IMG/VR virus record: IMGVR_UViG_3300022719_000026
Location: 1-48,786 of that record
Length of the DNA stretch: 48,786 nt
Strand: one strand, 5' to 3'
Source: a virus
Lineage: Duplodnaviria; Caudoviricetes
Each line of letters opens with the position of its first letter. The first letter of the stretch is position 1. This document shows positions 1 through 48,786 of the stretch, in pieces. A program made the translations under genes and the position numbers. The notes under the pieces were generated by a model, which saw nothing but the letters and a program-made list of their open reading frames with translations, was not told the DNA's origin and made no database searches.

Positions 1-127
1 GATTGGTCGAGCAGCCACGACACCTGGGCGAACGCGATATCTGCGATGGCTGTCGGGGACACGCTGATCGTCAAGGCAGATTACGCCGAAGGGGGTATGA
101 GCGGCGCCTTGGGCTTCCCTGGGAGTA
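1..127. repeat. Terminal direct repeat (assembly overlap of a circular contig), identical to 48660..48786
   Basis: The first 127 nt (gattggtcga...gggagta) recur exactly at the end of the window, and a gene reads through the junction. Confidence 0.95.
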
Positions 128-1248
128 ACGGCACGGGGTTCTGCTATGTCGTGACGGTCGACCCGAACGACACCTCCGCCTTCCAAGAGGGGTCCGACTA
201 CAACATTCAGACGGACGCCGGGGTCATCGATCTGGGGATCAACGGGCGGGTGGTCATGATCGGGCTGCACATACGGATCGGCGACGACCTTGCTCTTGGC
301 AACTTCGACGAGTTGTATCTGTACAACGGGAAGCTAGTGGTCAACCGAGGGGGCAGCGGATCCACCGCAACGTTCAGGTCATCCGACAACTCGCAGCTAG
401 TCCTACAGGACTCGACATTCGGGTGGGACGTGCAGGACAACGCTGGGTACATGGGCGAGAGCACGCCGAACATTCACACCATCGGCGGGACGTTACTGAA
501 CCCACCCAACAGCCAGCTATGGGGCGAGGCCCTCCAAGGGGAAGTGGGCAACGGCTCCATGCGCGACCTGGATTGCTCGGGCGTTACCGGCGGCGGCTCG
601 CCGAGCTTGATGCCGGATGACATAGACGCCGGAAACCGTCTCGAGTTTACCCGCGTCAAGATCGCAGCCGGCACGGCGATTTTCTCGGGCGCGATGTATG
701 GGGAAGGCACGTCCGTAGTGGCCGAGAGCGTCGACTCGGGGGATGGGTATCAGTATTTCGAGCACCATTACTACAACGGGGTGATCTCAGAGGACGAGAG
801 CATCGACCGTCAGGGCGGCGCGACCTACGATGGCACCAACCTGTTCTCCGCGCTGTTCGAGCCGAACACGGACGTCAACATCTATTCGCCGTTGCGCTTC
901 AAGCTCGCGGAGCTGTTCTTCGATGACCTCTCCTCGGACACGACGCTCACCGTCTACCTGACGAGCGCCGCGTCGCTGACTGACACCGAGTTCTGGCTGG
1001 AGATCGAGCACCCCGACAGCACGGACCTTGCGCTCGGCACGCTCGCCTCGACGCGCAACTCCGACGTGCTCGCGACCGGCACGACGCTCTCGGCCGGCGC
1101 TCAGACGTGGAACAGCGAACGGGCTGAAGACTACAAGGTCGCGCACACCATCTCGGCGATCACGAGCGGCAAGGGCCCGGTCACGGTGTGGGCGTGCCTC
1201 GCCAAGGACACCGACGTGAACGTCTGTCCGAAGGTCGAGGTCGGCTGA
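1..1248 (+). CDS. 3' part of a ~437 aa Gly/Ser/Thr/Asp-rich putative virion appendage protein (true start at 48594, across the junction)
   Basis: ATG at 48594 overlaps the upstream TGA (ATGA) and reads MTTRYLGGG... in frame through the overlap into the 46..1248 ORF; beta-rich composition; lies in the tail module. Confidence 0.6.
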   Translation, partial: DWSSSHDTWANAISAMAVGDTLIVKADYAEGGMSGALGFPGSNGTGFCYVVTVDPNDTSAFQEGSDYNIQTDAGVIDLGINGRVVMIGLHIRIGDDLALGNFDELYLYNGKLVVNRGGSGSTATFRSSDNSQLVLQDSTFGWDVQDNAGYMGESTPNIHTIGGTLLNPPNSQLWGEALQGEVGNGSMRDLDCSGVTGGGSPSLMPDDIDAGNRLEFTRVKIAAGTAIFSGAMYGEGTSVVAESVDSGDGYQYFEHHYYNGVISEDESIDRQGGATYDGTNLFSALFEPNTDVNIYSPLRFKLAELFFDDLSSDTTLTVYLTSAASLTDTEFWLEIEHPDSTDLALGTLASTRNSDVLATGTTLSAGAQTWNSERAEDYKVAHTISAITSGKGPVTVWACLAKDTDVNVCPKVEVG

Positions 1249-1793
1249 TGGCGGACTTCGCGGAGAACCAGCAGCTCGCGCCGGGCGGCGGTCTCGTCAA
1301 CGTCGAGGAGATGCCGCAGGACGACGACCTGTTCGCGCTGATTCCGGGCGTCGGGATCGTCAAGGCGCGTGCGGCGGCTGCGGGCGGGGGTCCTACCTTC
1401 GAGCAAGCCGTCGCTGGAAGCATTACTCCTATCGGGAGCCTTGGCATCAAAGTGAAGTTCGCGGCTGGCGTCACTGGCAGCAGCACGCCCAGCGGAGCAG
1501 TCATCAAGCGAGTGCGCACGGGAGTAAGTGGGAGCGTTACCCCGAGCGGGGCCACGGTTAAGAAAACTGCAAAAGGAGTCTCCGGCAGCATTTCTCCGAG
1601 CGGGTCCGTTCTGAAGAAGGTGGGTAAGGCGGTAGCCGGCAGCCTCGCCCCGGCGGGTGCCCTCTACGTGACATGGAAGCAGGCGCTTGCCGGGAGCACG
1701 ACTCCCTCGGGGTCGCTGGCCTCTCAGCTCATCGTCAAGAGCGGGATCGGTGGTATAATCGTCTGGCTCCGTCGCCGGCGGAAGGCACCATAG
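1248..1793 (+). CDS. Hypothetical virion/tail-associated protein with ~19-aa GVxGSxTPSG repeats
   Basis: ATG at 1248 overlaps the previous stop (TGATG); repeats GVTGSSTPSG, GVSGSVTPSG, GVSGSISPSG, ALAGSTTPSG. Confidence 0.6.
   Translation: MADFAENQQLAPGGGLVNVEEMPQDDDLFALIPGVGIVKARAAAAGGGPTFEQAVAGSITPIGSLGIKVKFAAGVTGSSTPSGAVIKRVRTGVSGSVTPSGATVKKTAKGVSGSISPSGSVLKKVGKAVAGSLAPAGALYVTWKQALAGSTTPSGSLASQLIVKSGIGGIIVWLRRRRKAP
1751..1759 (+). promoter_or_regulatory. Possible extended -10 promoter (TGGTATAAT) upstream of 1803..2817
   Basis: Perfect TGnTATAAT in a GC-rich genome, 44 nt before the next start; no -35 seen. Confidence 0.35.
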
Positions 1794-1802
1794 GAGAGAG
1801 CA

Positions 1803-2159
1803 ATGGCGGTCATCAGCTACAAGGAGGAGTTCTCGACCATCCGCTTCGGCCACGGGGTCAAAGTGGTGAAGTGGGAGGAGATCACCGAGAACGACACGTG
1901 TCAGGTGTACGAGGACGGGGCCGGCAGCGACAAGTCCGTGCACGTCAACGGCAGCTTCGGTGGCGGAAGCGTCAGCCTGCTCGGGTCCAACGACGGATCG
2001 AACTTCCCCATCCTCAAGGACCTCGACGGGAGTGCGATCACCATGTCGAGCGAGGGACTCGTGACCGTGCGCGAGAACGTGCGGTACTACAAGCCCGGGA
2101 CTCCGGGAGGAACGGGCGTCAGCGTCAGCGTGTACATGCTGACCAAGGTGGTGCGGTAG
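1803..2159 (+). CDS. Hypothetical beta-rich virion protein
   Basis: RBS (aggagag) plus ATG; VNGSFGGGSVSLLGSNDGSNF resembles small phage beta-sandwich proteins. Confidence 0.6.
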   Translation: MAVISYKEEFSTIRFGHGVKVVKWEEITENDTCQVYEDGAGSDKSVHVNGSFGGGSVSLLGSNDGSNFPILKDLDGSAITMSSEGLVTVRENVRYYKPGTPGGTGVSVSVYMLTKVVR

Positions 2160-2192
2160 GTATCACGTGATACCCAACAGGAGGGCAGGCAG

Positions 2193-2606
2193 ATGGTGGG
2201 AGCACTGGTAGGCGCGGGACTCAAGCTGGGAACGACGCTCATCGAGCGGTTCTTCCCCGACCCGAAGCAGCAAGCCGAGGCCAAGCTCAAGCTGCTGGAG
2301 ATGGAGCAGCACGGAGAGCTGGCCGAGCTGGAGGCAGCCGCCGGCATCGTGCGCGCGGAGGCGGAGTCGGAGCACTGGCTCACCGCCAACTGGCGCCCGC
2401 TGACGATGCTGACGTTCGTCGTCATCATCGCCAACAACTACATCCTCTACCCGTACCTCAGCCTGTTCTGGACGGACGCGCCGTCGCTCGCCATCCCGCC
2501 CGACATGTGGGATCTGCTGAAGATCGGGCTCGGCGGCTACGTGGTCGGGCGCTCGGCGGAGAAGACGGTCAAGCTGTGGCGGGCGAAGGAGAGCGCAGAT
2601 GGCTGA
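2193..2606 (+). CDS. Holin, 3TM (GTA-type) family
   Basis: IERFFPDP..AEAKL, AEAESEHWLTANWRP, hydrophobic helix, WDLLKIGLGGYVVGRSAEK are typical of this family. Confidence 0.8.
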   Translation: MVGALVGAGLKLGTTLIERFFPDPKQQAEAKLKLLEMEQHGELAELEAAAGIVRAEAESEHWLTANWRPLTMLTFVVIIANNYILYPYLSLFWTDAPSLAIPPDMWDLLKIGLGGYVVGRSAEKTVKLWRAKESADG

Positions 2607-2817
2607 GCTAATCCTCGTGACCGTGTGCATCCTCGGGACGGTACCGCAGAGCTGCGCGACCGCTCGCTTTCGTGAGCCCGAGTTCTACATGAGCAAGGAG
2701 GCGTGCGCCGAAGCGGGCTACCGTCTCGCTCGGGCGATAGCTGTGCGCAGGCTCGAAGCGAAGATCGGAGACGAGTTCAGGTCAATAGCGACCTGTCGTA
2801 TGGTCAGTGGCGCTTGA
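2599..2817 (+). CDS. Small Cys-containing hypothetical protein with hydrophobic N-terminus
   Basis: RBS aaggag, overlaps holin end; last gene of the plus arm. Confidence 0.55.
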   Translation: MAELILVTVCILGTVPQSCATARFREPEFYMSKEACAEAGYRLARAIAVRRLEAKIGDEFRSIATCRMVSGA

Positions 2818-2916
2818 ATCTGTACGGCCGCAGGAGCTACGATCTCCTGACCCGGTAGGGTGGTAGCGGGTGCCCCGAGAAGTCTACGCCTGCCGCAGCC
2901 TCGCAAGCGTCCGGGG

Positions 2917-3390
2917 TCATTCTGAGGCTATCCTAACCCTGCCGTAGACGGCCAGCAGCGCCGCCTCGCAGCGCCCGTCGAGGAGGCCCATGCGCTCGCC
3001 CCACCACAGGTGGCGATAGCGGTCTCCGAAGTGCTCGACGCACTTGACGAGCGATGACTCCTTCTCCGCCGTCACCCCCATCCTCGGCTTCCACACGCTC
3101 GCCTGTACCTCCTCGTAGGGGACGCGAGCGTACTCCAGCATGCCGATGATGATGCCGTACTCGCGGAGGTAGTTGGCCGTCGAGGACACTCCCTGTGCCC
3201 TGGCGCCTCCCTTGCGCATCGGCTGCGCCCGCTCGATCCAGACGCGCGCTTCAGCCGTGCAGGCGATCCGCTCGACGGCTTCTCCAAGAGAGGAGCGGTC
3301 GCCGGGCATGTCGATCACGTGCAGGACCTCTCCGCCCAGGAAGGCGAGGGCGCCGGACTTGCCGGGGTCGATGCCGACGCAGACGGCCAC
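2917..3390 (-). CDS. RuvC-like Holliday junction resolvase
   Basis: VGIDPGKSGA, VWIE and DGRCEAALLA RNase H-fold acidic motifs. Confidence 0.8.
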   Translation of the reverse strand: MAVCVGIDPGKSGALAFLGGEVLHVIDMPGDRSSLGEAVERIACTAEARVWIERAQPMRKGGARAQGVSSTANYLREYGIIIGMLEYARVPYEEVQASVWKPRMGVTAEKESSLVKCVEHFGDRYRHLWWGERMGLLDGRCEAALLAVYGRVRIASE

Positions 3391-3941
3391 TACGCTACCC
3401 CCAGCTCGTTACCCCAGGAGTCCCAGCCTCGCGCGCGCTCGCGAGCGAACAGCTCGATGCGCGATAGGTCTCCCATGAGGGCGACGATCCTGTCGCGAAC
3501 TACGGGAGGCTTCGCCGAGTGCCTGCCCGCGCTCGCCTCGACTACTTGGTGCACGCTCGCGCTCACTCGCGAGGGCCTGCCTCTGGCACCCAGGAGGCAG
3601 AACTCCGTGTTCGAGCGCGTCCACTGACCCATGCCCCACAGCAGAGACCCACTTGGATCGTTGCGCTTCACCCACACGAACGCGACCGTGCGGTAGATGA
3701 AGCCCCACTCCCTCATGACCCACAGGGCCTCCTGCACTTTCGGCCAAGTGGCCCACATGAACAGGGCGCAGCTGTCGCTCGCTATGCGCCCGACCGGGAG
3801 GGCGGCGATCTCCTCGTCGGTCATGAGGTCGTACTTGTGGAACGCGCCGCGCTCGCCCGCGCTGGCCTTGTCTCGGTACGTCCACGCGGGATCCGCGTAG
3901 ACGATCTCGTAGCGCTTGCGCGTGCTGTAGATGTTGATCAC
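3390..3941 (-). CDS. MT-A70 family adenine methyltransferase
   Basis: IVYADPAW (DPPW-like), ALFMWAT, WGF.Y....FVWVK, HSAKP, RIELFAR, GWDSWGNE. Confidence 0.85.
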   Translation of the reverse strand: MINIYSTRKRYEIVYADPAWTYRDKASAGERGAFHKYDLMTDEEIAALPVGRIASDSCALFMWATWPKVQEALWVMREWGFIYRTVAFVWVKRNDPSGSLLWGMGQWTRSNTEFCLLGARGRPSRVSASVHQVVEASAGRHSAKPPVVRDRIVALMGDLSRIELFARERARGWDSWGNELGVA

Positions 3942-4123
3942 TCGCTCTCCTTCTTCGCGATCGTCACCAGCACGTAGTCGCCGGTCTCTTGGTCGAGGAA
4001 CCCCTCGACAACGCGCCTCCCGTTGTGGTCGCTGCCGATGTCTGCCTTGCGGAACGTGTCACGGTCCACTACGTCGGCGCTGTATTTCGGCCCGGTGTCC
4101 TTCTTCTTTCTGAACATCGCCAT
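3938..4123 (-). CDS. Hypothetical protein (61 aa)
   Basis: Fills the gap between the polymerase and MTase genes, with coupled stop/start. Confidence 0.55.
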   Translation of the reverse strand: MAMFRKKKDTGPKYSADVVDRDTFRKADIGSDHNGRRVVEGFLDQETGDYVLVTIAKKESE

Positions 4124-4131
4124 TGGTTACC

Positions 4132-6153
4132 TCACTTGCGATACCTGTCGCCCGTCCACACGTCGGCGTCGATGGGCCACTCGGCCCACCATGGCTCGGG
4201 TTCCAGCATGAGTTCCCTGTACTCCCCCACGCTCCCGAAGCCGACGGGAACCTCGCTCACCGCCTCGTCGTACACGGAGAGTATCACGTGATACCCACTG
4301 CGGTCGATGCGAAGCAGAGCCGGCATCAGCACCTCTCTGGCGTGCGCCTGCGTCACCAGCCCGCACAGTCGACCACCGTACCCGCTGATGCGGCGCCACT
4401 GCCCCTCCTTCATGCTCATGTACGTCAACTGGGGGCGTGGTACGCAGTCGCACTCTCCAGTAGCGCACTCGACCTTCGTGTCCGGGTCGTGCCAGTGCGG
4501 CATGCTGATGCGCATCTGCGGGTCCCATAGCCACAGGCGCTTGCTGCTCAACAGTCGGATGCTCAGCCAGTTCTCGACCATTCGGAACTCGATCGGACCG
4601 ACCTCGGTGTCCCTCCCCGTGGTGACGCAGCGAGCAGCCGCATGCTCAAGGTCGTACCAGAACGAGACGATGCGCGGGTGCTTCTCGCGCCACGCTCGGC
4701 AGTAAGCTATCACCTCCTCGTCCGAGTGGTCGCTGCTCGCTTTCGGGTCCTGCGTGCGCCACGCTCCGAGCGCACCCCCGTACCCGAACGCCAACTCCCC
4801 TTGCTTGCCCGCCTGCCGCTGCTTCGGGAACTTGTCCTTGAAGGCGCTTTTGTCGGCGCGGGCCAGTATCAGCGCTTCCTCACCCAGCCCGAACATCTCG
4901 TACGCCATCAGCTCGTAGATAGGCTCCTTGTGCCTGAAGGCTTCGATCTTCCAGTCTTCCTCCGCGAGGCAGGCGAGTATGACGGCCTCGATCGAGGTAT
5001 AGTCTCCCGCGTATATCTGACGCCTTGGCTCAGCGCAGATGTGGTGGCGCACGGCTTTCGCTACGGCGTCCATCGCGTCCCCGTACATGCAGTCGAGGAA
5101 CGCGGGACTCCTGTGCGAGATGTCGCGCACGAGCTGCTCGGGAGGCACGTCCTCCATGCTGCGCTTGAGGTTGAGGGGCTGGAATCCGGTGCCTGTCGCT
5201 CGCCCGCTGTTCGCCCCGTGGTAGCGCGTCTGGTATCTGGCCCGCCCGTCGCGCGCGCGATTGCGCAACATGGCAACGAGCTTCTTCGTGCTGGCCTTGT
5301 TGTACTGACGTCGCAGCTCAAGCGCTCTGTAAGCCTCGCCCTCCGGCGTGAAGTCGTGCAGGCCGGCGAGCAACTCCTCGATGTAGTCTCCCTGTAGGCT
5401 CTCGACCGGACACCCTCGCTCGCGAAGCCACGCGCTGACCTTGGCGTGCTGAAGCGGGCCGAGGCCGGTTATCTCGCGGAACTCACGCTCCAGCTCTCCT
5501 GCCCTCTGCTTGACCACTGCGATTGAGTCGCCGATGCTGCCTGCATCGAGGTACAACCCTCGCAGGTTGATGCGCTGGTCGAGGAGGAAGACGGCCAGCT
5601 CTTGCTCGGGTAGGTCCCCGAGGAAGTCAGAGACTGTCTCCTCCAGCAGCACGTCGCGCTTGCAGTAGTCGACGAATTTCTGATGGTCCTCCTCGGGTAT
5701 CTCTGCGCGCGACGTCTTGAGGTACAGCTTCGAGTACCGGCTGATGAGGCGCCCGCCCTCGGGATCCTTGCCCTCCATGCCGAGGGCTCGGCAGCACTTA
5801 TCGAGGGCTTGCGGCAGCGAGTAGTAGGCCGCGACCGCCATTGTGTCTCGCCACTGCTCGTCTCGGGGGAGCGGCCAGTCGTGCCGTGGGCCGAGCACGT
5901 TCTCCCACAGGGAGCGCTCGAAGCTGACGTTCCACGCCTCGATGGCGTGGCCCTCGTCGAGCGCCTCGAACAGGTCCTCGGGAGGTGGGCAGCCTGCTAT
6001 GCCGTCGACCTCGGGCCACCACTCTCGGATGGGCTCGTCGTCGATGGCGTAACAGGCACAGAGGATCTCCGTGGTCGGGTGCTCGGAGTAGACCCACGAG
6101 CCAACCTGGGGCAGGTTGGCGTAGCTTCGAGTCTCAAGGTCGAGCGTGATCAT
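4132..6153 (-). CDS. polA: DNA polymerase family A (APSE/BPP-1 type) with 3'-5' exonuclease
   Basis: ExoI DLET, ExoII WNVSFE, ExoIII YCKRD; motif A DYTSIE, motif B RQAGKQGELAFGYG, motif C SVYDE. Confidence 0.92.
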   Translation of the reverse strand: MITLDLETRSYANLPQVGSWVYSEHPTTEILCACYAIDDEPIREWWPEVDGIAGCPPPEDLFEALDEGHAIEAWNVSFERSLWENVLGPRHDWPLPRDEQWRDTMAVAAYYSLPQALDKCCRALGMEGKDPEGGRLISRYSKLYLKTSRAEIPEEDHQKFVDYCKRDVLLEETVSDFLGDLPEQELAVFLLDQRINLRGLYLDAGSIGDSIAVVKQRAGELEREFREITGLGPLQHAKVSAWLRERGCPVESLQGDYIEELLAGLHDFTPEGEAYRALELRRQYNKASTKKLVAMLRNRARDGRARYQTRYHGANSGRATGTGFQPLNLKRSMEDVPPEQLVRDISHRSPAFLDCMYGDAMDAVAKAVRHHICAEPRRQIYAGDYTSIEAVILACLAEEDWKIEAFRHKEPIYELMAYEMFGLGEEALILARADKSAFKDKFPKQRQAGKQGELAFGYGGALGAWRTQDPKASSDHSDEEVIAYCRAWREKHPRIVSFWYDLEHAAARCVTTGRDTEVGPIEFRMVENWLSIRLLSSKRLWLWDPQMRISMPHWHDPDTKVECATGECDCVPRPQLTYMSMKEGQWRRISGYGGRLCGLVTQAHAREVLMPALLRIDRSGYHVILSVYDEAVSEVPVGFGSVGEYRELMLEPEPWWAEWPIDADVWTGDRYRK

Positions 6154-6163
6154 CAGGTGCAGC

Positions 6164-6241
6164 CTAAAAGGCGCTGCACAACGCGACGAGGACGTACGCG
6201 CAGATCACGATCCCGATCGCGATGAAGATCCACTCCAGCAT
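6164..6241 (-). CDS. 25-aa single-TM peptide (MLEWIFIAIGIVICAYVLVALCSAF)
   Basis: Translated by hand; fills the gap between 6246..6914 and polA; entirely hydrophobic. Confidence 0.4.
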   Translation of the reverse strand: MLEWIFIAIGIVICAYVLVALCSAF

Positions 6242-6245
6242 GACG

Positions 6246-6914
6246 TCACCCCACGTCGGCCGGATACAACGTGGAGAAGCCGTCGTCGTCTACCTTCTCG
6301 GGGGTCATCGGCTCGCCGTCCGTCGTGCCGACCTCGCGCGGCTGGTTGCGAGCGAACAGGTCGGTCAGGCGCTTGGCCTCGGTGACCAGATCGACCAGCT
6401 CGATCTCGGTGAGAGGGCTGCGCTCCCGTGCGGCCATGAGGAAACGGATGGCTCGGTTGAACGCGTGCTTGCGGCGCGCGCGCAGCTCGTCTTCCGCCTG
6501 CTTGCGTATGTGTTGGTCGCGAGCGTGTTCCATCAGCCCTTCCTGAGTGCCGCCCTCCCACACCCAGCACATGCGAGCGCCGGAGATGTGCGTGTTGCTG
6601 AATGGAGCCGGCATGTCTATCCCGCTCTCGCGGGCTAGGTTGCGCGCCGCGTTGTACAGCGCTCCGAACCCTCGTTGCTCCGCGTCGCTCTCGCTCGGCA
6701 GCTTGCCTCGTCGCACCATGTCGCGCGCCGTCTCACACAGGTGGGGCGACGACGAGGACCTCGTGCTCGACGGGTATGACGCCCCTTCACCTTGCGAGAC
6801 AATCTTCAGGTCGATGTCTCCGCCGTGGTTGAGAGCGTTCAGCTCAGCATTGCTCACGGTGACGACGAGCGTCAACTGACCGGGAGCTGTAGGCTCTACT
6901 TTCACTAGTCTCAT
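6246..6914 (-). CDS. Hypothetical protein (222 aa)
   Basis: RBS aggagg plus ATG, just downstream of a palindrome copy. Confidence 0.65.
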   Translation of the reverse strand: MRLVKVEPTAPGQLTLVVTVSNAELNALNHGGDIDLKIVSQGEGASYPSSTRSSSSPHLCETARDMVRRGKLPSESDAEQRGFGALYNAARNLARESGIDMPAPFSNTHISGARMCWVWEGGTQEGLMEHARDQHIRKQAEDELRARRKHAFNRAIRFLMAARERSPLTEIELVDLVTEAKRLTDLFARNQPREVGTTDGEPMTPEKVDDDGFSTLYPADVG

Positions 6915-6958
6915 GCCTGCCTCCTGTCGTCGGGTATCACGTGATACCCAGTTGGTCG

Positions 6959-6978
6959 GGGGAGGCTAGTGCCTCCCC
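6959..6978 (-). terminator. Hairpin after the SSB gene
   Basis: ggggaggc-tagt-gcctcccc; no clear U-tract. Confidence 0.4.
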
Positions 6979-7006
6979 GTACCTACCAGCGGACCGAACA
7001 CGCTCG

Positions 7007-7636
7007 CTACCGAGTGCGACGCCGGTTCCTGCGCTTCTCGCCGCCCTCGCGACCCACCGGCTTGAACAACGTGCTGCGGTCGGCCGCCCGGACCAGCCGC
7101 TCGCCGTCGCGCGTCTTCTGGAAGGCGGCGAGGTACAGCTTGATGCCCGGGTTCCCCTCGTCCGTCTCGTAGAAGCCGACGTTGACGCCGACGATGCCGT
7201 AGCAGCCCGGGTACACCTCGCTCTGCCGTGCGGGAAGGATGCGCTCGGCGTCCGGATCGTACACCTGCACGCCGCCGGCCGCGTCCAGCCCGTCGCCGTT
7301 GTAGAGCGTGCTGGCCCGGATGACGGTCATGCCCTTGTAGGCGTCGCCGTCCTTCCCCTTCTTCTCGCGCTTCGCCGCGAGCTTGTTGCCGCTGAGCAGG
7401 GGCAGCACGAGGTCCTCGTCGTCGCCGGTGCCCTCGCCCCACTTGCGATCGGCGAGGTCGAGGAGGAAGTCCTCCAGGACGCCCACCTCCTCGTTGTCCT
7501 CGGGGATAGCGACCTCGACCTTGTACGCCGGGGTGGCCCGATCGTTGTAGGCGTCCTTCACGAACAGGTTGTGATTGATCACCCGGGCCTCGGGCAGGGT
7601 GAATGCGTCGAGCTTCAGGTCGTCCTTCTCGGCCAT
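7007..7636 (-). CDS. DUF2815-like ssDNA-binding protein
   Basis: RBS gaggag plus ATG at 7636; EVYPGCYG..VN...Y...GNPGI..YL..FQK.RDGERL motif; follows DUF2800. Confidence 0.8.
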   Translation of the reverse strand: MAEKDDLKLDAFTLPEARVINHNLFVKDAYNDRATPAYKVEVAIPEDNEEVGVLEDFLLDLADRKWGEGTGDDEDLVLPLLSGNKLAAKREKKGKDGDAYKGMTVIRASTLYNGDGLDAAGGVQVYDPDAERILPARQSEVYPGCYGIVGVNVGFYETDEGNPGIKLYLAAFQKTRDGERLVRAADRSTLFKPVGREGGEKRRNRRRTR

Positions 7637-7647
7637 TGCGTTGCTCC

Positions 7648-8877
7648 TCACTTGACTACGGGCTTGAACAGGGACTTGGCGTCCCGCTTGATCTCCCGTC
7701 GTGGGTCGCCCTCGACCACGATGGTCGTACCGCCCTCGGGCTTGAACGCCCATCGGGCGGTGAACTCCGTACCTCCGGGAAGGGTGTCGATCTGCGCCGG
7801 GCTCTTGAGCACCGGCGTGGTGTACGCCAGCTTCTCGCCGAACTTCTTGACGGCGGCCTTGTCCGCCCCGTCCTTGAACTCGCGGTTCGTGCGCGACTTC
7901 ACCAGCTTCACACCGGGCACCTTGTGCCCGTTGCTTTCGAGGGCGTGCGCCGTCTTGAGCGCACCCTTGAGCACGATCTTGTGGATCTCGTTCAGCTGGA
8001 TGATACGCCCCAGCTGCTCGGGGGTCAGCGCCTCCGCCCCCTTACCCTTGTTGTCGATGACTTCGTTCGCCATGAGCAACAGTTCCTCCAACTCGGCCAT
8101 GTCCCGCATGAGAGCCGGGCACTGCGCCAGCCGCGCGGGGCAGAACCGGCAGTGCTCGCCCGACTGAGTATCACGTGATACCTCCGCCCGCTCCATCGCT
8201 GGTAGCAGCACGTCGCCCAGCCAAGCGTCGAGGTCTTCGACGCTCATCTCCTCGAATCGGTGTGCGCCTTCTGGGTGCCATCCCCTCGGCTGGTAGATAT
8301 GGAGCCGCACGCGATCGACGTCGTCCCACAGCTCGTGCTCCTCTAGTACGCCGCAGCCGTAGTAGCGAAGCTGGGGGTTGTCTGTGGCGTCGACCATGAT
8401 GCCGGCCCCGTGCTTGTAGTCCCACACGTCGAGCACGTGGCAGCTGAGGAGGGGATCGTAACTGACGACCCAGTAGTCGGCGCGCCCGTAGTACAGCCGG
8501 TGCAGACTTGGACAGTGAAAGTCCTCCTCGATGGCGTATTTAGCGTGCGTGCCGAAGCCCCACTCCCCGATGACGCGAACGAACCCGTCGACGCAATCGG
8601 CCATCTCCTTGTCGACGAACAGTTCGTCACCATTCGGCAGGGTGTAACCCTCTCCCGGCTCGTCTCCCCGCTTGATGAGCGTCCACGGCTCCTCACCCGT
8701 GCGCAGGCAGTACTCCATCAGCGCGTGAGCCGCCGTGCCCTGCGCCGCGTACTCGCTCTCCGGGTCCTCGATCCCCTCAGAGAGTTGGACCGATCCGGGG
8801 CACACCATCCAGCGGTGTGCCCCGGAGGCCCCGAGTGGCGAGTGCTCCGGCAGTCCTTCCATACTCGCCGCGCCCAT
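7648..8877 (-). CDS. DUF2800 Cas4-like PD-(D/E)xK nuclease
   Basis: HS.LGASGAHRW..CPGS, GTAAH, GRAD, VWDYKHG, NPQLRYY, HIYQPR, GEHCRFCPA. Confidence 0.88.
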   Translation of the reverse strand: MGAASMEGLPEHSPLGASGAHRWMVCPGSVQLSEGIEDPESEYAAQGTAAHALMEYCLRTGEEPWTLIKRGDEPGEGYTLPNGDELFVDKEMADCVDGFVRVIGEWGFGTHAKYAIEEDFHCPSLHRLYYGRADYWVVSYDPLLSCHVLDVWDYKHGAGIMVDATDNPQLRYYGCGVLEEHELWDDVDRVRLHIYQPRGWHPEGAHRFEEMSVEDLDAWLGDVLLPAMERAEVSRDTQSGEHCRFCPARLAQCPALMRDMAELEELLLMANEVIDNKGKGAEALTPEQLGRIIQLNEIHKIVLKGALKTAHALESNGHKVPGVKLVKSRTNREFKDGADKAAVKKFGEKLAYTTPVLKSPAQIDTLPGGTEFTARWAFKPEGGTTIVVEGDPRREIKRDAKSLFKPVVK

Positions 8878-8878
8878 G

Positions 8879-9379
8879 TCAGTCGTCCTCCTGCATGTTG
8901 AAGTTCAGCTCGTCGATGAACTCCTCCCGCTTCTCGGCGGGGATGTCCGCGATCTTGCCGGACTCGGAGTAGTCGGCCACGATCTCGCGGATCACCGACT
9001 CGTCGAGGACCTCGGCCGCCCTGCTCGCCGCCTTCGACACGTCCTCCTTCGACGGCCCGCTCGGCTCGTCGGCCGACTTCGAGCGCCGACGCCGACCCGA
9101 GGGCTTGGCCTTCTCCTCCACCTTCTCCTCCACCTTCTCCTCCACCTTCTCCTCCACCTTCTCCTCGGACTTCGCCTTTCCGCCGCGCCTGCGACGGCCG
9201 CCCGAGGGCTTCTCCTCGGGGGAGTCGATGCCGGAGCCGGAGGTCTGACCCGCCGCCTCCAGGGTCATGCTGAGCATGCCGAGCACGTCGGTCAGCTCCA
9301 ACTTGGAGGGGCTCTCGAGCGTCACGTCCACGCGCGTGCCCTCTCCACACGGCTCGACGCTGATTCTGGTCACCTTCAT
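8879..9379 (-). CDS. Acidic hypothetical protein with EEKV tandem repeats
   Basis: RBS agaggag plus ATG at 9379; 12-bp tandem repeat at about 9110-9165. Confidence 0.7.
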   Translation of the reverse strand: MKVTRISVEPCGEGTRVDVTLESPSKLELTDVLGMLSMTLEAAGQTSGSGIDSPEEKPSGGRRRRGGKAKSEEKVEEKVEEKVEEKVEEKAKPSGRRRRSKSADEPSGPSKEDVSKAASRAAEVLDESVIREIVADYSESGKIADIPAEKREEFIDELNFNMQEDD

Positions 9380-9402
9380 CTTCACTTCTCCTCTGTTGGG
9401 TA

Positions 9403-9738
9403 TCACGTGATACCGTTGTCCAGCTCGTACTGTCGACGCCACTGTCGAGTGACGGCGAACAGGTCCCAGTAGTAGAGCACACGCCTGAGCGGATCCTGCT
9501 CGCGCAGGTTGTAGAACACGCCAGCTACCAGGTAGCCTTCCTCGTTCGCCAGCCGCAGGTACCCCTTCGGCGCGCTCTGGTCCGCGAACGTCACAGCCTC
9601 CTCTATGCTACGCGGGTGGCAGAGAACCGTCGAGCCCTCCCCCTCCCTGTGTATCTGAGGCATCCAGCCCTGCGCCAGCGCCCACCCAACTAGATGCTGA
9701 AATGCGCACTCCACGTGATCGAATGCGTCAGTCTGCAT
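9403..9738 (-). CDS. Hypothetical protein; stop codon supplied by the palindrome
   Basis: Ends ...DNGIT* inside the copy at 9399-9414. Confidence 0.55.
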   Translation of the reverse strand: MQTDAFDHVECAFQHLVGWALAQGWMPQIHREGEGSTVLCHPRSIEEAVTFADQSAPKGYLRLANEEGYLVAGVFYNLREQDPLRRVLYYWDLFAVTRQWRRQYELDNGIT

Positions 9739-9928
9739 CTACCCGCCCCAGCGACCCGCTCATTGCGTCCGGCAAGCGTCGGGCGACCATCTCCAGCCAC
9801 AGATTCGCCGCCTCCCGAACGTCAGCCGGCGCATCGTCCGGTATCTTCATCGAGAGCGTGTATCTGAAGCGAACAGGAATCCCGCAGAACAGAGCAATAA
9901 CATCCTCCATCGTTGTCACCAGTACCAT
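9728..9928 (-). CDS. Hypothetical protein (66 aa)
   Basis: RBS aggagg; contiguous gene packing. Confidence 0.5.
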   Translation of the reverse strand: MVLVTTMEDVIALFCGIPVRFRYTLSMKIPDDAPADVREAANLWLEMVARRLPDAMSGSLGRVDAD

Positions 9929-9931
9929 GCC

Positions 9932-11455
9932 TCACCTCCTAGCGTGCGCGTCGAGCGCCGCGTGTATGTTCCTGTCCTTCCAGACCGCAGTGCCGATCAC
10001 CCGCTCGTGCAGCGTCCCCGGCACCACCGGCACGTGGCCCAGCACGTACTCGCCCTCCTGTCCTATGCGATGCAGGCGGTCGAGGAGCTGATCGTTCTTT
10101 CCCGGCACCCAGTAGAACTCGGCCAGCACGGCGTCCTGCGCCGCAGTCAGGGTCCACCCCTCGCCAATCGTGGCGAGCTGACCGAGGATGATTCGACACC
10201 CGGGGTCCTGCTGGAACTTGTCGACCGCCTCTTGTTTTGCCCGCGGCGAGGTGCCGCCGTCCATGTACACGAGCCCGTACCCTGACAGGCGTTCGCGTAG
10301 GTACTGAAGCACGCTCAGCCCCGTCTTCGCTACGCCCTCACCGTCGAGCGTGTTCCGGTGCCACGCTGATAGCAGTAGCTTGTGCACCCCCTCCTTGAGC
10401 AGCTCCTCTACGTAGTCGGCCACCATCGGGGCGCACGCCTCCCCGAGTTGGCGCATGGCAGTGCTGATGGCGCCGTCCACCGGCACGCTGCGGTCGAAGG
10501 CGTCGGGGTCCAGCTCCCACAGGCGCTCGGCCTCCTTCCACCCTCGACTCTCCAGCGCTCTCCTCACGGCCGGCGTTGTCTCCAGGGGGACGAGGTGCCA
10601 TCGCTTCGGGGGCAGCTGCTGCAGCACGTCCTCCTTCAGCCGGCGCACCATCACCCGGGAGCGCAGGCGCCACTGGAGGTCCTCCATGTTGACCGGCACG
10701 TTGCGCACGGAGTTTGAGAAGTGAACTCGGCTCTCGTAGTGCGGCTCGCAGGGCATGCCGTACCTGTCCTTCGTCACCAGCACTGGCCCCCTGACGACGC
10801 CCTCGCCTTCTTCGTAGTAGTAGTCTCGGAAGGTATCGAGGCTCATGCGATCGATGGCGTCCCAGTCCATGAGGCGCACGGCGTTGTAGCACTCGATAGG
10901 CTGGTTCGGGAGGATAGTGCCGGAGAGCAGCGTGAAGCGGTCCGACACGCACGGGAGCATGTCTGGCGCGCAGATCGCACGGGTGCGCTTGTTCCCTTTC
11001 GGGTCCTTGAGGGCATGCGCCTCGTCCAGCACTACGTGATCCCATCGGGCGTCGAGTATGGCGTCCATGATCCCATCGTTGCGCAAGAGGTCGTAGCTGA
11101 TCACCACGAAGTCGTGCTCCAGCGACACCCCGTCCTTGCTCTTGAGCACGGGGTAGACCGTAGCGCCCTCGGTCGTGGACCACATCTTGATCTCTCTGGC
11201 CCAGTTGAGTCGGAGCGAGGCCGGGCAAACGACAAGCGTGCGCTCGGCCCCGATGGCGTTCCCGTAGAGGATGGACTCCGCCGTCTTGCCGAGCCCCGGC
11301 GCGTCTCCGATGAGGCAGTGGCGTCGAGAGATCCGGTACTCGACCGCCGCCTGCTGGTACGGAGAGGGCCGATGCGGACCCCACTCGGGCCACGGCGCCT
11401 CGTACCACACCGGCTCGACCGCGCGGCTGGCAGCGTAGGAGTCGGCGTCGCTCAC
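9932..11455 (-). CDS. SNF2-family (SF2) helicase/translocase
   Basis: GDAPGLGKT, LVVCPASL, DEAH, LSGT, GEGWTLT, QLLDRLHRIGQ. Confidence 0.9.
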   Translation of the reverse strand: MSDADSYAASRAVEPVWYEAPWPEWGPHRPSPYQQAAVEYRISRRHCLIGDAPGLGKTAESILYGNAIGAERTLVVCPASLRLNWAREIKMWSTTEGATVYPVLKSKDGVSLEHDFVVISYDLLRNDGIMDAILDARWDHVVLDEAHALKDPKGNKRTRAICAPDMLPCVSDRFTLLSGTILPNQPIECYNAVRLMDWDAIDRMSLDTFRDYYYEEGEGVVRGPVLVTKDRYGMPCEPHYESRVHFSNSVRNVPVNMEDLQWRLRSRVMVRRLKEDVLQQLPPKRWHLVPLETTPAVRRALESRGWKEAERLWELDPDAFDRSVPVDGAISTAMRQLGEACAPMVADYVEELLKEGVHKLLLSAWHRNTLDGEGVAKTGLSVLQYLRERLSGYGLVYMDGGTSPRAKQEAVDKFQQDPGCRIILGQLATIGEGWTLTAAQDAVLAEFYWVPGKNDQLLDRLHRIGQEGEYVLGHVPVVPGTLHERVIGTAVWKDRNIHAALDAHARR

Positions 11456-11742
11456 TGTTGAGGTTCTTCCCGGTCGTACTCCTCACCCGGTCTCGCGTAG
11501 TCGCTCGGGAGCATGCCGTCGTCCTCGGGAAGGTCGTCGTCCACGAAGTCCTCCAGAGGATAGCCGTCGCCGGGCTCGAATCCACGGGTATCACGTGATA
11601 CCTTCGACACCTTTGAGTTCGCCGGGAACTGCTTCGGCTGGCACTCCGGGCACCCATCGAGGTCGTGCCGGTTGCAGTACCAGCAGAAGCCCTGGGCCGG
11701 CCCGCAGCTCGGGCATCCCGGATCGCCGCACATGCAGGGCAC
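11452..11742 (-). CDS. Small Cys-rich (putative Zn-binding) protein with acidic tail
   Basis: CMC..GCPSC, CWYC, CPEC; contains the palindrome in frame (VSRDT). Confidence 0.55.
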   Translation of the reverse strand: MPCMCGDPGCPSCGPAQGFCWYCNRHDLDGCPECQPKQFPANSKVSKVSRDTRGFEPGDGYPLEDFVDDDLPEDDGMLPSDYARPGEEYDREEPQQ

Positions 11743-11743
11743 G

Positions 11744-11920
11744 TCAGTACCTCCAGTCGAGGCAGCGCCCCGGCTCGGGACCGAGCGCCTGGGACGGCGT
11801 GTACCAGATCTCGCCTATCGCCTCGCACGAGTGCGCGGCCATCGGCTCGTCCGTGTACGCGCACCCCGTGAGTACCAGCGCCAGCGTCAGCACCAGCATC
11901 GTGCCTGCCATCGTCCTCAT
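11744..11920 (-). CDS. Small putative lipoprotein (58 aa)
   Basis: RBS ggagg plus ATG at 11920; MRTMAGTMLVLTLALVLTG-C signal with LTGC lipobox. Confidence 0.6.
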   Translation of the reverse strand: MRTMAGTMLVLTLALVLTGCAYTDEPMAAHSCEAIGEIWYTPSQALGPEPGRCLDWRY

Positions 11921-11946
11921 CTCACACCTCCGCCTGCCGTCGGCCG

Positions 11947-12366
11947 CTACCAGATCCTCAGCGCCAGCTCGGTGACCGCCGCTCCCCAGGCTGCCGCGCC
12001 TAGGCTGACGCACGCCAGCTGCGCGTAGCGCACGAAGCCGAAGATCCACAGAGGGCGTACGTATGCCGACTGCGGGTCCTCGACGCGCGTGACCACGTGG
12101 GTCCCCTCCAGCACCCGGAAGCCAACGAGCCCTGCCTCCGAGAACCGTATCTGGTCACCCACCCTGCACCCGTGATCGCTCGTTACGGTCACCCTGCTCT
12201 CGCGCCACACGTCGTCGGTGAACACCGCCACGAACGCGCACGCCCACGAGAGCAGCACGGCCAGCGCACCAATCTCGCTGTTGTACTTCGTCAGCACGAG
12301 CAGCGAGCCCGCATTGAGGAAGTTGCCGGCCATGGTGGCGACCAGCTGGTTGTACGTCACGCTCAC
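11947..12366 (-). CDS. Hypothetical membrane protein
   Basis: RBS aggagg; several hydrophobic segments. Confidence 0.55.
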   Translation of the reverse strand: MSVTYNQLVATMAGNFLNAGSLLVLTKYNSEIGALAVLLSWACAFVAVFTDDVWRESRVTVTSDHGCRVGDQIRFSEAGLVGFRVLEGTHVVTRVEDPQSAYVRPLWIFGFVRYAQLACVSLGAAAWGAAVTELALRIW

Positions 12367-12376
12367 GCCGCACCTC

Positions 12377-12595
12377 CTAGCTGTCGAGCTGCTGAGAGAA
12401 CTCCCCGCAGCGCCACTTACAGTTGGGGTAGAACGACAGCTTCTGGATCTGCGGTGGTGCCCCGACCACCGGCCCGGGCACGATCTGCTGCGTGGCCGTC
12501 GGGGGCGCTCTCCTGCACTCCCAGTTGTCCCCGTCGACTACCGCTCGATGACGGCAGCCCTCGCACGTCGGCCAGCTACTCGCCTGCTCGTCCAC
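12377..12595 (-). CDS. Hypothetical Cys-motif protein
   Basis: CEGC, ECRRAPP, CGEF; RBS aaggagg. Confidence 0.55.
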   Translation of the reverse strand: MDEQASSWPTCEGCRHRAVVDGDNWECRRAPPTATQQIVPGPVVGAPPQIQKLSFYPNCKWRCGEFSQQLDS

Positions 12596-12809
12596 GCCTC
12601 ACCTCCTTCGCTCGCTGGTTGTCGGGACCGGCGCGCAGCGTGTGCCTCTGCCCGGTCGCCTCCGCGTGCTGGTTGCGCACCACCTTGGCCGCTCGCTTCG
12701 AGTCGAACCAGATTGGCTCGCCGTCCTCGGAGCGCACCAGCTCCTCGGGCAGCTCGTCCGTGGCCACCCGCACGATTCCGTACAGCCTGAGCCCCTTTCT
12801 CGTCTTCAC
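12576..12809 (-). CDS. Hypothetical protein (77 aa)
   Basis: Coupled to neighbouring genes. Confidence 0.5.
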   Translation of the reverse strand: MKTRKGLRLYGIVRVATDELPEELVRSEDGEPIWFDSKRAAKVVRNQHAEATGQRHTLRAGPDNQRAKEVRRGRAGE

Positions 12810-13120
12810 CGTCCGCCCCTCGCTCGCTTGACTTTCGCTCGCAGCTGAGCACCCTGCCTCCCGCCGTGCGATCGCACCATCCTCTCGCGCTTGCGATTGC
12901 GGCGCTGGTTGCGGGGACGCTGAGGCGGGCCGTAGTTGTGCGTAGCCGCGTACCCTCCGGTAGCGAACCTGCCTCCCATGGGAAGCGAGTCGTCGCTCAG
13001 GTCCTGCCTGACACCGGCGTCCGAGGGAGCGCGCTTCTTCTGAAACCCGAGCAGCGCTAGCAGCGCTCTGAAGATGTGCTGAAGCAGCGCTAGCAGCGCT
13101 CTGAAGATGTGCTGAAGCAT
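12806..13120 (-). CDS. Basic hypothetical protein with a 33-bp internal duplication
   Basis: RBS ggagg; LQHIFRALLA appears twice, from exact repeat 13050-13082/13083-13115. Confidence 0.55.
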   Translation of the reverse strand: MLQHIFRALLALLQHIFRALLALLGFQKKRAPSDAGVRQDLSDDSLPMGGRFATGGYAATHNYGPPQRPRNQRRNRKRERMVRSHGGRQGAQLRAKVKRARGGR

Positions 13121-13168
13121 CGCCGGTTCCTCCAGCTCAAGGTATCACGTGATACCCTGCGAGAAAGT

Positions 13169-13208
13169 GGGGGAGAGGGCAAGGTGTGGAGTGCCTGCCC
13201 TCTCCCCC
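13169..13208 (-). terminator. Stem-loop downstream of 13242..14162
   Basis: gggggagagggca ... tgccctctccccc, 13-bp stem. Confidence 0.55.
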
Positions 13209-13241
13209 GGTCCGCCCGGTGCCGAGCTACGTGGGCGGTTG

Positions 13242-14162
13242 CTACTCGTCGTACACGAGGCGGGCGCCGACCTGCTCGGCCACCCACTCCGCGAACTCGA
13301 TGCGCGACTTCGCCCGCAGACGCTTGAACCCGGAGCGGAGGCGATCCTGCCCCTTGAGCTTGGAGTCCTCGGCCTCCTCGTTCTCGTCCGAGCCGGCGAT
13401 GCCGTACATCTCCGCCTGCTGCCGGAGCAGCTCCTCGCGCGCGTCCGGCTCCATGTCGTCGAGCGCCATCCGCACCTTGGTCGGGTCGGCCGCCGGCTCG
13501 CCGCTGGACTTCTGCTCCTTCTTCGCCCGGTGCTTCGCCTGCGTGGCGGCGTGGCGCTCGCGCTGGTCCTCCAGGAGCTTCTGGCCGGCGCCGGGCTCCT
13601 CGCGCTCGGCGACGCCGATGCGGAGCAGCTTCTTGATGCTCTGCTGCCCGAGCCGCTCCGGCTCCTCGCCCTCGCGCTTCGGAGGGAAGTGGAGGTTCTC
13701 GGCGGCCCAGTCGTAGAACTTGACGCCGGCCGTCTTCGCGTGCTCCTGCGCCGTCGCGATCTCGATGGCGACGGCGAGCCGGTGGTCGACAGCCTTGCCC
13801 TCGGCCCGGTCGAGGGCGACGAGGCGGTGGTTGATCTTCTGCCGGTCCTTCTCCAGCTCGGACTCGGCCTTCTCCCGCGCCCGCTTCGCCTTGGCCTCCG
13901 CCGCCTCCTTCTCCTTCTTCTTGACCTCGTCGGCCGCCGCCTTGCGCGCCGCCTTCTCGGCCTCCCTGGCCTCACGGGCGAGGCGCTGGGCCTCGGTCTC
14001 CCCCTTCCTCGCTGCGGTCGTCTTCGTCGTCGGCTTCTTCTTGCGCGTGGTCTTCTTCACCGTGGCGTCCTTCGCCTGCGCATCCTTCTTCTTGCGCGTG
14101 GTCTTCTTCGTCCGGCGCCGGGTGCGCCGGGTGCTGTCGCTGGCCTGCATCTGCTCGTTCAT
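13242..14162 (-). CDS. Putative DNA-binding protein: Lys-rich histone H1-like N-terminus plus DUF3102-like core
   Basis: KKTTRKKK repeats; AIEIATAQEHAKTAGVKFYDWAAENL...GQQSIKKLLRIG; paralog of 22881..23483. Confidence 0.6.
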   Translation of the reverse strand: MNEQMQASDSTRRTRRRTKKTTRKKKDAQAKDATVKKTTRKKKPTTKTTAARKGETEAQRLAREAREAEKAARKAAADEVKKKEKEAAEAKAKRAREKAESELEKDRQKINHRLVALDRAEGKAVDHRLAVAIEIATAQEHAKTAGVKFYDWAAENLHFPPKREGEEPERLGQQSIKKLLRIGVAEREEPGAGQKLLEDQRERHAATQAKHRAKKEQKSSGEPAADPTKVRMALDDMEPDAREELLRQQAEMYGIAGSDENEEAEDSKLKGQDRLRSGFKRLRAKSRIEFAEWVAEQVGARLVYDE

Positions 14163-14419
14163 CTCGCCTGCTCCTCTCGGTTGTCGCCTTCGTGTTGGGT
14201 ATCACGTGATACCCTCGGAATGCATCGTGCCGCCTCGGGCTTGTCCTCGTCAAGACCCCAGCGAAGGCCGCACAGCGCGCACGCTATCTCGTCCAGCTCT
14301 CGCCGGGCTCGACAGCGCTTCACGGTATCGGACTTGGGCACTCGCCTGCTCCCTTGCTTGGCGGCCTTCTTGGGCGCCGTCCGGTCATCGTGAGGACATT
14401 TTAAGCGATCCGTGATCAC
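14159..14419 (-). CDS. Small Cys-containing hypothetical protein
   Basis: CALC motif; palindrome in frame (VSRDT); stop overlaps next start. Confidence 0.45.
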   Translation of the reverse strand: MITDRLKCPHDDRTAPKKAAKQGSRRVPKSDTVKRCRARRELDEIACALCGLRWGLDEDKPEAARCIPRVSRDTQHEGDNREEQAR

Positions 14420-14517
14420 CAGTCAATCCCCGCCCCGCTCGTCGCAGATCTGTAGCCAGATGCGCTCAGGGCCTTCGTGTTTTGTCTTGTCCATCTCACT
14501 CCTCACTGGAGGCGCGT

Positions 14518-14841
14518 CTACTTGGGACGGGCTCGCAGCGCCTCCAGTGCCCGTTCGAGAAGCGTTACGCATGCCTCGTGGTCGCCGCGGAAGACGGCGT
14601 AGTTCAGTTGGACCGGAAGATGGTCGCCGCCGCCGATGGAGATGCGCAGGATCCCCTGCTGGTCGTTGGGGAGCTGACGAACGTGAAATGTGCCGTCCTT
14701 CCACGTTTCCAGCGGCTCCTCCTCCGGAGCGCCCGCCGTGATCTCGGCGCGCCCGAGTGACTTGCTTAGTTCAGCGCGCGCTTGAAGGTGGGCGAGGAAC
14801 AGTCCTGGCTTGGGGTGCTGGTCGTCGTCATGGGTCTGCAT
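14518..14841 (-). CDS. Hypothetical protein (107 aa)
   Basis: RBS gaggag plus ATG. Confidence 0.55.
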   Translation of the reverse strand: MQTHDDDQHPKPGLFLAHLQARAELSKSLGRAEITAGAPEEEPLETWKDGTFHVRQLPNDQQGILRISIGGGDHLPVQLNYAVFRGDHEACVTLLERALEALRARPK

Positions 14842-15114
14842 GCTTATTTCTCCTCACTGGAGGCGCGGTGGTGGTGGACAGCCCTTCACGCCGGTTTTAG
14901 TCCCGGCCAACGTGGGCCAGCCGTTGCAACAGACCACACACCACCGCGCCATTGACTAGTTCTCGCCCGGCGGCATCTTCCCCGCGCGGCCCTTCTCGGC
15001 GGCGATCCACCGCATCCGACGCGACGTGAATCCGTGCCGCGTGTAGTACCGCTCCCACGCTCGGATGAACAGCGAGCGGTTTCTGTAACTTCCGTTGCCG
15101 ACTGTCAGCATCGT

Positions 15115-15417
15115 CTAGTCCTCGCGCTCGGTGCGGGCGAGGGCTTCGTCCAGCACGCTCATTGCCTTTAGGCACGGCCCGTTGCGTGTCTTAGGCGTAG
15201 CGAAGGTCAGGTGGTACCTCGCTTCGGCGATCGCCCGCTCCACCCGCTCGGCGCGGTCGAGGGCGGCGCGGAGGGTGTCCCGACACGCTTCCGCATCCAC
15301 ATCGAACCGCTCACGGTTAGCGTCCTGATACAACCGCTCCAGCGCGGCGCGCGCTTTCTGTGCCTGCACTAGTAGGGCCTCGACCTCGGCGCGACGACGA
15401 GCAGCTAGGTCAGCCAT
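15115..15417 (-). CDS. Coiled-coil hypothetical protein
   Basis: ATG at 15417 overlaps the upstream stop. Confidence 0.5.
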   Translation of the reverse strand: MADLAARRRAEVEALLVQAQKARAALERLYQDANRERFDVDAEACRDTLRAALDRAERVERAIAEARYHLTFATPKTRNGPCLKAMSVLDEALARTERED

Positions 15418-15680
15418 CACTCGTACTCCTCGTCCTCGGCTACCTGCCGCACGGGCGCCGTCACGATGCGCACCCACTCGCCGTACTTGCGGCTCCAGCC
15501 GTACACGCCACCCTCGCACAGAGCCAGCAGCACGCCCTCGATCTCAGCCGAGCCGTGGATGGCGCCCGTCTCCCTCGGCAGCGGCTTCTCGTAGCGGTAC
15601 CGCTTCGGAGCGCCGGACTCGTCTGGCTCCTCGTACCGCTCGCCTGTGGCGATGCACACCACCTTGCCGTTGTCGCTCAC
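15417..15680 (-). CDS. Hypothetical protein
   Basis: GTG at 15680 preceded by ggagg. Confidence 0.5.
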   Translation of the reverse strand: MSDNGKVVCIATGERYEEPDESGAPKRYRYEKPLPRETGAIHGSAEIEGVLLALCEGGVYGWSRKYGEWVRIVTAPVRQVAEDEEYE

Positions 15681-15765
15681 TAGACCACGTCCTCCGCGCA
15701 GTCGCACAACTCGTCGCTCGTCTTCGGCATCAGCCTACCTCCTCTCTGTGTATCACGTGATACCC

Positions 15766-17751
15766 TCAGCCGTCGGAAGCATTATCCTTTCCTTTCGGCT
15801 TGTAGATCCAGACCCCCTTGCCCTGATCGAAGCACCCTGCCACAGGGTGCGCCTTGTCGGTGGTCAGCTCGTCGAGATAGCGGTTGCGCACCGTACCCGC
15901 CGCCACGCTCACGCTCTCGTCCGCCGCTACCGCCTGAGCGAGCGCGTTCCTGCTCCACTCCTTGCCGGGGTACCGGCGCATGATCTGGTAGGCCACCTTG
16001 CGCACGTGCGCCAGCTCCACCTCCCGCTCGCCCGCAGCCCTCCTGCCGCCGCCTCTCCCTCGCTCCTTCGACTCCTCCGGCCTCTCGCTCAGGGGCAGGC
16101 GCATCTGCCTGCGGTCGGGAGCGACCGCCACCAGCGAGTTCTCGTACTCCCGAAGCTCGATGAGCAGGGCGTCCTCCCACTCTGGCGCGTCCTTCTGCTT
16201 CGGGTTGCGCACGCGCACCACCCGTTGCTCCCAACGCTCGGTGACGAACTCGGCGTCCACGTCGGCGCCGAACACGCTGCTGCCCCGAGCCCGGTCGGAC
16301 GCCTCGTGGCCCGTGTGATGCACCGCCAGCACCGCCGAGCCCAGCTCCGCCTGTATCGTCTGCACCATGAAAGTGAACCGGCTGGCGTCCTGCTGCGAGT
16401 TCTCGTTGAGCCCCTGCATCGACCTGCCTACGGTGTCTATCACCACCAGCTCGAACCCATCGACGGACAGCGCCTTCGCTCCCTCGACGAACGCCGTTAC
16501 GTCCTCCTCGGTCGGGTGCGGCACGGGGTCAGCGAGGTAGAACGCCTCGGTGGCGTCGCCGTCCACGTGCATGCTGCGCCACGCCGCAACCCTCGACCTG
16601 AATCCCGCCCTTCCCTCGCCCGCCACGTACAGCACCGGCCCCTGCCTCGCCTCGGCCCATGGTCCCAGCCAGTCGCCCTCCTCGAACCACGCCGCTCCCC
16701 CGCAGGCCACGGTCAGCGCCATGTCGAGGGCGAGGAATGTCTTGTACGTGCTCCTTGGCCCGACGAGCATGGCGTACCCTCCCCTCGGGATGCAGCCGGC
16801 TATCAGCCACTCGGGCGGGCGTATGCTCTCGACGCCAAGCTCATCGACGAACCGGAAGCGTCCCGCCTGCGTCTCCCTCCCTCCGCCCTGGGTATCACGT
16901 GATACCGGAGCGAACAGGCGCTGCGTCCTCGCTACCCGGTACGCCTGCGTCAGGTTGCCGGGCGGGCTCGTGTTGTAGGCGTAGGCGTTGCGTACCTTGC
17001 GCTCCAGGTGCTCAGCCTCGTCCGCTCCCCACGGAGGCAGGCACCGGGGATTCCAGTGCTGCCACATGAGGTCGGAGGCGGTCTCTGGCGAGAGCCCGTA
17101 GCTCTTGCACATGGCCGCTGTCCGGTAGGCCATGTCGTCACCGCCGGCGCCCTCGATCGCTATCCTTGCCTCGTCGATCAGGTACCTCGTCGCCTCCTCG
17201 ACGTTCTCGGGAAGGTCAGGCTCTATGACCCACTCGTCCCGGTCCTCTGACTTGGCGGTCGCCTCGGAAAGCTGTAGCAGAGGACCAGGACGATGGCTCG
17301 GGCGACCCTCGCTCTCCCACTCGTACGCACCGTCCCTAGTGCGACTCGGCGGGAGTAGTACGTAGGAGTGGAAGCTGCGTACGTCGACATGCGGGGCAAC
17401 CTTCGAGGCGGAAGGCGGAACCACCTCGTTCCGGGCCAGTTGGTAGAATCGGTGGGATCCTCCCCGTGGCGTTCGTGATAGTAGCTCAGTCTCAAGGTTA
17501 GACTCCAGAACACGCCGCACCTCCTCGATGTCGCTTCCGGGGTCGAAGTCGAGCACCACCATCCCGGCGCCGCCCACGTCTAACCCGATGTTGGCCCGAG
17601 GGAACTCGCTCCACCACGCTCTTACCTGTCGCTCGCTGGTGGTAGCGTCAAGCACTCCTCGGGGCGTATATGGAGCCTTGTCCGCCCGGCATGGGAAGAC
17701 AGGCCACCCCCGCCGGGCGTACCCCAGCGCAGCTTCAAGCAGCTCAGGCAT
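15766..17751 (-). CDS. Bifunctional primase-polymerase (Prim-Pol) fused to AAA_25/RepA-like helicase
   Basis: GWPVFPC..DKAP, NIGLD, VVLDFD, TPRGGSHRFY; Walker A GPRSTYKT, LYVAGEG, Walker B VVIDT, VHHTG, RGSS. Confidence 0.9.
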   Translation of the reverse strand: MPELLEAALGYARRGWPVFPCRADKAPYTPRGVLDATTSERQVRAWWSEFPRANIGLDVGGAGMVVLDFDPGSDIEEVRRVLESNLETELLSRTPRGGSHRFYQLARNEVVPPSASKVAPHVDVRSFHSYVLLPPSRTRDGAYEWESEGRPSHRPGPLLQLSEATAKSEDRDEWVIEPDLPENVEEATRYLIDEARIAIEGAGGDDMAYRTAAMCKSYGLSPETASDLMWQHWNPRCLPPWGADEAEHLERKVRNAYAYNTSPPGNLTQAYRVARTQRLFAPVSRDTQGGGRETQAGRFRFVDELGVESIRPPEWLIAGCIPRGGYAMLVGPRSTYKTFLALDMALTVACGGAAWFEEGDWLGPWAEARQGPVLYVAGEGRAGFRSRVAAWRSMHVDGDATEAFYLADPVPHPTEEDVTAFVEGAKALSVDGFELVVIDTVGRSMQGLNENSQQDASRFTFMVQTIQAELGSAVLAVHHTGHEASDRARGSSVFGADVDAEFVTERWEQRVVRVRNPKQKDAPEWEDALLIELREYENSLVAVAPDRRQMRLPLSERPEESKERGRGGGRRAAGEREVELAHVRKVAYQIMRRYPGKEWSRNALAQAVAADESVSVAAGTVRNRYLDELTTDKAHPVAGCFDQGKGVWIYKPKGKDNASDG

Positions 17752-17796
17752 TCGTGCGCTCCAGTTACTAAGTTGCTATCACGTGATAGCGCAAGC

Positions 17797-18186
17797 TTAC
17801 TCTCCCTTCGCCAGCCGGTCGTACAAGACAGCTGTGCCGACGATGAAGTCCCCGTCCCGGAGCATCGACGGGGGGCCGATGAGCACGAGACTGGCGAGGT
17901 AGTTGAGGGGTCGCTTCTTGAGCTTCCCATTCTCGTCGACGAACATCGATCGCTTCTCCACGACCGGAGAAGCGTGCGCGAAGTTCACCCACGGCACGCG
18001 CACGTGCTCGACGCACGAGCACCCGATCCACTCGTAGAGCTGAGCGAGCGTCGGCTCGCCTGAGTCGGGGTACACCTGTGCGACGCCGCCTTCGGGTGCT
18101 TCCCACGCTGCGATGGAGCCTTTCTCGTGAATCAGCTCGAAGTTCCAGATGCTGTCGTCGTCGTAGAAGATTGTCACTCGCATCAC
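17797..18186 (-). CDS. DUF3846-like protein
   Basis: LAQLYEWIG..VE, MFVDENGKLK.RPLN.LAS, IVGTAVL. Confidence 0.65.
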   Translation of the reverse strand: MMRVTIFYDDDSIWNFELIHEKGSIAAWEAPEGGVAQVYPDSGEPTLAQLYEWIGCSCVEHVRVPWVNFAHASPVVEKRSMFVDENGKLKKRPLNYLASLVLIGPPSMLRDGDFIVGTAVLYDRLAKGE

Positions 18187-18214
18187 TCACCCTCCATTCT
18201 ATCTCAGTTCTTCG

Positions 18215-18532
18215 CTATCGGAACGCGCGCCCGATGCGGTCGAGCAGCACCACGTCGCCGAACAATGAGCCTCCGAAAAGCAGCGAGGCGATGTTATTCG
18301 GCGCCACCTCCTCTACGCTATCGAAGCTCACGTCAGCCGACACGTACATGCTGCGATGCTCACTCCCCAACAGCACGCCCTCGGGAGTCGAGCCCTTCAC
18401 CACCATCCACTGTACGGCAAGGTGCTTCACTTCCCCTTTCGTGCCAAGCATCTCCCGGATCTCGTCCGGCGTCGGCTCGCCCCAGGCTCGCTGAAGGATG
18501 ATGCCGTTCGCTTTGATTACGGTTACGAGCAT
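18215..18532 (-). CDS. Divergent DUF3846-like protein
   Basis: PTPDEIREMLG, MYVS, APNNIAS, LFGDVVLL parallel the neighbouring gene. Confidence 0.5.
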   Translation of the reverse strand: MLVTVIKANGIILQRAWGEPTPDEIREMLGTKGEVKHLAVQWMVVKGSTPEGVLLGSEHRSMYVSADVSFDSVEEVAPNNIASLLFGGSLFGDVVLLDRIGRAFR

Positions 18533-18536
18533 GTCG

Positions 18537-18686
18537 CTACTCTCCGTCCAGCACGCCGTCGCCCTCGCTGAGAAGGGCTTCGGTGAGCGTATCGCTCTTG
18601 TTCTTCGCCGTCTCGTCGGAGTCGACGAACTCTCGCACCAGCTCAGCGATTCGCTCGGCTTTCTGCATCGTATATTTCTGCATCAT
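18537..18686 (-). CDS. Small acidic protein (49 aa)
   Basis: RBS gaggag plus ATG; translated by hand; fills the gap. Confidence 0.45.
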   Translation of the reverse strand: MMQKYTMQKAERIAELVREFVDSDETAKNKSDTLTEALLSEGDGVLDGE

Positions 18687-18695
18687 CGTCTCCTC

Positions 18696-19352
18696 TTAAC
18701 TAGTCGTTGCTACCACTGAAAGAGCACAAATGCGCCGGATTCTATCGTGCGCTTCGTCGATAGCTTCCGAGACCAGCTCTTCGGCATCTTTCGCCAGCCA
18801 GCCTTGCTCCGTGTCGTCGCTCCAGAAGTTTTCACCGATGCTGACGCCGCTCACGACTTCTCTTCCCAGCTCGATCCCCTCGAAGTAGACGCGAACGTCA
18901 AGAACCAGCATGCTCCACGTGATACCGTAGTTCATGTACGCCTGCGCATCCTTTCGCACGCACTGGCGTGCTCTCTCCCACGCCTGCGCACGCCCGAGTT
19001 TCAGGTAGTCACGGAACCCGCGATAGTGCTCTTCTTCTGATGTTGCCGAACGGAAGAACATCGGCCCGTCGGAATCTCTGTCATAGCTGAGTACGCGCAC
19101 GTCTCCCGGCATCTGCTCACGATCGGTGTACAGCTTCCCGAGGTAGCTCAGGTCCGGGCACTCGTCTATGACGCAAGTTACGGATACCGTGAAGTTCCCG
19201 TGCTCGAACGTCGCGTGAGGAAGCCCGTCGCCTCCTTCTCTCCAGTGAAACGGCATCTTGTGCCTGCGCGCGTACATGAGAGCATGGCGTGCGATACAGC
19301 CACGCGCGCGATGCCGTCGGTACTCACTGACCAGTTCGCTATCTATATTCAT
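18696..19352 (-). CDS. Hypothetical early protein (218 aa)
   Basis: RBS aggag plus ATG; long ORF in a less GC-rich segment. Confidence 0.65.
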   Translation of the reverse strand: MNIDSELVSEYRRHRARGCIARHALMYARRHKMPFHWREGGDGLPHATFEHGNFTVSVTCVIDECPDLSYLGKLYTDREQMPGDVRVLSYDRDSDGPMFFRSATSEEEHYRGFRDYLKLGRAQAWERARQCVRKDAQAYMNYGITWSMLVLDVRVYFEGIELGREVVSGVSIGENFWSDDTEQGWLAKDAEELVSEAIDEAHDRIRRICALSVVATTS

Positions 19353-19364
19353 TGCTAGCTCCTG

Positions 19365-19577
19365 TCAGTTGAGCTTCATCGCATCGCTATCACGTGATAG
19401 CGAAAGATCGTAGAGCCAGCCCAACATATCGCCCACGTAAGCGTTCGCGATCCTGTTAGCCTCGCTCGGGTCGAGACTGTCGAGAAGGTCGAAGAAGATC
19501 GGGATCAGATCACAATTGCGAAGCGTCCCCTCGGAGACCGAGCCGAGGCTCGGGTAGTTTGCGCTTTCGTCGTTCAT
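19365..19577 (-). CDS. Hypothetical early protein (70 aa)
   Basis: GSVSEGTLR..DLIP motif; variant palindrome in frame near the C-terminus (LSRDS). Confidence 0.55.
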   Translation of the reverse strand: MNDESANYPSLGSVSEGTLRNCDLIPIFFDLLDSLDPSEANRIANAYVGDMLGWLYDLSLSRDSDAMKLN

Positions 19578-19629
19578 TGCCCGTTTCCTGTTAGCTAAGT
19601 TTCAACGTACCGCTATCACGTGATAGCAG

Positions 19630-20073
19630 TCACTCGCGATACCAGTACGGCTCTCCGCACACGTAGATGGGGGTGAAATCGTGCTTCAACTCGCTCGCTG
19701 CCCGTTGCCAGTCGATGCAGGTGAAGGGCCACGGGGGGTTTGAAAGGGGCATGAGTTGCATCTCTTGCGCGAGATCCCGCGCGTACTCCTCGAAGTACCG
19801 ATCCGCGACCAAATACTTCCCTTCGGGCACGTGGTGTTCGAGCAATTCCAGCGCCGCCCGCTCCTCTTGAGTTTCGATCTCGAAATCCCGAAGCGCGCGC
19901 AGCGCATCGTGATACCGCTCTTCCTCGAAGTCGGATTCTTCCCTCGCGGGGTTGGCTCGCTGCTCCTTTTCCTCCTCGCGAAGTTCCGTAAGCTCATCTC
20001 GAAGCTGTTGGAGGCGATCCATCGCCTCGCGCATAGTGATGATGTCCTCGTACCCTGTGATCTCGTCTCTCAT
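19630..20073 (-). CDS. Acidic protein resembling the ArdA antirestriction C-terminal domain
   Basis: FEEYARDLAQE...CIDWQRAASEL..D resembles ArdA-type motifs; Glu-rich; early region. Confidence 0.5.
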   Translation of the reverse strand: MRDEITGYEDIITMREAMDRLQQLRDELTELREEEKEQRANPAREESDFEEERYHDALRALRDFEIETQEERAALELLEHHVPEGKYLVADRYFEEYARDLAQEMQLMPLSNPPWPFTCIDWQRAASELKHDFTPIYVCGEPYWYRE

Positions 20074-20110
20074 GTCACGCCTCCTAGTCAGGTATCACGT
20101 GATACTTAGC

Positions 20111-20377
20111 TCAGTGGTCCATGATCGACGCCAGCTGCTCGAACTCGTCGTCGGGCACGCGCGCGAAGTCGTAGCAGCCCATCTCGCGCATCTGCCGCGC
20201 CGTGGTCGGCGAGAAGTTGCTCTCGCGGCGCACGCACGTAGTCGTGGTCGCGTGGGGCGCTGGCCCGCGGTAGGCCACGCACGTTGTGTAACTAAAAAAG
20301 AACTCCCGCTCGCCGATGCTGACCACGCGCGCCTCGCAGCGCCGCCCGGTCGGGTTGTGTATCATCGGAATCGCCAT
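20111..20377 (-). CDS. Hypothetical early protein
   Basis: RBS gaggt; bracketed by palindromes. Confidence 0.6.
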   Translation of the reverse strand: MAIPMIHNPTGRRCEARVVSIGEREFFFSYTTCVAYRGPAPHATTTTCVRRESNFSPTTARQMREMGCYDFARVPDDEFEQLASIMDH

Positions 20378-20422
20378 TGCAGCTACCTCTCAGTCAGTCA
20401 GTTGGGTATCACGTGATACCGC

Positions 20423-20719
20423 TCAGTGATACGAGTGCACGAACCCCTGTTCATCCTCCTCCAACCAAATCGTGCGCCTGTTCCTCGGGATCTCGGGGAA
20501 CAGCTCCCGATCCTTCGACGTGACGTCGAACCCCGCCACCCCCACCTCACCGCCGGGACCGCTGTTGCGGTCCGCGCAGCCCTCCAGCGTGAGGCTCCAA
20601 TAGTAGGGGACATAGATCGGCTGGCCCTCGAACTTCCCGGGGGATCGGATGATCCCCTGCTCGCTTACGTGGCCCGCGAACTCGGAGCGCACGAGTGCGG
20701 CTATCTTCTCTTCGGTCAT
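20423..20719 (-). CDS. Hypothetical early protein
   Basis: RBS ggaggt; bracketed by palindromes. Confidence 0.6.
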   Translation of the reverse strand: MTEEKIAALVRSEFAGHVSEQGIIRSPGKFEGQPIYVPYYWSLTLEGCADRNSGPGGEVGVAGFDVTSKDRELFPEIPRNRRTIWLEEDEQGFVHSYH

Positions 20720-20813
20720 TGCTCACACCTCCGCACGTTGTCGTGGCGGGCGACCGGGTATCACGTGATACCCAATTCGCCGCCGTCCCGTTTACTTTCA
20801 TCCTGCAAAGCCT

Positions 20814-20842
20814 ATTCTACGCGATCGCTGATCGCAGATCAA
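20814..20842 (-). promoter_or_regulatory. Sigma70-type promoter TTGATC-N17-TAGAAT
   Basis: Minus strand, intergenic, exact 17-nt spacer, oriented with the early genes. Confidence 0.6.
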
Positions 20843-20915
20843 TCCCTTCCCTAACTCTTTCGCCTCCCCCGTGGTAGACGATGCTGGTCGCGCGCTTCGC
20901 AGTCTCCCATTGTCG

Positions 20916-21365
20916 TCAGTCAGTCGGGGGGGCGATCTCGCCCTCACCGACGTGCGCTCCCGGGCCGATGTACGCACCCGGGCTGATGGTCGCGTTCCGG
21001 CCGACGTGCGCTTCCGGGCCGATGTACGCACCCCGGCCGATGTACGCACCCCGGCTGACGTACGCCCCTTGGCTGATGGTCGCACCCCAGCCGACGTGCG
21101 CTTCCGGGCCGATGTACGTCCTCGGGCTGACGTACGCTTCCGGGCCGACGTACGTCCTCGGGCTGACGTACGCCCCTTGGCTGATGGTCGCACCCCAGCC
21201 GACGTACGCTCCCGGGCTGATGGTCGCACCCCAGCCGACGTACGCTCCCGGGCTGATGGTCGCGTTCCGGCCGACGTACGTCCTCGGGCCGATGGTCGCG
21301 CCCGAGCCGATGATCGCGTCCGGGTCGATGATCGCGCTCGGATGGATATTGGTAGTGTCGGTCAT
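20916..21365 (-). CDS. Hexapeptide-repeat left-handed beta-helix protein
   Basis: RBS gaggag plus ATG at 21365; IHPSAIIDPDAIIGSGATIGP followed by more than 20 [IV]xxGA[YT]-type hexapeptides encoded by 18-bp DNA repeats. Confidence 0.8.
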   Translation of the reverse strand: MTDTTNIHPSAIIDPDAIIGSGATIGPRTYVGRNATISPGAYVGWGATISPGAYVGWGATISQGAYVSPRTYVGPEAYVSPRTYIGPEAHVGWGATISQGAYVSRGAYIGRGAYIGPEAHVGRNATISPGAYIGPGAHVGEGEIAPPTD

Positions 21366-21391
21366 CGTCTCGTCTCCTCTCTCGGGAACCA

Positions 21392-21658
21392 TTAGTCGTA
21401 CCGGCGCTCGCACGCAAGGTCGAACGGGTCCGCGCGCTCCGGCTCCTCGCGCATCGGGTGGAGCGGCACGCGCTCCGGCGTCCGCGCCATGCGCTCGCAG
21501 TCGGCGCGCGAGCCGTACCAGCGGCCGACGCGCGCGTTGTCACCGTTGCCGCTCGCCCCGTCGTCGTCGGTATAGACGACGAGGTGAATTCCGCCTGCGT
21601 CGTATTCGATGCTCGTGCTGTATTTCATCTTCTCTCTGATCATCGTCTCTCTCCTCAT
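21392..21658 (-). CDS. Hypothetical early protein
   Basis: ORF with RBS (start may be 21643). Confidence 0.55.
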   Translation of the reverse strand: MRRETMIREKMKYSTSIEYDAGGIHLVVYTDDDGASGNGDNARVGRWYGSRADCERMARTPERVPLHPMREEPERADPFDLACERRYD

Positions 21659-21692
21659 TGTCGTCAGTCAGCCCGTGGGTATCACGTGATAC

Positions 21693-21970
21693 ACTGTTCA
21701 ATAATGAAGCGTTACTGGATTATCAATCACTGTTCAATAACTAAGCGAAAAGTTGCACGATTATCACACTGTCAGTTGCACGATTGTTGCACGATTAATT
21801 TCGATTGCACGATTGTTGCACGAATAGCGTTAATCGTGCAAGTTGGGGGCTCGCTAACTCCCTGATTCGGCAGCAAAAATTAATCGTGCAACTAATCGTG
21901 CAAGCTTGTTTAGCCGCAGGATAATAGTTGCACACATATTGGGGGGTACGTAGTACCCCCAATCGTGCAA
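21693..21970. other. Candidate replication origin: AT-rich tract with TTGCACGATT iterons
   Basis: Forward copies at 21753, 21776, 21787, 21805, 21816 (1 mismatch); reverse copies (AATCGTGCAA) at 21832, 21882, 21894, 21961; markedly AT-rich and non-coding. Confidence 0.65.
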
Positions 21971-22134
21971 ATATCGCATCGATTTTTCAGCGCTCCCACA
22001 AGCGCTCCCACAAGCGCACGCTAGAGTCTCAAGCGGGCCGAACGGGTATCACATGATACCCCGTTGCAGTCTGGCACGTGGCCCGTCAATCGTGCGCTTC
22101 GCGTGGCGGGGAGTGAGGATGGTCGGGCGATATC

Positions 22135-22320
22135 CTATTCTTCGCGCGAGACCGCATCGTAGCGTACGCGAAGATCCATCTCCCGCGCCCGCGCGTTGCG
22201 GATCTCTGCCTCGCGCTCGGCGCCGTTACGTCCCGCGCGCCCGGATCCGATGTACTTGATGCGCTCGGGCGGACGGAGCACGCGCCCGTTGAGCGCAACG
22301 GCTCCCACGTACCAGTGCAT
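22135..22320 (-). CDS. Hypothetical protein (61 aa)
   Basis: RBS ggagg plus ATG. Confidence 0.5.
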   Translation of the reverse strand: MHWYVGAVALNGRVLRPPERIKYIGSGRAGRNGAEREAEIRNARAREMDLRVRYDAVSREE

Positions 22321-22322
22321 GG

Positions 22323-22403
22323 CTACCCTCCGAGCGCGTTCGCGAGCGCGAGCGCGTTATGGATCCATATCGCGAGGTTGAATCCGATGATCGCGTTGTC
22401 CAT
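22323..22403 (-). CDS. 26-aa hydrophobic peptide (MDNAIIGFNLAIWIHNALALANALGG)
   Basis: Translated by hand; RBS ggag behind the conserved leader repeat. Confidence 0.4.
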   Translation of the reverse strand: MDNAIIGFNLAIWIHNALALANALGG

Positions 22404-22415
22404 TCGTCGTCTCCC

Positions 22416-22490
22416 GTAGGTTTCTTGACGTTGGCGCTAGGTCGCGCCGCACGGCGCACGCTAGAAGCATGCGCCGTAGGTCGCGGACTA
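22416..22490 (-). repeat. 75-bp intergenic leader element (copy 1) with one 27-nt hairpin unit
   Basis: Near identical to 23499..23627. Confidence 0.85.
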
Positions 22491-22500
22491 AAGCTGCGCG

Positions 22501-22719
22501 CTAGCCGGCGCACGCGATCGCGAACGCGCGAGCCCGGTAGTCTCCTGCCTGATCGTACGCTTTCATGGCGCGCTCTCGCCAAACGTCGGCCATCTCGTAC
22601 TCGCATCGAGATTCGGCGCGCTCGGCTCGGTACTCGTAGAGAGTCGCGGTGCGCTCCCAGCGTTCGGCGAAGTTGCGCAGACTCGCGCGCTCGCGCTCCG
22701 GATTGAATCTCTGTCGCAT
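22501..22719 (-). CDS. Helical hypothetical early protein
   Basis: RBS aagggg plus ATG. Confidence 0.55.
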   Translation of the reverse strand: MRQRFNPERERASLRNFAERWERTATLYEYRAERAESRCEYEMADVWRERAMKAYDQAGDYRARAFAIACAG

Positions 22720-22820
22720 TGTCTGTCCCCTTTCGGTTTCCTGACGTTGGCGCGAAGGCGCGCCCGCTAGCGCGTGACGGAGGGTATCACGTGATACGCG
22801 CTAGCGGCTGAACCCTCGCA

Positions 22821-22857
22821 CGCGCGCGGGCGAGACTGGGAGTCTCGCCCGCGCGCG
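22821..22857 (-). terminator. 17-bp perfect stem-loop downstream of 22881..23483
   Basis: cgcgcgcgggcgagact-ggg-agtctcgcccgcgcgcg. Confidence 0.6.
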
Positions 22858-22880
22858 AGGCCTACCGACGTGCTACGCAG

Positions 22881-23483
22881 CTAGGCGGCGCGGCGACGCT
22901 TCGGCGCGTTCGTCACCTTCGCGCCGCACGCGCTCGCCATCTCCTCGACGATGGCGCGCTTCTCGTTCTCGTCTTCGATGGCGTTGAAGATCGCCATGAT
23001 GGCGTTGCGCCGGCGCGCGGCCTTCGCCTCGGGCGAGTCGTCCCGCTCGCCCGCGGAGTCGGAGTCGTCCGCGCCCGCGGAGTCGCGCTTGCGCGCGCGC
23101 ATCTCCGCGTTGGCGATCCGGTTGCGCTCGCGCATCTCCGCGAGCATCGCCGCTCCGGATCCCTTGGTCTTGCGCTCGGCGCGGCCGATCGGGATGAGGC
23201 GCTTCCACGTCTCGCGCCCGACCTTCAAGTTCGCGTCCGCCCACTTCGCGAACGGGACTCCCGCCGACCTGCACGACTCCTCGGCGATCGCCATCCCGAC
23301 GGCGGCCTCGAGGCGCGCGTCATCGGCGCTCGCGAGGCGCTTCGCGACCTTGCGCATCTCCGCGTTCACCTTCGTGGCGATCTGGCGAAGATCCTTCGAC
23401 ACTGCGGCAAGCTTCGCCTTCGCGTTGCTCGGAGCCTTCGTCTCGGGGCGCGGCGTGCGACTGGGCTTTTTCTGTGCGCTCAT
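22881..23483 (-). CDS. Basic putative DNA-binding protein, DUF3102-like; paralog of 13242..14162
   Basis: RLEAAVGMAIAEESCRSAGVPFAKWADANLKVGRETWKRLIPIGRAER aligns with the 306-aa protein. Confidence 0.6.
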   Translation of the reverse strand: MSAQKKPSRTPRPETKAPSNAKAKLAAVSKDLRQIATKVNAEMRKVAKRLASADDARLEAAVGMAIAEESCRSAGVPFAKWADANLKVGRETWKRLIPIGRAERKTKGSGAAMLAEMRERNRIANAEMRARKRDSAGADDSDSAGERDDSPEAKAARRRNAIMAIFNAIEDENEKRAIVEEMASACGAKVTNAPKRRRAA

Positions 23484-23498
23484 CTCGTCTCGTCTCCA

Positions 23499-23627
23499 GT
23501 AGGTTTCTTGACGCTGGCGCTAGGTCGCGCCGCACGGCGCACGCTAGAAGCATGCGCCGCACGGCGCACGCTAGAAGCATGCGCCGCACGGCGCACGCTA
23601 GAAGCATGCGCCGTAGGTCGCGGACTA
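23499..23627 (-). repeat. Leader element (copy 2) with three tandem 27-bp hairpin units
   Basis: gcgccgcacggcgcacgctagaagcat x3 at 23527-23607, inside the same flanks as copy 1. Confidence 0.85.
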
Positions 23628-23807
23628 GAACTGCGTTGATGGAAGCGAAGCTAGGCGCGCTCGCCGCATAAGTACAGCTTCGCCCATCGCTTCATCTGCC
23701 GTGCGGTCAAACCATCGTCGAGCTGGCGCTGATATAGCGCCTCAACGCACTCGACGATGGTTCGGCATCGAATCTGTGCCGAAGCGTTCCGGCTGCTCTT
23801 TTGCGTG

Positions 23808-24041
23808 TCATCGTCCACCGCCGATCGGCCAGCGTCCAAAGAACTCGGCCGCTGCTGCTCGGTCCGCGTCTCGCTCGGCGGACCGAGCGAGACGGCGCAG
23901 CTCGCGCGCCGAGTGCCGTGCCTCGGCGGCTACGTCGATACGGCCGCCTTCGCGAGCTCGTCGAGCGCGCTCAGCGTATTGGTCTGCTTTCCTATCTAAA
24001 ACATCGGAAAGCGCGAGGTAAGCCTCGGGAATGGTCGCCAT
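23808..24041 (-). CDS. First early-arm gene, helical hypothetical protein
   Basis: RBS ggagg plus ATG at 24041. Confidence 0.6.
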   Translation of the reverse strand: MATIPEAYLALSDVLDRKADQYAERARRAREGGRIDVAAEARHSARELRRLARSAERDADRAAAAEFFGRWPIGGGR

Positions 24042-24098
24042 AGTCGCCTCCAGTAGGTGTTGACGTCCCTGGCCGCCGATCGGCGATCCGGGGAGGCG

Positions 24099-24127
24099 AC
24101 TATGGCAGGTGCCGACGAGTGCGTCAA
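24099..24127 (-). promoter_or_regulatory. Sigma70-type early promoter TTGACG-N17-CATAGT
   Basis: Minus strand, 17-nt spacer, directly upstream of the first early gene. Confidence 0.5.
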
Positions 24128-24233
24128 GCCCCCGCGACGATCTCTTGCGATCGCCGGCCTGCGCCGGCCGGCCGCGGGATGCGTTGGCGAGTGTCGGCTA
24201 GGGTTCGCTTGTCGGCGGCGCATCCCGCGGCCG

Positions 24234-24435
24234 GCCAACGCTTGCCAACGCTTGCCAACGCTTGCCAACGCTCCAGCGCTGGGTATCACGTGATACCTGG
24301 CGAGCGCTCGCACGCACGCACGCATGCACGCGAGCGCTCGCCAGCGCTCCCGGGCCGGCTGGCGCACACTGTAGCTATCGCCAGCGCTCGCCAGCGCTCC
24401 CGGGCCGGCTGGCGCACACTGTAGCTATCGCCAGC
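24234..24435. repeat. Tandem repeats in the divergent non-coding region
   Basis: 10-mer cttgccaacg about x4 (24234-24272); palindrome at 24282; gcac repeats; 50-bp unit x2 (24333-24432). Confidence 0.8.
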
Positions 24436-24963
24436 ATGCTGGCGTTGCAGTCAGTAGTTAGCGCGCGCTCGCGTGCGGTATCGTCGGCAGCGCGAGACCC
24501 TGGGGGGCCTGCTAGCGCGGGCACTTCGGGGGCACTCCCGGGCTCGCGCGCTGGGGCACCTCCAGATTGCCGCGGCCTACTCCCGAATTTCCCCGGCTAC
24601 GCGAGGCACTTCGCGAGCTATCCTGAAATTTTTTCCAGTTGGTGCCGTAGATGCCAGAGAATACTGCTGATTTATCCAGTAATTGCTCCGGATCCCCCCG
24701 CTGGGGTACCCTGTAAGCCTCCCCGGGGCCGCGCGGCTCGCGAGAGTCGCCCGGGGAGGGAGCGCTGGGTCTTTCCGGTGCCGAGACGCATCGATCCCGC
24801 CGCCTGCCGGGGTCGTCGGGACCGAGGGGCCGGGCAGGCGCTCGCGAGCTACGCTGCCGCCGGGAACTCACGCCACCCGGCGAGCGCGACCGCGATGCAG
24901 CCGAAGGGGGCGGCGCTATACAAGAGGCCCCCGCCCACCTTTCGACACAAGGAGGCGCGCGCC

Positions 24964-25614
24964 GTGCCAGAGAGAAGCGGGGACTATCGCAAGACGAAGC
25001 TGCGGCTGCGGGAGCGCCAGCTCACGCACAGGGAGTTCGTGACGGTCGAGTACTACATGCGCGGCTTCGAGATGAAGGAGGCCATGAAGCGCGCAGGGTA
25101 CTCGGAGACCACCGCCGAGAAACTGGCCGCCTCCGTGTTCAGGCGCCCGCGCGTGGTGAGGGAGATCGAGCGCAGGCGCAACGCGCGCAGGCAGCGCGAG
25201 AACACCATCGTCGAGCGGATCACCGAGGAGTTGGGAGAGATCGCCTTCTTCAACATCGGGAAGCTACTACGTATCCAGGACGACGGGACGCTCGTCTACG
25301 ACTTCGAGGACGCTACAATGGAGGACTTCGCGTCCATCGGCGAGGTGACGGTCGAGTCGTACTACGAGGGGCAGGGAGAGGACAAGGTTCAGGTCAAGCG
25401 GATCAAGCTCAAGCCGTACGACAAGCAGGCAGCCCTCAACACGCTGGCCCGCATCCACGGGGTGATGAAGGACAACCTCAACCTGACGCTGGACGGGGAG
25501 TCGCTGGAGGACAGGCTGCTGAAGGGGAGGGCTCGCGTGGGTAAGGACGCGAAGGACGAGCCGATCGAGGGCGAGTTCGAGGAGGTGGAGGACGGCGAGG
25601 AGGGTATCACGTGA
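24964..25614 (+). CDS. terS: Terminase small subunit
   Basis: RBS aaggagg plus GTG at 24964; FVTVEYY...AMKRAGYSETTAEKLAA, ELGEIAF, KLKPYDKQAAL; precedes TerL; stop lies inside the palindrome (GIT*). Confidence 0.85.
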   Translation: MPERSGDYRKTKLRLRERQLTHREFVTVEYYMRGFEMKEAMKRAGYSETTAEKLAASVFRRPRVVREIERRRNARRQRENTIVERITEELGEIAFFNIGKLLRIQDDGTLVYDFEDATMEDFASIGEVTVESYYEGQGEDKVQVKRIKLKPYDKQAALNTLARIHGVMKDNLNLTLDGESLEDRLLKGRARVGKDAKDEPIEGEFEEVEDGEEGIT

Positions 25615-25630
25615 TACCCGGGGATCAGCC

Positions 25631-27382
25631 GTGAGCAAGCGACAGCAGCGGCTTGAGCAGCAGCTCGCGGACGCGGTGTCAGAGACGTACGCGGATGCGC
25701 TGGCGTTCGTCATGCTGGCGTTCCCGTGGGACTCGGACCCGGCGATTCAGGTGGTGGACTGGGAGAGCGAGGACATCCTCGTCGACCCGGTCACGGGGTT
25801 CTGCTACGACCGGGACGACGAGCCGAGGGACGACAGGAAGCTCGTCACCTACCGCGAGTGGATGGCCCCCTACCGCAAGCGGTTCAACAGCAGGTACGGG
25901 CCGGACCGATGGGCGTGCGAGGCCCTCGATGCCATCTCAAAGGACGTTCGCGAGCGCAAGTTCGACGGCAAGCGCTCGGTGGCGGCGATTCAGGCGGCGA
26001 CGGCCTCGGGGCACGGGATCGGCAAGTCGGTGTTGGTGGCGTGGCTCATCCTCTGGATCATGAGCACGCGCCCGTGGGCGAAGGGGACGGTCACCGCGAA
26101 CACGTCGGAGCAGCTGCGCACGAAGACGTGGGCGGAACTCGGCAAGTGGCACCGGCGCTGCATCACGGGCCACTGGTTCCTCTACAACTCGGGGCGCGGC
26201 AGCATGAGCCTGCGCCACAAGGACCACGGCAACGAGTGGTACTGCACGGCTCAGACGTGCCGCGAGGAGAACAGCGAGGCGTTCGCGGGGCAGCACGCAG
26301 CCAACTCGACCTCCTTCTACATCTTCGACGAGGGGAGCGGCGTCCCGAACAAGATATACGAGGTGCGCGAGGGCGGCACGACGGACGGCGAGCCGATGGT
26401 CTTCGACTTCGGCAACCCGACCCGGAACAGCGGGCGCTTCTTCGAGGAGTGCGAGGGGAAGCTGAGGCACCGCTTCCGCGTGATGCAGATCGACAGCCGC
26501 ACCGTCGTGATCACCAACAAGAAGCGCATACGCGAATGGATCGAGGACTTCGGCGAGGACAGTGACTTCGTTCGTGTGCGCGTGAGGGGTGAGTTCCCCT
26601 CGCAGGGCAGCCTCCAGTTCATTTCGTCCAGCTGGGTGCGCCGGGCCATGATCCGCCCGACTCCGCCCGAGGACAGGTACGCGCCGGTGAAGATCGGGGT
26701 GGACGTGGCCCGCTTCGGAGACGACAACTCCGTCATCTACCCGGTGGTGGGTGACGACGCGCGCTCGTTCGCCCCGAAGCTGCATGACGGGATCTGGCAC
26801 GGTCTCGACACGGTGGCCCTCGCGAACAAGGTCATCGATAAGATTGAGTTCTTCCGGCGCATGGGGTGCGAGCCCAGCGTCTTCGTTGACGTGACGGGGA
26901 TCGGCGCGGGCGTGTGCGACGTGCTGAGGGACGCGGGGTACCCGGTGACCGAGGTGAACTTCGGCACGACGCCGGTGTTCGAGCCCGAGCGCTACCGCTT
27001 CCGTAGCGACGAGATGTGGGGGCGGATGAAGGAGGCCGTCAAGACGCGCCTCGTCCTTCCGCCCATACCGGAGCTGCGGCTCGTGAGCGACGACTACGGG
27101 CAGGTGAGCATCGAGGACGAGGACGGGAGAAGCTGCGCGAACCGCCTGTTCTCCGACTTGACCCAGCGCGAGTTCGGCTATACTATCCAGGGCGCCAAGG
27201 TGCACCTTGAGACGAAGAAGGACATGAAGTCGAGGGGGGTGGACTCGCCGGACGTAGCGGATGCGCTGGCGCTCGCGCACGCTCAGGACGTGGCGAGGGC
27301 GGCTCAGCCTCACGGGGCGCAGGGGCGCCCGCTCGTGACGGAGCATGACTTCGACCCCACTGCCGGCGTCAGCGTCGCGTAG
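25631..27382 (+). CDS. terL: Terminase large subunit
   Basis: Walker A SGHGIGKS, Walker B IFDEGS, GNPTR, nuclease GVDVARFGDD, SPDVADALA. Confidence 0.93.
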   Translation: MSKRQQRLEQQLADAVSETYADALAFVMLAFPWDSDPAIQVVDWESEDILVDPVTGFCYDRDDEPRDDRKLVTYREWMAPYRKRFNSRYGPDRWACEALDAISKDVRERKFDGKRSVAAIQAATASGHGIGKSVLVAWLILWIMSTRPWAKGTVTANTSEQLRTKTWAELGKWHRRCITGHWFLYNSGRGSMSLRHKDHGNEWYCTAQTCREENSEAFAGQHAANSTSFYIFDEGSGVPNKIYEVREGGTTDGEPMVFDFGNPTRNSGRFFEECEGKLRHRFRVMQIDSRTVVITNKKRIREWIEDFGEDSDFVRVRVRGEFPSQGSLQFISSSWVRRAMIRPTPPEDRYAPVKIGVDVARFGDDNSVIYPVVGDDARSFAPKLHDGIWHGLDTVALANKVIDKIEFFRRMGCEPSVFVDVTGIGAGVCDVLRDAGYPVTEVNFGTTPVFEPERYRFRSDEMWGRMKEAVKTRLVLPPIPELRLVSDDYGQVSIEDEDGRSCANRLFSDLTQREFGYTIQGAKVHLETKKDMKSRGVDSPDVADALALAHAQDVARAAQPHGAQGRPLVTEHDFDPTAGVSVA

Positions 27383-27394
27383 GAGGAACAGCCA

Positions 27395-27610
27395 GTGTGT
27401 CTCCCGAGCAGCTCGTCGTCCACTCCGCCGCCCCCTCCGCCTCTCGAGAGGCCGGAGCCGGCTCCGAAGCGCACCGACCAGGGCGTGAAGCGCGCCCGCA
27501 CGACTCAGAGACAGGTCGCGGCCGCCGCGCAGGGAAGGTCTTCGACCATCCTCGGCGGGCAGATTTCCGAGCCTGCTCGCACGACGCGAAAGACGCTCCT
27601 CGGCGCCTAG
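27395..27610 (+). CDS. Small Pro-rich protein preceding the portal gene
   Basis: RBS aggagg; GRSSTIL...KTLLG ending is typical of pre-portal genes in this phage type. Confidence 0.65.
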   Translation: MCLPSSSSSTPPPPPPLERPEPAPKRTDQGVKRARTTQRQVAAAAQGRSSTILGGQISEPARTTRKTLLGA

Positions 27611-27640
27611 TCGGGTATCACGTGATACCCCGGAGGTTGG

Positions 27641-29359
27641 ATGGCACGTCGTAGACGACGCAGCGAGGAGCCGAGCGGGTCCGATCTCACTCGCGACCGA
27701 GACTACCTCGACAAGAGGTGGAACGGGCTCGACACCGAGTACAGCAGCTTCCGAGACCACCACCGGGAGCTGGCGGAGTTCATCGAGCCCCGTCGCGGGC
27801 GCTGGTTCGTCACCGACCGCAACAAAGGCGACAAGCGGTGGAAGGTGATCCTGAACAACCGCGCCACCATCCAGCTGCGGCGCTCGGCCGCGGGCATGCT
27901 GGCCGGGTTCATGTCTCCGTCGCGCCCGTGGTTCGGCTGGCGCATGCGCGACGACGACCTCATGCGCAGGCACGAGGTCAAAGTGTGGCTGGAGCTGTAC
28001 CGCAAGGTCATCCTCGACATCTTCAACAGCTCCAACCTCTACAACATGGCGAGCGGCATGATCAAGGAGCTGCTGCTGTTTGGCACCGCCTGCATGACGC
28101 ACGAGGATGACTTCGACGACGTGGCCCGCTTTTACACGCACACGTGCGGGAGCTATCGGATTGGGCTGAATTCGAAGTTGCAGGTGGGAACGCTCGCCCG
28201 CGAGTTCCAGTTGACGGTGTATCAGCTCGTGCAGCGGTTCGGGCTGGAGAACGTCAGCCCGGACGTGCGCAGCGACTGGGACCGGGGCAACTACAACAAC
28301 TGGAAGGACGTTCGCCACCTGATCGAGATGAATCCGTTTCGGGACGACACCGAGGCGCGGCTATCGGCGGAGTTCCTTCCGTTCAGGTCGGTGTACTGGC
28401 AGCCGAAGGGCGACAAGTCCAGCTTCCTGAGACGGTCGGGGCACAAGGGCTTCCCAGCGTACGTTCCCAGGTGGGAGGTCACCGGAGAGGACGTGTGGGC
28501 GACGAACTGCCCCGGCATGACCATCCTCGGGGACGTGAAGCAGCTCCAGACGCAGGAGCGCGAGCTGGGCAAGATGCAGGCGAAGGCCGGGGCGCCCCCG
28601 CTTCAGGGGCCTCCGTCGTTCCAGAACCGGCCCATCTCGAACCTGCCGGGCGGCGTGACGATCGGCACGACATCGAACGCGAAGCTGGAGCCGGTGTATC
28701 AGGTCGACCCGCACGAACAGGGTATGCAGCTCGGGATCGAGAAGACCGAGCGGCGCATCGACTCGGGCCTCTACACCGACCTGTTCATGGCCATCACTGA
28801 GATGGAGGGGATCCAGCCGAAGAACCAGCTCCAGCTCAGCCAGATCAACGAGGAGCGCCTGCTCATGCTGGGGCCGGCGCTGGAGCAGGTACACAGCGAG
28901 TGGCTGGCCCGCATGGTCTCGCGCACCGGACAGCAGGTGCTGGAGGCCGACATCATGCCTCCCGCGCCCGAGGAGCTGGAGGGGCGAGAGCTGGAGGTCG
29001 AGTTCGTGAGCGCGCTCGCGATGGCGCAGAGGGCGGTCGCGACGAGCGCTATCGAGCGCGTCGTCTTTTTCGCCGGCACCCTCGTCGAGGGCGGGCTGGA
29101 TGTGACCGACAAGATCGACGCGGACTTCGCGGTAGACGAGTACGCTCACCTCGTCGGGGCGCCGCCGAAGCTGATCGTGCCGACTGAGCAGGCGCGAGCG
29201 CAGCGCGAGCAGAAGATGCAGGCGCGCCGGATGCAGGAGATGCTGGCGCAGGGTCAGGACGCGGCGAATATCGCGAAGATGACGAGCGACTCGAAGCTGA
29301 GCGACGACAACGTGCTGTCGAGAGCGACGGGAGGCCCGAGTGGCGAGGAGACGGCGTGA
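27641..29359 (+). CDS. Portal (head-tail connector), T7/BPP-1-like
   Basis: SPSRPWF, LLLFGTAC, PRW, GDVKQLQ, EERLLMLGP, VEFVSALAMAQ; position after TerL. Confidence 0.9.
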   Translation: MARRRRRSEEPSGSDLTRDRDYLDKRWNGLDTEYSSFRDHHRELAEFIEPRRGRWFVTDRNKGDKRWKVILNNRATIQLRRSAAGMLAGFMSPSRPWFGWRMRDDDLMRRHEVKVWLELYRKVILDIFNSSNLYNMASGMIKELLLFGTACMTHEDDFDDVARFYTHTCGSYRIGLNSKLQVGTLAREFQLTVYQLVQRFGLENVSPDVRSDWDRGNYNNWKDVRHLIEMNPFRDDTEARLSAEFLPFRSVYWQPKGDKSSFLRRSGHKGFPAYVPRWEVTGEDVWATNCPGMTILGDVKQLQTQERELGKMQAKAGAPPLQGPPSFQNRPISNLPGGVTIGTTSNAKLEPVYQVDPHEQGMQLGIEKTERRIDSGLYTDLFMAITEMEGIQPKNQLQLSQINEERLLMLGPALEQVHSEWLARMVSRTGQQVLEADIMPPAPEELEGRELEVEFVSALAMAQRAVATSAIERVVFFAGTLVEGGLDVTDKIDADFAVDEYAHLVGAPPKLIVPTEQARAQREQKMQARRMQEMLAQGQDAANIAKMTSDSKLSDDNVLSRATGGPSGEETA

Positions 29360-29729
29360 CGAGGAGGTATCACGTGATACCCCGTGGGATGAGGACGCGG
29401 CTGCGGACGCGCGCGAGCAGGAGCGCTACAATCTTCGCGTGCAGGTCGAGCAGGAGATCCTCAAGAAGGTGCTGGAGACGTGGGAGGGCAGGCGCGTGCT
29501 CTACCGCATCCTCGCTCGGGGCGACATCTACCAGATGGAGGGTATGCCCTTCGAGAGCGAGCGCGCTCAGCGCAAGATCGGGCGGCAGCAGATGGCAGTA
29601 GAGGTGCTGAGCGAGCTGTTGCAGGTCGATCCCGAGGTGTATATACTCATGCAGCGCGAGGGTAGCAAGTTCGAGCACGAGTTCGCGATCAGAGCGGCCA
29701 ACGAGCTGGGAGATGAAGATGGCGGGTGA
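29340..29729 (+). CDS. Bbp19-like hypothetical protein
   Basis: EGRRVLYRIL...GRQQ motif; position between portal and scaffold; palindrome in frame near the N-terminus. Confidence 0.65.
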   Translation: MARRRRDEEVSRDTPWDEDAAADAREQERYNLRVQVEQEILKKVLETWEGRRVLYRILARGDIYQMEGMPFESERAQRKIGRQQMAVEVLSELLQVDPEVYILMQREGSKFEHEFAIRAANELGDEDGG

Positions 29730-30357
29730 GAACGAGACGAAGCCGGCCGACGAGACGAAGCCGGCCGACGAGACGAAGCCGGCCGACGAGACGAAGCCGG
29801 CCGACGAGACGAAGCCGGCCGACGAGACGAAGCCGGAAGGGGACGACGACAAGCCCACCGGCGCCCCCGAGACGTACGAGGACTTCAAGGTCCCCGAGGG
29901 CATGGAGATCAACGAGAGCCACCTCGGCTCCCTGCAAGAGTTCGGGAAGAAGCACGACCTCTCGCAGGAGGCAGCCCAGGAGGCCGTCGATCTCGCCTCG
30001 GAGGTCGTACAGAGCGTCCTCGACGCGCAGCAGCAGCAGTGGGCGACAGTGAAGGAGGGATGGGAGAAGGAGATCGCCGGCATCAAGGGGCTTCAGGACG
30101 AAAGCGGCAAGGTCGACGCGGCGCTCGCGATGAGCGTCAAGGCGGTCGAGCAGCTTGGTGAGGCTGCCCTCGGGAAGGGCGGCGGAGAGAAGCTCAAGGC
30201 GGCGATGGACGAGACCGGGATGGGGTCCCACCCCGCGTTCGTTCAGGTCTTCCACTTCCTCGGGAAGAAGATGGCGGAGGACAGCCTCGTGGTGGGGGGA
30301 ACGGCGGTCGAGGACCGCAACCCCGCGAGGAGCCTCTACCCGACGATGAACAAGTAG
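29713..30357 (+). CDS. Capsid scaffolding/assembly protein
   Basis: ETKPAD repeats (18-bp unit, 29734-29835), PETYEDF, LSQEAAQ, GMGSHP, ends LYP; precedes the capsid gene. Confidence 0.8.
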   Translation: MKMAGENETKPADETKPADETKPADETKPADETKPADETKPEGDDDKPTGAPETYEDFKVPEGMEINESHLGSLQEFGKKHDLSQEAAQEAVDLASEVVQSVLDAQQQQWATVKEGWEKEIAGIKGLQDESGKVDAALAMSVKAVEQLGEAALGKGGGEKLKAAMDETGMGSHPAFVQVFHFLGKKMAEDSLVVGGTAVEDRNPARSLYPTMNK

Positions 30358-30399
30358 GGGTAGGCGCCCAGCGCGACCCCGGAACAGGAGACGACAGAC

Positions 30400-31413
30400 A
30401 TGTCCGAGCTGACCACCGGCAACCCGACGCTGCTCGACCTCGCGTCGCGCAGCGATCCGAACGGGAACATCCAGGTGGTCGTCGAGGTTCTCGATCAGGT
30501 AAACGAGATTTTCGACGACATCACCTTCGTGGAGGGCAACCTCCCCACGGGCCACCGCACCAGCGTCCGCTCGGGCATCCCGACGCCGACGTGGCGCAAG
30601 CTCTACGGCGGCGTCCAGCCGACCAAGAGCCGGACCACGCAGGTCACGGACTCGACCGGCATGCTGGAGGCGTACGCCGAGGTCGACATCGCGTTGGCCG
30701 ACCTAAACGGCAACACCGCCGCGTTCCGCATGTCGGAGGACATCCCGCACCTGGAGGGGATCTCGCAGGAGTTCACCGACACCCTCATCTACGGGAACGA
30801 GACCACGGAGCCCGAGGCGTTCACCGGCTTCGCTCCGCGCTTCAACGACCTGTCGGCGGAGAACGCGGACAACATCATCGACGCTGGGGGCACCGGCTCC
30901 GACAACGCTTCGATCTGGCTCGTCGGCTGGAGCCCGAACACCTGTCACGGCATCGTGCCGCAGGGCTCGACGGCCGGCATCCGTCAGGAGGACAAGGGAC
31001 AGGTGACGATCGAGGACGTCGACGGCAGCGGCGGTCGCATGGAGGCGTACCGGACGTGGTACCGGATGGATGCGGGCCTCACCGTCCGCGACTGGCGCTA
31101 CGTCGTGCGCATCTGCAACATCGACAAGTCGCTGCTGTCGACGGTCTACACGGCCGGCGCCTTCAGCACCGGCGCGCATCTGTCGGAGCTGATGTTCCAG
31201 GCGATGGAGCTGATCCCGAACCTGTCGAGCGCGCGGTTCGCGTTCTACATGAGCCGGACCATCCGCACGAAGGTCCGCCAGCAGGTCGCCGCCGCCGTGC
31301 AGGGCTCGACGCTGGAGTCCGAGATGGTCGGGGGCAAGCTCGTGGAGCGCTTCCACGGGATCCCGCTGCGCAGATGCGACGCGCTCGCCGCAGACGAGGC
31401 CCGGGTGACCTAA
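30400..31413 (+). CDS. Major capsid protein (HK97 fold; epsilon15 gp7/BPP-1-like)
   Basis: PTLLDLA, EGNLPTGH...RSGIP..TWR.L..GVQP, RDWRYVVRICNID, FHGIPLRRCDAL. Confidence 0.9.
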   Translation: MSELTTGNPTLLDLASRSDPNGNIQVVVEVLDQVNEIFDDITFVEGNLPTGHRTSVRSGIPTPTWRKLYGGVQPTKSRTTQVTDSTGMLEAYAEVDIALADLNGNTAAFRMSEDIPHLEGISQEFTDTLIYGNETTEPEAFTGFAPRFNDLSAENADNIIDAGGTGSDNASIWLVGWSPNTCHGIVPQGSTAGIRQEDKGQVTIEDVDGSGGRMEAYRTWYRMDAGLTVRDWRYVVRICNIDKSLLSTVYTAGAFSTGAHLSELMFQAMELIPNLSSARFAFYMSRTIRTKVRQQVAAAVQGSTLESEMVGGKLVERFHGIPLRRCDALAADEARVT

Positions 31414-31485
31414 CCCGGCGACCGACGGCGCCGGGTATCACGTGATACCCGGCGTCCGCTACCGAACAGCAGAGGAGCAACGCTC

Positions 31486-31965
31486 ATGTGGATCGACAGC
31501 AGACTGGAGTTCTGCGACTCGGTGTCCGTCGCCGAGACCGCGGGAACCTACCTCAAGGGAGACGTGATCAACACGCAGGAGATCGGCAAGGACCTCGGCA
31601 ATCCCGGGGGTCTCCCGCTCTACCTCGTGATCCAGTGCACGACCTCCATCATCACCGGCGGCAGCGCCGGCACCATCCAGTTCAAGCTCGCGAGCGACGC
31701 CTCGGCGTCCATCGACACCGCCGGCAACGCGACCGAGCACTGGGTGTCCAAGGCGTTCGTCACCGACGGCGACGACGCCAACGACATCGACGCCGGGGCG
31801 ATCATCGCCAAGGTGCCGCTGCCGATGGAGTCGCTGGTCACGTACGAGCAGTACCTCGGCATCCTCGTGGTGGTGGCCACGGAGACCGTGACGGCCGGCG
31901 CCATCGACGCCTTCCTCACGATCCAGCCGCCCGCGTGGAAGTCCCTCGCGGACGCCGTCAACTAG
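31486..31965 (+). CDS. Bbp16-like capsid cement/decoration protein
   Basis: MWIDSRLEF, DVI..DLG, LYLVIQ, QYLG, TAGAIDAFLT; follows the capsid gene. Confidence 0.7.
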   Translation: MWIDSRLEFCDSVSVAETAGTYLKGDVINTQEIGKDLGNPGGLPLYLVIQCTTSIITGGSAGTIQFKLASDASASIDTAGNATEHWVSKAFVTDGDDANDIDAGAIIAKVPLPMESLVTYEQYLGILVVVATETVTAGAIDAFLTIQPPAWKSLADAVN

Positions 31966-31974
31966 CACGCTGAC

Positions 31975-32002
31975 GACGCCGGCCCCGCTCGGGGCCGGCG
32001 TC
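31975..32002 (+). terminator. Stem-loop after the capsid/cement genes
   Basis: gacgccggcccc-gctc-ggggccggcgtc. Confidence 0.55.
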
Positions 32003-32021
32003 TGAGGCGGGAGGTAGAGAC

Positions 32022-32882
32022 ATGGCCGTACTGGCAGACGTAGGAGACGCGGTACAGCTGGAGGTCCCGCTCAAGGGGACCAACATCGACGTGGCGCTCT
32101 CCGGGACGTACAACATGGTGGTGGCGCTCCAGCGCGAGAAGGGCTCGAAGGGATCGGGCGCGTGGGAGACCATCAAGACCTACTCGACCGAGGACGCCAC
32201 CGTCTCGGATGTGTACAGCACCAAGAGCGACGGCGAGCACCTTCAGCTCGCCGTGACGGAGGACACGAGCGGCACCATAACGGCCACGCTCACCGACAAC
32301 CACAACCGCGACGTGCGCAAGATCGAGACGCGGGACGGGACGGTGGTCGCGGAGTTCCGCGAGGAGGACGTGCGGCTCTACCAGAGCGGAACGCTGGCCC
32401 TCACGATCGACTCGAACGGGATCTCCGTGGTCGGCGGCGTGCGTCAGACGGGTGGCGCGGTGCTGGTGACGGCGAACACGACGCTGACGGTGGCGGAGCA
32501 CGCCGGAAGGCCCATCGTGTTCAACGATGCGGACGGTGCGACGCTCACCCTTCCGGCAGCCGCCGGAACCGGGGCGGTGTTCCACTTCATCGTCGCGGTC
32601 ACGGTCACGAGCAACAACGACATCATTCAGGTCGCCAACGCAACGGACGAGTTCCGCGGCAACCTGCTCCAGGTCGACACCGACACGAGCGACGCGCTCG
32701 CCGCGTACCCGGCGCTCGACGGGGACGGCTTCGACACCATCACGCTCAACGGCTCGACCAAGGGAGGTCTCATCGGGGACTGGATCGAGGTGGTGGACGT
32801 GGCCGCGGGCCACTGGGCTCTGCGCGGGTGCGTGCTCGGGACCGGCTCGGTCGCCTCGCCGCTCAGCGCGGCGGTGTCGTAG
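32022..32882 (+). CDS. Putative virion structural (head fibre/decoration) protein
   Basis: Thr/Val/Gly-rich; TLTLPAAAGTG motif; lies in the head module. Confidence 0.6.
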   Translation: MAVLADVGDAVQLEVPLKGTNIDVALSGTYNMVVALQREKGSKGSGAWETIKTYSTEDATVSDVYSTKSDGEHLQLAVTEDTSGTITATLTDNHNRDVRKIETRDGTVVAEFREEDVRLYQSGTLALTIDSNGISVVGGVRQTGGAVLVTANTTLTVAEHAGRPIVFNDADGATLTLPAAAGTGAVFHFIVAVTVTSNNDIIQVANATDEFRGNLLQVDTDTSDALAAYPALDGDGFDTITLNGSTKGGLIGDWIEVVDVAAGHWALRGCVLGTGSVASPLSAAVS

Positions 32883-32896
32883 CGCAGCTGACGGGA

Positions 32897-32921
32897 GTCG
32901 GGGGCCTCTCAGGCCCCCGAC
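32897..32921 (+). terminator. Stem-loop
   Basis: gtcgggggcct-ctc-aggcccccgac. Confidence 0.5.
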
Positions 32922-32938
32922 CCCGACGGAGGTGATCC

Positions 32939-33280
32939 ATGCCGAAGCTGACGAACATGAAGCTGTCGAAGGGGGAGCAGAAGGAATTGGCGAAGCCTTC
33001 CTTCGACGATGCACCCCGCTACCCGTGGGGGCTTCAGCTGCACCTTGGTGACGAGGACATCGGCAAGCTGGGGCTCGGCGAGAAGCTGCCCGGAGTGGGC
33101 GAGCGCATGACGCTGGTGGCCGACGTAAAGGTAACGAGCGTGGGCGAGAACGAGCGCGAGGGCGACGACAAGAATCAGAGCGTCGAACTCCAGATCACGG
33201 ACATGCTGCTGGAGGCCGGTGAGTCAGCCGACGAGAAGGCCAGCAAGCTGTACCCATCAACCGAGAGCCAGGAGAGCTGA
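32939..33280 (+). CDS. Capsid staple protein (epsilon15 gp10-like)
   Basis: NMK, YPWGL.L.L, LP.VG, VELQITD, LYP pattern recalled for epsilon15 gp10. Confidence 0.75.
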   Translation: MPKLTNMKLSKGEQKELAKPSFDDAPRYPWGLQLHLGDEDIGKLGLGEKLPGVGERMTLVADVKVTSVGENEREGDDKNQSVELQITDMLLEAGESADEKASKLYPSTESQES

Positions 33281-33281
33281 C

Positions 33282-33968
33282 ATGTCACACGAGCAGGTGC
33301 TACTGAAGCGCCCGTACAGAACCCCACTGGGGCGTTTTCAGAGGAGCGTCGACGGCGTGCCCGTGCCGATTCCGCAGAAGGTCATCAGACGCTACGGCCT
33401 TCCGTCGGACGCGGAGATCGTCGGCAAGGGCTACGTACCCCCGGACGCGCGCGACGACGCCAGCGAGGAGTCGGTCGCGCTGAGCGCCGCGCAGCAGGAG
33501 CAGGAGATCCATCGTCGCGCGCACGCCCTGGCCTCCGAGCTGGCGGCGCGGCAGCGCGGCGCGAGGGACGAGAAGCTCGCGAAGGCGGCCGAGTCCGCAG
33601 CAGCGAAGGAGGAGAACCCGGAGGACGAGGAGGCGCTGCTGCGGGCGCTGCTGGAGAAGCGAGGGCTGTCCGTCGAGGACCTGACGGCACCGGGAGGTAC
33701 GATCGATCCGAAGCCCGAGGAGGTGGCGGAGGCCACGGTCGACCCGAAGCCCCCGGGCGAGGAGGAGGTCGACTACGGCATCCTCGACGCCAACGTGCCG
33801 GAGATCCCCGACCGACTGAAGGGCCTCACGCGGCACCAGCTGGAGCTGCTCAAGCTCGCGGAGGAGCGCGGTCGCAAGCAGCGCAAGGGCGTGCTCATCG
33901 CCATCGAGGCGGCGATGGACGATCTCGGGGACGCGCAGCCGGTCGGGGCCGACGAGGAGAACGAGTAG
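33282..33968 (+). CDS. Acidic hypothetical protein
   Basis: RBS aggag plus ATG at 33282. Confidence 0.65.
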   Translation: MSHEQVLLKRPYRTPLGRFQRSVDGVPVPIPQKVIRRYGLPSDAEIVGKGYVPPDARDDASEESVALSAAQQEQEIHRRAHALASELAARQRGARDEKLAKAAESAAAKEENPEDEEALLRALLEKRGLSVEDLTAPGGTIDPKPEEVAEATVDPKPPGEEEVDYGILDANVPEIPDRLKGLTRHQLELLKLAEERGRKQRKGVLIAIEAAMDDLGDAQPVGADEENE

Positions 33969-34009
33969 GGTATCACGTGATACCCGTCTAGCCCACGCGG
34001 GACAGAGCC

Positions 34010-34618
34010 ATGCCAACGGGATTCGACAACACGAAGATCGCGAACTTGGCTCTGTCCAACGTGGGCTCGAAGTCGCGTCTCACCACGCTGGGTAGCGACG
34101 GCACGACACCCGACAACATCTGCAACCTCTGGTTCGAGTCCGCTCGCATCGCTACCTTCGAGGTGTTCGACTGGAGCTTCGCTCGCTTCAGCGCCACTCT
34201 GACCGCGCACAGCGAGGACGCACCCGAGGAGAGGTGGGCGTACAGGTACGACTACCCGTCCGATTGCGTAGCGGCCCGTCGCATCGAGAACCCGCTGGGT
34301 GACGACGGGGATGCGGTGGCCTTCAGGGTCGAGAGGGCGCCCGACGACACGAAGTGCATCGTGACGGACCAGGAGGACGCCGTCCTCATCTACACGAAGG
34401 ACGTGACGGACCCCGCTGAATATCCGATGCACTTCACCCTGATGATGGGGATTCAGCTCGCGGTGTTCATATGCCCGGAGCTGACGGGGAAGATCGCCCG
34501 TCGGGACCGCCTCCAGCGAGACTTCAACATCATGCTCGCGCAGGCTCCGTACATCGATCAGAACGAGAGCGTCCCGAAGGAACCCCGCGACGCACCGTGG
34601 CACAGGGCTCGTAACTGA
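34010..34618 (+). CDS. Tail tubular protein A / adaptor (T7 gp11-like)
   Basis: IANLALSNVG, FDWSFA, WAYRYDYPSDC; position. Confidence 0.8.
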   Translation: MPTGFDNTKIANLALSNVGSKSRLTTLGSDGTTPDNICNLWFESARIATFEVFDWSFARFSATLTAHSEDAPEERWAYRYDYPSDCVAARRIENPLGDDGDAVAFRVERAPDDTKCIVTDQEDAVLIYTKDVTDPAEYPMHFTLMMGIQLAVFICPELTGKIARRDRLQRDFNIMLAQAPYIDQNESVPKEPRDAPWHRARN

Positions 34619-34619
34619 G

Positions 34620-37600
34620 GTGGTCGATCGCCTGATCAAGGCGTCCATGGCGCGGGGCGAGATCGGCTCCGCGCTGTACGGTCGCGTGGACGTGGCCGCC
34701 TACCAGATTGCTCTGCGGACGGCGATCAACATGATCATCCACGCGCACGGCGGCGCGAGCAACAGGGCGGGTACCGAGTTCGTGTGCCCGTGCATGGTAC
34801 ACCCTAACGACTCGTCCGTCCCTCCGTCCCTGATCGAGTTCCGGTACAACGTATCGGACACCTACATCCTGGAGTTCGGGGACCAGGAGATGCGCGTCAT
34901 ACGAAACGGCGCGCAGGTACTGGAGTCTGCTAAGACAATAACGAACATAACGCAGGCGTCACCTGCGGTCGTAACTTCCAGCGCTCACGGGTTTCAAAAT
35001 GGTGACGACATCTACATCGATGGCGTCGTGGGCATGACGGAGGTTAACGGAAGGTGGTTTCAAGTTCAGGGGAAGACGACTAATACTTTTCAGCTGAGAA
35101 GCCAGCAGACGAGTGCCGTAGTCAACAGCACGGGCTACGGGGCATACACGTCGGGTGGGGAGGCAGCGCGCGTTTACTCAATCAGCACTCCGTACGCGAT
35201 CTCGGACGTGGCCCGGCTAAAGCATGTTCAGTCGGCGAACGTGATGACGCTTACGCACCCCAGCTACAATCCAAGGAAGCTGTCGCGCACGGATCACGAC
35301 GCCTGGACCCTAGAGGAGATCACGTTCGCGCCGGAGCAGGATCACCCGACTGGGCTGGCAGTAACGCCTGACACTACTTCGAACAAGACAGATAGGTACC
35401 AAGTGACGGCCGTCAGTGAGGAGACTCAGGAGGAGAGTCTCCCTGGACTCGATGGCACGACAGAGACGATCAGCGGCGCGACAAAGGCGGATCCGTGCGT
35501 CATAACGGCTACTGGGCACAGCTTCGCGGACGGAGACGAGATAGAGATCAACGGCATCGTCGGGATGGAGGAGCTAAACGGACGGAGGTTCACAGTCGCT
35601 AACAAGACGACCAACACCTTCGAGCTAGAGGGAGAGGACAGCACCAGCTACTCCGCTTACTCTAGTGGCGGAAGTGCTAACAGGACGTTCGCAGAGGCTA
35701 CGAACTCGGCAAATCCGCCGGACAATGAAGTTAGCTGGACGGCAGTGTCTGGCGCCGGACGCTACTCGGTGTACCGTAAGGAAAACGGCCTGTACGGCTG
35801 GATCGGAGACACCGAGGACACCTCGTTCCTCGACGAGAACATAGAAGCGGACCTCACTCTGACGCCCCCGAAGGCTCGTAACCCGTTCTTCGGGTCCGAC
35901 AACTGCCCGAGGGCTGTTTCGTACTACGAGCAGCGGAGAGTCTTCGGCAGCAGCGTGAACAAGCCCGACACGTCGTGGTACTCAGTCACCGCGAGTCAGG
36001 CGAACCTGTCTCACTCCAGCCCGCGCCAGCCCGACGACGCGATCACCACGACGCTGAACTCACTGGAGGTGAACGAGATCCGAGCGTTCGTTCCGCTCGA
36101 CGACTTGCTCGTGTTTACGTCCGGCGCGGAGTGGAAAGTTAACTCCACTAGCGACGAGTCAGGGTTCACGGCGGCGACCTTGCAGCAGAAGCCTCAGAGT
36201 AACTGGGGCATCTCCTACCTCGACCCGATAGTGGCCGGTGACAAGGTCTTGTTCGTGACGGAGAACAGCAGGAGCGTGCGCAGCATCGGCTACGAGATCA
36301 CCATCGACGGGTACAGCGGCAACGACATGACCGTGTTCGCTCCTCACCTGTTCGAGACGCTGGAGATCACGGACTGGGCGTACGCGCGGTACCCGGATCC
36401 GCTCGTAGCTGTGGTACGCGAGGACGGGTGGGTCGCGTGTCTCACGTTCAACCCTGAGCAGGAGGTGGTGGCTTGGGGGAGGTGGAAGACGAAGGCGGGT
36501 AAGTTCAAGCGCGTGGCATCTACAAATACGAGTGACAATTCGGACCCGCACTTCTACTTTGTAGTGCAGCGCAAGGTCGGGAGCTTCACGCACCCGTTCT
36601 ATTTCATCGAGAGGGTTCACTCTCGTAGGTTCGATGACGTTCGTGACTGCTTCTTCGTTGACTCAGGGCTCTCGTATGACTCTCCTCACAACGTGACAAA
36701 TATCCAAGAGGGTATCAGCACGAATGACGGTCTCGTACATTTTACGGTAGAGAGCCCCACCGGATTCGCCGACGGTGACTTGGTAGACGTAGACGAAGTG
36801 GAGTGGATGCCTAACTTCAGCTCCACGTTTACGGAAACGCAGCCCAGTCAGCTAAACGGAAGCAGGTACAAGGTCGCTGCGCTTCAGTCTTCGGGATCAG
36901 ATCAGTTCGTGCTGGCAAACGAAACTGCTGTGGTGTCCATAGAGGGGGCCACGCAGGCGGATCCCTGCGTTATCACGTCGACCGGGCACGGGCTCTCTGA
37001 CGGCACGAAGATCGCCATCTTCGACGTCGGTGGGATGACGCAGCTGAACGGTAGCGTGTATGAGGTAAGCAATCCGACCGACGACACGTTCGAGCTGTAT
37101 CGAATTGGTGGGGTCACGAGCATCGACAGCACGGGCTACGGCGCGTACACGAGCGGCGGGAACGTGCATCTAGCCGTTCTGTGGGACGGCTTCAATGATT
37201 ACGTTGACGGGGGCGTGGTTAGGAAGCCTGCGGCAAACGTCAGCGGGCTGTGGCATCTAGAAGGAGATAGTGTAGTTGTCCTGGCTGACGGAGAGGTAGT
37301 TACGGGCAAGACGATCTCAGACGGTCAGCTGGATTCAGACCTTAGTACTGAGGCGAGTCGCATCCACGTGGGGCTCAGGATGGTAGCTGACCTGGAGACG
37401 CTCAACCCGGAGATCGCCAACGGGGGAGGAACGATCCAAGGTAGGAGTCAGCGCGTACCCAGCCTCACCGTGCGGTTCAAGGACAGCCAGGGCGTCCTGA
37501 TGGGACCCGACGAGAACACGCTGGAGGCCGCCGACTTCAGCAGCTACGATGAGCTTCACACCGGCGACCACGAGATGCACATCGCCTCGGACTGGGAAGG

Positions 37601-37700
37601 CGGGGGTCGCGTGTACCTTCGCCAGCCAGACCCGCTCCCGCTCACGGTGACCGCGATTATTCCGCACCTTGAGGTCGGCGACGAGGACGAGCGTGAGTGA
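34620..37700 (+). CDS. Tail tubular protein B / nozzle (T7 gp12-like) with inserted FCCH-like repeat domains
   Basis: GEIG..LYGRVD, GG...RAG, YILEFG, YYEQRRVF, QEVVAW, FFVDSG, GL.HLEG, PLPLTV. Confidence 0.85.
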   Translation: MVDRLIKASMARGEIGSALYGRVDVAAYQIALRTAINMIIHAHGGASNRAGTEFVCPCMVHPNDSSVPPSLIEFRYNVSDTYILEFGDQEMRVIRNGAQVLESAKTITNITQASPAVVTSSAHGFQNGDDIYIDGVVGMTEVNGRWFQVQGKTTNTFQLRSQQTSAVVNSTGYGAYTSGGEAARVYSISTPYAISDVARLKHVQSANVMTLTHPSYNPRKLSRTDHDAWTLEEITFAPEQDHPTGLAVTPDTTSNKTDRYQVTAVSEETQEESLPGLDGTTETISGATKADPCVITATGHSFADGDEIEINGIVGMEELNGRRFTVANKTTNTFELEGEDSTSYSAYSSGGSANRTFAEATNSANPPDNEVSWTAVSGAGRYSVYRKENGLYGWIGDTEDTSFLDENIEADLTLTPPKARNPFFGSDNCPRAVSYYEQRRVFGSSVNKPDTSWYSVTASQANLSHSSPRQPDDAITTTLNSLEVNEIRAFVPLDDLLVFTSGAEWKVNSTSDESGFTAATLQQKPQSNWGISYLDPIVAGDKVLFVTENSRSVRSIGYEITIDGYSGNDMTVFAPHLFETLEITDWAYARYPDPLVAVVREDGWVACLTFNPEQEVVAWGRWKTKAGKFKRVASTNTSDNSDPHFYFVVQRKVGSFTHPFYFIERVHSRRFDDVRDCFFVDSGLSYDSPHNVTNIQEGISTNDGLVHFTVESPTGFADGDLVDVDEVEWMPNFSSTFTETQPSQLNGSRYKVAALQSSGSDQFVLANETAVVSIEGATQADPCVITSTGHGLSDGTKIAIFDVGGMTQLNGSVYEVSNPTDDTFELYRIGGVTSIDSTGYGAYTSGGNVHLAVLWDGFNDYVDGGVVRKPAANVSGLWHLEGDSVVVLADGEVVTGKTISDGQLDSDLSTEASRIHVGLRMVADLETLNPEIANGGGTIQGRSQRVPSLTVRFKDSQGVLMGPDENTLEAADFSSYDELHTGDHEMHIASDWEGGGRVYLRQPDPLPLTVTAIIPHLEVGDEDERE

Positions 37701-38166
37701 GTACGACATCGTGATGGCTGACAGGCACCACGTCACCCACGTGGCGAACCTCATGCGAGAGGCGGATGCCGAGGAGCTATGGGCTACGTACGGGAGAGAC
37801 GCGAGCGTGCACAAGGTGCTGAGCACGTGCTACAGGGTATCACGTGATACCACCTACGCGGGGTTGGCGGACGGCGAGGCCATCTGCGTGTTCGGCGTCC
37901 GACCCCCGTCCCTACTTGGCGCAGTGGCCCAGCCGTGGATGGTAGGGACGGACGGCGTGAGGACGCACTCCCGAGCGTTCCTTCGCTTCAGCAGGCGCGT
38001 GGTGCGGGTCCTGTCGAGAGAGTTTCCTCACATGCGTAACTGGGTTGACGAGCGCAACAGCGACGCGATTCGCTGGTTACAGTGGCTCGGCTTTCAGGTA
38101 TACTCTCCAGAGCCCTACGGGGCCGAGAGGCTCCCGTTCTGCATGTTCGAGTTGAGGAGAGACTGA
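37693..38166 (+). CDS. T7 gp13-like / GNAT-like internal virion-associated protein
   Basis: MREADAEEL, NWVDERN..AIRWLQWLGF; position; palindrome in frame. Confidence 0.7.
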   Translation: MSEYDIVMADRHHVTHVANLMREADAEELWATYGRDASVHKVLSTCYRVSRDTTYAGLADGEAICVFGVRPPSLLGAVAQPWMVGTDGVRTHSRAFLRFSRRVVRVLSREFPHMRNWVDERNSDAIRWLQWLGFQVYSPEPYGAERLPFCMFELRRD

Positions 38167-38702
38167 TGTGCGGTCTTGCTGAGGCCTCCATCGCGTCCAC
38201 CGTCATCGGCGGCCTTCTCCAGTTTCAGGGGATGCGCGCACAGGGTGAGGCCGCCGAGGCGGAGGCGGAGTACCGCGCCGCCGTGGGGCGGAACAACGCG
38301 ATGCGCGCAGAGTTCCTTGCGGAGGACGCTATCGAGCGCGGCAAGGAGGATGAGTCAGAGGAGAGGCTCAGGGGGCGCATACTGGTAGGTGCGCTGCGCG
38401 CTCAGCTAGCGTCCTCGGGGCAGGTGATCGACGAGGGTAGCGCGGGCGACCTCGTCGTCGATCAGGCGGAGGTGAACGAGCTGAACGCGCGGACCATTCG
38501 CAACAACGCCGCGCGAGAGGCGCAGGAGTTTCGCATCCGCGCCAGCCAGTTCGAGAACGAGGCCAGCTTGACGCAGATCGCGGGCTCGAACGCGCGTCGT
38601 GAGTCCGAGACTCGCTCGTTCGGAACCCTGCTGGGCACCGGGGGCAAAGTGGCCTCCAAGTGGTACGACTTCAGACGGGAGGGGGCGTTCGCCGTAGGCT
38701 AA
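38166..38702 (+). CDS. Internal virion (ejection) protein, gp14-like
   Basis: TGATG coupling; MCG start; Ala-rich helical; position. Confidence 0.7.
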   Translation: MCGLAEASIASTVIGGLLQFQGMRAQGEAAEAEAEYRAAVGRNNAMRAEFLAEDAIERGKEDESEERLRGRILVGALRAQLASSGQVIDEGSAGDLVVDQAEVNELNARTIRNNAAREAQEFRIRASQFENEASLTQIAGSNARRESETRSFGTLLGTGGKVASKWYDFRREGAFAVG

Positions 38703-41008
38703 TGGTAGCCGTCAACACCAAGCGGGTCCGCACTCGCGCTGCGTCTCCGACGTTTCAGTCACCGTCTTCCGTTCCCTCGGGTGCGTTCGGTGGGGGCGCC
38801 GGGCTGATCGACTTCGGTCGCTCGGTGGAGGGACTGGGGGACGACCTCGGCGGCATCGCGCTGGAGATGGCGCGCGAGGACAACGAGACTCGGGCGAAGG
38901 AGGCCGACGCTCGCATAGCGCAGCGTATCCGGCGCGTAACGCTGGGAGACCCGGGAGACCAGTCCGCTCCCCCGGGGTACCTGCACACGCAGGGACGCGA
39001 CACGCTCGGCGCGTACGGAGCCGCAGAGGAGGCCGTTCGCAAGGCCGTCGAGGAGGAGCTGGACGACGCCAATCCAGCCCTGCGCGCCATGATCCAGGAG
39101 AGCGGGTCCCGTCGCGTGCAGGAGGCCCTCGACCGCATGACGGGTCACGCTACCGAGCAGCGGCTCGTGGTGCAGGAGCAGGCTTCCCTCGCGCGAGAGG
39201 CGCAGGCGTTCGCGGACGTGAGCGCGGACTGGCGCTCCGACGAGGTGCTCGGTGCGGCGCTGGGCGTGGCCTCCGCCGAGGCTCTCGACAGGGCCGAGGC
39301 GCAGGGCATGGGAGAGGAGGCTGCGGCTCAGATGGTGGTCGAGCGCCAGAGCGTCATGATCAAGGGCGCCTTCGATGCGGCGCTCGCGAGCAGTGACGTG
39401 GAGCGCGCGCAGGCCATCTTCTCGAAGCACGTCTCGAAGCTGGACGGCGCCACGCGCACGACGATGGCGCAGACGCTCGCGGAGGACGTGGAGGTGTCCG
39501 TGGCCCAGCGCCTCGCGGACGAGGCGATGGCGCTCGGCGGCACCACGGCGGAGAAGCGGGAGTACATCCGGGATGCGGTCGACGGCAAGCTGCGCAGCGT
39601 GGCCATCGATACGTTCAACTCGATGCTGGCCGAAGAGCGACAGGACACTCGGTTCGCGCTCGCGATGGAGTCCGCGCGCAGGCAGCGCGAGGCGGAGAAC
39701 CGCGTGGGGCTCGCGCAGGAAGCTCTCGATCGCATGGAGGCGGAGCTGGGAGAGGGCGCGGGGGCCAGCGAGCAGCGCGAGTGGATCGAGCGCAACTACG
39801 ACGGAAAGCTGCGCGAGAAGACGCTGTCGATGCTTCAGACCCGCGTCGAGCGGGAGCGCGGAGACCTGTCGGCCGCGCGCGCGAGCGCAGAGGAGGAGCG
39901 AGTCGACAGCGCGCAGTCCGTCGTGGACGAGGTGCAGGCCATGGATCTCGACGCGGATGCCGCGCGGACGGAGATCACTGAGCGGCTGGAGGGTGCAGTC
40001 AGAGAGACCGCACTGACCATCTTCGAGCGCGAGCTGAGTCGTGAGCGTGGGGACGACGAGACGCGGAGGGCCATCGAGGCGAGGACGCAGGCGAACGTCA
40101 GATACATGGAATCGAGAGAGGCAGCCGCCAGAGAGGAGCGGGTGCGAGTCGCCATGCAGGAGGCTCACCTGTTTCTCGACGAGCGCGGGCAGGACGGAAG
40201 CTACCCCTCGGTCAGCGACTTCAGGCGCGAGCACCCGGACATGTACGAGACCCTGTCGGGGGCGGGAGAGGTCGAGGGCTTGCGTCGCACGGAGCGGCTG
40301 ATCAAGGAGGGCAACATCTTCGCGACGGTGTCGGACGGAGAGACCTTCCAGAGCCTCGATGCACTCCCTCCCGAGGAGAAGGCGAGACTGGCGGAACCCG
40401 GTGCGCTCCTACAGTATCGAAGGTCGCTGACCGAGTCCGAGTACTACAAGATAATCACCTCGATCAACGCGGCGGCGGAGAGCATTAACTCGCAGAAGGA
40501 GAGCTTCTCTCTGTTCCGCCACGGCGACCATGCGCTGGAGGTCATGGCGGACAACTTTGGGTTCGACCGCGAGGGAAGCAAAGATAACAAGCGCGTGTTC
40601 GCGCTGGCTCGGAGCGCCATGCAGCAGTGGATTAACGAGCGCGTGCAGGCGGGCGAGAAGATCGAGCCGACGGCGATGGAGGCCGAGGCCGCGCGCCTGA
40701 TGATGACGATCGACGTCGAGGAGCCGGGGCTCGACATCTTTCCGCACGAGCAAGGGATCGAGAGCTTCGACGGCATCGCGGCGGAGGCCGGAACGCTGAC
40801 GCCAGAGGAGAGGCAGCTCGCTCGCGTCAAGTTCGAGAACATCCCCGACCCCGTTATCAGGCGCCTGAGCCTGATGATGAATCGCAACGGATACGGGACG
40901 GCGCTCGCGAAGATGGAGGAAGCGGACTGGGAGCAGATCGCCGGCTGGTACGCGGTCGGAGAGACCGGCCTGATCCTCGACTTTCTCGAAGACAAGATCG
41001 GAGAGTAG
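38702..41008 (+). CDS. Internal virion (ejection) protein, gp15-like
   Basis: TAATG coupling; long alpha-helical protein; position. Confidence 0.65.
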   Translation: MVAVNTKRVRTRAASPTFQSPSSVPSGAFGGGAGLIDFGRSVEGLGDDLGGIALEMAREDNETRAKEADARIAQRIRRVTLGDPGDQSAPPGYLHTQGRDTLGAYGAAEEAVRKAVEEELDDANPALRAMIQESGSRRVQEALDRMTGHATEQRLVVQEQASLAREAQAFADVSADWRSDEVLGAALGVASAEALDRAEAQGMGEEAAAQMVVERQSVMIKGAFDAALASSDVERAQAIFSKHVSKLDGATRTTMAQTLAEDVEVSVAQRLADEAMALGGTTAEKREYIRDAVDGKLRSVAIDTFNSMLAEERQDTRFALAMESARRQREAENRVGLAQEALDRMEAELGEGAGASEQREWIERNYDGKLREKTLSMLQTRVERERGDLSAARASAEEERVDSAQSVVDEVQAMDLDADAARTEITERLEGAVRETALTIFERELSRERGDDETRRAIEARTQANVRYMESREAAAREERVRVAMQEAHLFLDERGQDGSYPSVSDFRREHPDMYETLSGAGEVEGLRRTERLIKEGNIFATVSDGETFQSLDALPPEEKARLAEPGALLQYRRSLTESEYYKIITSINAAAESINSQKESFSLFRHGDHALEVMADNFGFDREGSKDNKRVFALARSAMQQWINERVQAGEKIEPTAMEAEAARLMMTIDVEEPGLDIFPHEQGIESFDGIAAEAGTLTPEERQLARVKFENIPDPVIRRLSLMMNRNGYGTALAKMEEADWEQIAGWYAVGETGLILDFLEDKIGE

Positions 41009-41011
41009 CGC

Positions 41012-44000
41012 GTGCCCTTCATCTCGGATCCCGACGAGCGCCGGCGCGGGCTGCTGCGCGACCTCACCGCGCTCCCGCCCGTGGTCGAGACTCCGCGCGC
41101 TCCGAGACGCAACTCCGCCGTGCCCGTGCTGGAGGTATCACGTGATACCAATCCGGACGAGGAGGCGAGGAAGCGAAGGACGGCGGAGGCGGCGGGCGTC
41201 CCTGCCGAGGCGGCGGAGTCCGCGCCCGAGGACGTAGAGGCCGCCGCGAGGCGCAAGGCGTTCCTGAGCGACCTCGACGAAGCTACCGCTACCACGCGCT
41301 TCCTCACTAACCCGAAGAACGCGCGGGTCGCGCACGACTCTGTCAGGGAGCTGAGCTTCATCGAGGGGCTGGCGAACAGCCTCGCGCGAGGCATCCTCGG
41401 CATCCAGCAGGGCGTGAGGCAGGCGCAGGCGGAGAGCGAGTACGAGGACGTTCTCGATGTGGGGCGCTCGTACCTGGAGATCCTGGAGGACGCCGGGGAT
41501 CACGAGCTGGACAGAGGCCCCCTGGCTCACATGGAGGCCCTGTACCGCTGGGCTACCTCTCGCGTCTCGGAGCGAGAGACACAGGTGGGCCAGTTCGTGC
41601 GCGCGCAGCGAAGCGTGGGGGAGCTGGTGGAGCAGACGGCGGCTACCCCCATGTCCGGTCGCGCTCGCAAGTGGAAGGAGAGCGTCGAGGAGGCTGACAC
41701 CGTCCTCGACAAGGTGGTGGCCGTCGTCAGCGATCCGGTCGGGATGGGCGCCTTCTCGGCGGAGGTCGGCGCGGAGTTCATTCCCCAGTTGATCGCGGCA
41801 GGTGCGGTGACGGCGGCGACGCGGAGTCCTGCGGCAGGCGCTGGCGCAATGGGGCTTGCTTCAGGGGCGACGGAGCGTTACCGCTCCCCGGCGGAGTTCC
41901 TGAGCGACGCTGGCGTGGACTCGACCGATCCCGAGGCCGTGCGCGAGCTGCTTCGTGACGAGCGTACCTTCGTCGAGGCGCAGGAGTACGGTGCCACGCG
42001 CGGGAAGATCATCGGAATACTGGACGCGCTCTCGGGCGGCATCGCCGGGAAGGCACTCGCCAACAACCCGCTCGGCGACCTCGCGCTCCAGACTATCGTG
42101 CAGATGGCGATGGGAGGTGGGGGAGAGGCGCTCGCGCAGAAGGCCACGCGGGGTGAGATCGACATCGACGAGGTCATCTTCGAGGCCGTCGGCGAGTTCG
42201 CAACGACGCCCGTCGAGGTGGTGGCCGTCGGCGGTAGGATGCTCGGCAAGCGGGCGAGCACAGTAGCTCGCGCCAAGGACGCGCTCGATGCTTCGCGGGC
42301 AGAGTCGACCGTCGAGCAGACGGACGCGCTCGCCAAGGCGGTGCAGGACTCTCCCGTGACCGAGCGCAGCCCCGAGACGGCAGCCGACCACGTGTCGACC
42401 GTATTGGCGGACGCCGGGGTCGAGGAGGTGTTCGTTCCCTCGGACGCGCTGCTGGAGGTGGAGGACGCCGACCAGCTGGTGAGCGACCTCGGCGTGGCTG
42501 ACCAGATGGAGGACGCTGAAGCCTACGGCGGGGACGTACGCGTGGGCGCGCGCGAGTTCGCTCAGCACGTGCTGGCAAATCCTGAGCGGTATCAGGCACT
42601 CCGCGAGCACGTGCGGCTCGACGCCGAGGGGCTGACGCTGACCGAGGCGGGCGAAGTAACGGAGGCCGATGCCGTCGAGGAGGGGACGGAGGCGATCGCG
42701 GCAGCGGCCGAGGAGGTATCACGTGATACCTCGGAGAGCGCGCATACGATTCAAGCGGACGACGAGTCGGTCGGACTGGCGGAGCACGAGGCCGGCGTCG
42801 GTCTTATGTTCCGCAGCGCAGAGGAGGCCGGATTCACTGAGACGCAGTACGCCAGCTACGTCGAGGCGGAAATGCGCACGCACACGGAGGCCGCCCGCAG
42901 GAAGGAGCGCAGGCGCCTGAAGCGTGAGGAGCGCCGCCTGTCCGACGAGTACAAGGCGGCGCGAGAGGAGCTTCGGCCCGAGGTCGAGGAGTCCGTCGCC
43001 CAGCAGCCGCTCTACAACGCGCTCAACGGTATCGGGCGCGAGCGCTTCGACCGCGCCCGCGTGGTGGAGCTGCTCGGTGGAAACGAGGAGGCGCTGGCCC
43101 GGCTTCCGAAGCAGAGCGGGCGCGCCATCTACACGCAGAAGGGCCAGAGCGGCATCGGCCCTGACATGCACGCTGACGTGTACGGATTCTCCGGCGGTGA
43201 CACTCTGCTCTACTCCATGCTCGACCGTCCCTCTCAGCAGGAGGCCGTCGAGGCGGAGCTGACCCGGCGCGTCGAGGAGCGACACCCCACGCTCGTCAGC
43301 GAGCGCGGTGAGGTGCGCGAGGCGATGGAGGCGCTGCACGAGGGGGACCAGCACTCCCAGGTCCTCGCCTTCGAGCTTGCCCGCCTTCGGCAGATGCGCG
43401 GTCAGAAGCGGATCAGCCGCTCGCTCATCCGGGCCAGAGCGCGGCGCGTGCTCTCGAACCGGCGCGTGGGGGAGATCCGTCCGCCCGCGCTTGAGACCCT
43501 ACAGCGACGCGAGGGAAGACGCGCGGCGAAGGCTCTGCGCGCGGGAGACCTTGAGGCTGCTGCCCGCCACAAGCTGAATCAGGCGGTGGCCCACGAGATG
43601 ACTCGCGAGGCGTACAAGGTCAGGGACGAGCTGGCGAAGGGTAGGCAGCGGTTCCGCCGGTACCTGAAGCGCGGGCGCGAGCGCGGGAAGCAGGGCGGGC
43701 TGCCCATCGAGTTCCGCGAGCGGATCCAGGACCTGCTCGGCGCGTTCCAGTTCGGGCGCCGGAAGGGCAGCTCTCGGAGGCTACAGCGCGCGCTCGATCA
43801 GCCGGACGTACCCAGGCGCCCCGGAGAGGAGCTTGAGGCGTGGACCGCCAGGAAGAAGGAGGAGGAGGGAATCGTGATCCCGCTCGGGCCGACGGTGACG
43901 GAGGCCGACGGCTCGACGCACTGGGAGAACCTTACGCTGCGCCAGTGGCGCGAGCTGCACAACGCAGTGCGCGACATAGAGACGGCCGGGCGCGAGGCGA

Positions 44001-46174
44001 ACAAGCTGCGCAACATGCTGGACCGCGATGGCCTCGACAGCATCACCGAGGAGATCGCCTCGGAGGTCGACGCCAACCTGAAGAAGATTCTCCCGCGCCC
44101 GTCCGAGGACGTGGCCGAGCTGACCGATGTGTCGGCCATCCGCACGATGGTCGATCGATCGGTGGACACGATGCGCAGGCACGGGGTCAACTTGTCGAAC
44201 ATCCTCCTCAACGCAGAGAGCGTGCTGCGCCGGATCGACGGATGGAAGAACAACGGGCCGGCGGCGACGTTCATTAAGCACGGGATCGACCGCGCGTACA
44301 GCGAGGGTTACCTCCCGGGGCAGGTCGGGTACAAGCCGAGGAGCAGGGTCGAGAGCGAGCGGCTGAATCAGATCATCGACATGATCCCGCTTAGCGAGCG
44401 CCGGCTGCTGTGGAGAGAGCAAGACATACCCGGCGTGCATCGCAGGCTGTCGAGAGCGGAGCAGATCGCAGTGGTGCTCAACATGGGTAACGCGGAGAAC
44501 ATCCGCGCGCTGACCGAGGGACCGAACGGAAAGCCGGGTCAGTTCACGGAGGCGGAGCTTCGGGCCATCGTCAATCACGTGCCAAAGCGCTATCTCGACT
44601 TCGCGCAGGCGGTGTGGGACTTCTTCGAGAGCTTCCGTCCCGAGCTTCAGGAGACAGTGCGCAGGCGCCAGAACCGGAACATGGTGATGGTCGAGGCGCT
44701 GCCGCTGGAGACTCGCCACGGGACGTACAGGGGCGGCTTCTTCCCGCTCCAGTACGACAGCGAGCGGGGTGTGACCGCCGGTATCACGGGAAGTATTGAC
44801 GTAGAGGACGCGCGCGACATGATGCTACGCGGGGGCTTCTCGGTCGCGCACACGCGAGACGGGCACACTCAGACGCGAGTGGGGTCAGGCGGTCGCCCGG
44901 TGAAGCTCGATCCATTCACCATCAACCGTCACCTCGACCAGCTCGTGTACGACCTGGAGATGGGCGACGCGGTCTACGACAGCTACCGGGTGATCCACAA
45001 CCCGCGCGTGCGGCAGGCGTTCACCGATGCTGGACTGCCTCAGCTGTGGGACGCGCTCGACCTGTGGCACGGGGACGTTGTCACCGGAGAGCTGCACCGG
45101 GGCGGACTCATCGAGTCCTCGTTCCGCTACGTGCGCGTCGGCACCACGCTGAGCAAGCTCGGGTTCAACTTCGCGGTCGCCATGCTCCAGCCGCTCGGCC
45201 TGCTCCAGAGCGTCGTCATGGTGGGCAAGCGCAACATGGCGATCGGTACGATGCAGTTCCTGCGAAACCCGATGGCAGTGGCGCGCTGGGTGAACGAGCA
45301 GTCGCCGTTCATGGAGGCGCGCACGCAGGAGTTCAACAAGGAAATCCACCTCGCGCACCAGAACCTCCGCGCCGGGATGCTGGAGCGCATCGGCGGGCGC
45401 GACTTCGCGGGCCACGTGGCCGACTCCATGATGTTTTTCATAACCAAGACACAGCGGTTCACCGACCTGTCGACGTGGATGGGCGCCTACCGACAGGGGA
45501 TGCGTGAGTTCAAGGGCAACCACGAGCAGGCGAGGATGCACGCGGAGCGCATGGTCGAGCGCACGCAGGGAAGCGGCGTGTTCCATCAGCGCACGGGATT
45601 CGAGCGCGGGACGGTGAGCCGTAACATCAGGAACACGGAGTTTGTGCGAGGACACTCGCTGTTCCTCTCCTACTTCGCAGCGAAACTGAACGTAGCCTAC
45701 GAGCGGACGAAGAAGGTCGACTTCAAGGACCCGTGGAGTGTCGTCAACTATCCTGTCGACCTCGCTCTGCTCTACTTCGTGGAGGGGTTCGTTATAGCCC
45801 TCGTGGACCAAGCGTTTGGGGACGAGGATGACGAGGACTTCGCCGACAGCATGGTCTCGGGGACGATGGAGGAAGCAGCTAAGAGCTTCTTTGCTGGCTT
45901 CCCTGTCGTACGTGAAGGGGTGAGCAGGGCGCAAAGATTCCCTACTGGTCCGTCGGCAGTAAGGTTCGTGGGCGACGTGGGTGAGATGGTGAGAGAGGTG
46001 AGCCAGGGAGACCTGGATCGCGCCGCCGCGCGAGATATCGCGAACGTGGTGGGCGTGCTGACGAAGCTACCGACAGGACAGGTGGTTAATAAGACGGGTG
46101 ACGCGGTCTACGAAGACTATCTGTGGGACGACACCGAGTGGTGGGAGTATCTCACTGGACCCGAGAGACGCTAG
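41012..46174 (+). CDS. Large internal virion (ejection) protein, gp16-like (1720 aa)
   Basis: Size, position, helical composition, YRGGFFPLQYD motif; two in-frame palindrome copies. Confidence 0.7.
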   Translation: MPFISDPDERRRGLLRDLTALPPVVETPRAPRRNSAVPVLEVSRDTNPDEEARKRRTAEAAGVPAEAAESAPEDVEAAARRKAFLSDLDEATATTRFLTNPKNARVAHDSVRELSFIEGLANSLARGILGIQQGVRQAQAESEYEDVLDVGRSYLEILEDAGDHELDRGPLAHMEALYRWATSRVSERETQVGQFVRAQRSVGELVEQTAATPMSGRARKWKESVEEADTVLDKVVAVVSDPVGMGAFSAEVGAEFIPQLIAAGAVTAATRSPAAGAGAMGLASGATERYRSPAEFLSDAGVDSTDPEAVRELLRDERTFVEAQEYGATRGKIIGILDALSGGIAGKALANNPLGDLALQTIVQMAMGGGGEALAQKATRGEIDIDEVIFEAVGEFATTPVEVVAVGGRMLGKRASTVARAKDALDASRAESTVEQTDALAKAVQDSPVTERSPETAADHVSTVLADAGVEEVFVPSDALLEVEDADQLVSDLGVADQMEDAEAYGGDVRVGAREFAQHVLANPERYQALREHVRLDAEGLTLTEAGEVTEADAVEEGTEAIAAAAEEVSRDTSESAHTIQADDESVGLAEHEAGVGLMFRSAEEAGFTETQYASYVEAEMRTHTEAARRKERRRLKREERRLSDEYKAAREELRPEVEESVAQQPLYNALNGIGRERFDRARVVELLGGNEEALARLPKQSGRAIYTQKGQSGIGPDMHADVYGFSGGDTLLYSMLDRPSQQEAVEAELTRRVEERHPTLVSERGEVREAMEALHEGDQHSQVLAFELARLRQMRGQKRISRSLIRARARRVLSNRRVGEIRPPALETLQRREGRRAAKALRAGDLEAAARHKLNQAVAHEMTREAYKVRDELAKGRQRFRRYLKRGRERGKQGGLPIEFRERIQDLLGAFQFGRRKGSSRRLQRALDQPDVPRRPGEELEAWTARKKEEEGIVIPLGPTVTEADGSTHWENLTLRQWRELHNAVRDIETAGREANKLRNMLDRDGLDSITEEIASEVDANLKKILPRPSEDVAELTDVSAIRTMVDRSVDTMRRHGVNLSNILLNAESVLRRIDGWKNNGPAATFIKHGIDRAYSEGYLPGQVGYKPRSRVESERLNQIIDMIPLSERRLLWREQDIPGVHRRLSRAEQIAVVLNMGNAENIRALTEGPNGKPGQFTEAELRAIVNHVPKRYLDFAQAVWDFFESFRPELQETVRRRQNRNMVMVEALPLETRHGTYRGGFFPLQYDSERGVTAGITGSIDVEDARDMMLRGGFSVAHTRDGHTQTRVGSGGRPVKLDPFTINRHLDQLVYDLEMGDAVYDSYRVIHNPRVRQAFTDAGLPQLWDALDLWHGDVVTGELHRGGLIESSFRYVRVGTTLSKLGFNFAVAMLQPLGLLQSVVMVGKRNMAIGTMQFLRNPMAVARWVNEQSPFMEARTQEFNKEIHLAHQNLRAGMLERIGGRDFAGHVADSMMFFITKTQRFTDLSTWMGAYRQGMREFKGNHEQARMHAERMVERTQGSGVFHQRTGFERGTVSRNIRNTEFVRGHSLFLSYFAAKLNVAYERTKKVDFKDPWSVVNYPVDLALLYFVEGFVIALVDQAFGDEDDEDFADSMVSGTMEEAAKSFFAGFPVVREGVSRAQRFPTGPSAVRFVGDVGEMVREVSQGDLDRAAARDIANVVGVLTKLPTGQVVNKTGDAVYEDYLWDDTEWWEYLTGPERR

Positions 46175-46176
46175 GG

Positions 46177-46185
46177 TGTTAGAAT
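46177..46185 (+). promoter_or_regulatory. Possible extended -10 promoter (TGTTAGAAT) for the lysis/tail-appendage genes
   Basis: Intergenic TGnTAGAAT, 5 nt upstream of the palindrome at 46191. Confidence 0.4.
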
Positions 46186-46222
46186 CGACGGGTATCACGT
46201 GATACCCCACAAGGAGTCGCGA

Positions 46223-46486
46223 GTGCCAACCAGCGAGCAACAGAGGCAGCTTGACACCGAGGCGCTCGCGATGGCGTCGAAGGCGCTCGCTCTGATCGAG
46301 AAGCACGAGCACGACTGCCAGATAGACAGAGCTGAAGCGTTGGCGGACCGAAAGGACATGCGGAGTTCAGTGCGCAGGATGCACGAGCGTATAGACAAGC
46401 TGATGGTGGTCACGATGATGACTCTCGCGAGCGCGATCGGCGGGTTACTCATCCTCGTGCTGTCGTGGATCGGACCGGGAGGCTAG
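46223..46486 (+). CDS. Small membrane protein (coiled coil plus C-terminal TM), holin/XhlA-like
   Basis: RBS aaggag plus GTG; C-terminal hydrophobic helix; precedes the lysozyme. Confidence 0.6.
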   Translation: MPTSEQQRQLDTEALAMASKALALIEKHEHDCQIDRAEALADRKDMRSSVRRMHERIDKLMVVTMMTLASAIGGLLILVLSWIGPGG

Positions 46487-46491
46487 CGAGG

Positions 46492-47028
46492 ATGACACGG
46501 CAGGTAAGCAAGACGCTGAAGGCGTACCTCGCTACGCGCGAGAGCGCGCGGCTAGACGTTCATGACGACGGGTTCGGGTTCGCGACGGTCGGCGTGGGCC
46601 ACAAGGTTCTCGACAGGGACAAGCTCAGGATCGGGGACACGATCACCACCGAGCGCATGTACCAGCTTCTCGACGAGGACCTGGAGTGGGCGTGCGAGGC
46701 GGTCGAGCGGTACGTGCGGGCTTACCTGTACCAGCGCGAGTTCGACGCGCTCGTGTGCTTCTGCTTCAACATCGGGCAGGCGGCATTCGCCGGCTCGACG
46801 CTGGTGAGGCGCCTGAACGAGCTGGCGGATACCCCGGGTCTCCGGAACCCGATGGAGCTGCGCGACAGAGTCGCCTGCACCATCGTGAGGGAGGAGCTGC
46901 CCCGCTGGAAGCGCGTCGGTAGCAACCCGGACGTGGTCGGCCTCTACAATCGGCGCATCGACACCGCGCAGATGTTCTGCGAGGGCGACTACAGCGTGGA
47001 CTGGAGCGGGTTGGAAGACCAGCGATAG
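46492..47028 (+). CDS. Endolysin, GH24 lysozyme
   Basis: E-x8-D-x5-T triad (RESARLDVHDDGFGFATVGVGH), FDALV.F.FNIG, GLYNRR. Confidence 0.88.
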   Translation: MTRQVSKTLKAYLATRESARLDVHDDGFGFATVGVGHKVLDRDKLRIGDTITTERMYQLLDEDLEWACEAVERYVRAYLYQREFDALVCFCFNIGQAAFAGSTLVRRLNELADTPGLRNPMELRDRVACTIVREELPRWKRVGSNPDVVGLYNRRIDTAQMFCEGDYSVDWSGLEDQR

Positions 47029-47056
47029 GTATCACGTGATACCCACGGAGACTGAC

Positions 47057-47794
47057 ATGAGCGATATCATCCTCTGGCTGGCCCTCGTCATTCTGGCGCT
47101 GGCCGCCGCCCACGCCCTCTGGCTTCGGTTCCAGTACCACGTGCGCGAGCGCAACCGTCACCCGCACTTTCGCGAGTTCCTTCGCTCTCGCGCGCTCCAG
47201 CATGCGCTCGACGTGGGTGCGACGGGCCGCGGCCGGGAGCAGAAGGTGCGCAAGCGCGCGCCTTGGTGGCGAGCGCCGTGGCTAGAGTTCTGCCTGCGCT
47301 TGCGGGTCGCGAGGGACGCCGGGCTCGGAGTGTTGACCTTGCGGGGCAAGAGCGCGCCGGTGGGTCGGCTGTTCGTGCGCGTGCGAAGGCGAGACGGTAC
47401 GGTCGAGGACCACGGGCTAGTTTCGACCAAGGTCGTCACCGACGCTGGCGTGGCCGCGATGGTCGACGCCTTTCAGGATTCGTTCGAGCTGGAGACCTTC
47501 AAGTACCACGGGATCGGTACCGACAGCACGACGGAGGCCGCCGGCGACACGGCGCTCGGGACCGAGGTCGAGACCAGGGCCACGGGCACCACGACGGAGG
47601 GCGCGAGCGCCAACATCTACCGGACAGTCGGAGAGGTGACGACGGCGAGCGCGCGTGCAGTGGTGGAGCACGGCATCTTCTCGGCATCGTCGAGCGGAAC
47701 ACTCCTCGACCGCAGTGTCTTCAGCGTCATCAACACGGGCGCCGGGGACAGCATCGAGTTCACCTACGAGCTGACGATTCCGGCCGGTAGCTAG
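47057..47794 (+). CDS. Tail-fibre/collar-type domain protein with N-terminal hydrophobic helix
   Basis: VVTDAG, GIGT.ST......TAL..E, EHGIF....GTLLDR.VF..IN...DSIEFTY; RBS ggag. Confidence 0.6.
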   Translation: MSDIILWLALVILALAAAHALWLRFQYHVRERNRHPHFREFLRSRALQHALDVGATGRGREQKVRKRAPWWRAPWLEFCLRLRVARDAGLGVLTLRGKSAPVGRLFVRVRRRDGTVEDHGLVSTKVVTDAGVAAMVDAFQDSFELETFKYHGIGTDSTTEAAGDTALGTEVETRATGTTTEGASANIYRTVGEVTTASARAVVEHGIFSASSSGTLLDRSVFSVINTGAGDSIEFTYELTIPAGS

Positions 47795-47952
47795 AGAGTC
47801 TACATGAGCTACACTCTCCTTCCAACACTCGTCCAGCCCCGCCTCAACGCGGGGGAGGAGTAGGCCATGCCGCCGATCCCGAGGAAGACAACGCACACGA
47901 TTCTGTCCCGGGAACTCGAGGAGTTCCTGGGGCGCATCGAGTCAATCCGTGG

Positions 47953-48039
47953 GACCGCTCGGTGTTCTCCGCGATCAACCTCGGGAATGGTGACGGTATC
48001 GAGTTCACCTACGAGCTGACGATTCCGAGCGGCAGCTAA
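47953..48039 (+). pseudogene. Orphan 3' fragment homologous to the end of 47057..47794
   Basis: Encodes DRSVFSAINLGNGDGIEFTYELTIPSGS* versus DRSVFSVINTGAGDSIEFTYELTIPAGS*; 30 bp identical (47753-47782 = 47998-48027). Confidence 0.8.
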
Positions 48040-48114
48040 GGACATAAGACGATGAACCCGAAGGCGCTACGCAGCGTCATCCAGCCCCGGATAGACGCGG
48101 TCGAGGAGTAGACG

Positions 48115-48597
48115 ATGCCCGTAGTCTCCTCGAAGATCGCCTACGACAAGCCGCGCGACAGCGGGATGCGGCAGATCCGCGAGGATCACACGCTGCACGA
48201 CGGCACGGCGCACCCCCCGGTCAAGTATCTCGCGGCGCCCGGACAGGATGTAGAGGCGATCATGCGCGCGCGGGTACCGGAGATCGACAAGCGTCTCAAG
48301 CGTCGCGAACTGCGCCAGGTCGACGCGGCGCTGCGCGCAGGTCGGAATCCGCTTGCCGAGCCACTCGTGGAGGCGTCCCGCGCGGAGGTCCTGCGCGATC
48401 AGATCGAGCGGTACAAGAGCAGCGACGACGTGCGCCACTTGCGTCGTATCTACGCGCTGATCGCGCGGGTCTCGGACTCGGAGATACAGGCGCTCGGCTA
48501 CAAGCCGCAGGTCGTGCGGGCGAAGCTCGCGGAGGCGAAGTCCGCGGCTGACTCCCTCGACGGCTACGTTCCCCCCGGCGACGAGGTGAGCGCATGA
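48115..48597 (+). CDS. Hypothetical protein (160 aa)
   Basis: RBS gaggag plus ATG; stop overlaps the next start. Confidence 0.65.
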   Translation: MPVVSSKIAYDKPRDSGMRQIREDHTLHDGTAHPPVKYLAAPGQDVEAIMRARVPEIDKRLKRRELRQVDAALRAGRNPLAEPLVEASRAEVLRDQIERYKSSDDVRHLRRIYALIARVSDSEIQALGYKPQVVRAKLAEAKSAADSLDGYVPPGDEVSA

Positions 48598-48786
48598 CCA
48601 CGCGGTACCTCGGCGGGGGCGACAACTCCAGCCCGACGACCGACCCGGGGACAGGCGGGGATTGGTCGAGCAGCCACGACACCTGGGCGAACGCGATATC
48701 TGCGATGGCTGTCGGGGACACGCTGATCGTCAAGGCAGATTACGCCGAAGGGGGTATGAGCGGCGCCTTGGGCTTCCCTGGGAGTA
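48594..48786 (+). CDS. 5' part of the gene continuing at 1..1248
   Basis: RBS gaggt plus ATG at 48594, open through the terminal overlap. Confidence 0.7.
   Translation, partial: MTTRYLGGGDNSSPTTDPGTGGDWSSSHDTWANAISAMAVGDTLIVKADYAEGGMSGALGFPGS
48660..48786. repeat. Terminal direct repeat, identical to 1..127
   Basis: Exact 127-nt match. Confidence 0.95.

Follow-up and report, generated by a model that had tools for sequence, protein, structure and literature searches.

The genome of an uncultured phage carries some 30 copies of one short palindrome along almost its entire length, which raises the question of what reads these sites and what an array that spans a whole chromosome is for. The window analysed here (48,786 nucleotides, 48.7 kb) is the whole of IMG/VR record IMGVR_UViG_3300022719_000026, which is rated 100% complete and has a 127-bp end overlap, and it is the complete genome of a BPP-1/BcepC6B-like podovirus. 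Its DNA is 65% GC and the phage is lytic-looking; a tRNA scan of the genome detected none, and Pfam and PHROGs recognised no ParA, ParB, integrase or repressor among its 69 ORFs. The explanation favoured here, with moderate confidence, is that the 30 palindromes are selected, evenly placed sites that are likely bound by a protein of the phage itself, designated X, which would coat the chromosome as a scaffold and self-mark.

Distribution and spacing of the palindromes

The array (2159..47043) comprises 29 exact copies of TATCACGTGATA and a single one-mismatch copy, TATCACATGATA, at 22047, the same count as given in an earlier note on this DNA. The 16-mers start at 2159, 4280, 6933, 8167, 9399, 11587, 13141, 14198, 15749, 16891, 17775, 19386, 19612, 20091 and 20405 in the first half of the array, and at 20757, 21678, 22045, 22783, 24282, 25603, 27614, 29366, 31434, 33969, 37836, 41134, 42715, 46191 and 47028 in the second. 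Against these 30 sites, shuffled genomes, a comparison that the earlier note had proposed, contained a mean of 0.03 copies of TATCACGTGATA and a maximum of 1. The window holds no two-mismatch sites, and every TCACGTGA in it (29 of 29) is part of the array. The earlier description needs correction in that the full 16-mer GGTATCACGTGATACC occurs at just 20 of the 30 sites. Three adjacent sites (17775..19627; starts 17775, 19386 and 19612) are copies of the symmetric variant GCTATCACGTGATAGC, and the remaining ones are changed at one outer base or, at one site, in the core. On the gene calls made in this analysis, 17 sites are intergenic, 9 lie in ORFs, 2 supply a TGA stop and 2 share a single base with a stop codon, close to the 18 intergenic, 10 in-ORF and 2 stop-forming sites counted before; gene junctions or stops hold 21 of the 30, many of them 12-70 bp ahead of a start.

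The mean gap measured 1,622 bp and the largest 3,867 bp, in agreement with the earlier estimates of about 1.6 and 3.9 kb. The over-regularity that had been suggested as a check was borne out (CV 0.63, p 0.003); moreover, the largest gap is smaller than chance (p 0.01), and spacing is over-regular in 6 of 8 relatives too. When the junction sites were held fixed and the in-gene sites were placed at random, the observed evenness was equalled in 0.2% of trials, i.e., the nine in-gene copies fill long gaps (p 0.002), and their removal would widen the largest gap to 12.2 kb. This gap-filling pattern favours a coverage role of the sites.

Lineage-specific words in related phages

The phage family is widespread and comprises 787 representatives at 50% identity. 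Arrays of the window's word are present in 10 independent related contigs, at approximately 40-70% protein identity, which rules out an assembly or adapter artefact. Other relatives have their own symmetric variant of the word, for example GGTCTC in G013, GGGATC in L273 and a GACGTC core in L561, with at least nine such variants in the clade that differ mostly at the outer positions and in nearly all cases keep the CAC core, in support of the earlier suggestion that specificity shifts by symmetric changes. The in-gene sites are substitutions at shared alignment columns that change with each phage's word, by which an origin as inserted elements is ruled out. For example, 9 of 14 homologues of the DUF2800 exonuclease gene have a site, in each phage's own variant, at the alignment column of 8167..8182 (encoding VSRDT), and a word switch alters the residues as well (VSRDT to TSRDV). 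The site in an internal virion protein gene (37836..37851) has counterparts in the same column of 7 of 12 homologues, GACATC and GGTCTC variants among them, the one near the start of the Bbp19-like gene (29366..29381) in 5 of 9, and the two in the gene of a 1720-aa internal protein (41134..42730) in 3 of 5 each. These copies at orthologous codons, together with the concerted switching of words, point on sequence grounds to selection by a lineage-specific binder. They also support the earlier view that a probably dimeric protein, whose binding we infer, acts sequence-specifically along the whole phage chromosome.

Protein X as candidate binder

The best candidate binder of the sites is protein X, apparently a distant relative of DUF3102 (PF11300). 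X1 (306 aa; 13242..14162, minus strand) is encoded between the primase and SNF2 helicase genes and is flanked by two sites, 36 bp upstream of the start and 86 bp downstream of the stop; its paralogue X2 (200 aa; 22881..23483, minus strand; 32% over 115 aa) is the second candidate. X travels with a replication module (4132..17751, minus strand) that consists of a Prim-Pol/AAA_25 primase-helicase, X1, the SNF2 helicase, the DUF2800 exonuclease, an Enc34-type SSB and a family A DNA polymerase, and in several relatives X is divergent from the primase gene. X1 is laid out as a Lys/Ala-rich N-terminal tail, a DUF3102-like helical core (approximately residues 100-216) that ends in a long basic helix, and a small helical C-terminal part. 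The basic helix has a bZIP-like N-x7-R spacing.

X1 was not matched by any Pfam, PHROG or PDB entry, and neither X1 nor X2 matched DUF3102 above the Pfam cut-off. Among 49 X cores, DUF3102 was the top Pfam match of 6 (best E 4e-7) and the sole Pfam family matched, with no ParB-family match. An hhalign comparison of X with DUF3102 gave 57% (E 1e-4), with other alignments giving 5-9%. The predicted models of X are all-helical and reach a TM of 0.59 against a DUF3102 cluster, which is below the naming bar of Atlas; the best VIA fold match (Z 6.9) derives mostly from the N-terminal helical hairpin. A Foldseek search of the models returned no match at E 0.001, and no significant result came from the fold searches or the PDB sequence search. 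X resembles DUF3102 in the order of a helix, an F..W helix and a predicted recognition helix, and bridging members match the Pfam model, but X differs in its additional conserved basic helix, Lys/Ala tail and C-terminal domain. As X1 is without a database match and the fold searches were without significant result, the predicted DNA binding rests on the distant link to DUF3102, for which a literature search found no functional study.

X is present in all six same-word relatives that cover the X region and, in two copies, in G013, which has the GGTCTC word. A further contig (G014) with the array and no X match lacks that region and is hence uninformative. A family site is found on the own locus of 33 of the 49 distinct X cores, which include 8 from genomes first found via the motif; of the 16 cores without one, 13 are on contigs of at most 3.1 kb. 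Among 16 helicase loci of the close clade, 10 have X and sites. L563 and L573 have neither X nor array, and L563 retains only three 3-mismatch relics of the site in 21 kb. L564 combines a short degenerate X with the lack of an array, the X of L550 is full-length, with a changed predicted recognition helix, on a locus that shows no site over 12.9 kb, and the DUF3102-like bridge L554 has no site in 17.7 kb. Neither X nor array was found at 64 distant loci. X and the array are largely confounded with the whole replication clade, with no more than 2-3 natural 'knock-outs' to tell the two apart. In 151 X proteins the site peptide SRD was counted 29 times, 18 of them directly behind the core, compared with 2-5 times for its permutations; such an enrichment is expected in any disordered linker of these genomes. 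Residue-to-word covariation in X gave no clean signal; the tree of X, built on 84 columns, is poorly resolved, and X1 is very divergent, yet has the commonest word.

According to the proposed mechanism, X1, and perhaps X2 as well, would occupy the phage chromosome approximately every 1.6 kb, with a dimer contacting DNA through the basic helix and the predicted helix-turn-helix-like unit that precedes it, while the Lys/Ala-rich tail and the C-terminal helices may compact or bridge the DNA. X is without a ParB CTPase domain and would not be expected to slide, which would explain the need for a site every 1-4 kb. The array likely serves as an evenly spread coat or self-mark, rather than a partition centromere. 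Its purpose, the least certain step, would most likely be to distinguish phage from host DNA during replication; for example, X might shield phage DNA from, or direct, the adjacent exonuclease/SNF2 helicase or host nucleases. More tentatively, and rather doubtfully, the family may possess a private self-recognition code, in which a DUF3102-like protein reads a lineage-specific G-box/C-box palindrome every 1-4 kb and thereby marks self against the phage's own host-degrading nuclease, host defence or co-infecting relatives. If so, nature would have supplied an orthogonal set of protein-word pairs, and DUF3102-like domains would gain a first function. Binding by X would add orthogonal 16-bp protein-DNA pairs, and would show that a lytic-looking phage can organise or mark its whole chromosome without ParB.

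Alternative explanations and known systems

Binding of the same sites by X as a global repressor or road-block, imposing a quiet carrier state or gene timing in the manner of KorB or stoperators, is considered unlikely. The 21 sites at junctions or stops, including those 12-70 bp before starts and the one ahead of X1, would suit such a role, as would the location of X between primase and helicase, in several relatives divergent from the primase, where a regulator is commonly encoded. The in-gene sites, however, fill gaps and do not mark promoters, and a strict sigma70-like scan, a weak test at 65% GC, gave two candidates, both more than 200 bp away from any site. Moreover, the phage has no integrase or partition genes. 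Silencing from distant operators is described for KorB in the accessible text (PMC11790492). The sites here are symmetric, whereas stoperators are oriented, as far as the accessible text describes them (PMC4351075). It is improbable that another conserved phage protein, i.e., the primase, the SNF2 helicase, the exonuclease (via a Chi-like signal) or the small terminase, reads the sites. These genes do accompany the array within the clade, but the L563 locus has retained its polymerase, SSB, exonuclease and helicase genes at 42-59% identity, as L573 likewise has, and both are without X and without array; perfect dyad symmetry, furthermore, is more in keeping with a dimer than with a polar Chi or pac signal.

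Recruitment of a host protein (ParB/SMC or another factor of the Rhodospirillales, the inferred host order), with the word variants reflecting host switches, is likewise given little probability. The 14-bp core does differ from parS at one symmetric position only, and the perfect 16-mer is enriched in the order, named members of which account for 31 of 120 genome matches, with 19 more in unnamed Alphaproteobacteria; 16 perfect sites occur in 14 of 151 genomes of the order, against about 0.13 by uniform chance. Under a relaxed pattern, 31 of 63 Rhodospirillales matches are perfect palindromes, with about 2 expected. Against this, four of four candidate host chromosomes keep canonical parS (1-5 copies) separately and hold, instead of a cloud of near matches, 1-3 matches within two mismatches each, which speaks against the earlier proposals of host ParB recruitment and of an iterated host palindrome. 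Furthermore, 126 of the 151 genomes lack a match within one mismatch, candidate hosts carry 0-3 copies of the phage word per genome, and the phage words vary at positions that are invariant in host parS. Inspected host copies were often on acquired DNA, in IS elements, in a CRISPR spacer or coding coincidences: all five GGGATC copies inspected represent one coding coincidence in a formaldehyde dehydrogenase gene, three of the four GGTGTC copies in G070 stem from repeats of a single IS1595-like element, a CRISPR spacer accounts for one match of the relaxed pattern, and three Thalassospira copies are one orthologous start-codon site. A chromosome-organising system of the Rhodospirillales was rejected on these grounds, and a residual enrichment of the palindrome in the order remains after these explanations. 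X was not found in five such hosts, and the CRISPR spacers of G070 had no match beyond 16 bp in the fetched phages. A passive host signature, a mobile mini-element or an artefact is highly improbable; some host copies adjoin mobile or defence-like genes, but the phage density of about 1 per 1.6 kb compares with at most a few per 4 Mb in hosts, substitution rather than insertion produced the in-gene copies, and independent contigs contain the array.

With ParB-parS and Noc-NBS, as presented in the accessible text (PMC7383237), the array shares a 16-bp palindrome with a CACGTG-type centre and specificity by symmetric swaps. The site positions at which ParB and Noc differ are given there as 1 and 6; in these phages most of the variation is at the outer positions, and nearly all retain the CAC core. 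The private partition system that had been proposed is not supported, as the 69 ORFs include no ParBc-domain (CTPase) protein and no ParA, the sites are dispersed across the whole replicon with no centromere cluster, and the site is not the parS of the four candidate host chromosomes. KorB of plasmid RK2 is an element-encoded, CTP-dependent sliding clamp of the ParB family that acts with KorA on palindromic OB operators, according to the accessible text (PMC11790492); its sites, which act at a distance from promoters, resemble the present ones, which are palindromic and dispersed inside and between genes of one element. Unlike KorB, X has no ParB-family CTP-clamp domain. Cluster A stoperators, which the accessible text reports as asymmetric, oriented with transcription and belonging to temperate phages (PMC4351075), are likewise many and dispersed, but the sites here are perfect palindromes and no lysogeny genes were found in this phage.

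The claim that no such system was known holds for podoviruses, for which a literature search found none described, but not more widely, as Cluster O mycobacteriophages are known to have over 30 dyad repeats (PMC4351075). The accessible part of that report describes at least 30 near-invariant 17-bp copies, located in genes as well as between them, for the most part not near promoters, and absent from the checked host strains, in phages without integrase or parAB, and predicts a dimeric binder (PMC4351075). The present array is similar in its approximately 30 near-invariant, genome-wide dyad sites, common to relatives and rare in candidate hosts, in a phage without integrase or parAB. The word is not shared, as that of Cluster O has 7-bp arms and a 3-bp spacer, and a search with an X core for a homologous binder gave no match in 50,697 GenBank phage records; the Cluster O phages are Mycobacterium siphoviruses with, in the accessible text, no named binder, whereas here a podovirus has a parS-like word without spacer, concerted lineage switching, over-regular spacing and a named candidate binder family. 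Phage-wide palindrome arrays have been known, without binder or function, since Cluster O (2015); here an array is accompanied by a named candidate protein as well as by specificity variants and losses that occur naturally.

The palindrome array and its spacing

A complete phage record makes up the window (48,786 bp, 65% GC, 127-bp end overlap), with BPP-1/BcepC6B-like structural genes (capsid 59.5% to BcepC6B). The other arm encodes a primase, SNF2 helicase, DUF2800 exonuclease, SSB and family A polymerase (replication module, 4132-17751, minus strand). No close cultured phage was found, the top-ranked GenBank match of the helicase being 33%. The palindrome TATCACGTGATA is present as 29 exact copies and one single-mismatch copy versus 0.03 expected, a recount that agrees with the earlier note, and two-mismatch sites are absent from the window. 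All window occurrences of TCACGTGA belong to the array, the full 16-mer GGTATCACGTGATACC is found at 20 of the 30 sites, and GCTATCACGTGATAGC at three that are mutual neighbours. According to our own gene calls, 17 sites are intergenic, nine lie within ORFs, two form a stop and two touch one.

Inter-site gaps are evener than random (CV 0.63, p 0.003), a regularity that the earlier note had proposed to examine; the largest gap is 3,867 bp (p 0.01), and over-regular spacing was likewise detected in six of eight relatives tested. A null model drawing 21 sites from 32 gene gaps and nine from coding DNA gave p 0.002, as did one in which the 21 junction sites were fixed and the nine in-gene sites scattered. 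Removing the in-gene sites would widen the largest gap to 12.2 kb, which together with the p of 0.002 at fixed junction sites implies that in-gene copies fill holes, a pattern that favours coverage over promoter control.

A viral scan for the window's word (the palindrome used by a given phage), covering 39 of 64 parts of the collection, yielded at least 143 loci, including 12 contigs with 2-14 exact copies each. Ten of these were compared by tblastn and all ten share genes with the window, with core genes mostly at 40-70% identity and GC contents of 45-65%; G011 was left out of the gene comparison. Contig G012, also among the 12, showed no gene in common with the window, and this unrelated phage contig carries four TGTATCACGTGATACA-like sites clustered in 300 bp (L260:16391-16690), an operator-like arrangement. 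Other relatives use symmetric words of their own, including GGTCTCACGTGAGACC (G013, 24 perfect copies), GACATCACGTGATGTC (G014, 11 copies), GGGATC-, GGTGTC-, GGAGTC- and GGGTAC- types, and GGTGTGACGTCACACC. In-gene sites are substitutions at alignment columns shared among homologues, namely in the exonuclease (9 of 14), the internal virion protein (7 of 12), a Bbp19-like gene (5 of 9) and two places in the largest gene (3 of 5 each), and at these columns every phage shows its own word, even where residues change. Such concerted change of approximately 10-25 sites would be the expected outcome of a specificity shift in one binder. Of the 80 relatives nearest by capsid, most show no array. We judge the array real, selected and clade-wide. 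A distant helicase relative (L631) contains another palindrome, CGATCAATTGATCG, four times in 7.7 kb.

A candidate binder family

Two unannotated window proteins, X1 (13242-14162) and X2 (22881-23483), are paralogous candidate binders (32% identity, 115 aa). Their family, X, is encoded in all six same-word relatives whose sequence covers the region, with two copies in G013, and sites are concentrated near X, one lying 36 bp before X1. Moreover, a site is often located within the X gene directly behind the core, as SRD in 18 of 151 proteins. X was found in none of seven near-complete records searched, a result confounded because those among them whose genes were compared also lacked, or only distantly shared, the replication module. 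An X profile search returned 787 representatives. Family sites occur on the locus of 33 of 49 distinct X cores fetched by protein (8 of the 49 from genomes originally found through the motif), and 13 of the 16 cores without a site are on contigs of at most 3.1 kb. To separate X from the replication module, 80 helicase loci were fetched. Among the 16 close ones, X and sites co-occur in 10, two (L563, L573) have neither X in 10 kb upstream nor an array, and in L564 X is short and degenerate and an array is missing. The sequence of the remaining three does not extend over the X region; one of them bears an array, another two sites and the third no site. X at E < 0.001 and arrays of the window's family are both absent from all 64 distant loci. 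Locus L550 is a counter-example, since its X is full and 12.9 kb of sequence there contain no site.

Structure prediction for X gave confident models (pLDDT 84.5 and 90.7) built of helices throughout, comprising a long helix, an F..W helix, a third helix that begins QSYETVRKL in most members, and a long basic helix with the pattern N88-x3-N92-x3-R96. The N-x7-R spacing of X resembles that of the bZIP basic region, which binds CACGTG and GACGTC cores; we treat this likeness as no more than a lead. Among known families X is best linked to DUF3102, on the basis of Pfam matches in 6 of 49 cores (two bridging members gave the best E, 4e-7), hhalign (57%, E 1e-4; other alignments 5-9%) and predicted models (TM 0.59). 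Solved-fold searches with X, and comparison of an X core with 50,697 GenBank phage records, gave no match. Proteins bridging X and DUF3102 are encoded at L554:7305-8438 and L556:755-1111; L554 lacks a CACGTG array in 17.7 kb.

Host copies and competing explanations

The species-genome collection, searched in 60 of its 64 parts, holds at least 120 perfect 16-mers, of which 31 belong to named Rhodospirillales-group genomes, 19 to unnamed Alphaproteobacteria and two to other named alphaproteobacteria. Within the order, 14 of 151 genomes together contain 16 perfect sites (the genome at the search centre was picked for having one). Most inspected copies are coincidences or adjoin genes of acquired type (Fic, NYN, Abi_2, TIR/HigBA, resolvase, prophage pieces), and two Thalassospira copies are on a segment absent from most congeners; others, which these origins do not explain, lie within housekeeping genes. 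We take the host copies as hinting at host range, with leakage out of the mobile pool, rather than as a system of the host. The possibilities raised earlier, a host parS or a host iterated palindrome, were not supported, since canonical parS is at other places in four of four candidate host chromosomes and 126 of the 151 order genomes lack a site within one mismatch. A host factor reading the sites is improbable.

We consider it somewhat better than an even bet that X provides a scaffold and self-mark in replication. Putative X dimers would occupy every site, forming a coat along the genome with a dimer every 1-4 kb; X has no CTPase clamp and would therefore need many sites. A private partition system, proposed earlier, is not supported, as neither ParA nor ParB rose above noise among 69 ORFs scanned; nor did an integrase or repressor family. 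Global repression would suit the intergenic majority of sites, and the hole-filling in-gene copies speak against it; it appears unlikely. That another phage protein reads the sites has little probability. As for X itself, no residue tracking the word cleanly was found and the X tree is weak.

One study describes 34 dyad sites of unknown function in Cluster O mycobacteriophages (PMC4351075), and published work on ParB/Noc specificity (PMC7383237) and KorB (PMC11790492) offers mechanistic comparisons. In the literature searched, which covers few subscription papers, the 12-mer appears in a single unrelated paper, and neither a podovirus array of this kind nor a DUF3102 function was found described. 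This kind of array is already known but unexplained, and here comes with a testable candidate binder.

Additional observations

In genome G070 a Cas12f/TnpB-like gene adjoins a 16-repeat CRISPR array (L460:1987-4540), one spacer of which holds GGCGTCACGTGACGCC, a palindrome of the phage word family. A phage-like cluster conserved in Rhodospirillales (terminase, capsid, cell-wall hydrolase, holin; L287:5001-5016, L474, L470) has the word, or a variant of it, where lysis or structural genes begin or next to such genes; the L474 holin is 51% identical to that of the window. In four loci of unrelated bacteria (L317, L319, L332, L336) the window's 16-mer occupies promoter spacers that precede small genes, resembling an autoregulatory operator.

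In the window, an AT-rich non-coding stretch flanked by two sites (21700-22040) is origin- or iteron-like, with AATCGTGCAA / TTGCACGATT repeated in both orientations (10-mer, 8 copies genome-wide). The long gap between the arms, possibly near the packaging start, contains tandem repeats (23510-23620, 24240-24400), including a 26-bp unit in three copies, repeated CCAACGCTTG and a 39-bp duplication. An MT-A70 family adenine methyltransferase (3390-3941, minus strand) was not found in the relatives compared. Finally, the region densest in sites, possibly an anti-defence region, has among its small early genes a weak ArdA-like match (19630-20073, minus strand; E 0.004, which misses the cut-off) and a hexapeptide-repeat protein (20916-21365, minus strand).
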